From contig JBEKGO010000004.1 of the NCBI GenBank assembly GCA_050012755.1, positions 1 through 64,000 of the forward strand: 64,000 nt of DNA. The letters are read 5' to 3'. This document shows positions 1 to 64,000 of the stretch, piece by piece (positions within the stretch are counted from its first letter, which is position 1; every line of letters begins with the position of its first letter). The notes beneath the pieces are model-generated. The model was not told the origin of the DNA and did no database searches. It saw only the letters and a list, made by a program, of their open reading frames with translations. Both the position numbers and the translations under genes were made by a program. Origin of the DNA: Candidatus Bathyarchaeia archaeon (GTDB lineage Archaea > Thermoproteota > Bathyarchaeia > Bathyarchaeales > Bathycorpusculaceae).

Positions 1-1502
1 GTTTTTGCAAAAATTTTTGGGACATAGAATGCTGTTAATGCTAATATCATGGCAAAACCTATCCACCAAACGGCTGGGTTACCCATCACAACAATGGTTG
101 ATTGTAGACCGTTCGACATTGACGCTGATTCAAGCCAAACTGGAACGTGGACCCAAGTTAAAGTGGATGGTGGCGCATGACTTAAGACGTTGTGAATCGC
201 ATTTATAGGGTCAAACATGAAAGGCCAACTATACCATAGCGAAGAGAATGGGTGCGTGGCCTTCAGGTAAAAATGATAATCGAACATTTGTCCTTGTAAT
301 CCAATGACACCAAAAAAAGACCTGCCTGCAAGCATATCTGGAATGTAAGTTAAGAAGTAAATTCCTATGGTAAATAGTATGAAAGCGACGATTACGGAGT
401 AAGGGTGATCAAGGAGAGCATAGAATTTTCCGGATAAATTGCTTTTTAAGTTTTTAACTTCGTAAAGCCGCATTGCTAGCAGAAGAGCCAACTCGCCTAC
501 GAAACCATAAAGAACAAGCCATTTGCTCGAGAAGCCCAGAGCGAAAAAGAAAAAGGCTAAGAAAAGCGGTATGATGCTGGTTTTCCAGCCTTTATCAACT
601 ACGTTCTTGACGTAAATGAAAAAGAACAGTTGCGAAGCCAGTGAAAAGAACACCACATAAGTATCCGCCGTACCCATTCGGCCCATAGTGAAATGCATAA
701 AGTCAAACGTTAACAGAAACGCAGCTGTGAAGCCGCCGATCCATGTCCCAAACATCTTTTTCCCAAATATGTAAATGAGCGGAATCATCAAGGTGGCAAA
801 GATGACTCCCATTATTCGCCATCCAAAGGGGTTAAAACCGAAAATTAAAAGGCTTGAAGCTTGGATAAGTTTTCCAAGCGGCGGGTGGGTCCACTCATAC
901 GGTAACTGCGAATGTAAATATTGCTCCGCTGTTCTGACAAAATAGATTTCGTCAAAATACGTATTCTGCATGTAGTCTGATGGGTACTGAATCATGGTTT
1001 GTTCGTCGATGAGGTTATTCAGGTTGGGGTTTCCGCTGTCGAGATCATTTATTGATTGTATCGTTACCTGATGGTTATTTTGATCTATAACCGCTATTTC
1101 CGCGATTATTGTGTTGTAGCCACCCACTGGACCAAAACTAAATTCTAAATATTGAGTGGTCATGCCAAGAGAAACTTCGTGCCACTTGTAATAGTCCTCA
1201 GAAAACTGCGAATTAGAATAAGGCCAAGCACTGTTGACAGAGTTATTCAGCCAGTTGCCTGGTGATCCCGATGATATTGTAACGTTCATTGCGCCCTGCT
1301 TCAGAAGAAGAATTACTGATTTGACGTTGGCTTGGCTGCTCAGGGTAATGTAAAAGCTCTGTCCATCTGTAAGTTGAGCCGTCGTTGTAGGCGATTGCGT
1401 TAAGCCAAGATTTGCAACCGCGATGGAGAAGAAAACTACAGAAAGTAAAACAATAGTTATAACATCTTTTTTGGTTAGTTTTATGTCGAGATTTAGGTTG
1501 AT
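1..1502 (-). CDS. Dolichyl-phosphate-mannose-protein mannosyltransferase-like GT-C (GT39/PMT) glycosyltransferase, runs off the window edge; start codon uncertain
   Basis: Not in ORF track. Manual translation of the minus strand gives DEIYFVRTAEQYL, EWTHPPLGKLI, HPFSSLWYSWP and MGNPAVWW (PMT hallmarks) in one frame. No ATG/GTG/TTG before the first TM helix; ATC at 1502 follows GGAGAGGAG. Confidence 0.85.
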   Translation of the reverse strand, partial: MNLNLDIKLTKKDVITIVLLSVVFFSIAVANLGLTQSPTTTAQLTDGQSFYITLSSQANVKSVILLLKQGAMNVTISSGSPGNWLNNSVNSAWPYSNSQFSEDYYKWHEVSLGMTTQYLEFSFGPVGGYNTIIAEIAVIDQNNHQVTIQSINDLDSGNPNLNNLIDEQTMIQYPSDYMQNTYFDEIYFVRTAEQYLHSQLPYEWTHPPLGKLIQASSLLIFGFNPFGWRIMGVIFATLMIPLIYIFGKKMFGTWIGGFTAAFLLTFDFMHFTMGRMGTADTYVVFFSLASQLFFFIYVKNVVDKGWKTSIIPLFLAFFFFALGFSSKWLVLYGFVGELALLLAMRLYEVKNLKSNLSGKFYALLDHPYSVIVAFILFTIGIYFLTYIPDMLAGRSFFGVIGLQGQMFDYHFYLKATHPFSSLWYSWPFMFDPINAIHNVLSHAPPSTLTWVHVPVWLESASMSNGLQSTIVVMGNPAVWWIGFAMILALTAFYVPKIFAK

Positions 1503-2686
1503 GTCGGCTCCTCTCCATCTGTTTGACTTGGCGTTACAGGTTCATTCTTGAGCCATGTGCGTCTGTCCCACATTAATATTGAAGCATATGCGAGCATTAA
1601 CAAATTAATAACGCTTACCACCACAACGATGGGATCGCCAGTTAAATTGGGTGCAGCATTCGGGTAAGACTTGTTAAGCCAGTAAAGGACGTACGCTTCG
1701 TTGATGAACAAAGTCGCCGTCAAAGCCACGTACAGTGGACGAGCTCTTTTGATCAATGGAAACATCAATGCTAAAACGCTTATAGCTGGAAACAAGTACC
1801 GCTCGTGAATCCTTGTCGGCAACATGAAAAAAGCGAAGAAAAGCATGAATGCGGAAAAAACAGCGAGAAAATCGCCCGAAACTTTAAAACGCTTATTCAA
1901 AAAGTATAAAACGAAAACCGCGAAAGCGCCGAATAATACCCATCCTAAGATGTTGAGACCGCCATCGGACACCCACATACCATACAAAGCCCAAAGGTTG
2001 AACGCGTTTGCTGACGTTACTGCGTATCCTCCGTAGGCTCCAAAGTAAATTTTAGTCAAGAAAGTCACTGGATTGCTCCATTCAAAGGGAAGAATAACCA
2101 AGAAAACCGTTGCGGCAAATACCGCCACAGAAATTAGCATCTTTTTCAGGCCGCCTTTCTTGTAAATCAAAAAAGCAATCAGCGGCAACAGGGCTATTCC
2201 CTGAGGCTTCGTCAAAAGTCCTAAAGCGAAGGCTAATGCGGAAAGTTCAGGTTTCGATCGAAGCGCAAGGACAAGTGACAAAACAAGAAAGAAAGTGTAA
2301 ACGGCATCAAATTGCCCCCAAACAGCCGCGTTATAGATTACGGCTGGATTAAAAGCATAAAGCATAGTGGCCATGAGCGCAAGTTTAAAGCTTGATTGTT
2401 TTCTAACAAAAAAATAAATCACACCTGCTGTGGCTAAATCAAAAAGATTAGGAACCAACTTTATCATAGTCAAAATATTTATTGACGCTGCCTTTGCCAA
2501 GGAGCCAAAAACCCAAAAGATGTAAACGTTAAAGGGTGGATAATCAGCGAAACCAGCCAAATTATAAAACGGTCTTATCCCGTTTTGGGTCGCCGTGTTA
2601 AACCACGAAGCAAAATCTCCTGTATCAATCGGGTAGCCTTTCAGAGGAAACAAAAGAACCCTGACAAGCAAAGAAACGAAAAGCAC
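1493..2686 (-). CDS. GT-C fold multi-TM glycosyltransferase (GT87/ALG6-like mannosyltransferase)
   Basis: DYPPF, FNPAVIYNAAVWGQFD, KPQG and HERYLFP motifs; many TM helices; true start may lie slightly upstream. Confidence 0.85.
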   Translation of the reverse strand: MLFVSLLVRVLLFPLKGYPIDTGDFASWFNTATQNGIRPFYNLAGFADYPPFNVYIFWVFGSLAKAASINILTMIKLVPNLFDLATAGVIYFFVRKQSSFKLALMATMLYAFNPAVIYNAAVWGQFDAVYTFFLVLSLVLALRSKPELSALAFALGLLTKPQGIALLPLIAFLIYKKGGLKKMLISVAVFAATVFLVILPFEWSNPVTFLTKIYFGAYGGYAVTSANAFNLWALYGMWVSDGGLNILGWVLFGAFAVFVLYFLNKRFKVSGDFLAVFSAFMLFFAFFMLPTRIHERYLFPAISVLALMFPLIKRARPLYVALTATLFINEAYVLYWLNKSYPNAAPNLTGDPIVVVVSVINLLMLAYASILMWDRRTWLKNEPVTPSQTDGEEPTST

Positions 2687-2831
2687 TACGGCTAAAATAG
2701 CAATCTCGCGCTTCGCAAACGAGAAATTAAACCCGTTTCCCTCCCATTAAGCAAACAGTTGCAGCAATTGCATAAGAAGCTTTTTCCCAAATGCTTGTTT
2801 CCCTTTTTTGAATTTACCTTAGTAAAAAACC

Positions 2832-3086
2832 TCAGCCAGGTACACTCGGATACGGAACAAGTGTCGGCTGTGGGGAAGCTGAACTTCGTAAACCTCTCAA
2901 TATGTTTACGGCAATCGAATAAGAAAATAGAGCAAATACTACAATTGCTAATGTTAGACTTATGTAAAATAGAAACAAGAAAAATTTTCCTTTTGTGCGA
3001 AGCTTCCAGAGAACTGCTAGAACGGCTGCTCCAAAAGCAAAAATGAAGAATATCGAGATTGGATAAGGAATTAGGTTGTATGGCAT
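2832..3086 (-). CDS. Small two-TM membrane protein
   Basis: 84 aa ORF with two hydrophobic segments, co-oriented with the GT genes. Confidence 0.5.
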   Translation of the reverse strand: MPYNLIPYPISIFFIFAFGAAVLAVLWKLRTKGKFFLFLFYISLTLAIVVFALFSYSIAVNILRGLRSSASPQPTLVPYPSVPG

Positions 3087-3403
3087 GAGATAGCTATTGG
3101 TGAAGTCTGTATTTAAATTTCAAGTGCAATCAGTTATTTTCAAAAAATTAGAATATAGGATTAAGCGGAGCCTCGAGCTGGCATGGCACTTGTGAGTACT
3201 CGAAAAATCAAATTCGATAATTCATATATTTTCAATTAAGTAAAAGTTGATTTAATATTGAAATATTCATAGTAAGAAACGCCTCATAAATTTCCGCATT
3301 AATAGTTGGTAAACTTTATGGCTTAATTTTATAAGCAATCACGTCGTTGCTTTGTTCGTAATCAAGGAAAAGTTATGTTCAAGGATTTAGAGGTAGGGCA
3401 ATT

Positions 3404-6400
3404 TTGAGGCGCCGAAATATCATAATAACCATAGCACTTTTCGCAATTCTAGTTCCCTCTCTTTTCTTCGCAGCACAAACTTTTTCCCTATCTAAAATAA
3501 ACACGTCATCTTCACCGTTTTACGTGGGAGTTGAATGCGGTTACAATAACGTCACACTCTGCGAAGCTGTAATCGACAAAGTCAAAAACTACACAAACCT
3601 ATTCATCATCAGCTCGACAGATATAGTGGATAATTCAACTTTACTCAACGAAGTGTCGGACTACGCCTACAATGCGGGACTTTATATCTCAGTGTATTTC
3701 TCGCCAATACACTCCTACACAGATCTAGGACAAAACGTTTCATCTTCGTTCACGCTCCCAAACGGTACAGTCCTGCAAAGTCCATCTTATCAATCGCCCT
3801 ATCCAATGGCTTGGCTCAACAGTTCGATGACAAAATATGGTGACCGTTTCTTGGGCGCATATGTTTTCGATGAGCCAGGGGGAATTCAACTTGATGGAGG
3901 CGGCCAAAGAACGGTGGGTCAAGAACAGAACGTAGAACAAACTTACTTGAGCACTTCAACAGCCTACATCAGGGGCGTTAACTCCAGCATTCAACCCTAT
4001 TTGAATTCGAGCGCAATGATCTATACAGCAGACTACGGTCTTTACTGGTTCGACTATAAAGCAGGGTATGATGCGGTTCTAGCTGAACTTGGAGTGAACA
4101 ATAGCCGACAGCTGCAAGTGTCGCTTTGCCGAGGCGCCGCCACCGCTCAGGACAAAGATTGGGGTGTTATTGTTACGCATTCCCCCACGCAACCTATGGA
4201 GTCAGGACCAGAACTCTATAGTGATTTGGTTTTTAGCTACAATTCGGGCGCAAAGTATGCAGTAGTATTTGACTACGCCGAAACGAATTCGTATCCTAAA
4301 GAGACGTATCAACCGTATGAATACGGCATTTTACAAGACCAACATTTTGACGCACTCAAAAACTTCTGGAATTACACGCAGAATAATCCTGAAAAACACG
4401 GAAGCCTCAAAGCAGATGTTGCTTTGGTTCTTCCTCAAGCCTACGGCTTTGGCTTCCGATACTCTGAAGATAGTTTGTGGGGAATATTCAGCGGCGATAT
4501 GTGGTCCCAGACTTTGTGGTCCGATGCTAACGGATATTTAGCCAAGTACGGTTCGCGACTAGACGTAGTTTATGATGATCCCGCATTCAATAATGCCGTG
4601 AAAAGCACCTACTCTAAAGTGATTCAATGGACCGCTGACAGTGCGTCAGCTAATTTCCCAGTCAGAAATCTGAACACTACATTTGGGTACCCAAATATCC
4701 AAGACGCCATTAGTTCGGGGGCAACTTCTGAGGGCGACGTTATATCGGTCAAGGCGGGGGTTTACGCTGAAAATTTAGTTGTAAATAAGACTCTCTCAAT
4801 TGTTGGCCAGAACGAGGCGACAACGATTATCGACGGATCCGGCGGTGGAACAGTCGTTAACATAACCTGCGACAATGTGACGCTCTCCGGCTTCACGATT
4901 CGAAACAGCGGACCAGCCTCGACTGCAGGTGTCTACTTGGGCAACGTGGGCAACTGCAGCATAGATGATAACACAATAACAGGAAACTATTATGGAATAT
5001 ACCTGAACTACTCGAGTAGCAACACCTTGAGAAACAACATCATAAACAGCAACAGCTACAACTTGGGCATTGACGGCAACGAGACCACTCACTTCATCAA
5101 TAATATTGACAGCTCAAACACGATTAATGGTGAAAAAGTGTACTACTTGATAGGCAATAACGATCTGAACATTAACCCTTCCACTTACCCTAACGTTGGT
5201 TATCTTGCCCTTGTGAATTGCAAGCGAATAACCGTGCAAAACTTAAGTCTTAGCAATAATGGCAATGGTATCTTACTAGTAAACACTCAAAACTCAACCC
5301 TGATTGGCAACACGGTGACAAATAGTATCGAGGGCCTTCGACTCATCGACTCGGAAGGCAACGTCTTAAGAAATAACAGCCTAACTGGCAATATATACAA
5401 TTTCTTGGTTCAAGGAGGACTTTTAAATTATGTTGACGCTTCCAACACCTTAAATGGCAAACCAGTCTATTATTGGATAAGTCAAAACAACAAAGCTGTG
5501 CCCTTAAACGCAGGATATGTGGCATTAATCAACTGCTCGAGCATATCGGTCCAAAACTTAGATTTGACTGCCAACTGGCAAAGCATAGTCCTATCAACAA
5601 GCACAAACTCAACGGTAAGTAATAATCGAATCAGTGACAGTTACTACGGTATAGAGCTGGAAAACTCATCAACAGGCAATAGCATCCGCGAAAACACAGT
5701 TGTTAACTGCACAATGGCTATCGCTTTCTCCGATTGCAAAGACAACGACATTGCAAATAATATCCTATCAAACAACCAGTGCGGCGGCTACTTTACCTCT
5801 TCTAACTTTAATACATTCTCTGGAAACACGATTGACTCAAATATAGATCGCGGTATGCAATTCACGCTAAACTGCAATAATAACACTCTAATTGGAAACA
5901 ACATAAATCAGAACAATGTTGCCGTCGAGTTCACTAATTCTTCAGGCAACAAAATTATTCAAAACAGCCTAAGGGGAAATACCCAAAGCATCCAAATCCT
6001 AGGTCAAAGCAGCGGCACCTTCATAACTGAAAATCTTATAGCAAATAGCGCATGTGGCATCGAAATCGCCCCGACCGATTCCTTTTCAAACTCTGAAGGC
6101 CAAGGCTTACAATACTTCATACCTGTTCAAAACTACTACCTAACATATTTTGTTTCCAGCTCGCACATCGTCGCTCAAAACACTTTGACAAATGATACCT
6201 GGGGTATTTTAGTCAACTCGGCAAACAACACTGTCATAGCCAACAATACTGTAACCAGTAGCAACTATGGCATTGACTTGGAAGCCGGTTCAAATGGTTT
6301 GACAGGTTCCACGCTAAACGATATTTTGAGCGGGAACAACGTAACTACCAGCAGCTTTATTGGCATTTCCTTGAATGGCGTAAGCAATTGCAGTATTCTT

Positions 6401-7378
6401 GAAAATACAGTCGCTGATAATCAGCAAGGCATAGTACTATCCAGTAGCCAAAACAACCTGTTGGCTAATAATGATGTGTCAGACAGCACCCAGTTAGGCA
6501 TTCAGTTGTCCTCATCTTCAACGGGAAATATATTCAGAGACAACAACCTGTCAGATAATGCCTACGGCTTCGACGACGAAAGTATCTACTATGGCACAAT
6601 GAACGGCCTTGTAATTGTTTATGGCCAAGGTAACCCTCAATACAATAACCCTCAATACTATACGAACGATGTTGATGCTTCAAACAAAGTAAACGGCAAA
6701 CCCATAATTTACTGGGTTGGGCAAAGCGACAAAACCGTGCCTTCAGAAGCTGGATGTGTCATACTCGTTAACTGCACCAACATAACTGTTCAGAACCTCA
6801 CGCTCGCTGGCAACTCTGATGGTGTGGAACTTGCGTACACTAACAGCTCTACCGTTACGGGAAACATCGTGCAAGTCAACGGCATAGGCATTAAGCTTTT
6901 GAGTTCATCCAACAACACTATCGACAGAAACAACATAACTGGCAACGTTGAAGGCATCAGTTTGGAGCAAGCAGTTTTGACGACGTACGTTGGCACAGCT
7001 TCCCCTAATGCAGTCATGGTTACTCTTTCATCCACAAATAATATGATAATCGAAAACACAATCGAGTCAAACAACATTGGCGTCTCTATAATCAACAGCT
7101 ACGGTTACGGCTCAGATGGTTCAAACGATGTAAACGGGAACACTTTCTACCATAACAACTTTGTCAATAATAGAAGCCAAGTTACCGCTCCGCCCCCAAA
7201 TCCGGATCAGTCTTCAATCTCAAATAACTTATGGGATAATGGCAAAGAAGGCAACTATTGGAGTGACTACAATGGAACAGATGTAAATCACGATGGCGTC
7301 GGTGACAATCCGTACTTAGTTTACACAAACAACACAGACCACTACCCACTAATGGTGCCCTTCAAAATGTCCACATAG
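3404..7378 (+). CDS. Large secreted parallel beta-helix (NosD/CASH) repeat protein with N-terminal putative glycoside-hydrolase-like domain
   Basis: Signal peptide; IQDAI..GVYAENL; many GIxL-xxSxNN repeats; three NGKPIYY-type modules; C-terminal GNYWSDYNGTD..GDNPY..DHYPLM. Confidence 0.85.
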   Translation: MRRRNIIITIALFAILVPSLFFAAQTFSLSKINTSSSPFYVGVECGYNNVTLCEAVIDKVKNYTNLFIISSTDIVDNSTLLNEVSDYAYNAGLYISVYFSPIHSYTDLGQNVSSSFTLPNGTVLQSPSYQSPYPMAWLNSSMTKYGDRFLGAYVFDEPGGIQLDGGGQRTVGQEQNVEQTYLSTSTAYIRGVNSSIQPYLNSSAMIYTADYGLYWFDYKAGYDAVLAELGVNNSRQLQVSLCRGAATAQDKDWGVIVTHSPTQPMESGPELYSDLVFSYNSGAKYAVVFDYAETNSYPKETYQPYEYGILQDQHFDALKNFWNYTQNNPEKHGSLKADVALVLPQAYGFGFRYSEDSLWGIFSGDMWSQTLWSDANGYLAKYGSRLDVVYDDPAFNNAVKSTYSKVIQWTADSASANFPVRNLNTTFGYPNIQDAISSGATSEGDVISVKAGVYAENLVVNKTLSIVGQNEATTIIDGSGGGTVVNITCDNVTLSGFTIRNSGPASTAGVYLGNVGNCSIDDNTITGNYYGIYLNYSSSNTLRNNIINSNSYNLGIDGNETTHFINNIDSSNTINGEKVYYLIGNNDLNINPSTYPNVGYLALVNCKRITVQNLSLSNNGNGILLVNTQNSTLIGNTVTNSIEGLRLIDSEGNVLRNNSLTGNIYNFLVQGGLLNYVDASNTLNGKPVYYWISQNNKAVPLNAGYVALINCSSISVQNLDLTANWQSIVLSTSTNSTVSNNRISDSYYGIELENSSTGNSIRENTVVNCTMAIAFSDCKDNDIANNILSNNQCGGYFTSSNFNTFSGNTIDSNIDRGMQFTLNCNNNTLIGNNINQNNVAVEFTNSSGNKIIQNSLRGNTQSIQILGQSSGTFITENLIANSACGIEIAPTDSFSNSEGQGLQYFIPVQNYYLTYFVSSSHIVAQNTLTNDTWGILVNSANNTVIANNTVTSSNYGIDLEAGSNGLTGSTLNDILSGNNVTTSSFIGISLNGVSNCSILENTVADNQQGIVLSSSQNNLLANNDVSDSTQLGIQLSSSSTGNIFRDNNLSDNAYGFDDESIYYGTMNGLVIVYGQGNPQYNNPQYYTNDVDASNKVNGKPIIYWVGQSDKTVPSEAGCVILVNCTNITVQNLTLAGNSDGVELAYTNSSTVTGNIVQVNGIGIKLLSSSNNTIDRNNITGNVEGISLEQAVLTTYVGTASPNAVMVTLSSTNNMIIENTIESNNIGVSIINSYGYGSDGSNDVNGNTFYHNNFVNNRSQVTAPPPNPDQSSISNNLWDNGKEGNYWSDYNGTDVNHDGVGDNPYLVYTNNTDHYPLMVPFKMST

Positions 7379-7440
7379 ATATTCTGAAGCTATGAGTACA
7401 ATTCCCTCGTCCACGTCTTAATCTCAAATTTAGACGATAG

Positions 7441-7480
7441 GGAGCTTTCGGCGGGATTTTGACCCGCGACCATTACTTAC
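7441..7480 (-). repeat. Degenerate copy of the tRNA-Thr 3' half (att-like site)
   Basis: GGAGCTTTCGGCGGGATTTTGACCCGCGACCATTAC matches 10648-10683 with a few mismatches. Confidence 0.8.
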
Positions 7481-7501
7481 TAAAGCTAAAATCCCAGAAA
7501 G

Positions 7502-7891
7502 CTACCATTCGACGGTATCTATTCCTTGAATAAGCTTGAAATGTGAATCTCGAGTTACTATTGCTTTGGCACGAGCTTGAGCGATTCCTGCGATAAGCAC
7601 GTCATCTTCGCCAATTAAGCAACCTTTCTTTCTTAGATCTCGATAAATCTTAGAAGCTTCTTCACACGCTTGCAATGTCAAATCTAAAACTTCTATATTC
7701 GACAAAAGCTCCTGAACTTCTGCGAGGTTTTTATCTGGACTAGAAGAAATGTAAGCTCCTCTTAGAAGTTCATACGCTGAAATAATAGTGGTTGACACTT
7801 GATCATCTTTTTCTTCCAAGTTGCGGATTGCTTTTTCTGCGTCTGTTTCTCCTTTCAAGAGGGCGATTAGAGCGTCGGTGTCAAGAATCAC
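7502..7891 (-). CDS. vapC: PIN-domain toxin VapC
   Basis: MILDTDALI, ISAYEL, D-LIAGIA, IVTRDSHF PIN motifs. Confidence 0.92.
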   Translation of the reverse strand: MILDTDALIALLKGETDAEKAIRNLEEKDDQVSTTIISAYELLRGAYISSSPDKNLAEVQELLSNIEVLDLTLQACEEASKIYRDLRKKGCLIGEDDVLIAGIAQARAKAIVTRDSHFKLIQGIDTVEW

Positions 7892-8118
7892 GGAAACAGT
7901 TCGACCTTTCTAGATTCTGATTGTTCTCTGTCCTTCATTATTTGAGCAAGTACTTCGTCGGCATCGTCGCCTACCCATTTGCCCGAAAATTCCAATAGTG
8001 ACTTCTTTTTTTTCTGTTTCAGGGTTCTTAAGACGACGTCTGAAAAAGACTCGCCGGGCCTCTTGGAATCCTTTAAAGTCCGATATGCTTCGTTCGAAAG
8101 AGATATTACTTTGGTCAT
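7888..8118 (-). CDS. vapB: Antitoxin VapB (DUF217-like)
   Basis: MTKVISLSNEAYRTLKDSKRPGESFSDVVLR; 4-bp overlap with vapC; start reset to ATG 8118. Confidence 0.88.
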   Translation of the reverse strand: MTKVISLSNEAYRTLKDSKRPGESFSDVVLRTLKQKKKKSLLEFSGKWVGDDADEVLAQIMKDREQSESRKVELFP

Positions 8119-8185
8119 AAGAAACAGGTATATGAATGTGCATATGCATATATATGCATTTTTGCTTGTGTAAAAACAAGCATGA

Positions 8186-8646
8186 GTGGAGCGTTCGGCG
8201 AGATTTGGACCCGCGACCATTGCCTTACCAACCCCAAATTGGTCCTTAAAACTTAAAAATAAGCGTGTTTTTAAGGATAATTATGACTTCTGGGATAATT
8301 TCAACCAATTTATCTTAAGACAATACACACCTGATTACGCCAAAGATGTGATAAGGCAAGCACGACAATTTCACCAATATTTAGCGAGTGGGGTCTTTCA
8401 TCATTTAAACTGCTGCCAACAGAAAAACGAAGGCGAGTAATGCAATCGCTTTCAACATTATCCAAGTATACGGGTCACTATGAGCAATAGCGGCAGATGA
8501 CTAAAGCTTAAGATCTAAAATGGGCAGTCAACAATGACGATGTTATCATCGCTCGATTGATAAAGTACAGTGGTGGAGAAGGAAACGGGAACATTAATGA
8601 CCTTTTCAATTGGGTAAAAACAGTTAAACAACAAATTCCCGATTAG
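8186..8646 (+). pseudogene. SSV1-type tyrosine integrase C-fragment remnant (frameshift and stops)
   Basis: Reads out of the att site: ..WDNFNQFILRQYTPDYAKDVIRQARQFHQYL / LSSFKLLPTEKRRRVMQSLSTLSKYTGHYEQ*..LKWAVNNDDVIIARLIK..LFNWVKTVK, resembling archaeal tRNA-targeting integrases. Confidence 0.65.
8187..8231 (-). repeat. att-like copy of the tRNA-Thr 3' half
   Basis: TGGAGCGTTCGGCGAGATTTGGACCCGCGACCATTGCCTTACCAA vs 10647-10691 (3 mismatches); match ends at the anticodon loop. Confidence 0.9.
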
Positions 8647-8822
8647 TGCTTCTCAGCTGAGCTTGCGTTTTTGGAAGATTTTTGCACTTTTGAAAATAGG
8701 TGGCGAATTCAAAGCTGCCTGCTATGCCCAAGCTGCAATTCTTTTACGCCGCCGTTCTTACTTGCGGACTGGTAGGACCAAAGAGTGGATAACTACTTTC
8801 ACATTGCCTTCTGCCTGTAGAA

Positions 8823-9992
8823 TCAGCACATATGGTATCTTTGGAGCAAGCGGATGAATATTGGATTTTCTTGAAATGTGTATGCTTGGTTTGTAGTCTC
8901 AGGCACACCGACCACGCTTTGGGTTGGGCGAGGAGGTCCCCAGATGCCTTGCGCTCCTCCAGTTGAGGGATCTGTTACTTTGATACCCAGAAGGGCAGGC
9001 GCCATAATTGTCGTTAAAGTAGTTGAATGATAGCCTCCAATAACGTAGATCTTGTCATCGACAACTGCAGCGCCCTGTCGAGCGTGTTCTGTTGGCGTAT
9101 TCTCTCCTGCAACCCAGTAATTGCCCCCAGGAAAGTAAATCTGAACATACCTCGAAGCAAGGGGAATATCCCCAGGGGTTTTAACCTGCAAAGGCTGACC
9201 TCCTATTAGATAAATAGCCGGCACTCCGCTCGCATTAGCCGCGACAACAGCTGCATCTTGCACCAGAAAGTGGAATGGAGATCCATAACTCCAAGCATTT
9301 GATGTGACGTCATAGATCAGAGTTTTTGGGCTTATGCTACTTTTGCTATTAGCTGTAGGCCAGACTGAAGCTAAAACATATATTTTGTTACCCAGTGCGG
9401 CAGCAGCATGCCAAGAAAGCTTTTCCGGACAAGAGGCCCTTGCAGCCCACGAATTAGTGGCAGGATCATACACCTCAACTAAATTCCTTCCATCTCCGCC
9501 GCCCAGGAGGTAAATTTTACCCTGAACCTCTGTTGCAGAACATCCGATCCATGTGTAACCTGGAATCGGTGCCATCTGTGTCCAGCTGTTGGTTAATGGA
9601 TCAAAGACTTGGTTTGTTACGAGATTAGTTGATTCTGAGCCATTTTGAGTTAGCCCCCCAAGAATGTATATTTTCCCTTTGCAGGCAACTGTGGCACAGT
9701 AAGAACTAGGGGTTGGCAACTGAGCCATAATGGTCCAGCGGTTAGTTTGTGGGTCATATCGCTCATTTGCTGAACTTGATTCGATTTGAGTGTTGCTAAC
9801 CCCGCCGATCGCGTAGATTTTTCCATTCAGCGCAACCACAGCTAACGCATATCTGGGTGTTGGCATCTGCGTCTGGTCTTCCCACGTTCCTAAAGTTTGA
9901 GCCATGGCCGACGAAGCAACAGTTAGAGTGCACATTACAATAATGACACAAGCGACACAGATCACGGCTACTCTCTTCACGTCCCACGTCAC
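8823..9992 (-). CDS. Secreted Kelch-repeat beta-propeller protein
   Basis: Signal peptide; repeated GKIYxIGG..YDPxTNxW motifs. Confidence 0.9.
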   Translation of the reverse strand: MTWDVKRVAVICVACVIIVMCTLTVASSAMAQTLGTWEDQTQMPTPRYALAVVALNGKIYAIGGVSNTQIESSSANERYDPQTNRWTIMAQLPTPSSYCATVACKGKIYILGGLTQNGSESTNLVTNQVFDPLTNSWTQMAPIPGYTWIGCSATEVQGKIYLLGGGDGRNLVEVYDPATNSWAARASCPEKLSWHAAAALGNKIYVLASVWPTANSKSSISPKTLIYDVTSNAWSYGSPFHFLVQDAAVVAANASGVPAIYLIGGQPLQVKTPGDIPLASRYVQIYFPGGNYWVAGENTPTEHARQGAAVVDDKIYVIGGYHSTTLTTIMAPALLGIKVTDPSTGGAQGIWGPPRPTQSVVGVPETTNQAYTFQENPIFIRLLQRYHMC

Positions 9993-10646
9993 CGACTAAA
10001 AGGAGTGGAAAGTGGCTCTTAGCTCTCCCTGCGGAACAGTCTGTTCTTCTAAGAGAACAGCATGAAGGCTTGGTTGACCAAAGCAATTGCTTATACTTTA
10101 AACTTCAATATCCTAGCTCTTACAAGCTCTATCTTGGTTTCTTCAGCGTATAGGCAGAAAAACCATAATTATAAGACAGCAACGGCAATAGAATACCTGA
10201 AGTCGTGGTAACGCACAGGTAATTGTTTCTAAGACGAAGGCAATTGAAACCGCAACAAAAACACTGCGAAGCAGAGGCTTACACGACTATGTTCAAACCC
10301 TCCAAACTCACTCAGAATAATCCGCCTGCAGAAGCCCCAATGCCAACCTCTCTTTTCAGCAACGTGCTCACGAATTCTTTTTACAGATGTCTATTCGTTC
10401 TCTAATTCTTTGTTAGAAGTTGGTTTGCCACTTTCCCTTCTTAAGATAAGAAAAATTGTGCCCACGTAAGAAAAACAATGGAGCCTCAAGGAAGAAAATA
10501 TTTTAGGGGAAAAAGAAAAAGCCCCTCACAGAGGCATCACCGGAAAAACACATACTTGCACAATCAATGTAGCCCAACAACCAAAAATCAGATCTTTTGT
10601 GATTGGAAAAGGAAAGCTGAATCAAGTTGCTTTTGGGACTTTGGGG

Positions 10647-10723
10647 TGGAGCCTTCGGCGGGATTTGGACCCGCGACCATTACCTTACCAAGGTAACGCC
10701 CCACCGGGCTAGGCTACGAAGGC
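10647..10723 (-). tRNA. tRNA-Thr(GGT), CCA encoded
   Basis: GCCTTCG/CGAAGGC acceptor stem, TTACC-TTGGTAA-GGTAA anticodon arm, T-arm GCGGG-TCCAAAT-CCCGC, U73-CCA. Confidence 0.95.
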
Positions 10724-10908
10724 GCTTTGTGCTGTTACCGTGAAAGAACTGCTTCTTTGCAATAAAACGCTTACGGTTTATGCGGCAAAAAAGGGCTTCG
10801 CGGGTTTTACAGATTTTTTCTATTGAATTGTTGCAAGGTGTTGCGCACTTTTTCGCGTAGTAATACTGACTTTATTGATCTATGGGTATTGCATTCATTT
10901 TCTGTCCT

Positions 10909-11665
10909 GAACTTTTTTGACTTTTTTAGACTTTTTTTTGACTCAACCTGCAACCGATTCAAGCTCTGAACCGAAAAAGCAACTTGAAACAAAGAGAACA
11001 AAACTGCCCTAAAATCCGTCAATAACTTGTTTTCATGTGCGAAAATGATGTTTTTGGGACGCAGGGAGACGCATAAAACCGCATAGAGCCGCAGTCTGCA
11101 AAGAAATCAAGCTTAGATTTAGAAAAGCAACTTAAATTACAAAGAGCAAAAAATGGGGCAGGGTTTGCTTAGGTTTGCGCAGGTTTGCGTGCTTTTGCTT
11201 CTGTTTGCTTCCTTTTGCTTAGGTTTGCTACTGTTTACTCAACCTGCAAAGAAATCAAACCCTAAACCAAAAAAGCAACCCAATGCACAAAGGACAAAAT
11301 CTTGTGCAGAAACCTTACAATAACCACCCGTTTTCGCGCATTTCCACACAAAATTACACATATAAACACATTTTAACACAATTAGACACATTTCAACACA
11401 AATCCACACAAATAAACACGCAACCTACAAACATCACACACCCTGAACCAAAAAAACAACCCAACACACAAAGAACAAAAACTGCACAGAAATCCGTCAA
11501 TAAGACCAAAACAACAAAAATATACCACCTAAACCCTTTGATTGTCAAAAAATGTCTAATAATGTCAAATTTTGTCAAATATTGTCGAAAAATGTATCAA
11601 CCTGCAACCAATCCAAACCCTGAACCTAAAAAGCAAACTGAAACACAAAGAACAAAAATTGCAGA
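10909..11665. repeat. Composite array: five ~65-bp degenerate repeats, each preceded by a block of 10-bp-period motifs
   Basis: CAACCTGCAA..CCTGAACC..AAAAGCAAC..CAAAGAACAAAA starts at 10944, 11092, 11240, 11421, 11598; phased blocks GACT, CGCA, TTTGC, ACACA, TGTC. Confidence 0.9.
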
Positions 11666-11770
11666 GCGCAACAGCAGAATAGTTGACTCACTCACTTGCG
11701 CTTTGATGTGTGGGAAAAGCTTCATATTAATTAGTTACTACACAGTCTACCTCGTCTTGTGTAGGCATGT

Positions 11771-11858
11771 GCAGGGGTCTCCAAGCCAGGTCAACGGAGT
11801 AGGGCTTAGGACCCTATCGCGTAGGCGTTCGTGGGTTCAAATCCCACCCCCTGCACCA
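11771..11858 (+). tRNA. tRNA-Leu(TAG), CCA encoded
   Basis: GCAGGGG/CCCCTGC acceptor stem, TAGGG-CTTAGGA-CCCTA anticodon arm, long variable arm, GTTCAAATC, A73-CCA. Confidence 0.95.
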
Positions 11859-11986
11859 TATCAGAACCACCAATTTGTCATTTTTTTTTAAAACTTAAGA
11901 AGACAAAATTCCTAGTTAGCTCAATGCAAAATCTCTTTGGAAAGAATTTTTGTTTTAATAAAAGCTTCTAGAAGGAGGGTCGCTTT

Positions 11987-12244
11987 TTAGAGGAGCTTAT
12001 TAAATTCGTCAACTGAGAGGTCGACTTCCCTGATAATGGTGCGCAGCATTCCTTTTCCAAGCGGCTTGTGCGCAGGAACAACCACCATGTTCTCGTTTTT
12101 CCTACAGCCGAATAACGAAATGTATTTCTGTTTATTTGTAAGCCGCATAACTATGTGGCTGCCTTTCTGATTGTTAACAACATAGCCGATGTCTACTAGA
12201 GCTTTGACAACTCTGTCATAATTAACAGACGTTAACTTAGACAC
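11987..12244 (-). CDS. hicA: HicA-family toxin
   Basis: VVKAL..GY..QKGSHIVM..VVPAHKPLGKGMLRTII; GTG start overlapping the hicB 3' end. Confidence 0.88.
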   Translation of the reverse strand: MSKLTSVNYDRVVKALVDIGYVVNNQKGSHIVMRLTNKQKYISLFGCRKNENMVVVPAHKPLGKGMLRTIIREVDLSVDEFNKLL

Positions 12245-12440
12245 TGACTTGCACCGTTTCAATAGGGACTGGATCGCCGTGTTATTTCAGCGCCTCAAGG
12301 TATGCCTGAATTGCTTCCTTGACATTTTTCATAAGTTCCTCTCTTGTTCTTCCTTCCGTAGCGCAACCCGGCAAGTCAGGAACTTTGGCGACAAGAACGC
12401 CATCTTCGTCCTTTTCTATTATCACTCTGTATTTGAGCAT
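12237..12440 (-). pseudogene. hicB: HicB-family antitoxin with in-frame premature stop
   Basis: MLKYRVIIEKDEDG..VPDLPGCATEGRT..EAIQAYLEALK*HGDPVPIETVQVSV*; TAA at 12284-12282 interrupts the frame. Confidence 0.75.
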
Positions 12441-12572
12441 ACGTCTGCTTAGGGGCTTGGAAATTCTTAAGCTTTCCCCTTTTTCCAATCGACTAGAACG
12501 CTAAAATGAGGAATGACTTAGGCAATGAAAATGGCGAAGATGAAATGCTGAAATAAATTCTTTGGATTTTTC

Positions 12573-12622
12573 AGGACCCTATCGCGTAGGCGTTCGTGGG
12601 TTCAAATCCCACCCCCGGCACC
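12573..12622 (+). repeat. att-like copy of the tRNA-Leu 3' half
   Basis: AGGACCCTATCGCGTAGGCGTTCGTGGGTTCAAATCCCACCCCCGGCACC, 1 mismatch to 11808-11857; begins in the anticodon loop. Confidence 0.92.
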
Positions 12623-12697
12623 TTGTTCGAAAGGTTAAACTCACTCAATTTTCGCACGTTTCAAGTGTCTACGAAAACGACTTCAAATTCTAACTGG

Positions 12698-13306
12698 TTA
12701 CCATCTGTCATAATGAAGCTTCTTCTGTAATGATATTGGTTTCTGCTTCACAAAGTAGTCTTTTGGGTATCCTATCGGAATCAGAGCTGCCACCTCATAA
12801 CCATGTGGTATACTCAGCATCTTCTTTAGTTGCTCCGTATCGTTCGTTATGAAGGTCACGCCGTACAATTCTTCAGCAGCCATTGCCAACAGAATGTTCT
12901 CTATGCATGCCCAAACAGAAGCAAAATTGTTCAGGTCATAGAGTGTCTTGCATTCTTTGAAAGTCTTTCTCATTCTGAAGCAGACGATAAGCAATTCAGG
13001 TGAGGTCAGCATCATCCTTTTTTGGACAGGCAGTGCAGCCAAATATGCTGGCTTCTCCCACTCTTCCATTTTGCTGATTGCTTTTTCCACTTCTTCTTCG
13101 GAAAAATTCTTGCCTTTGGCTGCAGCTACAACTTTCTCGCGTTGTTCAAAATCCTTTAACAGGATGAATTCCCATTCTCTGAGGTGATTATGCGTTGGAG
13201 CCTTCAATCCTGCCTCGAGAACTCTCATGAGTTTTTCTTCCTCAACAGGCTTGGACTGAAATTCCCTAACCGTCCTTCTCCTTTCAACAGCTTCATATAA
13301 CTCCAT
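12698..13306 (-). CDS. Nitroreductase family protein
   Basis: RRTVREF, APTHNHLREWEF, ENILLAMAAE, IPIGYP. Confidence 0.9.
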   Translation of the reverse strand: MELYEAVERRRTVREFQSKPVEEEKLMRVLEAGLKAPTHNHLREWEFILLKDFEQREKVVAAAKGKNFSEEEVEKAISKMEEWEKPAYLAALPVQKRMMLTSPELLIVCFRMRKTFKECKTLYDLNNFASVWACIENILLAMAAEELYGVTFITNDTEQLKKMLSIPHGYEVAALIPIGYPKDYFVKQKPISLQKKLHYDRW

Positions 13307-13481
13307 ACTGACCCCCAATCTTTTATTCAACGTTAAATGACCTCCATCCTTATATTGGTAATACGCGAAGGAAGAATGACTGTTCTTACTCGTGTACCAA
13401 GCCGAGTTCTCTTATATGCAAAAATCTTTCTAAGAAAAGTATAGCACGAAGACGAAGCGATAACGGAAGAAAAAAGGATTT

Positions 13482-13528
13482 GCGGGTGAGTCTCCACTTG
13501 ATTGGGGGTTCAAATCCCACCACCTGCA
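13482..13528 (+). repeat. Mini tRNA-Leu-like element, copy A
   Basis: GCGGGTG..TCTCCA..GGGGTTCAAATCCCACCACCTGCA: acceptor-stem-like pairing plus T-arm, no anticodon arm. Confidence 0.65.
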
Positions 13529-13614
13529 CTTTTATAACTAAAACATGCGAAGAGTTACAAAGGATGATTTTTTCTAAAAAAGAAAAAGAGAGTAAATATG
13601 CCTATGCCGAGGTT

Positions 13615-13677
13615 TTACTTTTTCTTTACTGGGGCTTTCTTAACTGCTTTCTTAGCTGGTTTCTTCGCCACTGTCAT
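13615..13677 (-). CDS. 20-aa Lys/Ala/Pro-rich micropeptide MTVAKKPAKKAVKKAPVKKK
   Basis: GAGGAG just upstream of the ATG; TATA-like TTATAAAT ~35 nt upstream; strongly biased composition. Confidence 0.65.
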   Translation of the reverse strand: MTVAKKPAKKAVKKAPVKKK

Positions 13678-13799
13678 ACTCCTCGGGATTTCATATATGT
13701 CTGTAGTTTGTATTTATAATTTGCTTAAATCAAAGAGGAAAAAGATAACAAAGCTTAATATTGCCTCAAAAAATTAAAGAGACTGTGAAGGAAGACGAT

Positions 13800-14021
13800 A
13801 TGAACGAAATAGAAATTGCGGTAGCTCCAATGCATAGAATATGTAAAAAAGCTGGAGCAGCCCGGGTGAGTGAAGCAGCAGCGCAGGAGCTTGCAAAAGT
13901 TCTCGAGGAGATTGGCGTCAAGATAGCAAAAGAAGCATGGGATTATGCTACATACGCTGGAAGAAAGACCATCAAAACGGAAGACATTGAAATCGCTATT
14001 AGAAAAGTCATGAAAAAATAG
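13800..14021 (+). CDS. Archaeal histone (HMf-like histone fold)
   Basis: IAVAPMHRICKKAGAARVSEAA..AGRKTIKTEDIEIA. Confidence 0.93.
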   Translation: MNEIEIAVAPMHRICKKAGAARVSEAAAQELAKVLEEIGVKIAKEAWDYATYAGRKTIKTEDIEIAIRKVMKK

Positions 14022-14108
14022 TAATCTAATGGCACAAGTGCATCTGTTTCTTAACTTTCTATAAAGAACTACTCCATTAACCGTTTGGAAAACAAAAAAA
14101 GGGGAAAT

Positions 14109-14152
14109 GCGGGTGACATCTCCACGCTTTAGAGGGTTCAAATCCCCCTGCA
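14109..14152 (+). repeat. Mini tRNA-Leu-like element, copy B
   Basis: GCGGGTGACATCTCCACGC..GGGTTCAAATCCCCCTGCA, homologous to copy A. Confidence 0.6.
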
Positions 14153-14278
14153 CTTTTAAATCGCTTAACAATATAGGTTTCAATGAAAGCAACCTCAACA
14201 AAAGGGATAGTGTTCTTTTCTGAGAACACAGCGTTCCGCAGGGAGAGCTATTAGGGCATATCATCTACTTCAGAAAGG

Positions 14279-15415
14279 GTGCGAGCTATGAAGAAAGTGC
14301 TTGGTATATTCCTCATTCTGATCGGCATTATAGCTACATGCTTGACTAGTTTTCAGTTCGCAAAGGCACAGTCTGAAAATTCTTGGGTTCAAAAAGCACC
14401 TATGCTGACGGCCCGATCAGATTTTGGAGTGGCCGTTGTAAACGGGATAATATACGCTATAGGTGGATCCACAGGTCCTCAGCTTGTAGGATACAATGAC
14501 TACTCTGATGTGTCAACAAACGTGACTGAAGCCTATGATCCAGCAACCAATGCTTGGACTGAAAAAGCGCCTATGCCAATTGCACTGTCTAGCTTTGGTG
14601 TTGCAGTTTACCAGAACAAAATCTACTGTATAGGACAAAACCAAAACGAAGTTTACGATCCATCAACAAATACTTGGGAAACAAAAACTCCTATGCCGGA
14701 TGAGGCTTATCAGTTGCAAGCAAACGTTGTTAATAATAGGATCTATCTGATAGGCGGATACCCCAAGGGAACAGTCAACGAGGTCTATGACCCAGCAAAA
14801 GATTCTTGGGCTATAAAAGCGCCAATACCAACGGCGGTGGCTGATTATGCATCTGCAGTAGTAGGTAGCAAAATATACATTATTTCTGGGCAGGCAATTG
14901 GTTCGTATCCCAACGGTCAAGTCGCGGTAACTGCAAACTTGACCCAAATATACGACCCGGTAGCTGATTCTTGGAGTTTGGGCGCTGCCATTCCTATGGG
15001 CGTTTGTAACGCGGCAGCTGGTTTGACAACTGGTGCTAACGTGTCAGAGGCAATCTATGTTATGGGTGGATGTAACGTAACTTATCCATTAGATGCTCAA
15101 GTTACAAATCAAGTGTATTTTCCAGAAAATAATTCTTGGAGAGTTGGAGCCTCTATGCCAATGGATCGAGCCTGGTTAAGCGTGGCCGTGGTGAACGATA
15201 CATTGTATGCGATGGGAGGAGGGCATAATATTTTCATGAAAACTTCAACCATCAACATGCAATACACACCCTTTAATACTACTCAGCTAAGCACTTCTTC
15301 TACTCCTTCAGTTCCAGAGTTGCCAACATGGGCTGTCCTCTCATTAATTGCTGTAACACTTTTGTCCTTCACTTTCAAGAAAAGAAGAGAGACTAAAGTT
15401 TTTTCTCGAAGGTAA
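14279..15415 (+). CDS. Secreted Kelch-repeat protein with C-terminal PEF-CTERM-like anchor
   Basis: Signal peptide, Kelch repeats, S/T linker, VPELP + TM helix + KKRR. Confidence 0.9.
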   Translation: MRAMKKVLGIFLILIGIIATCLTSFQFAKAQSENSWVQKAPMLTARSDFGVAVVNGIIYAIGGSTGPQLVGYNDYSDVSTNVTEAYDPATNAWTEKAPMPIALSSFGVAVYQNKIYCIGQNQNEVYDPSTNTWETKTPMPDEAYQLQANVVNNRIYLIGGYPKGTVNEVYDPAKDSWAIKAPIPTAVADYASAVVGSKIYIISGQAIGSYPNGQVAVTANLTQIYDPVADSWSLGAAIPMGVCNAAAGLTTGANVSEAIYVMGGCNVTYPLDAQVTNQVYFPENNSWRVGASMPMDRAWLSVAVVNDTLYAMGGGHNIFMKTSTINMQYTPFNTTQLSTSSTPSVPELPTWAVLSLIAVTLLSFTFKKRRETKVFSRR

Positions 15416-15578
15416 CTTTTAGCTCACCCCAAACAGGTCTAGAGCTGGAAAAAAAGTCTTAAATCAAGATAGATTTCTTGCATGTTATTTGGTGAACTTT
15501 ATTTCTGATTATTATTGATAGTTCATAATGCTTTTGTACGTTTCTCAGCCTATTACAAGTTAACACCATTTTCAACAA

Positions 15579-16037
15579 TTGGTGGTTCACACCTTGAAAA
15601 CGGTGCGAAGAAAAAATAAGTTGGCAAAACAGAGTCAGCGTGAGAATTTTGATCAACTTCTACTGGAAGCCATAGATGAAGGATTATCCAGTCTCGGCGA
15701 AGCTGCAAAAGCCTCAATTTATTTTCACCTCGAAGGCCGCTTCAACATTAAAAAACAGGAAATACCCAGCAAGCTAAATGATTTTTCGAATGCACTGGAG
15801 CGCATTTTCGGATTAGGTACCCGACACTTTGAAATATTGTTTATGAAAAAGCTTCACGCCAAATTTGAAGTAACTTTTAAGTGGCCCACGTATGAATGGC
15901 CATTGTCAAAGTGGATTGTTCCAGAGATGACATTTCAAGAGTATGTGCGCCTCATGCGGGAGAGCTTTGAAGCTGAAAACAATCCAAAAATGGAATTTGG
16001 AGTTTTAATAAATGAACATGAAGAATTACAGAAGTAA
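15579..16037 (+). CDS. Conserved archaeal hypothetical protein associated with signalling genes
   Basis: LLLEAIDEGLSSLGE..IYFHLE..EIP..FSNALERIFG; overlaps the kinase start. Confidence 0.7.
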   Translation: MVVHTLKTVRRKNKLAKQSQRENFDQLLLEAIDEGLSSLGEAAKASIYFHLEGRFNIKKQEIPSKLNDFSNALERIFGLGTRHFEILFMKKLHAKFEVTFKWPTYEWPLSKWIVPEMTFQEYVRLMRESFEAENNPKMEFGVLINEHEELQK

Positions 16038-19000
16038 AGCAACAGTCAGAGTTCTTTTAAACTTGTTATCTGACCCAGTAGCCTTAGTTGATGAAAAAGG
16101 AAATTTCCTCCTAGTAAATGATGCGTTCCAAGAAGTAACTGGACTAAATGGGAACGAATTAGTCGGAACCCCCATACTTAAACTCAACATTGTTTCACCA
16201 GAAAGTAAAGCTACTCTCTTAGAAAATCTAAAAAACCGTTTGCAAGGTGCTCCTGTTGAAACATATGAGGTTTGTTTTACAGCTAAAGCTGGCGAAATAA
16301 GGTGGGTTGAAGTAACTGGAAAAATAATCAGCTATGACGGGAAACCTGCTAGCCTTGTCGTTTTCCATGACGTTACAGATCGAAAAAAGAAAACCGACGA
16401 GCAAATTAGGTTTTCGGAGGAGAAGTACAAGAACCTTTTCGAAAACGCACCAGACGTTATCGTTACCCTCGATTTGTCTGGGAAAATAACTTCGGTAAAT
16501 AAGGCTATCATGCAGCATGGCTTTAAGGAAAATGAAATCGTTGGGAACAGCGTATTCAAGCTTGTTCCAATAGAATTCAATCAACAAATGCTCGCAGACC
16601 TCAAAAACATAGCTGCTGGGAAACCTTCTCAAGGTGAAACCGAAATAATAACTCCTAAGGGAAAGAGAAATGCAGAGTACAGTAGCAACCCCATATGGTT
16701 AAATGGCAAAGTCGTTGGTTATCAAACGACAATTAGAGACATCACCGAACGCAAAGAAACGCAGGAAAGTCTGGAAAAAGAGCAGAAGGAACTCAACCGC
16801 ATTATCGATTCTTCGCCAATCATAATTTTCTACAAAGATAAAGACGGAAAATTTATACGCGTCAGTCAAGCATTTGCTGAATCGCTCAAAATCCCTAAAG
16901 AAGAATTTATCGGAAAAACGGTTTTTGACTTATACTCCGCCGAGATTGCGCGAGGAATGACAAACGACGACTTAGAGGTTCTAAAATCAGGGTGTCCAAA
17001 ACTTGGCATAATAGAACAATATGAATCCGCAAGTGGCATGAGATGGGTGCAGACAGATAAAGTTCCCATTCTTGACAAAAATGGCATTTCAGCCGGTCTG
17101 ATAGGCTTTGCTCAAGACATTACTGATCGAAAAAAAACTGAGCAGATTCTGAAAGCTGACGAAGAAAAGTTCCGAAACCTCGCCGAGAATTCTCCTAACA
17201 TGATTTTCATCTACCAAAAAGGCAAAGTAGTGTACGCCAACAAAGAAGCAGAAAAAGCCATGGGATACACTAAAGAAGAGTACTATTCTTCTGAGTTCAA
17301 CTTTCTTGATTTAATTACGCCGGAAAACCGAGCGCTGGCCGTTACAAATTTTGCCAAACATACGAAAGGCGAAGATACAACGCCATACGAATATGGATTG
17401 ATGACGAAGGATGGAAGGAGAATTGATTCGTTACTTACTGTAAAAATCATTACTTTCAATGGAGAACCGGCCATTCTCGGAATTGTAACGGACATAACTC
17501 AGCGCAAACGCGTGCAAAATATTTTGAAAGAAAGTGAAGAGAAATTCCGCGCTATAACAAATTCAGTCAGAGACGCTATTATCATGGTCGATAATCGAGC
17601 AAAAGTTGCATCCTGGAATCCAGCTGCCGAGAAAACGTTTGGCTACTCAAAAAAGAAAGCAATTGGCAAAAATATCCATGAACTAATCGTCCCCAAGACA
17701 ATGTGCTTAGAAAGTAGAGAATACATTAGAATCGGCGTCAAACGGTTTGCTAACACGGGAAGCGGCGACTTCACGAATGGGAATGTTGAGTTGATAGGAC
17801 GAAAAAAGGACGGCGCGGAGTTTCCAGTCAAACTATCCATAACTCCAATTAAGTTAAGGGGAAAATGGAGTGCAGTCGGAGTCGTAAAGGACATAACCGA
17901 GAGAAAACAAGCCGAGCAGGAGCTCGAAGAGGCTGGAAAACGTTATCACACTTTATTTAATGAGGCACCTTTAGGAGTGTTGGTTATCGACCCTCAAACT
18001 GGAAAGGCTGTCGAGTTCAATGATGTAGCCCATCTCCAGCTGGGTTATTCCAGAGAAGAGTTTTCAAAACTGTGCATTTCCGATTTTGAAGCAAAAGAGG
18101 AAGCTGCCGAAACAAACGCTCACATAGCCAAAATGTTGAGGCAAGGAGGAGACGAGTTTGAGACCGAACACCGCACCAAATACGGAGAGATTAGAAATGT
18201 TCTAGTAAACACCAAAGCAGTTGAATTAGCGGGCAAAACATTCCTCTATTGTATTTTCCACGACATAACAGAGATCAGAAAAGTGCAAGAAGCCTTAATG
18301 AAAAGTGAAACGCAATATCGCCAACTAGTTAATGTTGCGCAAGAAGGCATTTGGGCATTTGATAGCAACTATTGCACTGTTTTTGTTAATCCCCGAACTG
18401 CGGAGATGTTGGGATACGCAGAAAGTGAAATGGTTGGAAAAAGCATATTCGACTTCTTGGATAAAAGAGTCGTTGAAGAACCAAAACAGTTTTTGGGCCT
18501 ATTCAAGCAGAGAGCAAAGGAGAATTTTGAATATGAATTTCTACGAAAAGACAGGTCTAGAGTTTGCACGAGTATAACTGCCTCAGCCCTTAAAGATGAC
18601 AAAGGGCAAAGCGTTGGAACACTTGCGCTCGTCGTAGATATCACTGAACGAAAGAAAAAAGAGCTCGAACTTGAAGAGGAAAGAAACAAGTTTGAAGCTC
18701 TAGCTCAAAGTGTCGGCGCAGGCTTCGCGGTTGTCAACAAAGACTATCATGTGCTGTGGGCAAATAAGTTCATAAAAAACTATAAAGGTGGTGTCGAGGG
18801 CAAACTTTGCTATGCAACGCTCAATGATTTAGACCATGTTTGCCCTGACTGTGGTGTTAAAAAAGTCTTTGAAAACGGAGCAAATTCTGATGCTCATGAA
18901 TACTCTTCCATTGATATTAAAGGAAATCCTTACTGGGTTGAACTTATCGCGACCCCGATTAAGGATGGTGACGGAAATGTCGTTTCAGCGGCAGAAATCG

Positions 19001-19863
19001 CGGTAGATATTACTGAAAAGAAAAGGCTACAAAGTAAACTAGCAGAGTATTCTCATAAGCTCGAAAGATTAGTTGAAGAAAGAACCAAACAGCTGAAAGA
19101 AACACAAGCGCAGCTCGTTAAGTCTGAAAGGCTAGCGGCAATCGGCGAGCTTGCTGGGATGGTTGGGCATGATCTTCGTAACCCATTGACAGGTATTAAA
19201 AACGCTGTATACTTTTTGAAAAAGAAGGGCGCAACAATTTCTGAATCTCAAGCTAAAGAAATGTTTGAAATCATCGATAAAGGCATTGATCACTCAGACA
19301 AAATCATCAACGACCTATTAGAATACGCGAGAGAGATGCATCTGGAACTCACAAAATACGAAGCACACGCTCTTGTGGATGAGGCTATAAGGACGATTAA
19401 GGTTCCGGACCAAATACAAATCCTAAACCATGTTCAGGAAGAAACTTGGGTTTGGGTCAACGCTGACAAAATGATGCGAGTTTTCATAAACCTCATCAAG
19501 AATGCAATTGACGCCATCCCTGAGAAGGGAAAACTTGAAATCAGTAGTTGCCAAACCAAAGACAGCGTGGAGATCGCTTTCGCCGACACTGGCACAGGCA
19601 TACCTGAAGAAACTTTGAAAAAGATTTTCACGCCTCTTTTCACCACTAAAGCTCAGGGCATGGGTTTCGGTCTTGCTATATGCAAACGCATCATAGAGGC
19701 GCATGGGGGCACAATAACTGTGGAAACAGAAGTGAATAAGGGAACAACGTTCACAGTAACTTTGCCATTTAAACCTAAAGTGGATGTTGGAGGTGAAAAA
19801 ACATGGGTAAACATGCCAGAATCCTTGTTGTTGACGACGACGAAAACATTAGAAACACAGTGA
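16012..19863 (+). CDS. Multi-PAS sensor histidine kinase
   Basis: ~8 PAS/PAC repeats (DITERK), H-box GHDLRNPL, N-box NLIKNAIDA, G-boxes DTGTGI and GMGFGL. Confidence 0.96.
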   Translation: MNMKNYRSKATVRVLLNLLSDPVALVDEKGNFLLVNDAFQEVTGLNGNELVGTPILKLNIVSPESKATLLENLKNRLQGAPVETYEVCFTAKAGEIRWVEVTGKIISYDGKPASLVVFHDVTDRKKKTDEQIRFSEEKYKNLFENAPDVIVTLDLSGKITSVNKAIMQHGFKENEIVGNSVFKLVPIEFNQQMLADLKNIAAGKPSQGETEIITPKGKRNAEYSSNPIWLNGKVVGYQTTIRDITERKETQESLEKEQKELNRIIDSSPIIIFYKDKDGKFIRVSQAFAESLKIPKEEFIGKTVFDLYSAEIARGMTNDDLEVLKSGCPKLGIIEQYESASGMRWVQTDKVPILDKNGISAGLIGFAQDITDRKKTEQILKADEEKFRNLAENSPNMIFIYQKGKVVYANKEAEKAMGYTKEEYYSSEFNFLDLITPENRALAVTNFAKHTKGEDTTPYEYGLMTKDGRRIDSLLTVKIITFNGEPAILGIVTDITQRKRVQNILKESEEKFRAITNSVRDAIIMVDNRAKVASWNPAAEKTFGYSKKKAIGKNIHELIVPKTMCLESREYIRIGVKRFANTGSGDFTNGNVELIGRKKDGAEFPVKLSITPIKLRGKWSAVGVVKDITERKQAEQELEEAGKRYHTLFNEAPLGVLVIDPQTGKAVEFNDVAHLQLGYSREEFSKLCISDFEAKEEAAETNAHIAKMLRQGGDEFETEHRTKYGEIRNVLVNTKAVELAGKTFLYCIFHDITEIRKVQEALMKSETQYRQLVNVAQEGIWAFDSNYCTVFVNPRTAEMLGYAESEMVGKSIFDFLDKRVVEEPKQFLGLFKQRAKENFEYEFLRKDRSRVCTSITASALKDDKGQSVGTLALVVDITERKKKELELEEERNKFEALAQSVGAGFAVVNKDYHVLWANKFIKNYKGGVEGKLCYATLNDLDHVCPDCGVKKVFENGANSDAHEYSSIDIKGNPYWVELIATPIKDGDGNVVSAAEIAVDITEKKRLQSKLAEYSHKLERLVEERTKQLKETQAQLVKSERLAAIGELAGMVGHDLRNPLTGIKNAVYFLKKKGATISESQAKEMFEIIDKGIDHSDKIINDLLEYAREMHLELTKYEAHALVDEAIRTIKVPDQIQILNHVQEETWVWVNADKMMRVFINLIKNAIDAIPEKGKLEISSCQTKDSVEIAFADTGTGIPEETLKKIFTPLFTTKAQGMGFGLAICKRIIEAHGGTITVETEVNKGTTFTVTLPFKPKVDVGGEKTWVNMPESLLLTTTKTLETQ

Positions 19864-20264
19864 AAGCAATACTTGAGGACGAAGGTTACATTGTTGACTT
19901 AGCAGCTACAGGAAAGGAAGCAATCATAATAACCGAAGAGAAGGCTTACAACTTGGCACTCTTAGATATTCGACTGCCCGATATGGAGGGCGTGGAACTG
20001 CTGAAGCTGATGAAGGATACGGTTCCCAGAACCCGAAAGATAATGGTGACAGGCTACCCCTCAATGCAGAATGCAGTTGCCGCTTTAAACAAGAATGCTG
20101 ATGCCTACTTGATTAAGCCTGTTGACATTGAAAAGCTCCTAAACACTGTAAAAGAACAATTGCTACTGCAAGAAAACGAGAGAGAATTTAGCGAGCAAAA
20201 GATAGCAGAGTTCATCGAAACACGCGCAAAAGAAATAGCACCTCTCACGTCTAAACAGAATTAA
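19803..20264 (+). CDS. Response regulator (receiver domain)
   Basis: ILVVDDD, LLDIRLPDMEG, VTGY, YLIKP. Confidence 0.95.
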   Translation: MGKHARILVVDDDENIRNTVKAILEDEGYIVDLAATGKEAIIITEEKAYNLALLDIRLPDMEGVELLKLMKDTVPRTRKIMVTGYPSMQNAVAALNKNADAYLIKPVDIEKLLNTVKEQLLLQENEREFSEQKIAEFIETRAKEIAPLTSKQN

Positions 20265-20376
20265 CGACCCCAGTTTGTCTAAGCCAAAAGTCAAACGAAC
20301 AGTTTAATAAACGAAGAAATTGCTGCGGAAGACTTAAGCACTCATTCTAATTAAACGAACAAGGCAAGGTTTTTGC

Positions 20377-20616
20377 ATGGTCCATAGAAGAGTACGGGGC
20401 GGAAAATACAAAATCAAGCATGTTGAGAAGCAATGCCCCGTTGAGTTAGGTGAGGAATTACTAGTGAACATCACCGACGTGGCTCCAAGTGGAGACGGAA
20501 TTTCAAAAATTCGGGGCTGTGATATTATGGTGCCGAAAGCCAAGCCTAGAGACTGCGTGAAAATAAGGATAACACAAGTCGGCAAAAAAGCGGCAGTTGG
20601 CGAAATAATTAACTAA
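20377..20616 (+). CDS. Single TRAM-domain RNA-binding protein
   Basis: PVELGEE..ITDVAPSGDGISKI.G..IMVP..VKIRITQV. Confidence 0.8.
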   Translation: MVHRRVRGGKYKIKHVEKQCPVELGEELLVNITDVAPSGDGISKIRGCDIMVPKAKPRDCVKIRITQVGKKAAVGEIIN

Positions 20617-20951
20617 TTCAGTCATTGCTTTTCGTTGGTGATTGGCGTGCCCAAGCCATTTTGAAACACACGAACGCCGTAATGGAGCAGACTTTTCACC
20701 GCATTTACTCTATTTATTGGCACGCATGCGACACCATGAATTAAACCATACAAAGATAGAAATGTCATGGTTAGAAACGAAGATTTCGAATAGACTGATA
20801 GTTTTAAAACAAAAAGTGGCAACCTCGAAACCACCTCTTTGATTGGATGAAGTCTCATTATGCCACTTCTTGCAGGATTATTCTTCAAACGAAAAAGTTA
20901 AGCATTTGCCCTAATTGTCTCCCGTCTTCAACGTTGCACTGAGGATGTTGT

Positions 20952-21692
20952 TTACTTTTTGATTTCTGGCCTTAATCGGCTAAAAACAATTTGGTAACCA
21001 ACGATGAGTGAGTAAAATGCATATGAAAGTAGAATTGCAGGGCGGTGAACAGCATACTTAAGGTCGCTAACCATGAACTCAACATGTTTTCTAGCTGTCC
21101 ATACTTCTTCTGGCCGATAATGAACGCAGTAAGGTTCATAAACGCCTAGTACTTTGTAGCCTTTTTTGCCTATCCACTCTTTTATGTATCCGTCCTCATA
21201 AGTGTGCAGTTGAAAGGGTATTTTGATGTCTTCAACTGTTTTTCGTCGAACCAGCAAATCATGAGTTCCGCCTCTTTTTTCAAAAATTTTTAGTGTAACC
21301 CTCTCAAACATCTTCAATAATTTTCTACGTTGCAGGACCGACCAAATTTCAATACCCCAGACAGCGCCCACATCATCTTTCACAAGTTTTTTCGCCTCAG
21401 CAAACCAATTTTTCGACAAGATAACATCGCTGTCCACAAACACAAACCAGTCGGTTTTTGCCAATTGAATTGCTGTCTGTCTAGCGCTGCCTCTGGTTCC
21501 TTTTTCTTGAACGAAAATAACATTTCCATATTTTTGCTGAAATTCCTTCACGATGTCCGCTGTGGCATCAGTGGAGTAACCGTCAATAACAATGAGGTTG
21601 TTAACCGGTATATTTCGATAAACAGAATTAATGCATATTTTGAGCAAACGTTCGCTGTTCATTGTGAGAATGGCAACGTCAACGTGTTCCAT
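20952..21692 (-). CDS. Glycosyltransferase family 2
   Basis: IVIDGYSTDAT, FVFVDSD, TYED. Confidence 0.9.
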   Translation of the reverse strand: MEHVDVAILTMNSERLLKICINSVYRNIPVNNLIVIDGYSTDATADIVKEFQQKYGNVIFVQEKGTRGSARQTAIQLAKTDWFVFVDSDVILSKNWFAEAKKLVKDDVGAVWGIEIWSVLQRRKLLKMFERVTLKIFEKRGGTHDLLVRRKTVEDIKIPFQLHTYEDGYIKEWIGKKGYKVLGVYEPYCVHYRPEEVWTARKHVEFMVSDLKYAVHRPAILLSYAFYSLIVGYQIVFSRLRPEIKK

Positions 21693-21721
21693 AAGTAATC
21701 AACCTGCGAGGAAAAACGTTT

Positions 21722-22903
21722 TTAATACCCCATTAAGCCGCAGCATCGAGAACATATTGGAAAAACTCCATTCTCACAGCTTCTTAGGGCACGCCTAAAT
21801 TTGCGGTGTTTTTCACTGTTGTATATTTCTAGTATGCTTGATTCCTTAATGTTTCCTGTCACGAAGTCCGGAAAGTCTCTGCATGTTACAGTATCTCCAT
21901 TTGGCATTACATCTAATTGGAACCAGGGTGAAACACATTTTTTGTAACCGAAGAAATTTTCTGGTTCATTATAGTAAGTTCGGATCTCCTCGGGTTTGAG
22001 GTTAGGTACAAAAAGGATAGGCAACTTGGATTTTCTAGATTTTATGGTTCGTACTTGTTCAGCAATTTTATCCATATTCATTTGTGTAGTATCGCGGACG
22101 TATCCTTTCCATGCAAAAGGTGTTATGCCCAATTTTTCTTCTGCAATTTTAGTATGCTTTTGCCCTATCCATTCCCGTGTGAACCAAGAATAATAGACTG
22201 TCATGCCATCAGGACCTAACTTCTCGGCTTCCTTCACCGTATCAAGTAATGAGTTTTCATTATTCTTGGAAATTGTGGTTAAGACAAAGATTGCGGGTTT
22301 AGATTTCTTTTTCTCTTTTTTCAGTTTTTGAATTGCCATTATTCCTTTGATTGTTGTATCTAATGCTCCTGGAACACCTCGGCATTTATCGTGAATTTCT
22401 CTGGGACCATCGAAGGAGACGCAGATCATATCCCATCCATTGTCAACTATGGTTTCAGCATTTTTTTCCAAGCAGGAACCATTTGTCACTATTTGAACTG
22501 TTAAGCCTTTTTCTTTCATATAGTTAACAAGGGGAACTAGTGGTTCGTAGAGGAAGGGTTCGCCCCCTGTTATGTAAACGTGAACTTTTTTTGGGGCGAC
22601 CTCATCGATTACTTTTTTGTAAACTTCTACAGGGACCTCTCCTGTAACTTTCGGGGTGTCTTCCCTAGCGTTGTATCCGGTTTGTCCCCATTGTGCACAG
22701 ATTGCACATCGATGATTGCACCGATGCGTAATTCTTAAGCTAAGTAGCCAAAGGGCAGAACTGCTTCCGTCTTCGTTTCCATAATCTAGTTTTGTTTTAA
22801 CAAATTCTCTATACACTCCTCTGGCGAAACTCTTTACGAGATCGGGGTTTCTGCATACTGGAGTGAAGAACTGTGTTGGAATCCGCCTCATGCACACTAC
22901 CAT
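21722..22903 (-). CDS. Radical SAM / SPASM(twitch) protein
   Basis: CNHRCAIC, TGGEPFL, C-terminal CVSPW..NGDTVTC..CSRCC. Confidence 0.92.
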   Translation of the reverse strand: MVVCMRRIPTQFFTPVCRNPDLVKSFARGVYREFVKTKLDYGNEDGSSSALWLLSLRITHRCNHRCAICAQWGQTGYNAREDTPKVTGEVPVEVYKKVIDEVAPKKVHVYITGGEPFLYEPLVPLVNYMKEKGLTVQIVTNGSCLEKNAETIVDNGWDMICVSFDGPREIHDKCRGVPGALDTTIKGIMAIQKLKKEKKKSKPAIFVLTTISKNNENSLLDTVKEAEKLGPDGMTVYYSWFTREWIGQKHTKIAEEKLGITPFAWKGYVRDTTQMNMDKIAEQVRTIKSRKSKLPILFVPNLKPEEIRTYYNEPENFFGYKKCVSPWFQLDVMPNGDTVTCRDFPDFVTGNIKESSILEIYNSEKHRKFRRALRSCENGVFPICSRCCGLMGY

Positions 22904-23176
22904 TTGTTATATCCCGTAGGGCGCATTGCATAATTTAAGTTTGCCCCATTAACACTCGGCATTCAGCTATGCGGAATCTAAATAAACATGTCGTAAGGAT
23001 CTTTCTGATGAAGCAAACATTACATTAAAAAATACAAATTTGCAAAAAAGAAAAAACTCTTTACAAATAACAATTGTTGTTAACTAAAATCTTATTACGT
23101 GCAAAAGACCTTCTCATCCATTGCGCAAATTACCTTCTAGGCAATTATTTTTATCGTCTTTAACACTTGAGAAGTC

Positions 23177-23299
23177 TTATTTCTTCCCTTTAGGCGGAAG
23201 CTGCGACCGCAACGCTTTCTTTTTTGCTTCTTTTTCTCGTTGCGCTTTCTTTTGCTGTTCAAGCTGTGTATTCTTCTTTTTCCTTTTCATAACGCTCAT
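23177..23299 (-). CDS. 40-aa highly basic small protein
   Basis: MSVMKRKKKNTQLEQQKKAQREKEAKKKALRSQLPPKGKK with AGGTGA SD; below the ORF-track cutoff. Confidence 0.6.
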   Translation of the reverse strand: MSVMKRKKKNTQLEQQKKAQREKEAKKKALRSQLPPKGKK

Positions 23300-23493
23300 A
23301 TATTCACCTTAACCAAGCAATCAAGTGTTTCACGTATTCTAAAACCTTGCTATTTGTGGCAATGTCGTGAAATCAGTTTTTGTGCAATAGTTCTATTATT
23401 TACTATTATTTTGACTTAATAATTGACTTAACCATTATTATTTGTAAACATGCGACTGCTAGTGTTATATAGTGTAATTAACGTATATAAAGT

Positions 23494-23805
23494 GTGAAAT
23501 TGATGAGTAAACTAGAAAAAACTAAGAACAAAAAGATAGTAGCAAAAGTAACTCCCGTAAAGGAAATACCTGAAGGAAGAAAAATCGCAAAAATTCCTGA
23601 GTACGATGCAGTTTTTAAGCAGATTATTGAAAGCCCTGAGAAAATGTTTAAGGTAGAAGTTGAAGGAAAAACAGTCAGATCATTGTACGCCCCGTTCTCT
23701 TTCAGAGTTAAGTCATACAACAAAAAACCAGAAAGAAAATTCAATGCAGCACTAAGAGTGCGCAATAAAGAAGTCTATATTGTCAAGTTGGACAAAAAAG
23801 AATAA
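23494..23805 (+). CDS. Basic hypothetical protein
   Basis: 103 aa Lys-rich ORF upstream of aIF2-alpha. Confidence 0.6.
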   Translation: MKLMSKLEKTKNKKIVAKVTPVKEIPEGRKIAKIPEYDAVFKQIIESPEKMFKVEVEGKTVRSLYAPFSFRVKSYNKKPERKFNAALRVRNKEVYIVKLDKKE

Positions 23806-23851
23806 AGCAGTCCAATCCATATCCTTTCGTTTGTTAAAGTGGATATAACCT

Positions 23852-24640
23852 ATGTCGGAACATAAACCTGAGTGGCCTGAATCTGGCGACCTCGTTATCG
23901 CTACCATCGAGAGCGTAATGGATTACGGAGCCTACGCCAACTTGGATGAATTTAATAAACGAGGCTTTCTTCACATCTCTGAAATTTCAAGCGCCAGAAT
24001 AAGAAACGTCCGCGATTTTGTTCGGGAAAAACAGAAAATGGTCCTGAAAGTAGTTCATGTAAACCTTGAAAAAGGCCACATTGATTTATCCCTGAGACGA
24101 GTTACAAAGCGAGAAAGAATCGAAAAAATCAAAGCTTGGAAAAAGGACCGCAAAGGCGAAGTACTGTTACGGGCGGTTGCAGAAAAAGTGGGTTTACCCA
24201 TTCATGAGGTTTACCAAAAAGCAGGCATTATTCTTGAAGAAAGAGTCGGTTTGTACGAGGGTTTTGAAAAGGTCCTTAAAGAAGGCACAGAAGCCCTAAC
24301 GAAACTCGATATACCTGAAGATATTGCCAAGGCCTTCGCTGAAGTTGCGGAAGAACGGATCCATATCAAATTGGTGAAAGTTAGGGGAGTGTTGGAAATT
24401 CGCTGTATGAAACCCAACGGTGTGAAATGTATTCAGGATGCTTTTTTAGGTGCCAAGAAAGGACAAAAAGCTAAAGATGTAAAAATCGAGTTTAGCGTTA
24501 TCGCTGCTCCTAGATATAGCGTCGAAGTGTCGGCTGATAACTGGAAGCGTGCGGAAGAACTTCTTGACGAAGTAAGTCAAAATGTCGTCACAAACATTAC
24601 TAAGGCAGGCGGCACTGGCTCTTTTAAGCGAGAAAAATAG
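23852..24640 (+). CDS. eif2a: Translation initiation factor 2 subunit alpha (aIF2-alpha)
   Basis: PESGDLVIAT..YGAY..LDEF..GFLHISEIS..GHIDLSLRRV S1 domain; AAPRY. Confidence 0.95.
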   Translation: MSEHKPEWPESGDLVIATIESVMDYGAYANLDEFNKRGFLHISEISSARIRNVRDFVREKQKMVLKVVHVNLEKGHIDLSLRRVTKRERIEKIKAWKKDRKGEVLLRAVAEKVGLPIHEVYQKAGIILEERVGLYEGFEKVLKEGTEALTKLDIPEDIAKAFAEVAEERIHIKLVKVRGVLEIRCMKPNGVKCIQDAFLGAKKGQKAKDVKIEFSVIAAPRYSVEVSADNWKRAEELLDEVSQNVVTNITKAGGTGSFKREK

Positions 24641-24652
24641 TAAGGCGAAAGC

Positions 24653-24991
24653 ATGAAAGAACCAGATGACAAAGTAGTTTGGGGTCACGTAGAAAAACTA
24701 GGCAAAGGTACCCGAGCAAACTATGAAGCAGACAAAAAAACCATCACATTCTGCTTTAAAAGAGATGCACAAACCACGAGCGAGCAACTAAGAAAACTGC
24801 GCGAAGAACTTATGAATGAATTGAAAGCATTAGGCTATGTCAGCCATATGAAGTATAATGGAGAAGTCATTGCAGAAGACATAGCTGAAGAAGATGTAGT
24901 AATAACCAGAAAAAATCACCAACTCTTGATTCGATTAAACAAAAAGGGCTCCGGGCCACAAGAAAAAGATGCTTCTGAAGAGCCAACTTAA
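24653..24991 (+). CDS. Hypothetical protein
   Basis: 112 aa ORF 12 nt after aIF2-alpha. Confidence 0.6.
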   Translation: MKEPDDKVVWGHVEKLGKGTRANYEADKKTITFCFKRDAQTTSEQLRKLREELMNELKALGYVSHMKYNGEVIAEDIAEEDVVITRKNHQLLIRLNKKGSGPQEKDASEEPT

Positions 24992-25340
24992 TTTTTCCTT
25001 TGTAAGAAATAAACAAAAATTGATTCTTTTTCTAAATTTTAAAGAAGCACTTTAGCTGTTATTCAAACGTTTCTGAAACTGCTGCCACCCGTTAGAATGC
25101 ATACTGTGTTTGATTCAGTTCTAAAAAATATCATACGGTATGCAAGGAATGCAATAATTCCTCATAACGCTTTTTTTCGAAAAAATTGTTAGTTTACGTG
25201 ATATCGATTTATAGAAATTCACGCTTATTGAATAAAAGAAACAAACTCAAAAACCCAATTGAACCAAAAAACCCAAACATTCTATCTATCAAATGAAAAA
25301 CAAAAAACCAAAACAAACAAACCAAAGGCAGAAAACAAGT

Positions 25341-25370
25341 GACCCCCCCGGTTCATGAAACTATGTTGAC
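25341..25370. repeat. Dispersed 29-30 bp motif (dyad + G-string), solo copy
   Basis: GACCCCCCCGGTTCATGAAACTATGTTGAC, near-identical to three copies at 58066-58271. Confidence 0.85.
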
Positions 25371-25444
25371 CTATGTTAAAAACTAGTAAAATCTTCCATC
25401 GAAAAAAGGTATATTTTCAGTCAATCAAATGAAACGGATTGTGA

Positions 25445-27421
25445 TTACAAAAATGGAGAGAGAAGTCGGAATGCTATTCCCCCTACTAATATTGCAACAG
25501 CAAAGTTTGCGACTGACATGATGATAGCAGTTTTCCAACCGTAATCTTTTGCAATTATTGCAACCGTGGATAAGCATGGAATGTAAATCATATTCACTAG
25601 AGCAAGCACAAAGAGTTGAGTGTGGCTAAAGAACAAAGCCAAGTTGGTGGTGCTAAAGATTGCAACAGCAGCCAGCAACACCATTTCTTTCCGGACGAAC
25701 CCAAGAATAAGCAATACTCCAGCTATGGCTGGAAGCCCAAGCCAAAACACTGTGACAGGAGACAACGCGTTGCTTATTTGCTGCAGAACACCCACTGCAT
25801 ACAAACCTTGGACAGCGACGCTTCCAGCAATGTAAAGCGGAACCACAATGTAAATCAAGGATTTGGTTCGAGCCCAAGTTTGTCTAGCAACCACCTTAAT
25901 AGAAGGCACTTTGAAGGATTTCATCTCCATAATCAAGCCAGTGGATTGACCAGGAACAACTTTTAGCGCTATTCTTCCAAGAATAAAAATAAGGGCAATG
26001 TTAATGACGTAAAGCGATAATGCCCACCAAGGACCCAGGAAAACCGCTACTAAACCAAGGATAACTATGGTTCTAGCTGCACACGGAGCAAATGTAATTG
26101 CAAAGGTCGCTAGTAACCGTTCCCGTTTAGTTTCCATAATTCTGCAGGCGCGAATAGCGGGTACATTGCAGCCGTACCCCAAAATTAAGGGTATCAATGC
26201 TTTGCCGTGCAAACCGATTTTATGCATGGCACTGTCCATCATGAAGGCCACACGAGTGAGGATGCCTGAATCCTCTATCATGGCTAACATCAGGTAAAAG
26301 GGCACGACAAAGGGAATAATTAGCGTTAAACTTGCGACCACTCCGCCCCAAACTCCGTTCCAGAGAATTCCCTGAATTGACCCACTTAGAGAAGGATTAA
26401 CAGGTGAAAAGAACGACAGGCCTCTTGAGAATAATCCTGAAAGCAGGTTTCCGATGCCGAAAGTCCAAAGTAATAAACCTGCAATTACTGCAGCTGATAT
26501 AACGTAGCCGAAGACACGGTGGGTGGTTAGCCACTCTACCTTGTCGGAAATGGTTGTTCGCACATCGGCTTGATGCTGAACTTCATTCGCAATTTTGCTT
26601 GCCAAGCTGTAGCGCTCTGCTGCAATAACTGCAAACGAGGGTTCATGATGGATTGCAGAGATTTCAGCAGCTAAAGCTTCAGACGCTTTGTTGACAGTTT
26701 CGGAAGATGCCACTAACTTTTTGGTTTCAGGGTCATTTTCGAGTAGTTTGATAGCTGCCCAACGGGAAGGATAATTGAGGTTCAGATTGGCGTTTTGAAT
26801 AATTTGTTCAAGTTTGCTTATGCGTTGCTCAATTTCATCGCCATATCGAAGATAGTGTTCCTTGTGATTGCGGCACTCTCGTGCAACATTGACGGCTGTT
26901 TTGGTAAGTTCGTATATTCCTTCGCCTCTAATCGCTACGGCAGGAACAACTGGTACGCCTAGAAGTTGCTCGAGCTTTTGGCGGTTAATGGTTATACCTT
27001 TTTTCTTAGCTTCGTCTAACTGATTCAGACAGATAACCAAAGGGGCATCCATTTCAAGAAGTTGCATGGTAAAAAACAAGTTTCGCTCCAAAACCGCTGC
27101 GTCAACCACGTTTACTACAACATCTGGGTTATCGGTGGCGATATATTCTCTTGATACAAGCTCTTCCATACCAAAGGTTGAAAAAGAATAGATGCCCGGC
27201 AAGTCAATTACTGTGATTTTTTGGCCTTCAAAAGTAAGGGTGCCTTCTGCTTTCTCAACTGTTTTTCCTGGCCAGTTGCCGATTATTTGACTTGAACCTG
27301 TAAGTTGATTGAAGAGAACGCTTTTTCCAACGTTTGCGTTGCCTGCTAGTGCTATGGTTAAGGTCTGTCCATTATTTGTTTGTTTTTTAGAATTAGAAGC
27401 TGCATCTGAATGGCAGGACAT
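25445..27421 (-). CDS. feoB: Ferrous iron transporter FeoB
   Basis: [36 protein letters not shown]. Confidence 0.97.
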
Positions 27422-27423
27422 GC

Positions 27424-28167
27424 CTAACCAGCCTTCTTCGGGCTTAATTCCACAAACACGTTAGCAGCAATATCTTGTCCCAATGCTACTTTTGAGCCTC
27501 GTACGCAAACTTCGATTGGACCCTTGAGTGGCGCGACTCTTTCAATTTTTATTGAAGTTCCTGGAGTTAATCCCATGTCGAGAAGTCTTTGAAGGGTTCT
27601 GTGTTCGCCTCTGATGAAAGAGACTTTGGCGTTTACACCTGATTTAAGGCTGCAAATTGATTGCAGGTTCTCATGACGTTTTCCAACTTCTTCAAGCCCT
27701 TTCTTGTGTGAAGAAATGCATTCTTCGCATGTTGTAAACGGTAAGTCACAGGCTGGAATTATTTTGCCGTCGTCAGGGCAGGTGTCAGGATGTTTTAGTA
27801 AGCGGCAGAGTGATTCTTCTGCTTCATCTGATAATGTATGTTCCATTTCGCAGGCTTGAGCGTGGACTTGATCTTTTCCAATGTGCAGCACATCTGAGAG
27901 GAACCTTTCAAGCAGTCTGTGTTTTCGGGTTATTTTCTGTGCTTCTGCTTGTCCTTTTAGTGTAAGAAAGGTGCCGTGGTATGCGGAATAGCTGAGGTAG
28001 CCTTTTTGGGACATTTTTTTGAGCATTTCAGTTACGCTTGCTGGTGCAATGCTAAAGTATCGTGAAATTTCGGTGGTGTTGACTGGATCGCCGTTGTTTG
28101 ACAGCGAGGCTATTACTCTTAGGTAATCTTGCACGCTTTTGCTTGAAGATGTTTTCAATTTAGGCAT
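27424..28167 (-). CDS. DtxR/MntR-family metal-dependent repressor with C-terminal FeoA domain
   Basis: QDYLRVI..APASVTEML, RKHRLLERFL, ACEMEH, RLLDMGLTPG. Confidence 0.93.
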   Translation of the reverse strand: MPKLKTSSSKSVQDYLRVIASLSNNGDPVNTTEISRYFSIAPASVTEMLKKMSQKGYLSYSAYHGTFLTLKGQAEAQKITRKHRLLERFLSDVLHIGKDQVHAQACEMEHTLSDEAEESLCRLLKHPDTCPDDGKIIPACDLPFTTCEECISSHKKGLEEVGKRHENLQSICSLKSGVNAKVSFIRGEHRTLQRLLDMGLTPGTSIKIERVAPLKGPIEVCVRGSKVALGQDIAANVFVELSPKKAG

Positions 28168-28216
28168 ACCTAAATTAGGGTTTAGGTGACCCTAATAAAT
28201 ATTTAGGCATGCCTAA
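28160..28216. promoter_or_regulatory. Three TTAGG-N4-CCTAA palindromes: probable DtxR-family operator
   Basis: Boxes at 28160-28173, 28182-28195 and 28203-28216, overlapping the start codon and promoter of the repressor-feoB operon. Confidence 0.8.
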
Positions 28217-28274
28217 CTTTTTTGCTCATGAAAAAAGGTAAAATTCTTTTTCTGAAAATTATTAAAAGAAGGCT

Positions 28275-29330
28275 TTAGAGACCAAAACTATTGATCACTT
28301 GGCCAGAGTTGGCGTCGATGACAAGTACAATTTTGTTCCCCTTATGATCGTATTTCGCAAACCAGACTGGAACATGAAGCAACTCTACATCTCCAATATC
28401 TGAATCAGTATTTATCGACTGGATCATATGATATTTCTCATGTGCCTTTTGCGATTGAAGCTGATCCACCAACGTCTTTGCCTGTGATTTCGCAACTTCT
28501 TCGCTGATGTCGCCGTTAAGTATCTTTACGCCCTTAGGTAACTTTGAAATGTCAAATAGTTCCCTGTTTTCAAGGTTGAATTGGTAGTCCCGTGGCTGAT
28601 AATCCGTTAGAGCCTTTAGCGCAATCACAGGGAAATTATAGTTCATATCCATCTGCTCGGATTTTCTCATCCCGCCCCCTCCCATGCCCACCCCCATTCC
28701 CCAAGCCATTATCCTTATCCGCTTCAACCCCAAAATACCAGCAAACGGGTTGCCAAGTGCAAATTGACCCTCAAAAGACCGCCTGCCAAATCCACCCCGA
28801 CCTCCAAAACCACCACCCATTCCTCCAAATATTACACCCATCAATGCCGCGGTTGTAGCAGCTTGCGCAAGTTGGCCAGTTTCATCCGCAGCCATTATGC
28901 TTGTTCGAGCTGAAACACTTACAATCCAGTAAGGCACGAATGTAAGGCTCATTTCCTCCTGCGTAGAATCCTCGTGCAAGTGCCTATGCAGAAGACCCCT
29001 ATCCATAAGCGGCGTAATTATTGAATTCACTTGGTCAACGGTGGCAACTTTCAAATCAAGCATTGTTTGCTTTTGAATATTGGTCCACCCTTGGGTACCA
29101 AGTGTGACTGCATTGCCACAATACTCGCAAGTTATAACCATCTCTCCAAACTTGGGCGAAATTGGCCCTCCGCAGCTCGGGCATTTCAAGGATGAAACTC
29201 CTGAAGCGGCAATTACTGGAGCCGTAGAAGTTAAGGTTGGCATAGGAGCATTTAATCCAGTGCTTGTTCCGCATTTAACGCAGAAAGCTGCATCATCTGA
29301 AAGCTGGGTCCCACATTTATGGCAATACAA
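28275..29330 (-). CDS. Double zinc-ribbon protein with Gly-rich segment
   Basis: CHKCG..CVKCG and CPSCG..CEYCG; FVPYW and HVPVW motifs. Confidence 0.75.
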   Translation of the reverse strand: MYCHKCGTQLSDDAAFCVKCGTSTGLNAPMPTLTSTAPVIAASGVSSLKCPSCGGPISPKFGEMVITCEYCGNAVTLGTQGWTNIQKQTMLDLKVATVDQVNSIITPLMDRGLLHRHLHEDSTQEEMSLTFVPYWIVSVSARTSIMAADETGQLAQAATTAALMGVIFGGMGGGFGGRGGFGRRSFEGQFALGNPFAGILGLKRIRIMAWGMGVGMGGGGMRKSEQMDMNYNFPVIALKALTDYQPRDYQFNLENRELFDISKLPKGVKILNGDISEEVAKSQAKTLVDQLQSQKAHEKYHMIQSINTDSDIGDVELLHVPVWFAKYDHKGNKIVLVIDANSGQVINSFGL

Positions 29331-29504
29331 TCTTTTCCACCAAAGTGTTTTATGAACGGTTCTTTCTCTTAAATTTACCCTTTAATGCGTTTACATTTTA
29401 TCTTTTAACTTATAATGAGGCTTTTTCTGCTGTTAAATCTGCCCTCTTTTTTAATGATTTTTTGGGAAAACAACTAAATAGCCGAAACATGCAATGTTAA
29501 AGTT

Positions 29505-30191
29505 ATGCCCAAGAAAACTTCCTCAAAGAAACTGTATTTTGCCATCATTCTAATAGTTATAATAGCCGTTTCAGCTGCTGCCGTCATCTATGTGACCCAG
29601 TTTTCTAAGGCAACCATTAAGGTTGGAGTTCATGTTGGCGACACTTTTACTTACAAACTAATTGGTGTTTCCAATTTAACAAGTCCGGATGCAGTAACTC
29701 CAGATGGTTTCTCGATTTATAACGATACAAAAGATTATACTGTCACCGTAACGGGAATTAGCGGTACTAACGTTACTCTCAATACAGTATGGGAGCTCCT
29801 GAACGGAACGCAAATTACAAGTCCCCAAACAATTGATATTTCGAATGGAAACAGAACGGATACATCAGGATTTTGGGCTCTTTATCCTTCAAATCTGAAC
29901 AAGGGGGACCTGCTTAGTCCTAAGGGTTTGGACAAACAAGTTGTTAACGACACACAGCCTCAATCATATGCTAATTCTACTAGACTCAGAAACTTTTGGC
30001 AGATAGCAGAAGAATTTCAAGACACTAGAGATCCAACAGGCAACACACAGCGTTTTGAATATGATGCTGTCTATTTCGATAGACAAACAGGAATGCTTGC
30101 ATATTTAGAAAACCATCAATATTATAACAACCCGCAGTACGACCTAACCATTACATGGCAAATTGTTAGTTCAAATGTCTGGGATGTTTAA
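29505..30191 (+). CDS. Membrane-anchored extracellular hypothetical protein
   Basis: N-terminal TM; VGVHVGDTFTY..YFDRQTGML. Confidence 0.75.
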   Translation: MPKKTSSKKLYFAIILIVIIAVSAAAVIYVTQFSKATIKVGVHVGDTFTYKLIGVSNLTSPDAVTPDGFSIYNDTKDYTVTVTGISGTNVTLNTVWELLNGTQITSPQTIDISNGNRTDTSGFWALYPSNLNKGDLLSPKGLDKQVVNDTQPQSYANSTRLRNFWQIAEEFQDTRDPTGNTQRFEYDAVYFDRQTGMLAYLENHQYYNNPQYDLTITWQIVSSNVWDV

Positions 30192-30453
30192 CACCAAATT
30201 TCCAGTTATTGAAATTTTTCAAAACTCTCCTGTTTCAACTTCGTTTTTATTGCAGTTAATTTTTTCCACCTTTATTTCTCTCACAGACACACCTGGATCA
30301 CTAGATGATCCTCACAGACTACACATATGAAACGACAACCCATCAATAATTGATGTACTCTTTTCAACATGAATTAGAAACTATGCAGGATTTAAATAGA
30401 CGAAAAAATGAAATAGCTCGGCACCCAACAAGATAAAGCAAGAAGGAATAATA

Positions 30454-31206
30454 GTGTCGTTTAAAGCAAAAATGCAGGAAGCAGCCAAGAGCAAAGGTTC
30501 CAAAATTGTTTTAGCATTAGATTTTCCGTATGAATCCCCTGAGAATCGACAGAAAGTGTTATCTAAGGCCCAGAAAATTCTCAAAGCAGTTCATCCATAT
30601 ATTTGTGCTGTAAAAATAAATCATCATCTTGTTCTTCCGCTTGGCACCTTTGACGGTGTCCAGCAGCTTGTGAAGCAAATTCACGAGCAAGGGCTAATTA
30701 CAATTATGGATGCTAAAGTAAACGACATAGGCGCTACCAATCAGGTTATAGCCGAATATTTTTATGCGGCGGGTTTTGACGCCCTAATTGCTAATCCGTT
30801 CGTTGGTTGGGACGAAGGGTTGAAACCGCTCTTTGAAGTTTCTCAGAGGCTTAATCGTGGTGTGATACTTCTCTGTTATATGAGTCATAAAGGCGCAAGT
30901 GAAGGCTACGGGCAAACAATTATTGACTCTGAGACAGGCGCAAAAACATTGCAATACGTTTCTTTTGCCAGAAAAGCCTTAAAATGGGGCGCTGATGGGG
31001 TGGTGGTCGGTGCAACCTACCCTGAAAAGATAAAACAGATAAAACAGATTCTCGGCCAAAAAGTTTCAATTTACTCGCCTGGCATTGGCGCTCAAGGTGG
31101 AGTTGCGGAAACTGCGGTAAAGGCAGGCGCTAACTACTTAATTGTTGGACGAGAAATCACGATGGCAGATGATCCAGCTAAAGCGGCAAGACGGATTTGT
31201 AATTAG
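30454..31206 (+). CDS. pyrF: Orotidine 5'-phosphate decarboxylase
   Basis: LALD, DAKVNDIGAT, SPGIGAQGG, IVGREI. Confidence 0.95.
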   Translation: MSFKAKMQEAAKSKGSKIVLALDFPYESPENRQKVLSKAQKILKAVHPYICAVKINHHLVLPLGTFDGVQQLVKQIHEQGLITIMDAKVNDIGATNQVIAEYFYAAGFDALIANPFVGWDEGLKPLFEVSQRLNRGVILLCYMSHKGASEGYGQTIIDSETGAKTLQYVSFARKALKWGADGVVVGATYPEKIKQIKQILGQKVSIYSPGIGAQGGVAETAVKAGANYLIVGREITMADDPAKAARRICN

Positions 31207-31226
31207 GCAAAAAGTTTTTAGCTTTT

Positions 31227-31382
31227 CTATCGGTTGCGTTTATTTTCCCAAAGTTCTTTCTTTAGTAAATCTCGTACTGAAGAGCGGATTACGCTGCTTC
31301 TGCTTGGGTACATGTTGGCTCTTACTAATTCATCTAAACCTTCCAGATAAGCTTCTGGTAACAGGACCGTTACTAGTTTCAC
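31227..31382 (-). CDS. Ribbon-helix-helix (CopG/CdrS-like) regulator
   Basis: KLVTVLLPEAYLEGLDELV..YPSRSSVIRSSVRDLL; GGAGG before GTG 31382. Confidence 0.85.
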   Translation of the reverse strand: MKLVTVLLPEAYLEGLDELVRANMYPSRSSVIRSSVRDLLKKELWENKRNR

Positions 31383-31462
31383 TTTGTTTTTTCCTCCCTC
31401 AAACAATATCATGCATATAACATGCCACAAATATAAGAGTTAAGCACTAAACCATAACTGAA

Positions 31463-32305
31463 TCATAAGCTTCTCAGTTGGTTTAAAGTGCCCAGATAAG
31501 TTCCATCCAAAAGGTAAAGCTCAGAATTATCTACATCCACAGCTTCCGAACGCAAAACTGGTCCAATCAACGATTCTGTGCCGATTTCTTTTCTAGGTCT
31601 GGTCTCGTTTACTGGTCTGCCACCGAGAAAATCATTAAAGCTAGGCATAATAAAAATTTCTTTCGCCTTAAGGCTAGCAGCGTAATGTTTTCTGAGTGTT
31701 TCCGCAACATTGCCTTCAATTTTTATGTTGTGTTTTTGCAATAGAATCTTCCCTAAAGCCTCAGTATTACAGTTTGCTTTCATCCAGATTTGTCTTGTAA
31801 TCTTAAATCCTGCTGGATCACGGAAAACTACAACTGGATGAAGATGCCCCATTACCAATGTTTTGCATTTCAGCAAAGCTGGCGAAGGCCACTTATGGCC
31901 GTGAAAAATGCCAATGTCACCGATTATTGCTCCTGTTGCGGGCAAAAGTTTAATGTTTTCTGGCAGAAGAGGCTCAAGGTTTGCATCGTGGTTTCCCCGT
32001 ACAATAGCGATGGATCCTACATATTTCTGTAATTTAACAAAAAAATCGGGAACATCATGCCACTCTCCTAGCTCACTCGAAATGACCGTGTATTTAACGT
32101 CGCCTAGAATAACAAGTTCCTGTGGCTTGTATTTGGAGATTATTGCAGTTAATTTGTTGAGAATTTTTTCCGTTTGACTTGGGACATGAATGCCTTTTTC
32201 TTGAAATGAGGTTTCCCAGCCGAGGTGAGGGTCAGCGATAAGAAGAGTTTTAGTTTTTTCCCACTTTACGAGTGCTGCAGGATTTGGCCATAACAGTTTC
32301 AGCAT
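31463..32305 (-). CDS. Metallophosphoesterase (calcineurin-like)
   Basis: ADPHLG, LGDVK, RGNHD, FHGH, GHLHP. Confidence 0.9.
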   Translation of the reverse strand: MLKLLWPNPAALVKWEKTKTLLIADPHLGWETSFQEKGIHVPSQTEKILNKLTAIISKYKPQELVILGDVKYTVISSELGEWHDVPDFFVKLQKYVGSIAIVRGNHDANLEPLLPENIKLLPATGAIIGDIGIFHGHKWPSPALLKCKTLVMGHLHPVVVFRDPAGFKITRQIWMKANCNTEALGKILLQKHNIKIEGNVAETLRKHYAASLKAKEIFIMPSFNDFLGGRPVNETRPRKEIGTESLIGPVLRSEAVDVDNSELYLLDGTYLGTLNQLRSL

Positions 32306-33129
32306 GCAGATGTTACCAAGTTTATGATTTTTTTGTGAATTTCCAAGTTACCAGAGGCTACAAAGCTCATGGTTTGCTTGGGATCCAACTCAACGTTTAA
32401 ACCTTGATTATCAGGTTTAGTTACTATTCCGCCTGCTTCTTTGAGGATTAAGAACCCAGCGGCTACATCTGTCGTGCGCAGTTTCCCTCGAATATCAACA
32501 AACGCATCTGTTAGGCCATTAGCTACATAACACAGTTCAAGCGCATTGGCGCCAAAATGTCTGATATTTTTCGTTTTCGCGATTAATGCGGTTAATTTAG
32601 GCGCAACGTCTTTGACTTTGTAAGTGTTTAAGTCTAACCCTACAACTGCCTCCTCCAAAGCAGTAGTCTTTGAAGTTTCTATTTTTTTGCCGTCGCGATA
32701 CGCACCTTTGCCTTCAAAAGCCATATAGGTTACGTCATGGGCAAGGTCAGCAACCAGCCCCGCATAAACATCGTTTAGGGTTCGCTTTCTAGAAACTGCG
32801 ATTGAACACGCATAAAAAGGCAACCCATGCACGAAGTTAGTGCTTCCATCTATCGGGTCAACCGTAATAAAGCAACTCTCGGTTTTGGCTCCAAATTTTT
32901 TTACCCCTGCTTCCTCACTAATCAAGGTAAAAGAAACACCATACTCCTTTAGGGTGTCCACGATTGCTGTTTCAGCCGCCAAATCCACAGGTTTTATTGT
33001 GTCGCCACCAGCACCTGTGCCCAAGTTAGGTTGAGGTTCCCTGATGGTTTTAAGACATGGTTGAATGCTGGCTTGGACATTATTTTTACATTGACTGAGG
33101 ATTTCTTGCCAGTTATTTTGAGATTTCAT
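32299..33129 (-). CDS. suhB: Inositol monophosphatase / FBPase family protein
   Basis: SEE, VDPIDGSTNF, DVAAG. Confidence 0.88.
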   Translation of the reverse strand: MKSQNNWQEILSQCKNNVQASIQPCLKTIREPQPNLGTGAGGDTIKPVDLAAETAIVDTLKEYGVSFTLISEEAGVKKFGAKTESCFITVDPIDGSTNFVHGLPFYACSIAVSRKRTLNDVYAGLVADLAHDVTYMAFEGKGAYRDGKKIETSKTTALEEAVVGLDLNTYKVKDVAPKLTALIAKTKNIRHFGANALELCYVANGLTDAFVDIRGKLRTTDVAAGFLILKEAGGIVTKPDNQGLNVELDPKQTMSFVASGNLEIHKKIINLVTSAC

Positions 33130-33279
33130 TGGAATTTGGTCCTCATTTTCTTATGTACGGTCGAATTGATAAAGACTATACCTGAGTGAATTGGGCAATT
33201 GGCAGTCAAACTGTAGTCTAAATCCGAAATGCTTATATTTTCTGGATAACGTCTCAATCAGCAAGGATTCGAAGCTCCA

Positions 33280-33363
33280 ATGTCCAATTGCAAACTCAAC
33301 AAAGGAAACACTGCATCACAGTTACTTAGCTTCGACTACTACTTTTATCGTTATTTTCCATAA
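33280..33363 (+). CDS. Putative Phe/Tyr-rich leader peptide MSNCKLNKGNTASQLLSFDYYFYRYFP
   Basis: 27-aa uORF between a TATA-like box (~33234) and Asp kinase; 7 of the last 10 codons are Phe/Tyr. Confidence 0.75.
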   Translation: MSNCKLNKGNTASQLLSFDYYFYRYFP

Positions 33364-33401
33364 GCCCAGGACTGAAAAGTTTTTTAAGAAAAGTTCTGGG
33401 C
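33364..33401 (+). promoter_or_regulatory. Stem-loop directly after the leader stop
   Basis: GCCCAGGACT(33364-73) pairs with AGTTCTGGGC(33392-401); loop contains a T6 run. Confidence 0.7.
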
Positions 33402-33420
33402 AAAGCATGGGTGTATCAAT

Positions 33421-34668
33421 ATGAAAAGGACTGGCATTTGTAAAACAATTATTGTTAAATTTGGCGGTTCTAGCCTAGCTGATCACGAGAGACTCTTAAG
33501 AGCGGTGGTCGCCGTTATGAACGAAGCCAAAAAAGGCACACGCGTCGCCGTTGTGGTTTCAGCAATGGGCAAAACAACCGATGTCCTCATGACTACAGCA
33601 AAAAATGCATCCAAGGGCAAATTAGAGAAAAAAGATTTAGATGACATACTCTCGATGGGTGAACGAACCAGCATCCGCATATTCTCAACAGCTTTAAAAA
33701 CTAACGGGGCAGAATCCTGCTACTTTGATCCAATCGATAGCAACTGGCCAATCATAACAGACGCAGCATTCCAAAATGCAAATCCAATCCTAAAAGACTG
33801 CGAGAAAAACATTCGTGAATGCGTTTTGCCAGTTATAGAGAGGGGCGTTATACCTGTGGTTGCAGGTTTTCTTGGCAAAACCAAAGATGGCAAAATTACT
33901 ACTCTTGGAAGAGGCGGAAGTGACACAACAGCGTTTGTCCTAGCTGAAGCATTGGGCGCTGACGAAATTGTCTTAGTAACGGATGCAGACGGCATAATGT
34001 CAGGCGACCCAAAGTTTGTCTCCAACCCTGAACGTCTCAGCGAAATTGACGTTAACACATTAGTTGGGCTTGCTGATTCAGGAGCTAAATTCATTCACAG
34101 CAAAGCCTTGAAGTACAAACCCAAAAACATCAACATCCGAGTAATTAACCATGCACACGGCGACCTTTCCAGAGAAGGCACAGTGATTACAGGCGCATTA
34201 GCAACAGAACTAGACGCAGAAATCGCTCATCCTTTTCCAGTCGCTGAAATAACAGTAATAGGAAACGGCATCTCCGCTAATCCAAAAATCGTTCAGGAAA
34301 TGGTTGAAAAAACTAAGCAGCACTCACTTTTGCTTGGCATGTCTATGTCTACAAACTCAATTATTCTCTATGTTTCTCAGGAGAAAAACTTAGATATGCT
34401 CCTCAACAACATTCATGACATCACTAAGAACAACAAAGAAACAATTGCAATGGCAGTCAAAAAAGACTTGGTCTTCATTAAAACAAGCGGTGTGGGCTTA
34501 GAAGAAACGCATGGCATAATTGGAAAAATCAGCGAAGACCTAAGGCTCAGCGGCATTAATATTTCGGGTATTTTGACCATAACATCCAGCATTTTGCTGT
34601 TTGTAGATTGGAATGAACGGGAGAAGGCTTTGAAGTTAATTAAAAACTCATTAAGGAGTGCTAAATAA
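33421..34668 (+). CDS. lysC: Aspartate kinase
   Basis: VKFGGSSL, VVVSAMGKTTD, TTLGRGGSDTTA, ACT domains. Confidence 0.93.
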   Translation: MKRTGICKTIIVKFGGSSLADHERLLRAVVAVMNEAKKGTRVAVVVSAMGKTTDVLMTTAKNASKGKLEKKDLDDILSMGERTSIRIFSTALKTNGAESCYFDPIDSNWPIITDAAFQNANPILKDCEKNIRECVLPVIERGVIPVVAGFLGKTKDGKITTLGRGGSDTTAFVLAEALGADEIVLVTDADGIMSGDPKFVSNPERLSEIDVNTLVGLADSGAKFIHSKALKYKPKNINIRVINHAHGDLSREGTVITGALATELDAEIAHPFPVAEITVIGNGISANPKIVQEMVEKTKQHSLLLGMSMSTNSIILYVSQEKNLDMLLNNIHDITKNNKETIAMAVKKDLVFIKTSGVGLEETHGIIGKISEDLRLSGINISGILTITSSILLFVDWNEREKALKLIKNSLRSAK

Positions 34669-34674
34669 GCAAAG

Positions 34675-35475
34675 GTGAAGAAAATGAATCAAGGAAAAAC
34701 CAGACGATTAAAACGAATCATGCAATCGGATAGTCGAACAGTAATCATACCTATGGATCATGGCGTAACGGTCGGTCCAATTCAAGGATTAGCTAACATG
34801 CAGCAAATAATCAACCAACTGCTCAAAGGCGGCGCTGATGCTGTGCTAATTCACAAGGGTATCGCTAAACATGTTGACACTGGAAATGCAGGTTTAATAG
34901 TCATGTTGTCAGGCATGTCAAATCTTAGTCCAAACATAAACGCCAAAGTACAGGTGTGCAGCGTCCAAGAAGCCATACGTTTAGGCGCAGACGCAGTTTC
35001 TGTTCACGTTAACGTTGGAGCTCAGGATGAGGACAAAATGCTGATCAATCTTGGCAAAGTAGCCGAAGAATGTGACTTATTTGGCATGCCGCTGCTTGCA
35101 ATGATGTATCCACGGGGACCCAAAATTCAAAATGAACATGCCGCTGATGTGGTAGCACATGCGGCCCGAATCGGTGCAGAACTGGGCGCAGACATCATCA
35201 AGGCAAATTTCACAGGTAACGTTGATACGTTCAAAACAGTTATCGAAAGCTGCCCTGTTCCTGTTGTGATTGCGGGAGGGCCAAAATGCAAAACTTCTCA
35301 AGAAGTTCTCCAGACCACACATGAAGCTTTAGAAGCAGGCGCTTCAGGTCTTTCAATTGGAAGGAATGTGTTTCAACATGATAATCCAACACTAATAGTC
35401 AAAGCCCTTTCTGCAATAGTTCATCAAGGCGCCAGCGTGGAACAAGCGCTTAAAATTCTCGGTGAAAAAGCTTGA
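34675..35475 (+). CDS. aroA': 2-amino-3,7-dideoxy-D-threo-hept-6-ulosonate synthase (AroA', MJ0400-like)
   Basis: Class I aldolase PMDHG, MMYPRG, AELGADIIK, GRNVFQH; adjacent to DHQ synthase II. Confidence 0.9.
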   Translation: MKKMNQGKTRRLKRIMQSDSRTVIIPMDHGVTVGPIQGLANMQQIINQLLKGGADAVLIHKGIAKHVDTGNAGLIVMLSGMSNLSPNINAKVQVCSVQEAIRLGADAVSVHVNVGAQDEDKMLINLGKVAEECDLFGMPLLAMMYPRGPKIQNEHAADVVAHAARIGAELGADIIKANFTGNVDTFKTVIESCPVPVVIAGGPKCKTSQEVLQTTHEALEAGASGLSIGRNVFQHDNPTLIVKALSAIVHQGASVEQALKILGEKA

Positions 35476-36515
35476 AGGAACTCTGGGTAGAAATAGACCA
35501 AGAGGCTTCACGGCTGGAAAAAGAAAGTTTGCTTAGCATTGCCCATGAAAATGCCGACGTAGTTCTTGAAGGTGAGCAAGCGAGTACCCGCTCAGGCAGA
35601 TTGGACATTACCTTTCTTAGTGTGCTGAACGGGCAAAAAATTGCCCTACTTAAAAATGCGAATGTAAAAAGCGCCGTAAAAATCAGCATAAAAGGCAAAA
35701 AAGACGAAAATGAAGCCGCTAAAGCCGCAGAACTCGGGGTGGATTACATAATTATTAACTGCCCTGATTGGCGAGTAATTCCCCTTGAAAACTTGATCGC
35801 AAAGGCACATGGCGGCAAGAGCAAACTGATTGCCGAAGTAACGACGGCTGAGGATGCTAAAGTGGTTCTTGAAGCCTTAGAATTGGGTACAGATGGTGTA
35901 CTGCTTAAAACTTCAAATCCAGATGAGCTTGCAAAAACTGTTAAAGTTGTTAAGGGGCAAATGCCGAAAGTTGCCCTAATAACAGGTAAAATTTTATCCA
36001 TTAAACCGATTGGCACAGGTGCAAGGGTCTGCGTGGATACTGTTGACTTAATGGTTCCTGGAGAAGGAATGCTTGTCGGCTGCCAATCTGCAGGCTTCTT
36101 CCTTGTCGAAGCTGAAGTAAACGAAAACCCCTATGTACAATCCAGACCTTTCCGAGTCAATGCTGGACCAGCATCTCATTACACGTTAACCTCGCTTCAG
36201 AACACTCGTTATCTTTCCGAATTAAAAGCGGGTGACGAGGTTTTAATTATCAACAGGGAAGGAAAAGTCAGAATAACAAATGTTGGAAGATCCAAAATAG
36301 AGTTCCGCCCCCTAATCCTCATAGAAGCCGAAGCCGACGGGACAAAAATAAAAACTATACTTCAAAACGCTGAAACAATAAGAGTAGTTACGCCGCAAGC
36401 TTCAAAACCAGTGACTGAACTAAAACCAAACGATGACGTCCTAGTGCATTTATCTGCGAAAGGAGGCCGACACTTCGGCGTATCTGTGCCTGAAGAAACG
36501 GTGATAGAAAAGTGA
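35472..36515 (+). CDS. aroB': 3-dehydroquinate synthase II (AroB', MJ1249-like)
   Basis: WRVIPLENLIA, RVCVDT, RPFRVNAG, LQNAETIR, GRHFG. Confidence 0.95.
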   Translation: MKELWVEIDQEASRLEKESLLSIAHENADVVLEGEQASTRSGRLDITFLSVLNGQKIALLKNANVKSAVKISIKGKKDENEAAKAAELGVDYIIINCPDWRVIPLENLIAKAHGGKSKLIAEVTTAEDAKVVLEALELGTDGVLLKTSNPDELAKTVKVVKGQMPKVALITGKILSIKPIGTGARVCVDTVDLMVPGEGMLVGCQSAGFFLVEAEVNENPYVQSRPFRVNAGPASHYTLTSLQNTRYLSELKAGDEVLIINREGKVRITNVGRSKIEFRPLILIEAEADGTKIKTILQNAETIRVVTPQASKPVTELKPNDDVLVHLSAKGGRHFGVSVPEETVIEK

Positions 36516-37195
36516 CCTTGAGAATCTGTGTCTCGATTCTCCCAAAAGATAATGCTGAAGCTTTAGGTCTTATTGAGCGGGCAGAGAAAGCCAAAGCAGA
36601 CTTCATTGAGGTCAGGCTAGACTGTCTTGAAACCTCCAGAATCTTATCCGAGCTCTCTAAAAGCACGAAAATCCCTCTAATTGCAACAAACAAATTGCGT
36701 AGTGAAAAAGGCAGTTTCTCTGGAACAGAAACTGAGCGTCAGCAAACGCTGCTAAACGCCGCCAAAAATGGCTTCGAATATGTTGACGTTGACCTTTCAA
36801 GTCCAAAACATAAAGAAACAATCGACAGACTCAAGCAACTGGGCGCCAAACCAATAGTTTCGTTCCACAAATCTGACGGCCCACTAAGTAGTTCTGAAAT
36901 GGGTAACATTCTAAAACAAGAAATCTCCTGCGGAGCTGCTGTATGCAAAATAGTGACAACGGCAAAAAAAATCGAAGACAACTTGACAGTGCTAGACTTC
37001 ATTTCTGCAATGCCCAGCAGGGTGAAACTTGTCTGTTTTTGCATGGGCGAAAACGGCAAGGTTTCCAGACTTCTCTCGCCGATGTTTGGTGCCTTCTTCA
37101 CTTTTGCTTCACTTGAGCGAGGCAACGAAACTGCATCGGGACAAATAAGCATCCAAGACATGAGAATTGCCTACAACCTCTTAGGAGCAAAATAA
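36512..37195 (+). CDS. aroD: Type I 3-dehydroquinate dehydratase
   Basis: EVRLD, SFH, CKIVT, FCMGENGKVSR, ASGQ. Confidence 0.93.
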   Translation: MTLRICVSILPKDNAEALGLIERAEKAKADFIEVRLDCLETSRILSELSKSTKIPLIATNKLRSEKGSFSGTETERQQTLLNAAKNGFEYVDVDLSSPKHKETIDRLKQLGAKPIVSFHKSDGPLSSSEMGNILKQEISCGAAVCKIVTTAKKIEDNLTVLDFISAMPSRVKLVCFCMGENGKVSRLLSPMFGAFFTFASLERGNETASGQISIQDMRIAYNLLGAK

Positions 37196-37197
37196 CA

Positions 37198-38055
37198 ATG
37201 GTTATCTCCGGAAAAACAAAAATTTGCGGTGTAATCGGTGACCCCATAGAACACACACTTAGCCCGATCATGCATAATGCGGCGTTTGAAGCATTGAAAC
37301 TTGATTACGTTTTTTTAGCTTTCAAAGTTGAAGTCGCTAAGGTTGGAAACGCCATAGATGGCATGCGTGCTATGGGTATTCACGGATTAAACGTTACAAT
37401 GCCCCACAAAAACTCGGTCATCAAATTCTTGGATGAATTAGACCCAACTGCCAAAACCATAGCTTCAGCCAATACAATCCTAAACAAAGATGGCAAACTT
37501 TTCGGCTTTAACACTGACGGTGTAGGTGCATTAAACGCGCTGGAGCAAAACGGCGTTGCAGTGAAAGGCAAAAAAATAATGTTGCTCGGCGCAGGCGGAG
37601 CGGCAAAAGCCATAGCATATACTCTTTCACAAGAAGCCGATGAACTGGTAATTTTGAATCGAACACCTGAGCTAGCAAAAAAGCTCGCCAATCTCTTAAA
37701 ACAAAAATTTAACAAAAAAATCAATGCAAATGCGCTTACACAAAAAACGGTCAAAGACAACCTTGCCAAAGCCGATGTAATCATTAACGCTACTTCAATA
37801 GGAATGGAACCAAACGCCGACCAAACCCCAGTAGCAGCCGAATGGTTGAAGCCTGATTTGGCTGTAATGGACATAGTTTACAACCCACTTGAAACCAAGT
37901 TGGCCAAGGATGCTAAAGCGGCAGGCGCCAAAGTGGTAAGCGGGGTTGAAATGCTAATTTATCAGGGAGCTGCCTCGTTTGAAATCTGGACTGCTTGCAA
38001 GGCGCCTGTTGAAGTTATGAGGAAGGCGGCGCTTAATCACTTGTTAAAGGTGTAA
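37198..38055 (+). CDS. aroE: Shikimate dehydrogenase
   Basis: HTLSPIMHN, NVTMPHK, NTDG, GAGGAAKA. Confidence 0.96.
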   Translation: MVISGKTKICGVIGDPIEHTLSPIMHNAAFEALKLDYVFLAFKVEVAKVGNAIDGMRAMGIHGLNVTMPHKNSVIKFLDELDPTAKTIASANTILNKDGKLFGFNTDGVGALNALEQNGVAVKGKKIMLLGAGGAAKAIAYTLSQEADELVILNRTPELAKKLANLLKQKFNKKINANALTQKTVKDNLAKADVIINATSIGMEPNADQTPVAAEWLKPDLAVMDIVYNPLETKLAKDAKAAGAKVVSGVEMLIYQGAASFEIWTACKAPVEVMRKAALNHLLKV

Positions 38056-38928
38056 ATGTTGACTGGTAAAGCTACGGCTATAGCTCATGGCGCGGCAACA
38101 ATCGTTAATGCAATTGCACTCGGAAAAGGCGCAGCTTTTGGAGTTGACTTGTGGACTAAAGCTGAAGTCAAATTGACATCCGAACCGCACGTCTTCGAAG
38201 CCGAAATCATATCCGACCCAAAAGAAAGTACAGTTCTAATTGAAAAAACAGTATCTAGAGTCCTTCAAAAGTTCAGTTTAGATAAGAAGTTCGGTGCAAA
38301 AATAAAGACTTGGTCAAATATTCCAATCGCCAAAGGACTGAAAAGTAGCAGTGCGGCGGCAAACGCGGTAGCTCTCGCATCGGTAGCGGCATTAGGGAAA
38401 ACGCTTGACGACTTAGAAGTTGTAAAGTTAGGTGTCGAGGCTGCTTTTGACTCAAAAGTGACGGTAACCGGCGCTTTTGATGATGCTTGTGCTTCATATT
38501 TTGGCGGTTTTGTGATTACTGATAATTTGAGTCGTGAAGTAGTTAGTAAGTTACCTTTTGCAGAAGACTTATTGGTGTTGTTTCATGTGCCCCCAGAAAA
38601 AGCTTACACAGCAGATTCCAACGTTAAGCGGCTGCAAACAATAAAACCGCTCGTCGAGGTAGCTTACAAAGAGGCTTTAGCCGGAAACATTTGGGGGGCG
38701 TTGACACTGAACGGCTTGATTTACTCATCAGCATCAGGATACAACCCTGCAGTGGCGATAGACGCTTTGGCTGCTGGAGCATTAGCGGCTGGATTATGCG
38801 GCAAAGGACCAGCAGTAACAGCAGTAACTCCTAAAGACAAGGTTGATTCAGTTAAAGAGGCTCTGCAAAAGTACAACGGTGAAATCTTGCAAGCCCATTT
38901 GAACCATGAGAAAGCCAAGGTGCTCTAA
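38056..38928 (+). CDS. aroK: Archaeal (GHMP) shikimate kinase
   Basis: IVNAIALGKG, GLKSSSAAANA, TGAFDDA. Confidence 0.93.
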   Translation: MLTGKATAIAHGAATIVNAIALGKGAAFGVDLWTKAEVKLTSEPHVFEAEIISDPKESTVLIEKTVSRVLQKFSLDKKFGAKIKTWSNIPIAKGLKSSSAAANAVALASVAALGKTLDDLEVVKLGVEAAFDSKVTVTGAFDDACASYFGGFVITDNLSREVVSKLPFAEDLLVLFHVPPEKAYTADSNVKRLQTIKPLVEVAYKEALAGNIWGALTLNGLIYSSASGYNPAVAIDALAAGALAAGLCGKGPAVTAVTPKDKVDSVKEALQKYNGEILQAHLNHEKAKVL

Positions 38929-38930
38929 CA

Positions 38931-40235
38931 ATGACAGATGTAATCATCAAGAAAACAGAAAAATTAAGTGGCGAAGTATGTGCCCCCCCGTCAAAATCCT
39001 ATACACAGAGAATGCTCATAGCCGCTGCTTTATCAAACGGAATATCCAAGATATCTAATCCTCTCTTATCAGAAGACACCAAAGCAACCCTGCGCGCCAC
39101 AACGGCTCTAGGTGCAAAGGTAGCAACGGATGAGGATTGCTGGACAGTTACAGGCGCAAGCCCTCTTACGAATGCCAAAGAACCTATCGACTGCGGAGAA
39201 TCAGGTGCAACGTTGCGTTTCATGATCCCGGTAGCAGCATTAACATCCGACCCTTCAACTTTGATTTTTGGCGGTTCACTTGAACGCAGACCCATTGAAC
39301 CCTTAATCAAAAGTTTAGATGACCTTGGCGCAAATGTGCGTATGAAGAAACTTGGCAACAAAGACGCTGTGTTTGTTACGGGCGGCGGTATTCTTGGAGG
39401 CGAAACCTCTATTCCCGGAGATGTGAGCTCACAGTTTATTTCTGGATTAATGTTCGCTTGTCCAATGGCAAAAGTGGATACGGAAATCGCTTTAACATCG
39501 CCTCTTGAATCTGCAGACTACGTCAAAATGACTTGGGACGTGCTAGCTAAACATGAAATCAGAATAGAAGTTCACGACAACTATAGACTCATTCACATTC
39601 CAGCCAACCAAACTTACAAGCCATTTGACTCCAAGGTGCCAGGCGATTTTTCCTCCTCAGCATTTCTACTTGCTGCCTCAGCCATAACCTCTTCAAATGT
39701 CCAAATTCGCAATCTTGAATATGCTAGCCCTCAAGGAGACAAGGCGATTCTAGGCATCCTCAAGCAAATGGGCATCGTGGGAAGAGTTTGTGAAAACAGC
39801 GTTGAGATAAATGGAACGGGCAATACTCTTGAACCCCTTAATGTTGATGCAAAAAATATTCCTGATTTAGTTCCCGTATGTGCAGTGCTTGCATGCTTCG
39901 CAAAAGGCACTTCGAAAATCACGGGCGCGCAACGGCTTAAACTCAAGGAGTCGGACAGGTTGAAGTCGTTGCATCTTGAGTTGAGAAAGATGGGCGCGAA
40001 AATAAAAGTGGATTCAAGCGGCTTAACCATTGAAGGTCCCTGTAACTTGCATGGTGCAGTGATTAATCCGCATAATGACCACCGAATAGCAATGGCGTGT
40101 GCGGTTGCAGCTTTAGGTGCAAAAAACCAAACCACAATTCAAAACGCAGAATGCGTTAGAAAGTCTTATCCGCAGTTCTTCACTCATCTAAAACAAATAG
40201 GAGCTGAAATTGTTGGCGGGAAATTCGATAGGTAA
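38931..40235 (+). CDS. aroA: EPSP synthase
   Basis: PPSKS, SSQFISG, KESDR, DHRIAM, KSYP. Confidence 0.96.
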   Translation: MTDVIIKKTEKLSGEVCAPPSKSYTQRMLIAAALSNGISKISNPLLSEDTKATLRATTALGAKVATDEDCWTVTGASPLTNAKEPIDCGESGATLRFMIPVAALTSDPSTLIFGGSLERRPIEPLIKSLDDLGANVRMKKLGNKDAVFVTGGGILGGETSIPGDVSSQFISGLMFACPMAKVDTEIALTSPLESADYVKMTWDVLAKHEIRIEVHDNYRLIHIPANQTYKPFDSKVPGDFSSSAFLLAASAITSSNVQIRNLEYASPQGDKAILGILKQMGIVGRVCENSVEINGTGNTLEPLNVDAKNIPDLVPVCAVLACFAKGTSKITGAQRLKLKESDRLKSLHLELRKMGAKIKVDSSGLTIEGPCNLHGAVINPHNDHRIAMACAVAALGAKNQTTIQNAECVRKSYPQFFTHLKQIGAEIVGGKFDR

Positions 40236-41325
40236 AGAATTCACAGTAACCACTTTCGGCGAAAGCCACGGTAAAATTGTCGGCGTAGTCGTCGATGGAT
40301 GCCCAGCGGGATTGCCTCTTTCTGAAGCTGACATTCAAATAGACTTAGATAGGCGTATTCCAGCGGAGCCAAAAATTGTTTCAGGACGAATTGAGAAAGA
40401 CACCGCCAAAATATTGTCAGGAATTTTTAACGGTTTTACCACTGGCGCCCCAATTGCTATGACGGTTGAGAATCGGGAGGTTGACTCAAGCGATTACGAA
40501 GCAATCAAGGATTTGCCCCGACCAGGGCACTCAGATTACCCAGCTGGCGTAAAATATGGTGGCTTTCAGGATTATCGAGGTGGCGGGCGCTTCTCAGGGA
40601 GAGTTACAGTGGCGCTCATCATGGCTGGAGCGGTAGCAAAAAAACTGCTTAGCCGATTTGATGTTGACGTGTTAGCGTACACTACAGCAATTGGCCAAGT
40701 CAAAACTGACAAAAAGTTTAGTGCAGAAGAAATCCGAAAGAACAGGTACTCAGCGTCCACGCGGTGTCCCGACTTTGCCTGTGCAGAAAAAATGGAGCAA
40801 GCCATTGTGGAGGCTAGGAGAGAAGGCGAAAGTGTTGGCGGAATAGTTGAATGTATGGCGTTAAATGTTCCAGTCGGGGTTGGAGAACCAATGTTTGACT
40901 CGCTTGACGCTGATTTAGCGAAAGCGTTGTTTAATGTTCCCGCTGTAAAAGCAGTTGAGTTCGGGTTAGGTTTTGAGATTGCAGAATTAAAAGGTTCTGA
41001 AAGTAATGATACGTTTATCATGCAAAGCGGAAAAGTCGCTACTTCAACGGAAAATATGGGCGGAATCCTGGGCGGCTTATCCAATGGTATGCCCATTATA
41101 ATGCGGATAGCAATTAAACCGACGCCTTCAATTGGCAAAGAGCAGAAAACCGTTAACCTTTCAACTATGAAAGCTGCTGGTCTGAGTGTTAAGGGAAAGC
41201 ATGATCCCTGTGTTGTTCCAAAAGCCGTACCAGCTGTGGAAGCTGCGGTCGCAGTGACTTTAGCTGACCATATGATTCGAGCGGGCTTTATACCGAAAGT
41301 TCTGGAGAGACAGAAAAATGGATGA
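40210..41325 (+). CDS. aroC: Chorismate synthase
   Basis: FGESHG, PRPGHSD, RGGGRFSGR, KPTPSI, GKHDPC. Confidence 0.96.
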   Translation: MLAGNSIGKEFTVTTFGESHGKIVGVVVDGCPAGLPLSEADIQIDLDRRIPAEPKIVSGRIEKDTAKILSGIFNGFTTGAPIAMTVENREVDSSDYEAIKDLPRPGHSDYPAGVKYGGFQDYRGGGRFSGRVTVALIMAGAVAKKLLSRFDVDVLAYTTAIGQVKTDKKFSAEEIRKNRYSASTRCPDFACAEKMEQAIVEARREGESVGGIVECMALNVPVGVGEPMFDSLDADLAKALFNVPAVKAVEFGLGFEIAELKGSESNDTFIMQSGKVATSTENMGGILGGLSNGMPIIMRIAIKPTPSIGKEQKTVNLSTMKAAGLSVKGKHDPCVVPKAVPAVEAAVAVTLADHMIRAGFIPKVLERQKNG

Positions 41326-41578
41326 AATCCAACAATTACGAAAAAAAGTTGATGAAATTGACGAGCAAATCATAACTGCCCTACGCGAAAGAACGAAAAC
41401 ATGTAGCGCCATTGGATTTATTAAGAAAAAGAAGGGCTTACCGGTAAGGGACGTTGCCCGAGAAAACGAGGTTTTTAAACGGATGAATGAAAAAGCTCTA
41501 GAATTTCACCTTAATCCCTTGCAAGTTGAAGCAGTTTACCGCGAAATAGTTAATATGTGCAGTGCTATTCAGGAGTAA
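41318..41578 (+). CDS. Chorismate mutase (AroQ type)
   Basis: LRKKVDEIDEQII..RER..IG..K..RE. Confidence 0.9.
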   Translation: MDEIQQLRKKVDEIDEQIITALRERTKTCSAIGFIKKKKGLPVRDVARENEVFKRMNEKALEFHLNPLQVEAVYREIVNMCSAIQE

Positions 41579-42686
41579 AAAAAGAACTTCAGCGGAAGTA
41601 ACCTCTGTGCTTTACGAAATAAATGAGAAGGCCATAAGGCTCGAAAACCAAGGAAAAAAGATAATACGCTTAAACCTAGGTGACCCTGACTTAGCTACGC
41701 CTAACGAAATAATTGAGGCAGCTTATGCTTCGATGAAGGCGGGCAAAACAAAATATTCCTCCGCCTACGGCGAGAGCAAACTTCGACAAAAGCTTGCCGA
41801 ACTTCACGGCGTTAAAACTGAAAACGTTGTTATTACCCCTGGTTCAAAATGGGGTGTTTTCGCCACCATGTATCTCATGATGAAGGGAGGAGGAAACGTT
41901 ATCATCCCTACTCCTTACTGGACAGCTTACGATTTGATCGCTAAAAGTCTCGGCGCCGAGACTAAACTGCTTAGGACAGAGATGGAAGGCGGGTGGAAAG
42001 TTGACCTTGAAAAACTCGAAGACACTATTGACAAGAATACTCGAATGATAATACTTAACAATCCAAATAATCCCACGAGCAAAGTTATTGATCCTGCAAC
42101 TCTCGATGGCATAGTGGAAATTGCAAACAAGAAAGGCGTTACCATTCTTTCAGATGAGGTTTACGGAACAATCAGTTTCGTTAAAACCAAAAGCATCCTA
42201 GAATATGACGGCGACCACACCCATATTCTAACCACCGGTTTCTCCAAAACATTTAGTATGACAGGCTGGAGAATCGGCTACATAATTGCAAACAAAAAAC
42301 TCATCGATAACATAACTAAACTCAACCAAATAACCATCAACAACGTGCCCGTTTTCATTCAAGAAGCAGCTTTGAAAGGGTTGGAATTGCAAAAACAGCT
42401 TGCGACAAAAATAAAAGAAGAATATGAACAGCGTGCGAAGTTGGCAAGTAAGACTTTGGCTAAAGCAGGTTTCTCATTTACAAAACCTGAGGCGCCATTC
42501 TACGTTTTTCCAAAACGTTCCGGCTTAGACTCGGAAAAATTCACCTTGGACTTGCTAGACAAAGGCGTTGCAATAGCTCCAGGCACATCATTTGGGGACT
42601 ACAGAGAGCATTTCCGTATCTCATTAACTGCTCCAAGAGACGAAATCAAAACTGGTCTTGATATAATTGGCGAGGCTTTGAAATGA
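41562..42686 (+). CDS. Class I/II aminotransferase (aromatic/aspartate)
   Basis: NNPNNPT, SDEVY, SKTFSMTGWRIG. Confidence 0.92.
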   Translation: MLFRSKKRTSAEVTSVLYEINEKAIRLENQGKKIIRLNLGDPDLATPNEIIEAAYASMKAGKTKYSSAYGESKLRQKLAELHGVKTENVVITPGSKWGVFATMYLMMKGGGNVIIPTPYWTAYDLIAKSLGAETKLLRTEMEGGWKVDLEKLEDTIDKNTRMIILNNPNNPTSKVIDPATLDGIVEIANKKGVTILSDEVYGTISFVKTKSILEYDGDHTHILTTGFSKTFSMTGWRIGYIIANKKLIDNITKLNQITINNVPVFIQEAALKGLELQKQLATKIKEEYEQRAKLASKTLAKAGFSFTKPEAPFYVFPKRSGLDSEKFTLDLLDKGVAIAPGTSFGDYREHFRISLTAPRDEIKTGLDIIGEALK

Positions 42687-43558
42687 AAATCGCCGTAATT
42701 GGCGCAGGCAAAATGGGTATATGGTTTGCTAAATTCCTCCAATTAAAAGGCTACGATGTAACGTTAGCTGACAGAAAAAAAGAAAAAATTGCAAATTTAA
42801 AAAAGGAACTATCGGTTAAGACGACCACTGATTTTAAAGCTGCCGTTGCAAACGTTGACCAAATTCTAATCTGCGTATCAATCAGCGCCATGAAAGAGGT
42901 AGTCAAAACCATTGCTCCAGCACTTCACAAAGGACAAGTTGTCATGGATATCTGCTCCATCAAAGAATCACCAGTAAGACTCATGCATGAAAACATCAAG
43001 GCTGCCTTAGTTTTAGGCACTCATCCAGTTTTCGGTCCAGGCAGCAATGGCGTCAAACACAAAGCCTACATCTTGACCCCAACCAACCCAGCGGAAGAAA
43101 AGTTTGCAGAAGAGTTCAAAAAGTGGTTGGAACAAGAGGAAGCACATGTCTTTGTCATGTCTCCAAAGAAGCATGATGAGCTAATGTCAGTTGTTTTGGG
43201 TCTGCCGCATTTTATTGGCTTGGTCGCTTGTGAAACGCTTCTAGAACAGAAAGATTTTCCCGAAACAAAAAAGGTGGCGGGCACCACTTATCGAATGCTG
43301 TTTACGCTTGCTGAAGCAACGGCACTGGAAACACCCGACCTGTACGCAAACCTTCAGACAAGCTTGCCTAAGCTGGGAAAAATTGAAGACCAATTCATGG
43401 TTAAAGCACAAGAATGGCTGAACCTGATTAAGAACAAGGATTCAGATGCAATCGTAAAACATATGGAACAGCTGAAGAAAAAATTGGCGGCTACTGACGG
43501 TGACTTTGCCAAATCTTACGAAGTCATGTATAAAATGCTAGAATCCACAGAAAAATAA
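42683..43558 (+). CDS. tyrA: Prephenate dehydrogenase
   Basis: GAGKMG, DICSIK, HPVFGP, HDELMS..LPH. Confidence 0.92.
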   Translation: MKIAVIGAGKMGIWFAKFLQLKGYDVTLADRKKEKIANLKKELSVKTTTDFKAAVANVDQILICVSISAMKEVVKTIAPALHKGQVVMDICSIKESPVRLMHENIKAALVLGTHPVFGPGSNGVKHKAYILTPTNPAEEKFAEEFKKWLEQEEAHVFVMSPKKHDELMSVVLGLPHFIGLVACETLLEQKDFPETKKVAGTTYRMLFTLAEATALETPDLYANLQTSLPKLGKIEDQFMVKAQEWLNLIKNKDSDAIVKHMEQLKKKLAATDGDFAKSYEVMYKMLESTEK

Positions 43559-43640
43559 GCAACAGAAAAACTCAAGTAATCATATTGCTTGAAATAGTGT
43601 GAGTTGTTTTTCATGGAATGGAAAAAAGCTGAAATAAAAT

Positions 43641-44456
43641 CTAGATTGTTTTAGGGTATGAACCTAAGATTTTGACAAAAATCGCGTATTTCTCAAGAGC
43701 TGTTAATGCCTCGCAACATTTAGCTTCGCTTCGGTGTCCCTCAAAGTCTAGGTAAAAATTATATTCCCATGCTGTTTTTTTTGTTGGTCTGGATTCGATT
43801 TTTGTCAGGTTGATGTTTCGTTTGGCGAATTCTCCGAGTGCATGGTAGAGTGAGCCTGGCTCATGTTTGGCTGAGAAGATTATGCTGGTTTTGTCTTTGC
43901 CTGTAGGTGCCGCGTCTTCTGTGTATAACACAAAGAAGCGGGTGTAGTTTTCAAGGTTATCTGCAATGTCCTTGGCGAGGATGTGCATGCCGTAAATGTT
44001 TGCTGCTCTTTCACTGGCGATTGCGGCGGCGTTTTTGAGGTTTTTTTCCTTGATCATTTTAACGCTGCCAGCGGTGTCGTAGGTGGGTATGAGTTCGCGT
44101 CCAAAATCTTCAAGGAAGCTTCGGCATTGCCCAAGAGCTTGTGGATGCGAATAAACCATTTTTATGTCTTCCAAAGATGTGCCGGGGTTTGCGATGAGGC
44201 AATGTTCAATTTTGAAAATTACTTCAGCGCAGACTTTTAAATCATAACGTAGAAAAAGGTCATAATTCTGAGGCACGCTGCCTTCTAAGCTGTTCTCAAT
44301 TGGAACAATGCCAAATTGGGTTTTTTGTGTGCATACGCTGTCAAAAACATCCTTGAAGTCTTTGCAGGGATTGACTTTGGTTTTTGCGCCGAAGAATTGG
44401 AAGGCTGCGCCTTCGCTGTATGCGCCTGGTTCGCCTTGGAAGGCTACGGTTTTCAC
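43641..44456 (-). CDS. pheA: Prephenate dehydratase
   Basis: PIENSLEG, SHPQALGQC, NYTRF, IESRP, LGSYP. Confidence 0.96.
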   Translation of the reverse strand: MKTVAFQGEPGAYSEGAAFQFFGAKTKVNPCKDFKDVFDSVCTQKTQFGIVPIENSLEGSVPQNYDLFLRYDLKVCAEVIFKIEHCLIANPGTSLEDIKMVYSHPQALGQCRSFLEDFGRELIPTYDTAGSVKMIKEKNLKNAAAIASERAANIYGMHILAKDIADNLENYTRFFVLYTEDAAPTGKDKTSIIFSAKHEPGSLYHALGEFAKRNINLTKIESRPTKKTAWEYNFYLDFEGHRSEAKCCEALTALEKYAIFVKILGSYPKTI

Positions 44457-45976
44457 TTTTTGTTTCCCTGCGTATGATTCTTTATCAGCAGCTTGTTTAT
44501 ACCGTTTATCATTGCTTCAACGCTTGCCATTACTATGTCTTCTCTGGCTGCGCGTGCGGAAACGATGTTGCCTTTTTCGTCTTCGACTTTTATGACGACT
44601 TCTGCGACTGCATTTGAGCCACCTGTGATGGCTTCAAGTCGATACTCACTTAGCCGTATGTTTTCTAGGTTGTTGGTTAATTTCTGTATGGCTTTTAGAA
44701 CTGCGTCAACTGGCCCTACTCCAGTTTCGGCGGCGATGTATTCTTTTCCGTTTAAGGTTAGTCTGACTGAGGCTGTTGGGATTACTTTGATGCCAGTTAC
44801 GACTGCCAAGTCGCACAAGTCAACGATTTTTTCTTCGCCGATTACTTGACCCATAACAGAGGAAGTTAACGCCAGCAAATCGGCATCCGTTACCATCTTA
44901 CCCTTGTCGCCTAATTCTTTGACCCGCTTCACAATCTCTTTTAGCTGCTCCTCAGATGCGTGAATGCCTATTTCTTCCAGTTCTGCTTTGATTCCTCGCG
45001 TTCCCGCCAACTTTCCCGCAACCAATTTTCTTGTGCGGCCAACCAATTCGGGTTTTATCGGCTCAAAAGTTAACGGCTTCTCAGTAACACCGCGAGTGTG
45101 AATTCCTGATTCATGGGCAAAAGCGTTTTCGCCTACAATTGCCTTGTTTGCCTGTACCGCTATACCAGTTAATGAAGCAACCAAACGCGACGTGCTGTAC
45201 AGTAATCGGGTGTTTACTCCTGTCTTGTACTTGTAGATTTCATGTAACGCCATAACTACTTCTTCCAACGAAGCATTTCCAGCGCGCTCACCTAAGCCGT
45301 TAACGGCAACGTGAACCTGAGAGGCGCCGGCTTCGATAGCGGCTAATGAGTTGGCAACTGCCAAGCCGAAGTCATCATGGCAATGAGTGCTTATCGGAAC
45401 CTTAACTACCGTTCTTAGTTCCTCAATTAGCTTGATGGTTGTTTTGGGAATCATTATACCTACGGTGTCTGGTACGTTTAGGCTGTCCATGCCTGCTTTT
45501 TCGGCGGCTTGACACACCTGTTTCAGAAAGGGCATTTCAGAGCGTGTAGCATCCATGGGTGAAAACTCACATTTCAACCCGTGTTTTTTCACGTATTCTA
45601 TAGAATCCACAGTGGAAGACAATACTTGTTGGGGTGTTAAGTTTACTGCATATTTCATTTGGACAGTCGATGTTGGAATGAAAACGTGTACTAGGCCAAC
45701 GTCGCAGTCGATTGCTGCATCAATATCGCCTTTTGTTGCTCGGGATAAAGCGCAGATTTCAGAGGTTAAGCCTGCTTTTGCTATGTCTTTGACTACTTTT
45801 TTTTCGCCTTCGGAAGAACTGGGAAAACCGGCTTCGATTGTGTCGACTCCTAACTTGTTTAGTTGGAGTGCGATCTCCATCTTATCATCTGAAGTTAAAG
45901 AAACTCCAGGGGTCTGTTCTCCATCTCTTAGTGTTGTGTCAAAAATTCGGATACGTCTTGAGGTTTTACCTGTCAT
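44453..45976 (-). CDS. leuA: 2-isopropylmalate synthase / citramalate synthase family
   Basis: DTTLRDGEQ, HCHDDFG, GERAGN, HESGIH, regulatory domain GPVDA. Confidence 0.88.
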   Translation of the reverse strand: MTGKTSRRIRIFDTTLRDGEQTPGVSLTSDDKMEIALQLNKLGVDTIEAGFPSSSEGEKKVVKDIAKAGLTSEICALSRATKGDIDAAIDCDVGLVHVFIPTSTVQMKYAVNLTPQQVLSSTVDSIEYVKKHGLKCEFSPMDATRSEMPFLKQVCQAAEKAGMDSLNVPDTVGIMIPKTTIKLIEELRTVVKVPISTHCHDDFGLAVANSLAAIEAGASQVHVAVNGLGERAGNASLEEVVMALHEIYKYKTGVNTRLLYSTSRLVASLTGIAVQANKAIVGENAFAHESGIHTRGVTEKPLTFEPIKPELVGRTRKLVAGKLAGTRGIKAELEEIGIHASEEQLKEIVKRVKELGDKGKMVTDADLLALTSSVMGQVIGEEKIVDLCDLAVVTGIKVIPTASVRLTLNGKEYIAAETGVGPVDAVLKAIQKLTNNLENIRLSEYRLEAITGGSNAVAEVVIKVEDEKGNIVSARAAREDIVMASVEAMINGINKLLIKNHTQGNKK

Positions 45977-45980
45977 TTTT

Positions 45981-47018
45981 TCAACCAGTTTTCGCAGTTA
46001 AAGCTGCAGCAATGGCTTCTGCCATTCCAACCGTCGTGGTTTTGCCGCCGCAGTCTGGAACAGATTGACGATTACTCAGAGCATACACTACCCCATTCTC
46101 TATTGCGCTACCTGCTTGTAAGCATTTTTTGTCGTTGTATTTTTCACCCAACCACTCCAGCATCATCTTTGCAGATAATATCATTGAGATTGGGTTCGCA
46201 GTGTGTTTTCCTGCCCTGTTTGGTGCTGAACCATGGATAGGTTCGAAAAGCGCAAAGTTGTCGCCAACGTTAGCGCCTGGAGCCATGCCTAAGCCGCCGA
46301 TTTGCTGAGCTGCTTCATCTGAGAGAATATCACCGAACATGTTGCATGTGCAGAAGACATCAAACACCTGTGGTTCCTTTATCAGACGCATAGATGCTGC
46401 ATCAACATATAACTCGTCAAAGGCGATGTCTGGGTACCGTTTCGCTGTTTCACGGCATACACTTGCGAATAATCCGTCGGTCACTCGCATAACGTTGGCT
46501 TTGTGTATAGCGGTTACCTTCTTTTTGCCGTTGCGTAAACGGGCAATCTCGAAGGCTTTCTTGGCTATGCGTTCACAATTTCCTCTGGTGATAACCCGCA
46601 TGCATACGGTTGTATCGTTGCCTATCGTAAATTCTAAGCCTTTGTAAACGTCCTCGGTGTTTTCCCGAACAAACATCATGTCAATGTCTGGTCTTGCAAC
46701 AGGAACGTTGGGATAAGCTTTCAAAGGACGCAGATTAGCATATAAATCGAACATTACTCTGAGCTTTACTATGACGTCAGCTGCGGTTTCGCCTACTGGT
46801 CCTTTTAGGCAGGCATGGGATTGTTTGATTTTTTGCACTGTGTCTTCTGGTAGTGCGGCGCCTCTTTTAGCTAGGGTCGCATCGCCAGCCTCTGCCTCGA
46901 TAATTTGCAGTTTTACTCCGAATTTTTTCTGTGCGGAATCTAAGACTTTTAGGGTGGCTTCGGTTAATTCTGGTCCGATGCCGTCGCCTGGGATTAAAGA
47001 TATTTTGTATTCTGTCAT
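45981..47018 (-). CDS. leuB: 3-isopropylmalate dehydrogenase family
   Basis: GDGIGPE, RENTE, NMFGDILSDEAA, EPIHGSAP. Confidence 0.88.
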   Translation of the reverse strand: MTEYKISLIPGDGIGPELTEATLKVLDSAQKKFGVKLQIIEAEAGDATLAKRGAALPEDTVQKIKQSHACLKGPVGETAADVIVKLRVMFDLYANLRPLKAYPNVPVARPDIDMMFVRENTEDVYKGLEFTIGNDTTVCMRVITRGNCERIAKKAFEIARLRNGKKKVTAIHKANVMRVTDGLFASVCRETAKRYPDIAFDELYVDAASMRLIKEPQVFDVFCTCNMFGDILSDEAAQQIGGLGMAPGANVGDNFALFEPIHGSAPNRAGKHTANPISMILSAKMMLEWLGEKYNDKKCLQAGSAIENGVVYALSNRQSVPDCGGKTTTVGMAEAIAAALTAKTG

Positions 47019-47518
47019 TTTTTGTTTATTCTCCTTCGTAAGTTTTCGATTAATCCGCCGTCTACCAATATTTCGATGATGAATGGTGGTAGCTTGTCTA
47101 CTTGAAACTTTTTGCCTTTTGAAACATTTTCTATCTTGCCCACCTCAAAATCCACGGCTAATTCATCGCCTGTTTCAACCGCTGCTGATATCCCCTTACA
47201 CTCGATCACTGGCAAGCCAATGTTTATTGCGTTTCGGAAGAAGATTCGAGCGAAAGATTCGGCTAAAACGCATTTTACGCCTGCATATTTCAGGGCTAAA
47301 GGAGCTTGTTCTCGGCTTGAACCGCAACCAAAGTTTTTGCCCACAACTATGATTACGCCTTTTTTTGCTTTTTCAGGAAACACGGGGTCTAAACCTGCCA
47401 AAGCGTGTTTAGCTAACTCGTAAGGGTCAACCAACGTCATATATTGTCCAGGCAGAATAACGTCTGTGTCAACGTTGTTTCCTAATTTTATGGCTGGTCC
47501 TTTGATTTTCATGTTCAT
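47015..47518 (-). CDS. leuD: 3-isopropylmalate dehydratase small subunit
   Basis: VDTDVILP, NFGCGSSREQA, FARIFFRNAINIG. Confidence 0.92.
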   Translation of the reverse strand: MNMKIKGPAIKLGNNVDTDVILPGQYMTLVDPYELAKHALAGLDPVFPEKAKKGVIIVVGKNFGCGSSREQAPLALKYAGVKCVLAESFARIFFRNAINIGLPVIECKGISAAVETGDELAVDFEVGKIENVSKGKKFQVDKLPPFIIEILVDGGLIENLRRRINKK

Positions 47519-48783
47519 GCTTTTGCCTCCAGAGTTCTTGGGTCAGTGATTTTTCCTGTCACAGCTGAAGCGGCTACCGTTGCTGGAGACGCTAGGTATA
47601 CGCTGGCTTGGGTGCTGCCCATTCTTCCAATAAAGTTTCTGTTTGAAGTGCTGACACATGCTTCGCCTGCTGCCAGCAACCCTATGTGTCCGCCTAAGCA
47701 CGGACCGCACGCTGAACCGCACACTATTGCGCCAGAATCAGTGAAAATTTCCAGTAAACCTTCGTTTAATGCCTGCTTGTAAACTTCCTGGGACGCTGGA
47801 ATAACTAATGCTCTAACGCCGTCTTTCACGTGTTTGCCTTTTATGACTTGGGCAGCTAAGCGTAGGTCTTCGATTCTGCCATTGGTGCATGAACCAATAA
47901 ACGCCTGTTCGATTGGAACGTTGCCTACTTTTGAAACGGGCTTTACATTGTCAACTGATGATGGACAAGCTATTTGTGGCTCCATCTTTGAAACATCAAA
48001 TTCGACGGTTCGCGCGTAATGGGCGTCTTTATCGCTTTTCAATGCGTCAAAATCGGGTAATGTTTTTACTCTGCCATCCAAAAATTTACGAGTTATTTCA
48101 TCTGGTTCGATGATGCCGTTTTTGGCGCCCATTTCCACAGCCATGTTACACAGAGTCATTCTTCCCGCTATGCTCATGGCCTTTATTGTTGGACCTGTGA
48201 ATTCTGCGGCTTCGTATATGGCACCGTCGACACACATTCGACCAATTATTGATAAGATTAAATCTTTTGGAGTAACAAAGTTTGGAAACTGACCAGTTAC
48301 GTTTATTTTTACTGTTTCCGGCACTTTCAACCAGATTTTTCCAGTGGCAAAAACCGCTGCTGCTTCGGTTGAACCTATGCCTGTGGCGAAAGCGCCGAAG
48401 GCTCCATAAGTGCAAGTATGCGAATCAGCGCCTACAATTACTGTACCTGGAACTACATGTCCTTTTTCAGGCATAACTTGATGGCAAATTCCGCCTCTCC
48501 CAATATCATATAAGCGCAGTTTTTGGTCTTTGGCGAATTGACGCATAGTCTTATGCAGTTCAGCCGCCTTAACCGATTCAGCTGGAACCTGATGGTCCAG
48601 TATTACCACTGCTTTTTGGTTATCCCAAACTTTTTGTACGCCTATTTTTTTAAAGGCTTCGACAGCTAGAGGTCCAGTTAAATCGTGCACCATTATCATG
48701 TCTACTTTTGCAGACACAATTTCGCCTGGGTGCACAACATCTTTTCCTGAAGCTTTAGCCAAGATTCTTTCTGTAATGTTCAT
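47515..48783 (-). CDS. leuC: 3-isopropylmalate dehydratase large subunit
   Basis: GADSHTCT, GSCTNGR, CGPCLG, NRNF.GRMG. Confidence 0.92.
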   Translation of the reverse strand: MNITERILAKASGKDVVHPGEIVSAKVDMIMVHDLTGPLAVEAFKKIGVQKVWDNQKAVVILDHQVPAESVKAAELHKTMRQFAKDQKLRLYDIGRGGICHQVMPEKGHVVPGTVIVGADSHTCTYGAFGAFATGIGSTEAAAVFATGKIWLKVPETVKINVTGQFPNFVTPKDLILSIIGRMCVDGAIYEAAEFTGPTIKAMSIAGRMTLCNMAVEMGAKNGIIEPDEITRKFLDGRVKTLPDFDALKSDKDAHYARTVEFDVSKMEPQIACPSSVDNVKPVSKVGNVPIEQAFIGSCTNGRIEDLRLAAQVIKGKHVKDGVRALVIPASQEVYKQALNEGLLEIFTDSGAIVCGSACGPCLGGHIGLLAAGEACVSTSNRNFIGRMGSTQASVYLASPATVAASAVTGKITDPRTLEAKA

Positions 48784-48831
48784 TGTTCGTTCTCTCTTTT
48801 ACAATAATTACTTTGAGGAATACATCATAAA

Positions 48832-48855
48832 CGGTTTCTCATTTTTGAGAAACCG
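48832..48855. promoter_or_regulatory. Perfect inverted repeat between ilvN and leuC
   Basis: CGGTTTCTCA-TTTT-TGAGAAACCG. Confidence 0.55.
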
Positions 48856-48886
48856 AAAGTTAAGCGTTTCCGTTCAAAGAAACGAT

Positions 48887-49399
48887 TTATTCGTCTATTC
48901 TTACTGTTTTTGCTCCTCTTGCCAACGCAGTGATGCCTGTTCTTGCAAGCTCAATGACACCGTGTGTTTTCATTAGGTTTAGGAATGCGTCTAATTTGTC
49001 TGGGGTTCCTGTAATCTCAACGGTTAAGCTGTCCATTGACACGTCTATGATTCGTCCTCTGAAGACTTCTACGCAGTTTATAATGTCTGAACGTTCTTTA
49101 GGTGTTGGCACGTTAACTTTTATTAAAGCTAATTCCCGCATGACAAAGTGTCCCGGCTCTAACTCCTCTACTTTTAGCACATCAATCAGTTTTGCTAGTT
49201 GCTTAACGACTTGTTCAAGTGTTTTTTCGTCGCCATTTACCGTGATTGTCATGCGTGCAACTTCGCTGTTTTGGCTTGGTCCAACTGTGATGCTTTCAAT
49301 GTTGAAGTTTCTGCGTCTAAATAAGTTAGATACGCCATGGAGAACACCGGGCTTATTTTCAACCAGCACAGAAATTGTTTTTGTTTGTCCTGTTTCCAT
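48887..49399 (-). CDS. ilvN: Acetolactate synthase small subunit
   Basis: VENKPGVL..LFRRRNFNIESITVG, ELARTG. Confidence 0.95.
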   Translation of the reverse strand: METGQTKTISVLVENKPGVLHGVSNLFRRRNFNIESITVGPSQNSEVARMTITVNGDEKTLEQVVKQLAKLIDVLKVEELEPGHFVMRELALIKVNVPTPKERSDIINCVEVFRGRIIDVSMDSLTVEITGTPDKLDAFLNLMKTHGVIELARTGITALARGAKTVRIDE

Positions 49400-51111
49400 T
49401 AGTAGTCACCTCTCTGTTGTGGTAAACCGCAGCCTGGAGGCACGAATGGAACGACATCCTGTTCTGAACCAATAGGCACATCGATTACCGTTGTAACATC
49501 GCTTTTTAGCGCTGTCTTAACTGCTTTTTGGAATTCTTCAATTGAGTTTGCCCGCAGACCTTGCGCTCCATAGGCTTCTGCCAACTTTACCATGTCAGGT
49601 GTTTTCCCTAAGTTAACTGCCATGTAACGTCGATGGTAGAGCATTCTTTGCCACTGCGCCACCATGCCTAACACTGAATTATTTAGCACTATGACTATGA
49701 CAGGAATCTTTTCAGTTACAGAGCATGCTAGTTCTTGCTCAGTCATTATGAAACTGCCGTCGCCAGCTATGTCCACCACAGGTCTATCTGGGCAAGCAAC
49801 TTTTGCTCCTATAGCCGCAGGAAAACCGAAGCCCATGGTTCCGAGTCCCCCTGAGCTGATGAAGGTTCTCGGTTTTAATGCTTGGAAATATAGCGCTGAC
49901 CACATCTGGTTTTGACCAACTTCAGTGGTGACTACTGCATTTTCCGGCAGCAGTTTTCTCAATTCCGTAAGTAGCGCTTTTGGCACTAAATCTTTGGGTC
50001 TGTCTTTTAGCAGTGGGCTCAGCTGTTCCTTTGCCTCTTTAACCCGTTTTGTCCAAGCAACGCCTTCTTTTTTGTGCAATTTACTTGTTAAGGCGGTGTG
50101 CAGCATTTTCAAAGAGGCTTTTGCATCGCCAACTATGGGTACATCAACTTCAACGTTTTTACCTATTTCTGCTGCATCAATGTCAACGTGAATTTTTTTA
50201 GCATGAGCAGCGAATGTATCTAAGTTTGCCGTTGCTCGGTCAGAGAATCTTGTTCCAACCGCTAACAGCACGTCGGCTTCACCAATCAACCGGTTTGCAG
50301 CAGGGTTTCCATGCATTCCGATACTTCCAACTGATAAGGGGTGGCCTTCAGGGAATGCGCCTTTACCCATGAACGTTGTTGCTACAGGTGCCATAAGTAA
50401 ATCTGACATTTCCATAAGCTCGTCAGAAGCATTTGAGATTATGACTCCGCCGCCTGCCAATATGAACGGTTTTTCGGCGTTTGAGAGTAGTTTAGCAGCT
50501 TCGCTGATCTTAGCCAAATCTGGATCCATTACGGGTTTATAGCCTCGGGCTTCAATGTTCTCTGTAATTCCTAAATCTACTTCAGCGGTGTCTGACTGAA
50601 CGTTTTTTGGTAGGTCAATTAGAACTGGTCCTGGCCTGCCTGAGGACGCGATGTAAAAAGCGGCGTTAACCATCGGTTGGATTTCGGCGATTGTTCTTGG
50701 CTGATAATTGTGTTTAGTGATTGGGGTGGTGATGCCAATGATGTCTGCTTCTTGGAAGGCGTCTCTGCCAATCATGTAGGAAGAGTTTGCGCTTGCCGTT
50801 GGAACCTGCCCTGTTAAAGCTATCATAGGTGAGGAATCCATGTATGCATTTGCTATTCCAGTAACTAGGTTTGTTGCTCCAGGCCCTGAAGTTGCCATGC
50901 ATACTCCGACTCGTCCGCTGGCTCTGGCATATCCTTCAGCTGCATGTGCTGCTCCCTGCTCATGTCGAGCTAGAATATGCCTAATTTTCTCGTTACCGCA
51001 TAACGCATCGTATACTGGCAGGATCGCTCCGCCTACAATGCCGAATATAACGTCTACGTTTTGTTGTTCAAGGGATTCTAATAGCACTTTTGCACCAGAC
51101 ATTTTGGTCAT
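49399..51111 (-). CDS. ilvB: Acetolactate synthase large subunit
   Basis: RHEQGA, TSGPGATN, GGLGTMGFG, GDGSF..NN TPP motif. Confidence 0.96.
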   Translation of the reverse strand: MTKMSGAKVLLESLEQQNVDVIFGIVGGAILPVYDALCGNEKIRHILARHEQGAAHAAEGYARASGRVGVCMATSGPGATNLVTGIANAYMDSSPMIALTGQVPTASANSSYMIGRDAFQEADIIGITTPITKHNYQPRTIAEIQPMVNAAFYIASSGRPGPVLIDLPKNVQSDTAEVDLGITENIEARGYKPVMDPDLAKISEAAKLLSNAEKPFILAGGGVIISNASDELMEMSDLLMAPVATTFMGKGAFPEGHPLSVGSIGMHGNPAANRLIGEADVLLAVGTRFSDRATANLDTFAAHAKKIHVDIDAAEIGKNVEVDVPIVGDAKASLKMLHTALTSKLHKKEGVAWTKRVKEAKEQLSPLLKDRPKDLVPKALLTELRKLLPENAVVTTEVGQNQMWSALYFQALKPRTFISSGGLGTMGFGFPAAIGAKVACPDRPVVDIAGDGSFIMTEQELACSVTEKIPVIVIVLNNSVLGMVAQWQRMLYHRRYMAVNLGKTPDMVKLAEAYGAQGLRANSIEEFQKAVKTALKSDVTTVIDVPIGSEQDVVPFVPPGCGLPQQRGDY

Positions 51112-51212
51112 TTCATGGTCTCCATTTATTGAAATTAACTTCTATACTCTCGTCTCGAAAAGTTTGGTTTGTATTTGTAATAATAGATTTTTCAGAGGGT
51201 TGCCTGGGCGAA

Positions 51213-51263
51213 TCACAGAATAAGTACCCGATGATCCCAGCTATTGAGGTGACGATCCCTCAT
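51213..51263 (-). CDS. Putative branched-chain amino acid leader peptide MRDRHLNSWDHRVLIL
   Basis: 16-aa uORF with GAGG SD, ends Val-Leu-Ile-Leu, stop ~100 nt upstream of ilvB. Confidence 0.7.
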   Translation of the reverse strand: MRDRHLNSWDHRVLIL

Positions 51264-51500
51264 CTTAATTCCTCTTAAATACCAGTCCTTAAAATTACAT
51301 TGCTGTACAAATAAAAGGTTTACGGTTTCAACCTCAATTGTTCAAGATTTTGTCAATATTTAATTTAAAGCGGTCGACATTAAACCTATTTTGCCCAAAA
51401 AACAAGAGTAACTCTGACCAAAAACCGAACGCAATAATTAGGTGTGCACATAAAAGCCCTTATAACCCAGATTTCTATTTTTCATATCTTGTGAAAAAAC

Positions 51501-51680
51501 ATGTGTGAATTTAATGTTATCTTAAACGGCAAAATCCAATTCAAAGATGTAATTTACGCCAGAGTTGAAGGCGCCAACGTAGTCGTCAAGAACATTTTGG
51601 GTGAAGCTAAAGAATTTAAAAACTGCAAAATCATTGAAGCCGATGTTAATTCTACAAGGCTTGTTTTGTCAGCTATTTAA
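51501..51680 (+). CDS. CooT-family nickel-binding protein
   Basis: 59 aa MCEFNVILNGKIQFKDV..KNILGEAKEF..IIEADV; N-terminal MC motif; just under the ORF-track cutoff. Confidence 0.8.
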   Translation: MCEFNVILNGKIQFKDVIYARVEGANVVVKNILGEAKEFKNCKIIEADVNSTRLVLSAI

Positions 51681-51867
51681 TTTCAGCCCGTTTTCAAAAA
51701 TAAAAAGACTCTTTTTTCCCTTTAATTATGTAATTTCTATATTTGTGAATCCACTCAAAGAAAATAGTGTAGATCGTAGTTCTTATTGGAACAAAATTTT
51801 TTCAGGCTTTATATATTATTTAATCAATTAGTTTAATGGTTCCCGCTAATTCACAAGGAAAACAACG

Positions 51868-52545
51868 ATGAGTAACAAGCAAAAGTTTGAGCAAGATCTA
51901 ACAGTTCTAGTGTCCAGACTAACGAAAGATAGCGAAAAAGAAGTTGAAAACAAACTTAACATCCTCAAAGATTGGCTTCTAAAACTACAGAAAGCTAACG
52001 TTATAAAAATTAATCATTCTGTCATGGAACTTGTATGCGCTAAATATCTTATACAAAAAAGATACGAAGTTCAGCTTGAATACCCATTGAACGAACTTTT
52101 AATTTGCGATTTATACTCCATAAAGGGCTTAGGCAACCTTATCGTTGAAATCGAAACAGGTTATATTCCTCCAGAAAACGCTTTGGCACCCCTAACGTAT
52201 ACTTCAGCTCGGCTAGCAAGCAAAATAATACGGTACAGTAGTTTCGCTGGAAAATTTGCCTTAGGTGTACCTCCCCATTATATTCTGCCATTTCCCCGTG
52301 CACTGGCTAAACCGCCGAGAAACCGTGCAGAATGGGAAATTTTGCAGATAAAGCATTTGTGTGACGCTTATTATCAGAAACCAGCAGTTACAATTGAGGA
52401 AATCAGAAATGCCCGTATCCACGAAGTCTACATTGTTGATGTGGATAGAGGTAAAGTGCAAGAAATCGATCCTGAAGCTTACCTGAAAAGAGCCATCCAA
52501 AAAGGCATTGTCTACGATTATTTGCCACCAGAAACAAAGGGGTAA
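51868..52545 (+). CDS. Conserved hypothetical protein (PD-(D/E)xK-like)
   Basis: EYPL..CDLY..IVEIETG pattern. Confidence 0.65.
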   Translation: MSNKQKFEQDLTVLVSRLTKDSEKEVENKLNILKDWLLKLQKANVIKINHSVMELVCAKYLIQKRYEVQLEYPLNELLICDLYSIKGLGNLIVEIETGYIPPENALAPLTYTSARLASKIIRYSSFAGKFALGVPPHYILPFPRALAKPPRNRAEWEILQIKHLCDAYYQKPAVTIEEIRNARIHEVYIVDVDRGKVQEIDPEAYLKRAIQKGIVYDYLPPETKG

Positions 52546-52554
52546 TAAAACCAC

Positions 52555-52809
52555 TTGTCTTTTTACGTTTATATTATACTTTGCTGTGACGGCAGCTTCT
52601 ACACTGGGTACACCAAGGATTTAGATGCAAGAACTAAACAGCATGAAAACGGCAAAGGCGCAAGATACACAAGGTCTCATAAACCGCAAAAAATAGCTTA
52701 CTCTGAAGTGTTTGATACACGCGGTAAAGCGATGAGGCGTGAAAGGGAAATAAAAAAGCTAAGCCACCAGCAAAAACTTGAGCTTGCCAACTCGCAAAAT
52801 AAGAAATAA
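52555..52809 (+). CDS. GIY-YIG nuclease (UPF0213/YhbQ-like)
   Basis: YVYIILC.DGSFYTGYT..R..QH..GKGARYT. Confidence 0.92.
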   Translation: MSFYVYIILCCDGSFYTGYTKDLDARTKQHENGKGARYTRSHKPQKIAYSEVFDTRGKAMRREREIKKLSHQQKLELANSQNKK

Positions 52810-52861
52810 GACTTTAGAAACTTTCATTAAAACCATCAAACAATACAGTTTTGGTCATTTT

Positions 52862-53341
52862 ATGCCTAAAAAGAAACCTACTTGGCAAGAAAAACTAACA
52901 GACAGCAAGGGTTACCCTAAAGTTGAAGAACTTACTGGAAAGATGAGCAAAAAATGGGGTACAGGTACCTTAGTGATTCCTGCCCCGATAGAAGTCGATG
53001 AGTTAATGAAAAAGGTGCCAAAAGGCAAACTAACAACAATCAACGAAATCCGCTTAGCCCTCGCAGCCAAACATCGCGCTACAATCGGCTGCCCATTAAC
53101 CACAGGAATTTTCGCGTGGATCTCCGCTAACGCCGCAGAAGAGCAGAAACAGCAAGGAGCAACCGACATTACTCCTTACTGGCGAACCCTTAAAACTGGA
53201 GGATTGCTAAATGAGAAATATCCTGGCGGATTAGAAGAGCAAAAGAGGCTGTTAGAGCAAGAAGGACATGTGGTAATTCAGAAAGGCAAAAAATGTTTTG
53301 TGAAGGATTATCTTAAATCGGTCATTTCGCTATATCAGTAA
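52862..53341 (+). CDS. MGMT/alkyltransferase-like DNA-binding protein
   Basis: VPKGKLTT, PYWR, QKRLLEQEG; start reset to ATG 52862. Confidence 0.78.
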   Translation: MPKKKPTWQEKLTDSKGYPKVEELTGKMSKKWGTGTLVIPAPIEVDELMKKVPKGKLTTINEIRLALAAKHRATIGCPLTTGIFAWISANAAEEQKQQGATDITPYWRTLKTGGLLNEKYPGGLEEQKRLLEQEGHVVIQKGKKCFVKDYLKSVISLYQ

Positions 53342-54565
53342 TGTTAATGCTGCACCCGTAACCACCGGCACGAGCACATTGTCATTTATTGGTAATGGAA
53401 GAACTTCAACAGTCATAGCAATTGCTGCTCCAGCAAGGGCAAGGGTTGGCGAAACAAAAAAGGTGCCGGCTAAAAACGCTAAAAAGAATCCTGCTACCGA
53501 GCCTTCCCACGTTTTTCCTTTGTTAAATGGCAGCGATGTTGAGATTAGGCCACCGAAAAGCGAAGCTGTGGCATCACCTAAACAAAAGATAGCAACAGCA
53601 GCGTAACTTGCAGGATGAGGAAATAAGACTAATGTAAATAGAATGCCGAAAGCGAAGTACAATGGTGCCGCCGCAAAGTCCCGAAGCTCTGATTGAGAGG
53701 CAGCGTGCCGCGTAATTGCTGAAACTAGCGGCAATTCCCTTCCTTCTAGGCGCCAAAGTTCAGATATCGTGTAGATGAGTGCTATTATGAAAATCAATAT
53801 GCCCACTGCTGGGACTCCTACTAAACTGGCGATAACGGGCATAAAAAATCCAGACGCGTGGATGTCTTCTCTCACAAAATCATTTGTTGAAGGAAAAGAC
53901 CGTTTACGTTTTTTGCCGTCAATTATGGGCAAGATACCTGAAAGGTTTCCATTTACTACTCTGTCAGCTTTGACGCGTATGACAAAGTCAGGGTTGAAGC
54001 CAATTTTCAGGGCTCCGGGGAGAAAAATGCAACTATTGTTTCGGTCATCTGCAACCACGATGCAGTCGCTTGGTTTTAGGTTTTCTGCTTCTAATATTTG
54101 GCATAAAATCTTCAGTTTGCCACTTGCATCAATTGCGTCACCTCTGATTTCACCCGTTAACCTGCCATCTTTGGTTTCAACTTCAATGCCGTATGCGTAT
54201 TCTGCGCCAACTGCATTAGCTAACTTTTTGACAATAACAGTTGGCAATCCAGAACTGATCAAAGCTATCTTACAATTTCTAACTTTAATTTGAGAAAAGA
54301 TGTTTTGCAGGTAAGGAGTTGAGGGAATTTTTTCGAAAATATTAATTAATGTTTCCAGTTCTACTCCTTTTAATTCTTTGAAAATATGCCTTAAGGCCGA
54401 ATCCAGCTTTATAATGCCTGCTTCATACAGAAAACCCCAAAAAAGTAATTTTATCAACTTAGTGAAACATAGACTTTTTCCTATGGCGAAAACAAAGCGG
54501 TTTTTCGGGATCAGCACTCCTTCAACATCAAAAACTACAATTCGTGGTTTTTCAATGCCATCCAT
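53330..54565 (-). CDS. HAD (SerB-like) hydrolase fused to dolichol/phytol-kinase-like membrane domain
   Basis: FDVEGVL, ISSG, ADDRNN; C-terminal GDATASLFG..KGKTWEGS..INDN. Confidence 0.82.
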   Translation of the reverse strand: MDGIEKPRIVVFDVEGVLIPKNRFVFAIGKSLCFTKLIKLLFWGFLYEAGIIKLDSALRHIFKELKGVELETLINIFEKIPSTPYLQNIFSQIKVRNCKIALISSGLPTVIVKKLANAVGAEYAYGIEVETKDGRLTGEIRGDAIDASGKLKILCQILEAENLKPSDCIVVADDRNNSCIFLPGALKIGFNPDFVIRVKADRVVNGNLSGILPIIDGKKRKRSFPSTNDFVREDIHASGFFMPVIASLVGVPAVGILIFIIALIYTISELWRLEGRELPLVSAITRHAASQSELRDFAAAPLYFAFGILFTLVLFPHPASYAAVAIFCLGDATASLFGGLISTSLPFNKGKTWEGSVAGFFLAFLAGTFFVSPTLALAGAAIAMTVEVLPLPINDNVLVPVVTGAALTLLI

Positions 54566-54630
54566 TTCGCTCTTGGCTCACAACTATAATGGCTCGTATA
54601 GGGAGGAAATGGTAGCTTGCTAAAGATAAA

Positions 54631-55974
54631 TTATCCTGTTTGGCTACATTGGTGCTCTCGATTTTGCAGTTCCAAGGGGCATCCTCCGCCGCAAACGTCC
54701 AGTTGAGCGCAATCCCTGCATTTTTCTTCAACGTAGCCTCTGCTACGTAGTTTTACTGCTAAAGGATTTTTCCAGATTTTTTCCCAAGAATCTGTAAGCA
54801 TGTTTCCTAAGCTTTCAAAGTAGCTTTGGCATGGGTAAACATCGCCGTTTGGCCCAACGCAAGCGTTAATCAAGGCTGCAGTGCAAGCTTTAATGCCTAA
54901 GCCTAACTGTACAGGGTCAAAATTGCAGTATTGTGTTGGCGTATACCAAAGGATTTTTAAGCCAAGTAAGTGAGCTTTGTCTCTGATTTTGGGTAACAGA
55001 ATCTTTAACTCTTCAGCGGTTAGTGCAAACTCTTGGCTTGCTGCAGGGGCTTTCCCAGAGTAAATAAGGCTATTGCAACCAAAAGCGTCTACGTCGAGTC
55101 CTTTAATGAAATCGATTGTAGTAAGAAAATCTGCTTCATTCTGTTTGTTTAGAGTGGTGTTAGTTGAAATGTACATTTGTGATTGGACGGCATTTTTTAT
55201 TCCTGCAACCGTTTCTTTCCAGCTGCCTTTACTGCCCGTTATTGAATCATGAATTTGAGGTTTATGAGATTCCAGCGTGACTTGTATGAAATCTAAACCT
55301 GACTGTTCGAGTGTTTTAACAAAAGTTGCATCTTTGAGTTTGCGTCCGTTTGTAATTAACCCTGTAACAATACCTTTCTTCCGGGCGTATTGTATCAGTG
55401 TGGGTAAGTCTTCACGTAGAGTGGGTTCTCCACCCGTGAATGTAAAGATGAAAACGCCGATGTCGCTGAGTTTATCGATTACTGTTTGCCACTGTGCCGT
55501 TGCCAGCTCTGGCGTTTCATGGGGTCCTCCAGCGTAACAGTGAACGCAGTCATTTTGACACTTAAAAGTTAAGGCTAAGTCCATACGCAGGGGCGCTGAA
55601 TATCGGTGAGAGAAGGGTTCTTCTTTTTCGATCTCAAGAAAAGAGACTGGGTCAACTTTATGTGTTTGGGCTAATGTGCTAATTGCATAAACTAGTTTTT
55701 CATAATCCTCTTTTGCTTTATCAGCATTGACACGGTACATACGTCTTATTTTCTTTAAAACCTCTTCTCGAGATAATCCCTGCATAAAAAAGTAGGCAAA
55801 AGCGGTTGCTGTATGGTTCAAGTGGAGGACGGCGTTGCCGTTAATCACCATTACTCCTTGCCCATCTTGCTCTACTCTAAGTTGAAGAGACATGCCAGCA
55901 AACTTGTCTTCACCGCGGTAGCTGTAGCGTCCAGGGGCAATCTTTGCTTTACGAATTCTATTCAGAAAACTCAT
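54631..55974 (-). CDS. Radical SAM/SPASM enzyme with N-terminal PqqD/RRE-like domain
   Basis: Start reset to MSFLNR (55974); LHLNHTATAF..EEVLKKIRRMY.V..AKED RRE-like; CQNDCVHC; SPASM C..GDVYPC..CRDC..CGGGC. Confidence 0.9.
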   Translation of the reverse strand: MSFLNRIRKAKIAPGRYSYRGEDKFAGMSLQLRVEQDGQGVMVINGNAVLHLNHTATAFAYFFMQGLSREEVLKKIRRMYRVNADKAKEDYEKLVYAISTLAQTHKVDPVSFLEIEKEEPFSHRYSAPLRMDLALTFKCQNDCVHCYAGGPHETPELATAQWQTVIDKLSDIGVFIFTFTGGEPTLREDLPTLIQYARKKGIVTGLITNGRKLKDATFVKTLEQSGLDFIQVTLESHKPQIHDSITGSKGSWKETVAGIKNAVQSQMYISTNTTLNKQNEADFLTTIDFIKGLDVDAFGCNSLIYSGKAPAASQEFALTAEELKILLPKIRDKAHLLGLKILWYTPTQYCNFDPVQLGLGIKACTAALINACVGPNGDVYPCQSYFESLGNMLTDSWEKIWKNPLAVKLRSRGYVEEKCRDCAQLDVCGGGCPLELQNREHQCSQTG

Positions 55975-55975
55975 T

Positions 55976-57604
55976 TTAATGTGCACCTCCACCTGCACAC
56001 GCACAAGCACAAGAAACACAAGCGCAAGCACAGGCGCATGCAGCACAAGCACAAACGCAGTCAGCTTTGGGGTGAGCTGGGTCATGGGATGCTTTTGGCG
56101 GTGGAGGAACAATGGAGTTAGCAAATTTTTCTACATTAACAACTATGTTGTTTGATGTTTTTTCAACAGAGGTAGCTATTGTGTTTGCAAATTCAGCGCC
56201 TGGAATAGTTGGAGGTTTGGCTGATTGTGCTGGTTCTTCAATGTTTGGTTTGTACGTGGGATTTGGATGGTAATTTGAGTAGCCATACCACCACCAGAAC
56301 CAAAGCGGGTTTGGCTGGAATGGCCTGTTTTGGAAGATTGTTTCTGTACGTGACCGCTGATTAGGATCAAGCATAAGCCACAGAAGTTGCTCATCGTAAG
56401 CGTTTGAAGCTAATTCTACTGTTCCAGCTTGCTCCACCTGTGTCCAAGCTTGAGTAACGATTTTTCTGTAATAGTCAATGGTATCTTTTCGGCTGTAGCC
56501 CTGCATTTTCTGTTCGGTGGTATCGCGGAGAAACATAATTGTGTGAGCAAGTTTTTCTTCGTCCAATGTTCCGTCCGCCTTGAGCGCGTTAAGGAAGTCA
56601 ATCTCGTAATATCGCAGAGGATTGTCTTTGCTTCCTGTTTTATTTTCGTAGGGTGGAAGGATACGCAGTTTCAGCGCGGGTTTGGTTTCTATTGTCCACA
56701 CAGCCCTTTTTTGCAGAAGACTATAGAGGATTTCAGTAACTATCTGTGTCGGCTTTAAGTCTAAAAGGTAAGATGCTTCAACAGCGGTTAAGCCGCGTTT
56801 TACCCCCAGCGTTTCCATACTCAATTTAGGGGAAGAATACGAGCTTTTTCTTGCTACTTGAACAACCCCAATTATTAGGATAATAGCAATTATTGGCAAA
56901 ACAATTAACGGAAGAATACCTGCTAAATTGCCAAAGCCACCGCCTGAAGAAGTTGGTGGAGTGTAGTTGGGCAAGTATTTAGCGGGAAAAGAAACCCCAA
57001 CGATATGCTGCTCATTTGCCTGCAGGACAGGAATTTCCCAGTAAACGGCCAATCTTCCCTCTACGGTGGATGTGCTGTTATAGAAGTTCTGAGTGGTTTT
57101 TACATCGCTTGCAGTAGCACCTTGCGGAAGAACGATTTGCACCCTTACATCGTTGATTTGTATGTCTGTCCATTCTGGCGCAAACTGCATGCCTAAGTTG
57201 CCCGGGTTCTGGGTATCATTGGTTATCATGCCTGCAACATTGGTCGTAACAGTGAACCAGACGGAGTTTCCAGCTGTTAAGGGCTGGTTTAGGGTTACAT
57301 CAACTTTGTAGTCGCTGCCGCTGCTGGCATCAGAGACATGAAGTTGGTTTCCATATTGATCAGCAGCTTGGCCTATGGTAAAGTCACTTTTTGGCTGCCC
57401 CACATAGAAACCATGAATTACTCCTGAATTAGTTGTTAATGTTATGTTGTAAGTTAGGTCAATGGTGCCATCTTGGTTTATGAATATCTGTGCCCATTGA
57501 TGGTCAACACTGTAAACTATATTCTGGGCATGAACGGCGCTTGAAGCCGTTAGTACGATGGTTAGTCCTAAGATAACGGCTAAAAAGTAGACGTGTTTTA
57601 CCAT
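55976..57604 (-). CDS. DUF2207-like membrane protein with C-terminal Cys-rich (CA)n tail
   Basis: Signal peptide, extracellular beta domain, single TM, cytoplasmic domain, tail DCVCACAACACACACVSCACACAGGGAH. Confidence 0.85.
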   Translation of the reverse strand: MVKHVYFLAVILGLTIVLTASSAVHAQNIVYSVDHQWAQIFINQDGTIDLTYNITLTTNSGVIHGFYVGQPKSDFTIGQAADQYGNQLHVSDASSGSDYKVDVTLNQPLTAGNSVWFTVTTNVAGMITNDTQNPGNLGMQFAPEWTDIQINDVRVQIVLPQGATASDVKTTQNFYNSTSTVEGRLAVYWEIPVLQANEQHIVGVSFPAKYLPNYTPPTSSGGGFGNLAGILPLIVLPIIAIILIIGVVQVARKSSYSSPKLSMETLGVKRGLTAVEASYLLDLKPTQIVTEILYSLLQKRAVWTIETKPALKLRILPPYENKTGSKDNPLRYYEIDFLNALKADGTLDEEKLAHTIMFLRDTTEQKMQGYSRKDTIDYYRKIVTQAWTQVEQAGTVELASNAYDEQLLWLMLDPNQRSRTETIFQNRPFQPNPLWFWWWYGYSNYHPNPTYKPNIEEPAQSAKPPTIPGAEFANTIATSVEKTSNNIVVNVEKFANSIVPPPPKASHDPAHPKADCVCACAACACACACVSCACACAGGGAH

Positions 57605-57951
57605 TTTGGTTCCTCAGTTACCTCAAAAGTTGTGGCGCAGTATGGGCATTTAACATAGGGTACACCTGAAACAATCTTGATTTGGTTAGCATCGATCGAC
57701 GCTCCACAGTTGGGGCATTTGATCGTTGCCGCTTGCATTTGCCCTGAAACTTCTAATCTCTGAATTACCGTTTTGGGCTTACGCGTAATGTAATAGATGC
57801 CAATAATTATTGAAATGCCAATTATGAAAAGTAAGCCACTGGCCACAAGCCTTGTTGCAGTTGCTTGAATCGATGCAGCCAGAGCGAAAACTATGGCAAA
57901 GAAGAATAATATTGCAGCTGCAATTGCTCCGATTATTGTTGTGGCTTTCAC
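57598..57951 (-). CDS. Two-TM protein with C-terminal zinc ribbon
   Basis: CPNCG..CPYC, EEPKW end; overlaps the downstream gene by 7 bp. Confidence 0.82.
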   Translation of the reverse strand: MKATTIIGAIAAAILFFFAIVFALAASIQATATRLVASGLLFIIGISIIIGIYYITRKPKTVIQRLEVSGQMQAATIKCPNCGASIDANQIKIVSGVPYVKCPYCATTFEVTEEPKW

Positions 57952-58065
57952 AATAGGTTTGGTGTATTGATTTGGGATTTAAGTTTAGCTGCTAGATAAT
58001 GTCAGTTGATGATTGGTTCGGTAAATTGATTTTTCATCCTTCCGCCTCCTCAACGGAACGTCGTA

Positions 58066-58271
58066 GACCCTCCGGTTCATGGAACTATGTTAACATTAAT
58101 ATACTGTATTTAAATGGAAACAGGATTTTGACGTTTCGCATGCCAAGGCTCGTAGACCCCCCGGTTCATGAAACCATGTTCACCCATGATACCCCCTATA
58201 TATAGGGGTCAAGATTCTTCGTTTTTCATCAATGAGGGAAGTTGACCCCCGGTACATGAAACTATGTTGAC
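58066..58271. repeat. Three direct copies of the dyad + G-string motif at 88-89 bp period (ORB-like)
   Basis: GACCC(C/T)CCGGT(T/A)CATG(A/G)AAC(T/C)ATGTT at 58066, 58155, 58244; palindrome CCCCTATATATAGGGG at 58193-58208. Confidence 0.85.
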
Positions 58272-58415
58272 ATATTTGAAACCTTGAGATTTGTACATGA
58301 GAGAAAAGTGTCACTACATTAAAATCCCAACTGATATATGCAAAATGTTAAACAATTTAACTAAAGTCAGAATGTGAAGAAGAATGAAGATTCTATTAGA
58401 TGAAATGAGGTTTTA

Positions 58416-59057
58416 TTGGTTAATTATTTATTCACATGTGCCACATTAGTTTTCATGGGAAAGCTTTTATTTTCAGGTATTACTAACCTGACGATAAGTG
58501 TTACTGATTTGTCGGAGCAAACAACGAAAAATCGTGTTAGCGTCAATATCGCATTAATCAGCGTATTCAGTGCACTTTGGGTAGTTCTAAATCTAACAGT
58601 CGCTCCACTGGGCTTTGCTATTTTTCATTTGCCCGTCGTTCACAGTTTGATAATTTTTTTCATGCTTATCCTCGTAACTTGGGCAACGGGTCAATATGGT
58701 GCTGCATCGGTTGTTAGTATTATTGGATCGGTGATTGTAGTGCTTGCAAATCCGCAAGTGCTTCCGGTACTGGGTTTTGTACCTGCAGCGTTTCTATTTG
58801 ATTTATTGTTACTACTGAATCATCATAACATTAATTTGAAGCCGAGAAACATTGCACTAGTTGTCTTTGGTTCGATTGTGTGTGCTTATGTTGCCGCTGT
58901 TGTTAATGGGCTTGTGATCCTTAATTTTGCGTTGATGTTTACGTTGACTGTTTGGGCAGGCTGGAATGTTTTGGGCGGAATAGTTGGTGTTGTAATTGCT
59001 TTGCCAATCGTCGGGGTTCTCGAAAAAGCCCAGGTTAAGAGAGTCAAAATATCTTAG
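58416..59057 (+). CDS. Multi-TM protein, ECF S-component-like
   Basis: ~6 TM helices, IALISVFSAL start, LEKAQV end; start uncertain. Confidence 0.65.
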   Translation: MVNYLFTCATLVFMGKLLFSGITNLTISVTDLSEQTTKNRVSVNIALISVFSALWVVLNLTVAPLGFAIFHLPVVHSLIIFFMLILVTWATGQYGAASVVSIIGSVIVVLANPQVLPVLGFVPAAFLFDLLLLLNHHNINLKPRNIALVVFGSIVCAYVAAVVNGLVILNFALMFTLTVWAGWNVLGGIVGVVIALPIVGVLEKAQVKRVKIS

Positions 59058-59153
59058 ACAGAAATAATTTATATCTAAAACTTGGAAAAAGCAAGTGGGA
59101 ATTTGTATAATTTATATATTAATTGTATATAATCAAGATACCGAGGACATGGC

Positions 59154-59891
59154 ATGGCTTGGTACGATGACCCCACAATTGTAGTTGCTGTTGCATTAGT
59201 GATAATTTTCGCTATTGCGGTAGTTATATATGCCATGAGCAGAATGGGGAGGAAACCTCAGCCAAAGAAGCCTAAAAAAACCGCTGAAGATCAGAATCTT
59301 GATTATTCTGGTTTACCATTCAAAATTTCCAAAAGCGTTCAAGCAACGACTGCCGTTAACGCAAAAGATGAGTTACGAATGCTTGATTTGGAGCGTGAGA
59401 TTTTAAGTGATGCAATTCGGCATTTGTATGAAGCACAAGCAGAAGGAAAAATTAACGAGCAAGAACGCGAAAAGCTTGCCGCCAGCTACAAAGCACGAAT
59501 GATGTCTATTAAAGAGTCTATTTCAAAAGATGAAACCATAGTGGCACTTCATGATCTAGAGGGAATGCAGGAAGATCTAATGAAACTCTTCAGCGAACGC
59601 TTCGGAGAATTAACCTCCAAAGTTGATGAACTTAGAACAAAAATCGATGTTAAACCAATAAAAGAAATCCCTATAAAATTACCTGCTCAAACATCGCCTT
59701 CACAAATGGAAAAAATCGAGGATGCAGAGGAGGAAGAGGAAGAAGCAGACGAGGAAAAGCAGAAAAGGAAGCGTAAGTCGCCAGAAGAACAACCAGTTGC
59801 TAAAACGGAAGCTGAAAAACGAATAGATACAATCCGAAGTGAAGTTGAGAAGGTTTTAGATAAACTAGGGCAGATGGAAATTGACACATAA
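59154..59891 (+). CDS. Membrane-anchored coiled-coil hypothetical protein
   Basis: N-terminal TM, helical charged region, acidic stretch, ends LGQMEID. Confidence 0.75.
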   Translation: MAWYDDPTIVVAVALVIIFAIAVVIYAMSRMGRKPQPKKPKKTAEDQNLDYSGLPFKISKSVQATTAVNAKDELRMLDLEREILSDAIRHLYEAQAEGKINEQEREKLAASYKARMMSIKESISKDETIVALHDLEGMQEDLMKLFSERFGELTSKVDELRTKIDVKPIKEIPIKLPAQTSPSQMEKIEDAEEEEEEADEEKQKRKRKSPEEQPVAKTEAEKRIDTIRSEVEKVLDKLGQMEIDT

Positions 59892-60603
59892 TCTGGATCC
59901 AATTCAGAAGGCAAAGCAGAAGGCAGCTTTTGAGGCGGTTAAACATGTTAAAGACGGCTTCATTGTTGGTTTAGGCAGCGGTAGCACAGCTGCTTTCGCC
60001 ATAGAAGCCCTAGGCGAGAGAGTGAAAACTGAAAAGCTTCACGTTATGGGTATTCCTACTTCTTACCAAGCCTTTCTGTTAGCCGTTGACTGCGGAATTC
60101 CAATTACAACTCTAGATGAACACTCAGAAATTGATGTAACAATTGATGGAGCAGACCAAATAACTCCTCAACTGGATTTGATAAAAGGCATGGGAGCTGC
60201 GTTGGTAAGGGAAAAGATTGTTGCTGCAGCCTCTAAACTCAATGTGATAATTTGTGATGAAAAGAAAAAGGTGAAACTTCTTGGCGAAAATAATCAGGTT
60301 GTGCCGATTGAAGTTTTACCCTTCGCCATTTCACTTGCAAAACGAAAAATCATCGATGCTGGAGGAAAGCCTATTCTGAGAGAAGGCAAGGACAAGCTTG
60401 GTCCAGTGATAACTGACAATGGGAATGCCATTTTAGACTCTTATTTTGGAGAAATCGCTAATCCAGCTCAGTTAGCAGTTAAGATAAAGATGATTCCAGG
60501 TGTTGTGGAAACAGGTTTCTTCATTGGATTAACTGATATTGCTTACGTGGGCACAGTTAGAGCTGTCGAGAAAATTGAGAAGTTAAGATTTAGTCGACTT
60601 TAG
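59881..60603 (+). CDS. rpiA: Ribose-5-phosphate isomerase A
   Basis: GLGSGST, IDGAD, IKGMGAALVREK, TDNGN, PGVVETG. Confidence 0.96.
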   Translation: MTHNLDPIQKAKQKAAFEAVKHVKDGFIVGLGSGSTAAFAIEALGERVKTEKLHVMGIPTSYQAFLLAVDCGIPITTLDEHSEIDVTIDGADQITPQLDLIKGMGAALVREKIVAAASKLNVIICDEKKKVKLLGENNQVVPIEVLPFAISLAKRKIIDAGGKPILREGKDKLGPVITDNGNAILDSYFGEIANPAQLAVKIKMIPGVVETGFFIGLTDIAYVGTVRAVEKIEKLRFSRL

Positions 60604-60658
60604 ATTTTTTCGTTGCGACTAGTCGTAGGCAATAGTTGTTGCTACTAAAGTTGGGTGC

Positions 60659-60940
60659 TTAATCAATTCTATTTATGTTCGTCCCGCCAAATATACCGCC
60701 ATCGTCATTTGACCGGAAATAATTGTATAGTCTTTCCCCTTTTTCGGTGATAGTATACAATTTCTTATTTCCAACCTTTTTTTCTACGATTAATTGGGCG
60801 TTTACCAAAAATTCGAGGGCTTCTTTTGGAGATTCTAATTTGAGGTCAGCTTCTTGCATTATTTGTTTTTGGGTGATCAAATCTCCGTTTTCTAAGACCT
60901 TAATTACGGCGAGGTATTTCTCCATTCTCGAAAGTGCCAC
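60659..60940 (-). CDS. Winged-helix DNA-binding protein
   Basis: SRMEKYLAVI..IMQEADL..LEFL..YTITEKG. Confidence 0.8.
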   Translation of the reverse strand: MALSRMEKYLAVIKVLENGDLITQKQIMQEADLKLESPKEALEFLVNAQLIVEKKVGNKKLYTITEKGERLYNYFRSNDDGGIFGGTNINRID

Positions 60941-61110
60941 AACGTTCGCCCTTGTACTAAAGAAAATTTTAACCTCAGAACTATTAAGCCTTTCCTCTTA
61001 AGACTGATTTCATGTGATACAATTTGGAGCTTAATTTCTCTTTCGACCTAAATTCCTCTTCAAAAATGAGAAAACAATGTTGTCCAGATTAGAAAATGGG
61101 TTATTTTTGT

Positions 61111-61362
61111 TTAGCCAGGTTTCTGGAAGGTGTCTCTAACATGTGTTATGTGAGAATGGACATAATCCTGTTCAGATAGTGCTTTGATAATTAAGTCTTG
61201 AATAGCAGCATTCAAATTGCCGTTATAGTAGGATCTAACAATTTTCTCTGCAAACTCTGTGATAAGCGACGCTGGCACATCGTGCATTGTTAAATCAAGT
61301 GCGAGGTTTTCCTCGGTAGTTAAAGCAATTGTTTTCTTTTTCATGGCAGTCACGTGTGTCAC
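61111..61362 (-). CDS. Hypothetical protein (RHH-like)
   Basis: DLTMHDVPASLITEFAEKIV..LNAAIQDLI. Confidence 0.6.
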   Translation of the reverse strand: MTHVTAMKKKTIALTTEENLALDLTMHDVPASLITEFAEKIVRSYYNGNLNAAIQDLIIKALSEQDYVHSHITHVRDTFQKPG

Positions 61363-61621
61363 GTTATCGTTTTCTAACGGTTAAAAAGCAAGTGGAGACG
61401 CAACTGTTTCAGCCAGTAGAGGGTCGAGTGAAAGTGAAATCGATGCAAGCAATCTTTTAAATTTTGAAAATAACTTCAAATTAGTTATAACTGTGGCATT
61501 GCTATTACCGGTTCGGTTCTCAAAAAGCCTTAGTGTTGTGCTATGTCCTTTAATAGAAGTTTTCATCATGCATTAGTTGGTTACTGAACCTCGTATTTTG
61601 GTTTAGAAACTGTAAAAGTGA

Positions 61622-62014
61622 TTGAAAATGAAAGTTCTGTTTGTTTGTGTTGAAAACGCTGGAAGAAGCCAAATGGCTGAAGCTTTCGCCAACAAATATG
61701 GGCAAGGAAAACTAACTGCGCAAAGCGCCGGAATAAAGTTAGCGCCCCAAGTAAACCCAGTTGTCGTGCAAGCTATGAAGGAGAAGGGCATCGATATATC
61801 CAGCAACAAACCCAAAATGCTTACTCAGGAAATGGCGAACCAAGCTGACTTGATTGTTACTATGGGTTGTGGGGGTTCTGATTTTTGCCCTGGTCCCTTT
61901 TTTAAGGAAAACGTTGATTGGGTTCTTGAGGATCCGAAGGGCAAATCGATCGACAAGGTGCGGGAAATCAGAGATGAAATTGAGCGCAGGGTTCAAAAAC
62001 TTATTTCTAGCTGA
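61622..62014 (+). CDS. arsC: Arsenate reductase / LMW-PTP family
   Basis: FVCVENAGRSQMAE, TMGC, CP, EDPKG. Confidence 0.9.
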   Translation: MKMKVLFVCVENAGRSQMAEAFANKYGQGKLTAQSAGIKLAPQVNPVVVQAMKEKGIDISSNKPKMLTQEMANQADLIVTMGCGGSDFCPGPFFKENVDWVLEDPKGKSIDKVREIRDEIERRVQKLISS

Positions 62015-62062
62015 ATGCGCATAATATGATTATAACGTTATTTGTTATCAAGGGGGTCAAAT

Positions 62063-62398
62063 GTGTCTCTGGCTAATTTTAAAGCATGTCTAAAGGAAAA
62101 AGAGTTGAAAGATGGATACATGAAGCAGGTACGCGTTTCTGGCAGATCCATTCTATTAGTGAAGCAGGGTGGTCAAATTTTTGCTGTTTCAAACATTTGC
62201 CCTCATGAAGGCTGTTCACTGGACAAAGGCATCCTTTATGAATACACAGTAATGTGCCCATGTCATGGATGGAAGTTTGACGTGCGAAATGGACAGTTTG
62301 TGGAAAATAAGTTGACAACCTTGGCAACGTATCGATGTAAAATAGAAAATGGAAAAATCTATGTTGAAGTAGCTAACGGGCGCTCACTATTTTCTTGA
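62063..62398 (+). CDS. Rieske [2Fe-2S] ferredoxin
   Basis: CPHEG..CPCHGWKF. Confidence 0.9.
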   Translation: MSLANFKACLKEKELKDGYMKQVRVSGRSILLVKQGGQIFAVSNICPHEGCSLDKGILYEYTVMCPCHGWKFDVRNGQFVENKLTTLATYRCKIENGKIYVEVANGRSLFS

Positions 62399-62517
62399 TA
62401 AATAACCACGCAAAGAGTTTTAATTACAATGTGGTCGGCTTTTGTTTGACTTCATTTTTTTAGCTCAAAATAGTTTGTGGATTAATATTTTAATAACTTT
62501 AGTATTGAGAGTAAGCT

Positions 62518-62727
62518 GTGATTGATGTGCCCGTAGCAAGTGGTTTGTCTTCTGAAATACGTCGAAAGAAAAGAACAATCGGCATAATTGCAATAGCTCT
62601 AATTTTGCTGTTCACTGTTTTGGCCATCGCAGGAGATATTTCATTTATAGCCTGGATTATCGCCGATTTAGTTGTGGCTTTGATAGCTAACTTGCTGCTG
62701 AGGAGAATTGGGAGAGTAACCCTCTAA
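62518..62727 (+). CDS. Small two-TM protein
   Basis: 69 aa, two hydrophobic helices. Confidence 0.6.
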   Translation: MIDVPVASGLSSEIRRKKRTIGIIAIALILLFTVLAIAGDISFIAWIIADLVVALIANLLLRRIGRVTL

Positions 62728-62816
62728 GTTGCATCGATAAGTGTCAAATTCAAAGGAAAGAAGGTTGAAAAAGTAAAAAAATCGAGATAAGATTGAGAAG
62801 AGATACCAACTGGAGT

Positions 62817-63470
62817 TTATGGCGTGGTATTCTCAGCTGGAGTAGTTGAGAAGGAATGAAGAGAAGATTCAAGAGTCCATGAATCTGGATTTTGATATTT
62901 AACTACAGGTGTTGCATGTCTTAGTCTCTCTGTTTCTCTGGTGTCAAAGTAGCATGTGATTTCGATAATTGTTTCTTTGTGTTTTTGTTTTTCTTCTGCG
63001 AAAGATTCGAAAAGTTTCTTGAATTTGTCTAAGTTTATTTGCAGTTTTGAGAATTCGTCGGACATTGTTCTAATTGCACTTGATTGTGCATACTCCGTGT
63101 ATGCCTCTGTAAGTTGGTCTTCGAGTGTGACGAGTTCTTTGAGTATTTCGGAGGCAACCTCATTGTCTACGCTGTTGATTTTTGAGACTTTTTTAGTAAA
63201 AGCTGAGACGCTGTTGGTTAATTCTGAGAAATTCTTTTTAGGATTTGTTTTTTCGGTTTCAGGCGCTTCTATGTAATCGAGTATTCCTTGAATAATTTTG
63301 GCACATTTCAGGCTATCATAAGCGAAGCCTAAGACAAAGCAGTTTTCAGGCTGGTTGACTTTCTTGGAAAATGTTCCATAAAGATTAAAGGCTTCGAGTT
63401 CTAGCTTGTTGCAGCATCTTAAATAATGGGCACTTTCTTGCAGCTTTTCATTCATTTTTCTTTGCCCCAT
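62817..63470 (-). CDS. Ferritin-like helical hypothetical protein
   Basis: LE..A..LY, LE..L.E.Y and EE..H spacing; YQNPDSW tail. Confidence 0.65.
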   Translation of the reverse strand: MGQRKMNEKLQESAHYLRCCNKLELEAFNLYGTFSKKVNQPENCFVLGFAYDSLKCAKIIQGILDYIEAPETEKTNPKKNFSELTNSVSAFTKKVSKINSVDNEVASEILKELVTLEDQLTEAYTEYAQSSAIRTMSDEFSKLQINLDKFKKLFESFAEEKQKHKETIIEITCYFDTRETERLRHATPVVKYQNPDSWTLESSLHSFSTTPAENTTP

Positions 63471-63865
63471 TGAATTTGTGTATTGAGTATTAATATTGAA
63501 TATTAATAAATGTTATCCGTTTTCCCTTTCTCTGTCTTTCTGTTCAGCGCATGTACAAAACACGTTTTGGCAAGTGCACTTCTAATCTAAAATCTATCTT
63601 TCAACGACCTTTCATAACTCACCTAAATCAACGATTACCTTGTTTTCTGAATTATTGAATTTCTCAGTGTTCCGCTTCAGCTTTAAGTTCACCTCAACTT
63701 AGACATGGGTAACGTAGTAGTCAAGAGTCCACAGTCAGGTTAAATTGTTGGCTCTCCCTATAATTAATAGAGACATTCTAGTGTAATAATTGAACGTGGG
63801 ATCGGCTAAAGTGGCAACCATATTTGTAAAGGGAGTCGAAATCACGTTGCAACTTTAAGAAGTAT

Positions 63866-64000
63866 TCAGTTCTCCTGTCTAGTGCGTCGGAAATAGAATA
63901 CGGCAAACGCAACCAGCAACACTATTGCAATTACGGAACCTACTAATATTGCCCATGATGATGCGGAAATCTCTGGTTCACTATGCATGTTTGAGGCGCC
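63866..64000 (-). CDS. C-terminal fragment of a membrane-anchored protein (partial)
   Basis: ..EPEISASSWAILVGSVIAIVLLVAFAVFYFRRTRQEN*. Confidence 0.65.
   Translation of the reverse strand, partial: GASNMHSEPEISASSWAILVGSVIAIVLLVAFAVFYFRRTRQEN

Follow-up and report, generated by a model that had tools for sequence, protein, structure and literature searches.

The window, that is the whole stretch of 64,000 nucleotides analysed here, comes from an uncultured archaeon of the Bathyarchaeia and carries on its + strand a tightly packed 11-gene operon (33421..43558) leading from an Asp kinase to tyrA. By Pfam, the gene order is Asp kinase (amino-acid kinase plus ACT), aroA′ (DeoC-type aldolase), DHQ synthase II, aroD, aroE, a GHMP-type shikimate kinase, aroA (EPSP synthase), aroC (chorismate synthase), chorismate mutase, an aminotransferase and tyrA (prephenate dehydrogenase). 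Neighbouring genes overlap or stand a few bases apart, and the first of them, with its ATG at 33421, encodes a 415-aa amino-acid kinase. No trp gene is found among the eleven, and the operon makes Phe and Tyr precursors. The archaeal aromatic pathway condenses 6-deoxy-5-ketofructose phosphate with aspartate semialdehyde, and given this pathway an aspartate kinase is at home in the operon. pheA closes an ilvBN-leuCDBA operon encoded on the opposite strand and lies outside the control of the leader described below. The 5′ neighbour of the locus is a divergent gene of the inositol-monophosphatase family, which ends at 33129.

Upstream of the kinase gene, at a distance of 57 nt, lies a leader uORF of 27 sense codons, MSNCKLNKGNTASQLLSFDYYFYRYFP, on the + strand (33280..33363), which starts with an ATG at 33280 and is closed by a TAA (33361-33363). 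Its peptide ends in ...SFDYYFYRYFP: 7 of the 10 final codons specify Phe or Tyr, and none of the codons specifies Trp. The Phe/Tyr codon block (F D Y Y F Y R Y F; + strand, 33331..33357), delimited below by the statistics of 119 distinct tails, is the presumed sensor.

The uORF has start signals of its own. A BRE/TATA-like promoter, CCGAAATGCTTATATTTT (+ strand, 33224..33241), is near-invariant in 58 aligned relatives; given the usual spacing of archaeal promoters, transcription would start near 33260, about 20 nt 5′ of the uORF. An AAGG Shine-Dalgarno-like motif precedes the ATG, both being downstream of the conserved BRE/TATA. The kinase gene has a separate Shine-Dalgarno-like motif, GGGTG (+ strand, 33409..33413; GGGTG, GGAGG or GGGGG in relatives), which is unpaired in the predicted minimum-free-energy folds. 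A short leader ORF with its own start signals, placed ahead of an amino acid biosynthesis operon, is what attenuators in the broad sense have in common. A sequence-only reading of this DNA had described a 27-codon uORF with 7 Phe/Tyr in its last 10 codons and without Trp, lying between a TATA-like box and an 11-gene Asp kinase-to-TyrA operon devoid of trp genes; the former can be read directly off the sequence, and Pfam agrees with the latter.

Background frequency of Phe/Tyr-rich short ORFs

The Phe/Tyr-rich uORF is not a product of chance. Among the 5,468 intergenic-like ATG sORFs of 10-45 codons in this genome, two contain 7 F/Y in a 10-codon window, the leader included. The second one, on contig 3, was rejected as another leader, being a T-rich stretch that has a single Tyr and follows a tRNA gene. 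For the relatives we used a looser detector, which scores every open frame within 250 nt upstream by the F/Y among its final 12 codons and takes the highest count; its background, established on 1,342 upstream windows, is at least 5 F/Y in 89 of them (6.6%), at least 6 in 21 (1.6%) and at least 7 in 4 (0.3%), the leader itself being one of these four. Moreover, Tyr represents 37% of the leader tail codons versus 3% in the intergenic-like sORFs of the genome. Such an enrichment for codons of the amino acids that end the pathway is a second trait of attenuators in the broad sense.

Conservation of the leader in Bathyarchaeia

Of the first 41 related genomes, 27 have a kinase orthologue (50-91% identity), and at each of these 27 loci an F/Y-rich uORF stops 44-77 nt short of the kinase gene; the three paralogous kinase loci (36-46% identity) have at most 2 F/Y. 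Sampling of the order gave a kinase orthologue in 162/301 genomes, and the uORF was present at each of 40 loci hand-picked for their spread over other genera and families. Altogether, the F/Y-rich uORF occurs at 67/67 loci of the same order, 62 of them with at least 6 F/Y and the remaining five with 5. It was also found at 60/60 Bathyarchaeota MAG loci with upstream sequence, a set which partly overlaps the other loci and is not independent of them.

In the class as a whole, 111 of 301 sampled genomes gave a kinase match, and 37 loci were hand-picked outside the order. Eleven of these, from six families, combine 7-10 F/Y with a stop-adjacent hairpin; three have 5 F/Y and one has 4. Twelve others, belonging to two families, bear a different conserved uORF, M-G-[DG]-[HR]-L-[FY]-G-D-G-V-Y. 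Nine have no uORF and a kinase that is only 39-43% identical, probably of the lysine/threonine type, and the last locus is interrupted by the contig end. One observation weighs against the attenuator reading: no F/Y leader precedes the one aroA′-first operon that we looked at in a relative devoid of the kinase.

The tails differ completely between lineages (..SFDYYFYYYHFP, MMFYRYRFFFYR, ..YFSGYWFTY, ..RFFTYFSGYYTTF, ..FFDFFYYYFYFE, ..NPYYYYYYYCFF). Because the peptides vary in this way from lineage to lineage, the leader has been kept through a complete turnover of its sequence, even if related genomes are not independent observations. Conservation of the ORF and of its regulatory codons, with the rest of the peptide drifting, is a third property shared with attenuators in the broad sense. 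Conservation in relatives was the check that the sequence-only reading had proposed for itself; when it was run, the uORF, the aromatic bias, the length and the stop-adjacent hairpin proved to be kept, and nothing in it refuted that reading.

Judged by its pattern of substitution, the uORF is evolving as a coding sequence: start codon, Shine-Dalgarno motif and length are kept, and the N-terminus drifts. In almost every locus the candidate start codons precede the stop by 22-29 codons. In one family the leader starts with a TTG preceded by GGAGAG. The alignment of 58 close relatives shows conservation of the promoter, of the start region and of the aromatic block, and hypervariable N-terminal codons. 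The 57 correctly anchored close-relative sequences display 37 distinct tails, all of them aromatic, with Tyr at 37% and Phe at 28% of the codons; F and Y exchange positions, and both synonymous codons are in use for each (TTT 114, TTC 65, TAT 161, TAC 78). When the 119 distinct tails of all lineages are considered, the F+Y share is 65-88% at positions -2 to -8, 24% at -1 (where Pro or Asn mostly stands) and at most 7% from -15 upstream, the aromatic block lying wholly between -2 and -13. The tail S-F-[DG]-Y-x-F-Y shows fair conservation inside the family; its S-F-[DG]-Y part coincides with an RNA helix (element B, below).

A conserved uORF that is probably translated could also encode a functional aromatic micropeptide acting in trans, and bacterial leader peptides with trans functions exist, as described for peTrpL in part of one report (PMC7298713). 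However, the N-terminus is hypervariable, the composition of the peptide alone is conserved, and the uORF is strictly bound in its position to hairpin and operon, with one copy per genome. We hold this explanation to be highly improbable.

The stop-adjacent hairpin

A perfect 10-bp stem with one G·U and an 18-nt loop (+ strand, 33364..33401) follows the uORF. Its arms are GCCCAGGACT (33364-33373) and AGTTCTGGGC (33392-33401), the first of which begins with the base directly after the stop codon, and the GGGTG of the kinase gene is found 8 nt 3′ of the second arm. The predicted fold reaches -17.2 kcal/mol on the + strand (z -3.9; none of 200 shuffles is as stable) versus -11.5 kcal/mol on the - strand. 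Folding of the entire leader reveals no extra stability relative to shuffles (z -0.05), and only the hairpin stands out.

The position of this hairpin is conserved far more widely than its sequence. In 73 of 81 loci the start of a hairpin falls between -3 and +6 nt, counted from where the stop codon ends, and its outer stem has 5 bp or more; the arm sequences are unrelated across lineages (GCCCAGAACT, GGAGAAATCAAGAC, GGAAGAGCC, GCCGCGACCG, GCTTCGAAACC). Within the family, pairing is maintained in 97.1% of the alignment cells, with compensatory changes at 3 pairs, whereas slid controls for the pairing of the whole structure give 21-46%. The non-Watson-Crick cells of the stem comprise 40 G·U on the + strand versus 3 A·C, and since G·U outnumbers A·C in this proportion, the hairpin must be regarded as an RNA structure of the + strand. 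The same asymmetry led us to set aside a reading of the inverted repeat as a DNA operator. The hairpin motif is single-copy in the genome.

The loop contains a T6 run (+ strand, 33380..33385), a candidate archaeal pause or termination signal, with recurrent T-runs in relatives; there is no T-run after the stem in the window. The sequence-only reading was accurate on both counts, having reported a 10-bp stem at 33364-33401 that starts right after the stop and a T6 located inside the loop with no U-tract 3′ of the stem. In the 73 loci with a hairpin, a run of at least four T occurs in the loop of 48 and just after the hairpin of 11 (in other families), and 54 have it in either place; the runs of this genus are T4-T7. 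With 54/73 loci, the U-tract is frequent, especially in this genus, and not universal. Its lack in the other 19 weighs against the mechanism that we favour below. An internal promoter in the loop was also considered and set aside, as the loops do not resemble the TATA box of each lineage.

A second helix in the leader

A second helix connects the initiation region of the uORF to its aromatic block. Element A, TCGAAGCT (+ strand, 33269..33276), lies 3′ of the AAGG and 4 nt before the ATG. Its partner, element B, AGCTTCGA (+ strand, 33328..33335), covers the codons Ser-Phe-Asp that open the aromatic block, and the AGCTTC within it is invariant in the 58 aligned relatives, third positions included. 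A:B pairing holds in 97.4% of the cells of these 58 sequences, against the same 21-46% for slid controls, and the only changes are one-sided, A-to-G or A-to-G-type wobble. Other families have different sequences in the same places, such as AGCCGCU:AGCGGCU (codons F-S-G-Y) or AAAGGAAAU:AUUUCUUUU (codons Y-F-F-Y); across families, the z of the A:B equivalents versus shuffles ranges from -3.4 to +1.4. Pairing of the 5′ element with the hairpin arms reaches significance in few lineages only (f5 and part of f7), with a mean z of -0.40, and is not general.

In our view, A:B could shut off the start site of the leader itself as soon as the ribosome has moved past the aromatic block. Closing of A:B would thus limit translation of the leader to the first, polymerase-near ribosome, unless this ribosome is stalled on the block.

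With two conserved helices present, one may ask whether the ORF is incidental to a riboswitch, to a protein- or tRNA-binding leader RNA, or to a DNA operator for a transcription factor, all the more so as transcription factors usually control archaeal amino acid operons. Rfam 15 gave no match over 32000-35000 at E up to 10, and on 7 related loci the only match was a sub-threshold HEARO unrelated to the leader. Furthermore, the stretch between the helices is hypervariable and yet its frame stays open, the 40 G·U versus 3 A·C favour an RNA over a DNA palindrome, and the arms have no sequence in common across lineages. We consider an incidental ORF quite improbable.

Search for an output structure and for transcripts

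We looked for mutually exclusive antiterminator (2:3) and terminator (3:4) structures and found none, the leader having one hairpin and the 5′ helix A:B. With the 5′ arm blocked, the 3′ arm has no conserved partner in this genus. The only pairings that came up join the U-run in the loop to early codons of the kinase gene that are A-rich; they are AU-rich and were judged compositional.

The accessibility of the kinase ribosome site was calculated by constrained partition-function folds in three states, ribosome-free, ribosome at the stop and ribosome stalled. In the genus it goes up in 13 loci, down in 6 and is unchanged in 5, and elsewhere the picture is mixed; a model in which the ribosome site is sequestered obtained no consistent shift among the states over 56 loci. 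Pairing of the F/Y codons with the kinase start region, no better than in shuffles, was dismissed (mean z +0.28; below -1 in 4 and above +1 in 10 of 65 loci). In some families, though not in this genus, the 3′ arm is anti-Shine-Dalgarno-like as judged by eye (CUCUUCC before GGAGG).

These results bear on a further possibility, namely a constitutive uORF and hairpin which set basal expression through coupling, mRNA stabilisation or polymerase-ribosome synchrony, with no sensing, the aromatic bias being a by-product of U-rich RNA. The fruitless search for an alternative OFF structure speaks for this explanation; U-rich sequence and the U-tract are recurrent, and helix A:B is an RNA-level constraint that overlaps the ORF. 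However, a need for U-rich RNA would not preserve the frame, the start codon, a length of 22-29 codons and UUY/UAY codons, nor does it account for Tyr at 37% of the tail codons versus 3% in intergenic-like sORFs, and the link with the Phe/Tyr pathway would have to be a coincidence repeated in more than 10 families. A leader of this kind, devoid of sensing, is in our opinion unlikely.

Transcripts were sought in sequencing runs. We found no run of this organism; six runs each contained only 5-9% of the sampled words, and four of them gave contigs, all from relatives. These metatranscriptome contigs, 90-95% alike, cover 33275-33465, 33280-33425 and 33322-33578. The uORF, the hairpin and the kinase start are joined on one such RNA-library contig, for which DNA carry-over is possible. 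Two RNA contigs from two studies begin at about 33275, although contigs cannot prove ends, strand or level; their starts are a weak hint that fits a TSS just 5′ of the uORF.

Comparison with known leader-peptide systems

Leader-peptide attenuation is a textbook bacterial mechanism which needs coupled transcription and translation. Archaea couple the two processes, yet in them it is oligo-U tracts and the nuclease FttA that bring transcription to an end. Whether archaea use leader-peptide attenuation is, to our knowledge, a question so far without answer. The leader studied here looks like an amino-acid-sensing switch of the kind described in bacteria only. Our literature search, which covers few subscription journals, found no archaeal precedent for a leader-peptide attenuator. 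In the parts available to us, a Methanosarcina Ribo-seq paper mentions uORFs in general terms only (PMC11456600), and a review of archaeal transcription-translation coupling leaves attenuation, attenuators and leader peptides unmentioned (PMC8116511).

Several features bring the leader close to the pheL-pheA, trpL and hisL systems, pheL being cited as an example of bacterial attenuator in part of one source (PMC3082878). The 5′ leader of a biosynthetic operon contains a short ORF dense in codons for the end products; its regulatory codons alone are conserved, an RNA structure abuts the end of the ORF, and downstream RNA can sequester the leader's own ribosome site. In E. coli, pheL-pheA, trpL and hisL are leader-peptide transcription attenuators. 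Unlike them, the present leader belongs to an archaeal host, in which termination relies on oligo-U and FttA instead of a hairpin-dependent bacterial terminator, and it has a single hairpin right after the stop, not overlapping 1:2, 2:3 and 3:4 segments. No U-tract follows the stem in the window, a second helix joins the 5′ UTR to the first regulatory codons, and the leader is proposed to sense two amino acids at once. The earlier regulatory reading is therefore to be amended rather than abandoned: conservation of the uORF, of the bias and of the hairpin speaks in its favour, and its claim of a pheL/trpL layout is wrong, since the leader combines a single hairpin with a 5′ helix, offers no choice between terminator and antiterminator, and in the window lacks a U-tract 3′ of the stem.

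Other leaders are read without an intrinsic terminator. Salmonella mgtL/mgtA is an example of factor-dependent leader-peptide control, with Rho, and ermC of translational attenuation. The mycobacterial poly-Cys uORFs, presented as a case of translational attenuation in part of a preprint (bioRxiv 10.1101/834739), belong with them. As in these systems, we propose that the position of the ribosome on the uORF sets the RNA fold, the output being access of a factor or of a ribosome to its site, with no intrinsic terminator. In contrast to them, we found no alternative fold hiding the kinase ribosome site or a factor site.

A proposed mechanism

The reading that we favour, and that we hold with moderate confidence, is a cis-acting, ribosome-mediated leader-peptide attenuator of the aromatic operon which senses charged Phe/Tyr-tRNA and in which the folded hairpin is the ON state. 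Comparison of related sequences strongly supports a regulatory leader; from it we infer that the uORF is translated, that ribosomes stall on it, where transcription starts, in which direction control acts and which output steps may follow.

The mRNA would start about 20 nt 5′ of the uORF, and its 27 leader codons would be translated by a ribosome. Under a shortage of charged Phe- or Tyr-tRNA, this ribosome would stall in the aromatic block (codons -2 to -13), with its leading edge mostly short of the hairpin, so that the hairpin could fold, and A:B would be held open. When Phe and Tyr are plentiful, it would reach the stop and unwind the 5′ arm, leaving the U-rich loop and the 3′ arm single-stranded, and behind the passing ribosome A:B would close and block the leader's start site. 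In bacterial work the ribosome reaches about 12 nt past the first base of its A-site codon. A ribosome stalled at an aromatic codon from -3 to -13 should then spare the hairpin and one standing at the stop should open its 5′ arm, and the state of the hairpin would therefore report on passage through the Phe/Tyr codons. Since the operon is biosynthetic, the folded hairpin should be the ON state, and the hairpin opened by the ribosome would be the OFF state.

Oligo-U tracts and FttA/aCPSF1 terminate archaeal transcription. In a first option for the output, the hairpin would fold at once when the ribosome stalls, and behind the RNA polymerase it would protect the nascent U-tract RNA against U-tract/FttA-type termination; with a ribosome halted at the stop, the U-tract and the 3′ arm would lie exposed behind the polymerase, and termination could take place at the U-tract. 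FttA is thought, according to parts of two papers, to act on RNA emerging from polymerases that are without their ribosome (PMC8716108; PMC11616081); its involvement here is something that we purely infer. The second option is translational: in some lineages, the folded hairpin may keep the anti-Shine-Dalgarno-like 3′ arm off the kinase ribosome binding site, and the freed pyrimidine-rich arm would mask the GGAGG or GGGGG site of the kinase gene in several families. Finally, the mRNA might be stabilised by ribosomes queued on the leader. There is evidence against the simplest transcriptional readings, which have the wrong polarity: a close-following ribosome should aid read-through when amino acids are plentiful.

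The question of polarity leads to the class of ligand-sensing arrest peptides. The fungal AAP is one of them. TnaC, described as such in part of one article (PMC8429421), and SpeFL are of the same kind. According to this explanation, free Phe or Tyr would bind to the aromatic nascent chain inside the exit tunnel and block termination at the stop codon, and while the amino acid is abundant the arrested ribosome would hold the hairpin open and the operon off. This would give a lasting difference between two states, with the right polarity, and it would account both for a hairpin that starts exactly at the stop codon and for a last codon that is rarely aromatic and often Pro or Asn. Our leader does resemble TnaC and AAP in that the proposed regulatory event takes place at the stop of a short leader and acts downstream through RNA or factors, and in its last codon, often Pro. 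The fair conservation of the S-F-[DG]-Y-x-F-Y tail within the family fits as well, and the leader of the other orders, M-G-[DG]-[HR]-L-[FY]-G-D-G-V-Y, looks more sequence-specific. However, TnaC and AAP depend on specific residues at fixed positions, whereas only the aromatic composition is kept across Bathyarchaeia lineages: no residue stands at a fixed distance from the stop (MMFYRYRFFFYR, ..FFTYFSGYYTTF, ..FFDFFYYYFYFE), and F and Y interchange freely. Moreover, 7-9 cognate codons are a hallmark of codon-based sensing. We find an arrest peptide rather unlikely.

The codon-sensing attenuator that we favour can be given a more ambitious form, which we put forward as tentative and, on balance, doubtful. 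This leader would be the first amino-acid-sensing archaeal leader-peptide attenuator, ancient and widespread in Bathyarchaeia, whose stop-abutting hairpin, folding only if the ribosome is stalled at Phe/Tyr codons, acts as an anti-terminator against oligo-U/FttA termination and whose second helix limits translation to the pioneer ribosome. If the anti-terminator reading is true, the leader would be an archaeal attenuator built differently from the bacterial ones, and would offer archaeal biology a natural reporter of how transcription and translation are coupled and of factor-dependent termination.

The candidate has the comparative support usually asked of bacterial attenuators, with dozens of species, at least ten family-level lineages and differing sequences. 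If the attenuator reading holds, it would place the archaeal DKFP-type aromatic pathway and its dedicated aspartate kinase under a control linked to Phe and Tyr. The element is about 160 nt long and could be moved into tractable archaea or in vitro systems for the study of ribosome-polymerase coupling, U-tract pausing and FttA access.

Other loci in the same genome

The trp operon of this genome, on the minus strand of contig 16 (2877-8573), has no Trp-rich leader. The genome contains 56 candidate amino-acid-rich sORFs with a downstream ORF; 20 were hand-picked, two of these at contig ends were dropped, and in the 18 that we checked, none precedes a gene of the cognate pathway (0/18). A genome-wide attenuation system is unsupported, the trp operon being without a leader and none of the 18 sORFs lying before cognate genes, and the Phe/Tyr leader appears to be a lone case in its genome, which we count against the reading that we favour. 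The genes located 3′ of these 18 sORFs encode OMP decarboxylase, an ATP synthase subunit, a thiolase, ribosomal L14, EF-2 and the like, or have no Pfam match. A Trp-rich sORF on contig 17 sits at a gene junction.

Leader variants upstream of the kinase in relatives

The F/Y-rich leader is not the only conserved uORF found upstream of the orthologous kinase. In two families belonging to other Bathyarchaeia orders (L073-L078 and L080-L085), its place is taken by a different conserved uORF, with forms such as M-G-D-[HR]-L-F-G-D-G-V-Y..., MGGHLYWH... and GYIFGGHLYGGHNW..., which is preceded by a GGTGAAGA-like SD and separated from the kinase by a spacer varying from 40 to 150 nt. This alternative uORF may be a sequence-specific leader of the arrest type. 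A potentially informative natural variant of the F/Y leader itself is provided by L154, from a named Bathyarchaeota MAG, where the leader stop codon is replaced, so that the reading frame is four codons longer (..YFPQAQN) and enters the 5′ arm of the hairpin.

The F/Y leader seems to be bound to the kinase-first gene order, on the basis of one case. At L188 (G051), where the orthologous kinase is absent and aroA' (66% identical) seems to be the first gene of the operon, the sole small ORF found ahead of it (MASATAKISTIRLLYNWG) lacks the F/Y enrichment. In three genomes of the same family, each with a completeness of 100% (G041, G133 and G208), we found neither the orthologous kinase nor an aroA' match at an E of 1e-30 or better. 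These organisms may be auxotrophic for aromatic amino acids, or may rely on another route.

The kinases at L102, L108 and L109, which are 39-43% identical, are probably of the lysine/threonine type. These three loci have in common a GGAGGnGTCGcgTTTTCAGGGGGcCTCGTtTTTAT-form motif, which precedes the kinase by some 100-150 nt. An Rfam search returned no match for this motif, which could be an undescribed RNA element.

Gene context in the window genome

The trp operon of G000 (trpE-G-D-C-B-A) lies on the minus strand of contig 16 (2877-9300); trpA was confirmed by Pfam, and the other genes were assigned by order and size. Its start lies directly 3′ of a TATA-like box, downstream of an ORF named CutA-like by eye from its translation only, and a Trp-rich leader was sought there and found to be absent.

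In the window, a five-codon mini-ORF (ATG GGT GTA TCA ATA TGA, 33407-33424) overlaps the SD and the start of the kinase as ATGA. It is probably incidental, since in L002, the one relative checked by eye, the frame does not end at the same place.

Converging on the aromatic operon is an apparent ilvB-ilvN-leuC-leuD-leuB-leuA-like operon (43641-51111, minus strand), whose ilvB and ilvN names come from reading the translations rather than from a family search. As its last gene is pheA (prephenate dehydratase with an ACT domain, 43641-44456, minus strand), the Phe branch enzyme is predicted to be co-transcribed with branched-chain amino acid genes.

Follow-up and report, generated by a model that had tools for sequence, protein, structure and literature searches.

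Two leaders that precede different amino-acid biosynthesis operons of one archaeal genome carry the same two short words, in the same order, directly behind their stop codons; do these words form one regulatory element? The leaders lie in a 64,000-nucleotide stretch of DNA from a Bathyarchaeia archaeon (the window), one on the forward strand upstream of an aromatic amino-acid (aro) operon and the other on the reverse strand upstream of an ilv/leu operon (Table 1). A first-pass annotation of the window had read GCCCAGG...CTGAAAA as a common cis element, such as a pause, cleavage or factor-loading signal, belonging to a lineage-specific attenuation mechanism distinct from the bacterial terminator/antiterminator switch. 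Ribosome-sensed attenuation was reported as unknown in archaea in 2021. If our reading of the aro leader is true, that leader would be a ribosome-sensing attenuator in an archaeon.

Occurrence and conservation of the composite

The reading of the letters was exact. On the + strand the aro leader runs from TAA (33361-33363) into GCCCAGG (33364-33370), a single A (33371) and CTGAAAAG (33372-33379), while on the - strand the ilv leader has TGA (51215-51213), TTC, GCCCAGG (51209-51203), a 7-base spacer and CTGAAAAA (51195-51188). Searched for as GCCCAG-N0-10-CTGAAAA, the composite matched twice in the window against 0.03 matches expected, a number reached by 0 of 100 shuffles, and the whole 2.41-Mb genome (2,408,866 bases) held the same two matches and no others. 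Taken singly the words are at background, with 5 occurrences of GCCCAGG against 4.34 expected and 30 of CTGAAAA against 24.97 expected. Genome-wide counts of 701 for GCCCAG and 1,088 for CTGAAAA give, by arithmetic, a chance expectation of about 1.7 composite sites per genome; what is unusual is the placement of both sites right behind leader stops. When random pairs of intergenic 32-nt windows from this genome were compared, 5.8% had one 7-mer in common and 175 of 400,000 (4.4e-4) had two in the same order. The coincidence is rare for random sequence, yet the composite is not conserved. Pure chance is an uncomfortable explanation at such a frequency. At the level of a consensus, CCCAGR followed by CUR-AA is kept in both aro and ilv leaders, and both have an A-run and then a U-rich stretch downstream.

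Of the 80 distinct aro leaders, 33 have the composite as a unit; of the 23 ilv leaders, that of the source genome is the only one to have it. A scan of 25 genomes of the genus returned 49 exact matches: 7 in aro leaders, 1 in the ilv leader of the source genome, 35 within frames that stay open for 150 codons or more, 5 with no stop codon next to them and 1 unclassified, and the 40 matches in long frames or without an adjacent stop included no further leader copy. Nor did the composite recur before other amino-acid operons of the source genome, being absent from the upstream regions of hisG, trp, ilvD and ilvC and from the his leader. The first word varies in aro leaders, where GCCCAGG is found in 21 and GCCCAGA in 54 of the 80, and among the 23 ilv leaders GCCCAG is found in 8 and CTGAAAA in 3.

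Table 1. Positions of leader and operon features in the window.
Feature	Position	Strand	Remarks
TATA-like box, aro-operon promoter	33233-33240	+	Purine-rich BRE-like stretch before it; near-invariant in an alignment of 24 genus loci; presumed promoter role, from the archaeal consensus
aro helix P1, 5' strand	33269-33276	+	Between the leader SD-like AGG and ATG
Aromatic leader ORF, 27 codons and TAA	33280-33363	+	MSNCKLNKGNTASQLLSFDYYFYRYFP; read directly
aro helix P1, 3' strand	33328-33335	+	Within the Ser-Phe-Asp codons; Phe codon usage
Post-stop hairpin, 5' arm	33364-33373	+	Contains GCCCAGG; begins 0 nt past the stop
Hairpin loop	33374-33391	+	Most of CTGAAAAG and the T6 run (33380-33385)
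Hairpin, 3' arm	33392-33401	+	Ends CTGGGC; invariant or wobble-compatible in 24 genus loci
SD-like GGGTG of the aspartate kinase gene	33409-33413	+	Unpaired in every fold
aro operon	33421-43558	+	Aspartate kinase, DeoC-type aldolase (ADH-synthase-like), DHQ synthase II, DHQase, shikimate dehydrogenase, GHMP-type kinase, EPSP synthase, chorismate synthase, aminotransferase, prephenate dehydrogenase; Pfam matches and ORF list
ilv/leu operon	43641-51111	-	ilvB, ilvN, leuC, leuD, leuB, leuA-like, then prephenate dehydratase; Pfam matches
ilv P1, 3' strand (CCTCT and CTGAAAA)	51189-51198	-	Partner is the SD region plus the U-run that precedes it
ilv GCCCAGG	51203-51209	-	51208-51204 is the P3 3' strand and pairs upstream
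ilv mini-ORF, 16 codons and TGA	51213-51263	-	MRDRHLNSWDHRVLIL; the same length at all 23 genus loci
ilv helix P3, 5' strand (CUGGG, codons 8-10)	51236-51240	-	Fold
ilv helix P2 (GAGG with CCUC), in mini-ORF	51245-51262	-	Invariant in 23 of 23, uninformative for covariation
SD-like AGAGG of the ilv mini-ORF, also P1 5' strand	51271-51275	-	Pairs with CCUCU, 18-23 of 23 sequences per pair
TATA-like box, ilv/leu operon promoter	51309-51316	-	TTTTTAT unchanged at all 23 genus loci

The aromatic leader

Comparison across relatives indicates that the aromatic leader is a real, widely conserved mini-gene, rich in Phe and Tyr, with a hairpin right behind its stop codon. The ORF, which ends in SFDYYFYRYFP, was kept at 24 of 24 genus loci and at 98 of the 104 loci parsed; frame and length are retained, and an SD-like AGG stands 8 nt before the ATG. 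Codons for the products of the pathway are enriched, the last 12 codons containing six to nine F, Y or W in all 80 distinct leaders (F 259, Y 362, W 2), and the Tyr codons vary synonymously (TAT 229, TAC 140). The Phe codons of the aromatic block are TTT in 173 and TTC in 93 cases overall; that of the Ser-Phe-Asp word is TTC in 82 of the 82 leaders that have the word. In RNAalifold and single-sequence MFE folds these Ser-Phe-Asp codons pair with the 5' strand of helix P1, and a TYCGARG word lies upstream in 77 of 83 distinct leaders. Since TTC is fixed only where P1 pairs, codon usage here points to a constraint acting at the level of the RNA.

The hairpin behind the stop pairs GCCCAGGACT with AGTTCTGGGC over 10 bp, at -17.2 kcal/mol (z -2.99; 2 of 200 shuffles fold as well). 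RNAalifold recovered nine of the pairs with one compensatory change, covariation inside the genus being thin. Across the 80 distinct leaders the loop is 16-21 nt long; its T-run reaches 4 or more in 77 of them and 5 or more in 66. In 62 of 83 leaders a G-rich SD-like word begins 7 nt past the 3' arm. Leader and gene are bridged by contigs assembled from RNA libraries of relatives, although such contigs cannot show ends or levels.

This architecture of ORF, stop and hairpin with a T-run in the loop was found in 24 of 24 genus genomes. The exact leader-plus-hairpin pattern matched 90 stretches in species genomes and, among the 80 listed, 70 were labelled Bathyarchaeota or Bathyarchaeia. For further genomes of the class, outside the genus, we scored the regions upstream of aspartate kinase for three things together, namely an aromatic tail, a stop 35-90 nt ahead of the gene, and a hairpin whose start is at most 8 nt from that stop; 26 of 39 passed, and none of the 39 reverse-complement or 390 shuffled controls did. 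The hairpins that passed have quite different sequences with unrelated arms, and in other families (L201, L206, L215, L192 and L216) a run of U3-6 is found after the hairpin and not in the loop.

The co-occurrence of tail, stop position and hairpin in these distant genomes, at 26 of 39 against 0 of 429 controls together, speaks against a hairpin that only stabilises the 5' UTR or takes part in its processing, or that acts as a bidirectional terminator, beside an aromatic ORF that is not sensed. The synonymous variation of the Tyr codons does so as well. The strength of the hairpin and its invariance within the genus agree with that explanation; however, the gene upstream is divergent (32299-33129, - strand), so that there is nothing to terminate upstream of the leader. 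We regard this explanation as very improbable.

The ilv leader

The conserved ilv leader measures about 95 nt and contains a 16-codon mini-ORF beginning MRD, in which the nucleotides of the first 13 codons are near-fixed and the last 3 codons vary. A mini-ORF of this kind is a conserved module common to the ilv and his leaders, other than the composite. Codon enrichment was not clear, as only the last three to four codons are rich in Ile, Leu and Val, and these only in some members of the genus, other families showing no such enrichment. The fold is no more stable than shuffled sequence (z -1.14; 25 of 200 shuffles as good) and its covariation score was reached by 38 of 500 shuffles. In helix P3, 93.9% of cells are paired; one pair changes from GC to AU on both sides in three sequences, and the other changes are C-to-U with G-U pairs retained.

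The shuffle-level stability would suit a block that acts as DNA, that is, an operator for a transcription factor, in ilv and in the related his leader, with GCCCAGG as its flank. Within the first 40 nt all three codon positions are conserved, and a 9-nt word is repeated 21 bp apart, or two helical turns, both of which would also fit an operator. Such a site is nevertheless unlikely. The block lies some 55-95 nt past the TATA box, a long way downstream for an archaeal repressor; an SD-like word with an ATG or GTG start is kept across families; the Leu, Arg and His codons of the his leader change synonymously between families; and the G-U pairs left by the C-to-U changes in P3 are tolerated only by RNA.

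Different helices behind the two stops

The two copies of the composite do not share a structural context, as a common cis element would. In the aro leader the first word lies in a 5' arm that pairs downstream, whereas in the ilv leader it lies in a 3' strand that pairs upstream, where GCCCAG would pair with CUGGG (P3) and CCUCUGAAA with the SD region of the mini-ORF (P1). The context of CTGAAAA differs too: in the aro leader it is mostly loop, only its leading CT belonging to the 5' arm, and in the ilv leader CTGAAA is paired in P1. In the aro leader CTGAAAAG is mere loop-side filler ahead of the T6 run.

We consider it probable that the shared words supply strands to two unrelated RNA helices, each conserved on its own and both just past a leader stop, that the aro leader is a ribosome-position attenuator and that there is no single element. 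The presence of common words in both leaders is most likely due to chance, each word being part of a different RNA stem. The sole principle that the two leaders would have in common is a helix strand beside the stop codon, which a terminating ribosome would therefore have to melt.

That the composite is instead a recognition, pause, cleavage or loading signal of several amino-acid leaders, read for example by aCPSF1/FttA or by an RNA-binding regulator, appears improbable. This proposal is weakened by the conservation counts given above, with the unit limited to one ilv leader and fewer than half of the aro leaders, missing upstream of his, trp, ilvD and ilvC, and without a further leader copy in the 25 genus genomes. 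Stems of the type GCCCAG..CTGGGC outside coding sequence in this genome comprise that of the aro leader and one unrelated site (C32:8055). In its favor, both genomic copies are right behind leader stops, the GCCCAG/CUGGGC duplex is the same in both leaders, looped at opposite ends, and a U-tract is the signal with which aCPSF1 is reported to cooperate (PMC8716108).

A likeness without a recognition site is also conceivable, and we hold this tentatively: both leaders may need a G+C-rich clamp after the stop, melted by the ribosome, and then an A-rich/U-rich pause or terminator, the likeness being functional and the words themselves carrying no recognition. A helix strand begins 0-6 nt past the stop in both leaders, and the loop T-runs of 77 of the 80 aro leaders follow an A-run. 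The ilv leaders retain their A-run/T-run blocks and a T4-6 run before ilvB, and the figure obtained for random windows leaves room for a non-random cause. However, the sequence of a clamp would be free to differ, and the aro hairpins of other families do have unrelated arms; the his leader has no helix strand after its stop; and in ilv variants GCCCAG is replaced by TTCCAG, TCACAG, TTATAG and others.

Proposed attenuation in the aromatic leader

The attenuation mechanism that the first-pass annotation had envisaged, specific to the lineage and unlike the bacterial switch, fits the aromatic leader but does not extend to a cis element common to both operons. It fits because the stop of the aro leader is followed at once by a single hairpin with a U-run in its loop, and we could find no alternative helix. 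To judge from anatomy and conservation, ribosome-sensed attenuation is the best reading of the aro leader. Where the ribosome stands on the putative leader ORF would decide whether the hairpin folds. With ample Phe and Tyr, ribosomes would reach the stop and lie over the 5' arm; with charged tRNA-Phe or tRNA-Tyr in short supply, they would stall some codons upstream and the hairpin would fold.

We take the folded hairpin to be the ON state because, in folds that block the first 15 nt past the stop, L215 pairs its 3' arm 10/10 with the SD region (-16.5 vs -20.0 kcal/mol). Shorter SD pairings were obtained under the same blocking for L026, L027, L216 and L224. In some other families, then, the folded hairpin may keep the 3' arm off the SD of the aspartate kinase gene, while in the genus of the source genome it might shield the loop U-tract, an archaeal termination or cleavage signal. 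The T6 run (33380-33385) is a candidate for that signal, with more than the minimum of five U between leader and gene. With the 5' arm blocked, leaders of this genus gave no SD-sequestering helix and no competing helix (best alternative -4.2 kcal/mol), and in the source genome the SD at 33409-33413 was unpaired in free and blocked folds alike. The genus has a single post-stop hairpin and P1, with no mutually exclusive terminator and antiterminator helices and, the T-run being in the loop, no terminator hairpin followed by a U-run. A simple hairpin-as-terminator model would give the opposite logic, and several families have the U-run after the hairpin.

Comparison with known systems

The classical leader-peptide transcription attenuators are bacterial, as in trpL, pheL and hisL of E. 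coli. Like these, the aro leader is a short ORF ahead of a biosynthetic operon, in which codons for the end products crowd the C-terminal part, and an RNA helix begins at the stop, with ribosome position proposed to decide the folding. The E. coli pheL peptide ends Phe-Pro-stop, and so, often, does the aro peptide of the genus (Pro directly before the stop in 55 of 83 leaders). Unlike them, the aro leader has an archaeal host, a single hairpin in place of a terminator/antiterminator pair, a U-run in the loop instead of after the hairpin and, as first gene, the aspartate kinase of the archaeal shikimate route.

In the translational attenuation of ermC and cat, the leader ribosome picks between two pairings, and in one of them the next gene has its SD hidden. 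The in silico pairing of L215 with its SD region resembles this, as more weakly do those of L026, L027, L216 and L224, but the trigger in the aro leader would be amino-acid supply and not a drug, and the SD of the source genome is never paired. In the tna operon, the ribosome on the TnaC leader controls the access of Rho. A ribosome at or near the aro stop would likewise control the access of a termination factor to nearby RNA, here the loop U-tract, although the aro leader is without an arrest peptide or ligand, and both the factor and the direction of the effect are proposals.

No Rfam family other than two tRNAs was found at gathering score in the window, and the best matches at the three leaders were at chance level (E 0.63-4.3). 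A run of 5-8 U, assisted by aCPSF1/FttA, is described as the main archaeal termination signal (PMC8716108, PMC11616081). The aro U-run differs from the signal described there by its position, inside a hairpin loop and in a 5' leader; it is like it in length, at least five T being present between leader stop and gene in 66 of the 80 aro leaders.

Shared words after two leader stops

The first-pass annotation proposed that GCCCAGG and CTGAAAA, found in this order just after the stop codons of two otherwise unrelated leaders, form a common cis element of a lineage-specific attenuation mechanism. These leaders are a small Phe/Tyr-rich ORF upstream of the aspartate kinase gene (the aromatic leader) and a mini-ORF upstream of the ilv/leu operon (the ilv leader), and the sequence at both sites is as it was described (see the table). 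For the composite, GCCCAG-N0-10-CTGAAAA, the window has two matches where 0.03 are expected, and 0 of 100 shuffles give as many; there are also only two matches in the whole genome that contains the window (G000; 2.41 Mb, 65 contigs). GCCCAGG alone and CTGAAAA alone are each at background. Our own arithmetic from the genome counts (701 GCCCAG and 1088 CTGAAAA) gives about 1.7 chance composites per genome, so that the count is ordinary and the placement after stops is the striking part. Two ordered 7-mers were common to two random intergenic 32-nt windows of G000 in 175 of 400,000 trials.

The composite is present in 33/80 aromatic leaders but in only 1/23 ilv leaders, that of G000 itself; among the ilv leaders GCCCAG is found in 8/23 and CTGAAAA in 3/23. 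A scan of G000 gave no third site, and the composite does not occur upstream of hisG, the trp operon, ilvD or ilvC. Among 25 genomes of the genus there are 49 matches, only 8 of them in leaders (7 aromatic and the ilv leader of G000); 48 of the 49 were inspected, and the others comprise 35 in open frames of at least 150 codons and 5 without an adjacent stop. The two copies do not share a context either, as they have opposite pairing partners: the GCCCAG of the ilv leader pairs with sequence upstream of it, and CTGAAA there is part of a helix. A third leader, the mini-ORF before hisG (the his leader), has neither GCCCAG nor CTGAAAA after its stop, and this too argues against a general signal role for the motif. 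A genuine recognition signal common to both sites is suggested by the placement and opposed by these counts, and we consider it very unlikely. At the consensus level the aromatic and ilv leaders resemble each other in CCCAGR only, and 5.8% of random window pairs are expected to have one 7-mer in common; we therefore read the double match in G000 as a coincidence. We read it as a coincidence that was helped, since both leaders put a G+C-rich helix strand beside the stop and A/U-rich sequence after it. Convergence of both leaders under a common physical need is a less probable account, though a likelier one than a recognition signal. We advise against treating the flagged motif as a regulon signal from here on; what merits attention is the aromatic leader beneath it.

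A relaxed motif, GCCCAG-N0-20-CTGAAA, has nine matches in the genome; of the non-leader matches, the one preceded by TAA (C2:100063) was individually checked and lies inside a 4.2-kb ORF. Stems of the form GCCCAG..CTGGGC occur outside coding sequence, genome-wide, in the aromatic leader and at C32:8055 only, the latter being an intergenic hairpin with the same outer arms, unrelated flanking genes and no leader ORF. Stems of the form CTGGG..CCCAG are mostly tRNA T-arms.

Features of the leaders and their surroundings (window positions unless a contig or locus is named)
Feature	Location	Strand	Remarks
Aromatic leader ORF	33280-33363	+	27 codons; encodes MSNCKLNKGNTASQLLSFDYYFYRYFP
Phe-Pro-stop end of aromatic leader	33358-33363	+	Phe-Pro-stop ending in 55/83 distinct orthologous leaders
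Aromatic leader stop	33361-33363	+	TAA
GCCCAGG, aromatic leader	33364-33370	+	followed by A
CTGAAAA word, aromatic leader	33372-33379	+	CTGAAAAG
ilv mini-ORF	51213-51263	-	MRDRHLNSWDHRVLIL
ilv leader stop	51215-51213	-	TGA, followed by TTC
GCCCAGG, ilv leader	51209-51203	-	followed by seven bases
CTGAAAA word, ilv leader	51195-51188	-	CTGAAAAA
ilv P1 (predicted helix)			AGAGG and preceding U-run with CCUCU-G-AAA after stop
ilv P2 (predicted helix)			GAGG with CCUC
ilv P3 (predicted helix)			CUGGG (codons 8-10) with CCCAG after stop
his leader	G000 contig C8, about 41594-41800	-	outside window; mini-ORF starts ATGAGGGAT, encodes MRDCVHTRRLRSLEAIQNV
Prephenate dehydratase gene	43641-44456	-	ends ilv/leu operon
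Prephenate dehydrogenase gene	42683-43558	+	convergent with the dehydratase gene
Intergenic hairpin	G000 contig C32, 8055-8091		GCCCAGAA...CTGGGC
RNA-library contigs, run X4	33275-33465		relative
RNA-library contigs, run X3	33322-33578		relative
RNA-library contigs, run X2	33280-33425		relative
tRNA genes	10650-10723; 11771-11855	-; +	
Locus L215	G076:C3		3' arm complementary to aspartate kinase SD region
Leader-less loci of families f26 and f34	L195-L200, L203, L204, L217, L218, L220		class-level sample

A conserved leader before the aspartate kinase gene

The + strand operon that starts at 33421 encodes aspartate kinase, a DeoC-type aldolase, dehydroquinate synthase II, dehydroquinase, shikimate dehydrogenase, a GHMP kinase, EPSP synthase, chorismate synthase, an aminotransferase and prephenate dehydrogenase; it is an aromatic operon of the archaeal type. 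The shikimate route of archaea draws on aspartate semialdehyde as a precursor, which would explain aspartate kinase as the first gene. The same arrangement precedes this gene in 24/24 genus genomes sampled, although these are close relatives and counts across them are not independent: a near-invariant TATA-like block, the small ORF, its stop, a hairpin, an SD-like GGGTG and the aspartate kinase gene. Within the ORF the N-terminal half is variable and the C-terminal half aromatic.

An exact pattern of Phe-Tyr codons, stop and both hairpin arms, searched in one-genome-per-species contigs, matched 90 stretches (about 90 species genomes), and 70 of the 80 matches listed are titled Candidatus Bathyarchaeota or Bathyarchaeia. 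The one clearly bacterial match (L073, a Firmicute) has no ORF and was set aside as a chance match. The leader is also present in records titled Sulfotelmatobacter, Methanocella, Nanoarchaeia, Acidoferrum and Limnocylindrales (L068, L072, L082, L112 and L135), which are probably mis-binned contigs. We parsed 104 loci, of which 99 fit the pattern and 98 have an ORF, giving 80 distinct leaders; each carries 6-9 Phe, Tyr or Trp residues in its last 12 codons (Phe 259, Tyr 362, Trp 2). In 83 distinct leaders, Phe occupies position -2 in 80, Tyr position -3 in 65 and Pro position -1 in 55. Tyrosine is encoded by TAT (229) and TAC (140), and such synonymous variation is the pattern of a translated sequence. 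The Phe codon of a Ser-Phe-Asp triplet is TTC in 82/82, whereas Phe codons overall are TTT in 173 cases and TTC in 93; in the predicted fold this triplet pairs with the stretch between the SD-like AGG and the ATG (helix P1 of this leader).

The predicted hairpin has 10 bp (-17.2 kcal/mol, z -2.99) and starts 0 nt after the stop, with a one-base overlap in some species, a geometry that makes GCCCAGG the base of its 5' arm. The more common form of this word is GCCCAGA (54/80 leaders vs 21/80 for GCCCAGG), and CTGAAAA, found in 33/80, spans the junction between the 5' arm and the A-rich beginning of the loop. The loop is 16-21 nt long and holds a T-run of at least 4 in 77/80 leaders and of at least 5 in 66/80. 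In two RNA-library runs from two studies (X4 and X3), contigs reach from the leader through the hairpin and into the gene, and in a third run (X2) they span the leader stop; these are assembled contigs of relatives, with 90-99% likeness, which may include DNA and show neither 3' ends nor strand nor level. Six RNA runs contain only 5-9% of the sampled words, and the four aligned are contigs of relatives with 85-99% likeness.

A generic genome scan for leader-like small ORFs was too noisy (5,390 candidates, 419 past a composition filter). Adding a perfect hairpin after the stop left 15, of which the aromatic leader is the sole one before an amino-acid operon. A Thr-rich small ORF before 30454 precedes the OMP decarboxylase gene and was dropped as chance.

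In the class, 56 of 151 sampled genomes have an aspartate kinase match at E <=1e-90; upstream stretches were taken for 40 of these that lie outside the genus, and 39 were long enough. Gene calls are crude (longest ORFs), and in distant genomes the aspartate kinase starts are estimates from alignments. In 27/39 the last 12 codons of a small ORF specify at least 5 aromatic residues. A combined test, which required an aromatic tail, a distance of 35-90 nt from the stop to the gene and, beginning <=8 nt from that stop, a hairpin of <=-11 kcal/mol, was passed by 26/39 stretches, by 0/39 reverse complements and by 0/390 shuffles. The hairpin sequences are unrelated between families, so that structure and position are conserved and not words. 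Families f26 (0/7) and f34 (0/4) have a close aspartate kinase homologue and no aromatic leader upstream of it, and one f15 locus is borderline.

A possible mechanism and its relation to known attenuators

An evenly poised reading of these results is that the Bathyarchaeia shikimate operon is under a minimal ribosome-mediated attenuation and that the his and ilv operons carry a separate, structured-RNA type of leader whose mini-ORF starts MRD. In the same reading the stop of the Phe/Tyr leader abuts a single hairpin that would govern a U-tract, either within it or next to it; in some families the target would be the SD of the next gene. All of the structures rest on prediction and conservation.

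When a stop codon occupies the A site, the ribosome shields about the next 12 nt, so the whole 5' arm would be occluded by a terminating ribosome; one awaiting Phe- or Tyr-tRNA at codons -10 to -5 would leave the arm free. In starvation the hairpin would fold, and in plenty terminating ribosomes would hold it open. Because the operon is biosynthetic, the folded hairpin would have to be the ON state. The predicted SD pairing in other families fits this sign. When the first 15 nt after the stop are blocked, L215 refolds with 10/10 pairs to the SD region (-16.5 vs -20.0 kcal/mol), and L026, L027, L216 and L224 form shorter SD pairings; the 3' arm in these loci is complementary to the SD region, and hence the 5' arm mimics it. 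In this pairing of 3' arm with SD, several other Bathyarchaeia families resemble an ermC-like switch. A Pro-stop context slows termination in bacteria, and the usual Pro-stop ending in the genus fits the ON model, as it would prolong occupancy of the 5' arm.

No SD pairing appears in the blocked folds of G000's genus. Here the folded hairpin may keep the U-tract in its loop from serving as a signal for termination or cleavage, perhaps with aCPSF1/FttA, and the open state would expose it. This shielding is the weakest step of the model; the 3' arm has not yet been made when the polymerase passes the U-tract, which limits such control to delayed or factor-dependent events. Families in which U3-6 comes after the hairpin hint at the opposite sign, where hairpin and U-run together would be a terminator. 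That sign would turn the operon off in starvation unless only stalls at the last two aromatic codons count.

Compared with bacterial leader-peptide attenuators, the aromatic leader of G000 is alike in its sensing half but has neither alternative helices nor a hairpin-then-U-run terminator. As these two defining features fail, we place it as a variant of the bacterial attenuators and not as a member. The proposed attenuation unlike the bacterial switch survives in part: a lineage-specific aromatic leader, predicted to lack alternative helices and terminator, is retained, and the common motif is not. The E. coli pheA leader peptide ends in Phe-Pro-stop, as do most of the aromatic leaders. Coupled transcription-translation is accepted for archaea. 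No Rfam family matches the aromatic, ilv or his leader; above threshold, the window matches Rfam only at the two tRNA genes.

According to a published account, no attenuation was known in archaea as of 2021 (PMC8448881). Our search for archaeal leader peptides, attenuators and uORFs in open-access papers and bioRxiv gave no later report, only bacterial and eukaryotic cases. If the proposed mechanism is true, this would be the first leader-peptide attenuator in Archaea, conserved in at least ten families of the class. The aromatic leader is a concrete candidate, with 7-9 Phe/Tyr codons and a hairpin touching the stop, and could show how an archaeal polymerase that terminates at U-tracts reads ribosome position. 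It also offers a way to find more leaders, by end-product codons at the C-terminus of a small ORF and a hairpin immediately after.

The ilv and his leaders

From 51111 down, the - strand carries ilvB, ilvN, leuC, leuD, leuB, a leuA-like gene and prephenate dehydratase. The last belongs to the Phe branch, which would therefore be under the ilv leader and not the Phe/Tyr leader. In 23/23 genus ilv loci a TATA-like block and an SD-like AGAGG are followed, 7-8 bases later, by a 16-codon ORF whose first 13 codons hardly vary in nucleotide sequence, at any of the three codon positions. The final three codons vary (LIL, QLL, QLF, HFY, PRN and others); the Ile/Leu/Val-rich tail behind the ilv label is present in part of the genus only. 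In other families of the order the element start is kept in 6/7 loci, with ATG or GTG and different peptide tails.

Single-sequence folds and RNAalifold give three helices. In the 23-sequence alignment 93.9% of P3 cells are paired; one pair is changed on both sides in 3 sequences, and the other changes are C-to-U with G-U kept. The covariation score was matched by 38/500 shuffles and the stability (z -1.14) is no better than that of shuffles, so the three-helix structure is plausible but not proven. A +1-frame Ile/Val-rich reading was rejected, as it lacks a start codon and is immediately preceded by a stop.

The hisG gene on contig C8 was identified by Pfam HisG, and its mini-ORF starts with the same nine bases as that of ilv. 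The element is present in 25/25 genus loci (24 genomes with a hisG match and G000; the his loci are L155-L182), one with a changed second codon, and with GTG in 3/5 loci of other families. Between families the His (CAT/CAC), Arg (CGA/CGG) and Leu (TTG/CTA/TTA) codons change synonymously, which points to a translated peptide. Over the first 13 codons RNAalifold predicts a hairpin of 14 pairs, with the start codon paired to a CAU. G000 has 16 copies of the 9-mer, counting both ATG and GTG forms, and only the ilv and his copies precede biosynthetic operons. The two leaders look like one family of archaeal leader elements. T-box-like codon display in their repeats was rejected: a GGGAU word is present in both leaders whatever the pathway, and the his leader has its two CAU words in different frames. 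Each leader has a word repeated 19-21 nt apart, and SD-like and anti-SD-like boxes in both could pair in more than one way.

Follow-up and report, generated by a model that had tools for sequence, protein, structure and literature searches.

The ilvB leader region in the window

The window, i.e., the whole stretch of 64,000 nucleotides that was analyzed, carries on its minus strand an operon with the gene order ilvB-ilvN-leuC-leuD-leuB-leuA-pheA (43641..51111); the genes were assigned using Pfam and, for leuA and leuC, NCBIfam. The 389-nt intergenic region located 5′ of ilvB is common to this operon and a divergent 59-codon CooT-like gene. The organism belongs to Bathyarchaeia; MAGs of this class are the closest named records that encode IlvB. 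The initial annotation had claimed a 16-codon minus-strand upstream open reading frame (uORF) with a Shine–Dalgarno (SD) sequence approximately 100 nt before ilvB, and this uORF was present. Its 16 sense codons (MRDRHLNSWDHRVLIL) run from an ATG at 51263-51261 to a TGA at 51215-51213, together occupying 51213..51263 on the minus strand, as read in the window and aligned with 80 relatives. An AGAGG SD (51271..51275, minus strand) is separated from the ATG by 8 nt, and 101 nt lie between the uORF stop and the ilvB ATG (51111). The SD of ilvB itself is GGAG (51120..51123, minus strand), located from the sequence and the same-genus alignment.

Taken as a single sequence, the uORF is hardly more than chance would provide. 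An ending of four V/L/I codons was found in 122 of the 42021 short ATG ORFs genome-wide (0.29%), and the ilvB intergenic region contains four short ORFs. Scanning the window with GGGATCGTC, with one mismatch allowed, gave seven matches against 5.2 expected and was uninformative. The Rfam search of the window at the gathering threshold returned two tRNAs and nothing else, and a search of 51050-51520 at E values up to 10 yielded two chance-level matches on the opposite strand, with 18.2 and 13.7 bits against gathering thresholds of 61.5 and 50, respectively.

Conservation of the uORF upstream of ilvB

We compared 85 ilvB loci, fetched out of roughly 240 IlvB-positive genomes in the order; 30 were from the same genus, and a further 15 and then 40 came from elsewhere in the order, representing other genera and families. 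Conservation of the uORF across Bathyarchaeia, proposed as a check in the initial annotation, was borne out for one order. All 30 same-genus loci carry the uORF with identical first 13 codons and a stop in the same alignment column, and an SD, an ATG or GTG start, and a common core were found upstream of ilvB in 81/85 loci from at least seven families. The start-plus-core pattern was located 100–200 nt 5′ of ilvB in 80/85 loci; locus L033 adds a one-letter variant of the core. In the 81 loci located via ilvB alone, the start was always ATG or GTG (54 and 26, respectively, among the 80 leaders). A GAGG or GGAG motif was located 7–11 nt 5′ of the start in 77/80 leaders. The stop codon was TGA in 32, TAA in 31, and TAG in 17 of these leaders, and the three interchange at one alignment column in the same-genus loci. 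The length of the uORF varied from 6 to 23 codons and was 16 codons in 46/80; the minimal form of the element is approximately 35 nt long, and the shortest uORFs contain one Leu codon. The reality of the element rests on conservation and not on the single sequence, and it is nearly certain that branched-chain amino acid (BCAA) operons have a conserved cis-regulatory element here.

A BRE/TATA-like block, ACCGTAAACCTTTTATTTG (51308..51326, minus strand), is located approximately 45–50 nt 5′ of the uORF start and consists of conserved columns in the 30 same-genus loci. A block at this distance was found in every family inspected, with an AAAG-TTTTTAAG-like sequence elsewhere. From the archaeal promoter consensus we infer that this block is a promoter; as it lies just 5′ of the uORF, the uORF would be the first frame of the transcript. 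Another block, GAGACGAGAGTATAG (51142..51156, minus strand), approximately 35–45 nt 5′ of ilvB, was conserved in the same-genus alignment and may represent a second promoter or an operator. This block was not conserved in the other genera compared.

The element at other operon heads

In three of the four ilvB loci without the element, a cimA/leuA-like gene precedes ilvB, and the element was found approximately 1.58 kb upstream, directly before that gene. It was present in 21 of the 25 genomes of this cimA-like/ilvB genus, and the control gave no matches in 60 genomes. A shorter copy was located 117–153 nt before a leuC/hacA-family large-subunit gene in the same family as the cimA-like/ilvB genus. 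In 60 genomes of this sister family, the strict pattern gave 19 matches and the reversed control gave none. The downstream gene was readable for 17 of the 19, comprising 13 of the leuC/hacA family and four ilvB genes; the other two matches were cut by contig ends. The genome under study, in which all these genes belong to one operon, contains a single copy of the element (nhmmer profile, E 8e-26).

Across the class, the strict pattern gave 74 matches in 72 of 401 genomes compared with one control match; 71/168 genomes inside the order and 1/233 outside carried a match, and these counts are lower bounds, as the strict pattern misses variants in which a unit of the second type comes first. The link between the uORF and BCAA operons asserted in the initial annotation was seen at ilvB, cimA-like/ilvB, and leuC-like heads: wherever such genes open a transcription unit, a promoter-like block, an SD, an ATG or GTG start, and a nearly invariant core precede them. 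The element tracks the operon head rather than ilvB itself and behaves as a regulon-specific cis element.

The cimA-like gene lacks a canonical start codon in 16/21 genomes of one genus, and translation of this start-less gene may depend directly on the uORF. A conserved ATA is located 11 nt after the uORF stop at the start-less gene. We considered both reinitiation at this ATA and a +1 frameshift from the uORF; reinitiation would yield the more usual N-terminus.

Nucleotide-level constraint and codon content

Mean third-position entropy was 0.19 bit in uORF codons 2–13, whereas the neighboring ilvB codons in these 55 genomes had 1.09 bit; first- and second-position entropies in the 55 alignable leaders were 0.29 and 0.05 bit, respectively. 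The core TGAGGGATC (51254..51262, minus strand), which overlaps the start codon and is complementary to the 3′ end of 16S rRNA, was unchanged in all 55 aligned leaders. The conserved part is the first 13 codons at the nucleotide level, a feature that was absent from the initial annotation. Because peptide-altering first-position changes were commoner than silent third-position changes, the peptide itself is not under visible selection; selection on a peptide would give the reverse pattern, as in the aro leader described below.

The initial annotation had assigned the control function to the terminal V-L-I-L codons (GTA CTT ATT CTG; 51216..51227, minus strand), and the comparison did not bear this out. 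The Val codon was invariant in 55/55 leaders; the three codons that follow it vary within the genus, and in some forms none of the three encodes V, L, or I. In other genera, uORFs stop at 6–8 codons and have no tail of the V-L-I-L type. Over 80 uORFs, V+L+I accounted for 25.5% of codons, compared with approximately 24% for the genome average, and the V/L/I/F content over whole uORFs was 0.375 in frame 0 and 0.365 in frame +1. Tandem or enriched cognate codons conserved among relatives were not found; enrichment was confined to the tails in this and close genera. In these tails, V/L/I made up 53/117 codons (45%) in frame, compared with 24/87 (28%) and 21/87 (24%) in the other frames, and none of 2000 shuffles reached 53 (mean 34.3 ± 4.7), although the kinship of the sequences overstates this difference. 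The V-L-I-L tail is a lineage-specific addition and not the core of the element.

The Val codon was distributed according to operon type. It was present in 74/80 ilvB-type uORFs (absent from 6/80), 21/21 cimA-type uORFs, and 5/5 ilvB-type uORFs of the sister family, but in none of the 14 leuC-type uORFs, all of which contain Leu. Two of these assignments, one among the 14 and one among the 5, were made by likeness, as the contig ends before the gene. This distribution hints at a cognate-codon logic. All leuC-type leaders are from one family; hence, the contrast in Val amounts to little more than one evolutionary event.

Complementarity to 16S rRNA and repeated units

The 16S rRNA gene of the source genome ends in GGATCACCTCCT. 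The first 13 nt of the uORF were predicted to form a duplex of −11.5 kcal/mol with this tail, comprising 8 bp and one bulge, compared with −5.8 kcal/mol for the upstream SD. Across all 80 leaders, the mean duplex energy was −10.96 kcal/mol, ranging from −8.1 to −11.5 kcal/mol. The duplex of the window uORF was stronger than those of 99.1% of the −16..−3 regions of 768 long ORFs, 99.9% of the first 13 nt of these ORFs, and all 769 sampled internal 13-mers.

Two copies of the GGGATC motif are located at a distance of 21 nt; minimal forms have one repeat only. All 193 GGRAT units in 115 uORFs were in one codon phase, at spacings of 18, 21, and 33 nt. The unit consists of xGG GAT, two further codons, and then a Leu, Ile, or Val codon. 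In the window, the second unit, CTGGGATCATCGGGTA (51225..51240, minus strand), ends with the Val codon GTA (codon 13). The residue four codons past xGG was L in 91, V in 79, and I in 23 of the 193 units; this count is weak evidence, as 13/16 codons with a central U specify V, L, or I, and the homology of the units leaves few independent events.

Pausing of ribosomes at anchors within an ORF that pair with the anti-SD sequence has been described in bacteria, where it is disputed. The computed duplex energies and the phased units hint that the core may act as an anchor on the ribosome's own RNA that positions the ribosome over a BCAA codon. We also considered GGATCGTCACCTC as a mimic of the 16S tail and dropped it, as the resemblance disappears in the more frequent variants, which carry TTC at codon 5.

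RNA pairings in the leader

The minimum free energy (MFE) fold of 51105-51290 had an energy of −33.8 kcal/mol, compared with −35.96 ± 4 for shuffled sequences (z +0.54); 143/200 shuffles were as good or better. The initial annotation had named two nested pairings, that of the CTGGG side with TGAT..CCCAG around the stop and that of GAGGG at the start with a downstream partner. The former was recovered in the MFE fold, in which CTGGGATCA pairs with TGAT..CCCAG. The latter was altered: the downstream CCTCT is predicted to pair with the SD AGAGG and not with the GAGGG of the start region, and the GAGG of the start region pairs locally with CCTC.

The resulting nested model comprises three helices on the minus strand. 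In P1, the SD AGAGG doubles as the 5′ strand, and CCTCT (51194..51198), which is followed by GAAAAA, forms the 3′ strand. Hairpin A (GAGG ... CCTC; 51246..51261) includes the Leu codon CTC (codon 6, 51248-51246) in its 3′ strand. P3 pairs CTGGG with CCCAG (51204..51208), located 4 nt 3′ of the stop codon; it was predicted in the MFE fold and is compatible with the alignment. The proposed stems were compatible with the relatives: 96.8% of cells were paired in 55 aligned sequences, compared with 35–62% when the partners were slid, in a test that includes the one sequence from which the model was derived. Covariation was scarce, with a compensatory change in 1 of the 14 pairs of the model. P1 was paired in 94.9% of cells in the 55 sequences with no compensatory change, and the four pairs of hairpin A were invariant in 55/55 and hence show no covariation; its stem can be extended to 6 bp in variants with TTC at codon 5. 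P3 was 96% paired and contained the compensatory change, from G-C to an A-U pair, in nine related sequences.

Run on the 55 leaders, RNAalifold kept hairpin A, with 4 bp at the start codon, and predicted that the second unit folds into a local hairpin. CTGGG therefore has two mutually exclusive partners, i.e., the local hairpin and CCCAG in P3 (51204-51208), each with some support, and these may constitute the raw material of a switch. The predicted unpaired probability of the uORF SD in the full leader was 0.12. Relative to shuffles, the duplex between the SD and its complementary strand was modestly stable, with a mean z of −1.29 in 53 window-type leaders and −0.67 in 24 others; p ≤ 0.05 was reached in 12/53 and 4/24, respectively, and the effect was not significant outside the genus type.

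We searched for structures that could transmit the state of the uORF to ilvB. Folding with and without a ribosome footprint, which the initial annotation had put forward as a check, revealed no response: masking the uORF made no difference to how exposed the ilvB SD was predicted to be (0.35 vs 0.33–0.35). No intrinsic terminator was found in the spacer between the uORF and ilvB in the window, where the longest T run is 4, and the RNAalifold prediction for 55 leaders contained neither a terminator hairpin nor a terminator/antiterminator pair; the terminator-based attenuation logic of the initial annotation thus did not hold. T runs of 5 or more were found in 31/80 spacers, compared with 8.0 ± 2.4 in shuffles, and were absent from the window. 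As outputs, neither intrinsic termination nor SD occlusion at ilvB is supported. A multi-helix aptamer with covariation, as expected of a metabolite riboswitch, was not found in the leader, whose helices are only 4–5 bp long and whose minimal form is approximately 35 nt.

C/D box sRNAs have the consensus C box RUGAUGA and D box CUGA with a 12-nt guide spacing. We considered a C/D box sRNA on account of the TGA..CTGA motifs in the leader and rejected it; in approximately half of the loci from the same genus, CTAA replaces the CTGA after CCTC, and the spacing does not match.

Interpretation of the ilvB leader

We favor, with a probability of roughly 55%, a conserved cis-regulatory leader of BCAA operons in one order of Bathyarchaeia, at the heart of which is a short translated uORF. 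Translation of the uORF is likely, and sensing through its BCAA codons is possible. The initial annotation, which described the leader as a second, independent attenuator, is partly supported: it was right in kind, as a conserved leader uORF does occur at BCAA operons, and wrong in regarding the V-L-I-L run as the control site and in the logic of a terminator.

The same data bear on another reading, in which the leader is a structured RNA or operator bound by a trans-acting protein, tRNA, or metabolite, and the ORF is incidental or keeps the site open. Conservation at the nucleotide level that includes third codon positions, tolerance of peptide-changing first-position substitutions, the GGGATC repeat at 21 nt, and the presence of one core before three kinds of operon, as for a regulon site, would all be consistent with such an RNA. 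We nevertheless consider it unlikely. The start is always ATG or GTG with an SD at the right distance, all units keep one codon phase despite their varied spacing, and TGA, TAA, and TAG interchange at one column. Hardly any covariation was detected beyond helices of 4–5 bp, no Rfam family matched, and the minimal form of approximately 35 nt is small for a ligand pocket. The divergent CooT-like gene was rejected as a partner, as this neighbor is kept in only 11/30 loci.

Returning to the translated leader, we propose that ribosomes would load on the uORF and that direct reading of the RNA would account for the freezing of its first codons at the nucleotide level. As the leading candidate, TGAGGGATC would pair with the 16S rRNA 3′ end, in combination with the small hairpin. 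The in-frame units each end in a Leu, Ile, or Val codon, and the progress of the ribosome at these codons would report the supply of the amino acid. Ribosome progress could in turn re-sort the alternative pairings, i.e., the SD with CCTCT and CTGGG with either CCCAG or the local hairpin. As to the link to ilvB, one may guess at factor-dependent termination within the 100-nt spacer, which is untranslated, or at altered RNA stability.

A narrower and more speculative version of the translated leader, which we think improbable, is an archaeal ribosome sensor of new design, in which the 16S anchor would hold the ribosome such that the BCAA codon located a fixed two codons on occupies the decoding center, and this single codon would serve as the starvation sensor. 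Such a sensor would consist of one or two in-frame units placed before ilvB, cimA-like/ilvB, and leuC-like operons. At the prfB frameshift site, an SD-like sequence within the ORF pairs with the 3′ end of 16S rRNA and positions the ribosome over a codon. Pairing with 16S rRNA within the ORF would be shared with prfB as a hypothesis drawn from the computed duplex energy; the window itself requires no frameshift.

In bacteria, leaders read by the ribosome represent a classic mode of gene control; to our knowledge, neither leader-peptide attenuation nor ribosome-read leaders are established in archaea. A full-text search of the literature on archaeal amino-acid operons found no description of a leader peptide or attenuator. 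In the passages available from a study of valine in Methanothermobacter, attenuation is cited for bacteria only [PMC13158618]. A Ribo-seq study of Methanosarcina placed approximately 10% of the new small ORFs in 5′ UTRs as possible uORFs, and the passages available from it contain no functional cases [PMC11456600]. If the ribosome-sensor module is real, it and the aro leader described below would together be the first archaeal example of control by leader peptides.

The aro leader and comparison with bacterial attenuators

The initial annotation had counted two cognate-enriched leaders in the window, and the other one proved to be conserved as well. A 27-codon Phe/Tyr leader (33280..33363, plus strand) is located 57 nt before an aro operon comprising an amino-acid kinase family gene, a DeoC-type aldolase, DHQS-II, aroD, aroE, a GHMP kinase, aroA, aroC, an aminotransferase, and tyrA. 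Its terminal run includes three Phe codons and four Tyr codons, and a frame containing this run was present in 29/29 relatives in which the start of the first gene could be placed, 26 from the same genus and three from two other families. The N-terminal half is variable, TAC and TAT as well as TTT and TTC interchange, and entropy was higher at third positions (0.425) than at first positions (0.161). A 9-bp hairpin begins at the stop codon or immediately 3′ of it, and one genome shows a compensatory change.

As in the ilvB leader, the uORF lies before a cognate operon, and GCCCAG follows directly after its stop. The two leaders differ in their constraint: the aro leader conserves the cognate run while its third positions vary, whereas the ilvB leader has the reverse pattern. 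By these features, the aro leader is much closer to bacterial textbook leaders than the ilvB leader, and its conservation raises the prior probability of ribosome-read leaders in this lineage. A crude scan of the genome under study for uORFs that have an SD, are rich in a single amino acid, and precede long ORFs gave 21 raw candidates, none of them convincing as a cognate leader; the scan is insensitive, as it demands an SD and missed the aro leader too.

The enterobacterial leader-peptide attenuators ivbL (of ilvBN), ilvL (of ilvGMEDA), and leuL resemble the ilvB leader in having a short ORF with Leu, Val, or Ile codons in the 5′ leader of a BCAA operon and alternative pairings that overlap the ORF. 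However, they contain runs of many cognate codons, compared with one to few at average frequency here, and they end in an intrinsic terminator of a hairpin plus U, which was not found in the ilvB leader. The ilvB leader conserves its first codons at the nucleotide level, unlike these attenuators, and its host is an archaeon with a different RNA polymerase and a different mode of termination, whereas theirs are bacterial. Corynebacterium glutamicum ilvBNC similarly has a leader peptide and several hairpins before ilvB, but the passages available from that report describe a bacterial three-hairpin terminator model with no likeness to the ilvB leader in sequence or architecture [PMC11857589]. In mycobacteria, the ribosome senses an amino acid through polycysteine short uORFs and thereby controls an operon; according to the parts of that report available, these ORFs are leaderless and rich in cognate codons, whereas the ilvB uORF has an SD and no enrichment [bioRxiv 10.1101/834739].

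These comparisons bear on a classical attenuator, in which stalling at the terminal V-L-I-L would disrupt the nested stems and RNA polymerase would pass a terminator. An SD-bearing uORF conserved before a cognate operon, the V-L-I-L tail in the window together with the in-frame V/L/I excess in this and close genera (overstated by kinship), the two mutually exclusive pairings of CTGGG, and the classical appearance of the aro leader in the same window speak for it. We regard it as quite unlikely, since the tail is not conserved, with some same-genus tails free of V/L/I and uORFs of other genera stopping at 6–8 codons; no runs of cognate codons occur, and V+L+I is at the genome average. Moreover, no terminator of a hairpin plus U was found, as the spacer in the window reaches at most T4 and T5 or more is present in 31/80, and RNAalifold found no terminator/antiterminator pair.

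Two operons of one archaeal genome have conserved leaders, of which the ilvB type is spread across the order, precedes three kinds of BCAA operon, and is unlike the bacterial leaders in architecture. The element provides a short, testable sequence for studying feedback of translation on expression in archaea, where termination works differently, and an annotation marker for the BCAA regulons of uncultured Bathyarchaeia.

Transcript data and the remaining alternatives

One RNA library contained a small share of the stretch, as contigs; parts of the stretch outside these contigs are uninformative. A 159-nt contig of a relative from this library covers the core, spans 51190-51252, and runs on for 86 nt towards ilvB. 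As such contigs come without ends, strand, or level and may include carried-over DNA, this hints only weakly that one RNA carries both leader and spacer.

Repressor sites at +25 to +65 are unusual for archaeal repressors. A DNA operator downstream of the promoter, at which a transcription factor would form a roadblock with the two GGGATC repeats as half-sites, could account for an invariant block with direct repeats two helical turns apart and, as a regulon would have it, for one site per operon head; it is very improbable given that the block begins exactly at an SD-served start codon and is extremely complementary to 16S rRNA, that minimal forms have a single repeat, that the spacing is 18, 21, or 33 nt and always in codon phase, and that the site would lie at approximately +25 to +65 from the inferred transcription start. 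It is equally hard to believe that the uORF is an independent small gene that has a separate promoter, yields a micropeptide or small RNA, and is a neighbor of ilvB and nothing more: it does have its own strong BRE/TATA-like block, and a second TATA-like block lies nearer ilvB in this genus, but the latter is not conserved outside the genus, the element moves with the operon head and is duplicated before leuC-like genes, the peptide is not conserved as such and can be six residues long, and the RNA-library contig, weak as it is, spans the core and spacer.

The sequencing runs that contain the stretch were peat and wetland metagenomes.

Putative aromatic leader upstream of the aro operon

A second uORF of the window, comprising 27 codons (33280–33363, plus strand), lies 57 nt upstream of the aro operon. 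Three Phe and four Tyr codons occur among its final eleven codons, and the uORF was kept in all 29 relatives examined; its N-terminal half varied across these relatives, and synonymous changes were present. A 9-bp hairpin (33364–33401, plus strand) directly follows the uORF on its 3' side, with the arms GCCCAGGAC and GTTCTGGGC enclosing a loop that holds a T6 run, and a GGGTG Shine–Dalgarno (SD) sequence is located 3' of this hairpin. Such an arrangement resembles the classical leader peptide of an aromatic amino acid operon, here in an archaeon.

In each of the window's two leaders, the uORF stop is followed within 0–4 nt by GCCCAG(G), located at 33364–33370 in the aro leader and at 51204–51210 in the ilvB leader. 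The pairing partner of this motif is positioned downstream in the aro leader but upstream, inside the uORF, in the ilvB leader. The occurrence of the motif after both stop codons may reflect either a shared design or coincidence.

The uORF before other genes in the sister family

In one genus of the sister family (21 genomes, loci L218–L238, including the record named Ca. Bathyarchaeum tardum), a cimA/leuA-like gene follows the uORF and precedes ilvB. The start of this gene is in frame +1 with respect to the uORF, and the distance from the uORF stop to the Asp codon of the conserved DTTLRDG motif was 25 nt in 21/21 genomes. No in-frame ATG, GTG or TTG was found for the gene in 16 of the 21 genomes, and an SD sequence is absent; a conserved ATA is located 11 nt past the uORF stop. 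Translation of the cimA/leuA-like gene may depend on the uORF, through reinitiation or recoding.

At other sister-family loci (L178–L190 and L194), short uORF copies were located 117–153 nt upstream of a leuC/hacA-family large-subunit gene. These copies were 7–8 codons long in 13 of 14 cases and 14 codons long in the other, and every one of them had its own BRE/TATA-like block. Six of the seven aligned leaders of this type contain, further downstream, 7 nt complementary to the SD sequence.

Surroundings of the ilvB leader

A TATA-like block, GAGACGAGAGTATAG (51142–51156, minus strand), lies approximately 35–45 nt upstream of ilvB and is conserved inside the genus only; because of its TATA-like sequence, it is a possible second promoter or operator. 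The divergent 59-codon gene at 51501–51680 (plus strand) is a CooT-family member (Pfam PF10133, 32.4 bits) and adjoins the leader in just 11 of the 30 same-genus loci. For a 225-codon ORF (51868–52545, plus strand), the default Pfam threshold yielded no family, and the only hit, to a model of a phage tail chaperone, was sub-threshold (17.6 vs. 27 bits).

An additional copy and other archaeal candidates

In one same-genus genome, G160, the element occurs again at the end of a contig (C10, 153–182), and the matched stretch of this second copy was identical to that in a genome of another genus (G086). This copy may represent bin contamination or a second strain. Short ORFs rich in Val, Leu and Ile were also observed 93 nt upstream of ilvB in an Archaeoglobaceae record (L071) and 212 nt upstream in a DHVE2 record (L052). 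The two records are from unrelated archaea, and their short ORFs do not resemble the element described here; these ORFs may encode small membrane peptides or represent further BCAA leaders of archaea.
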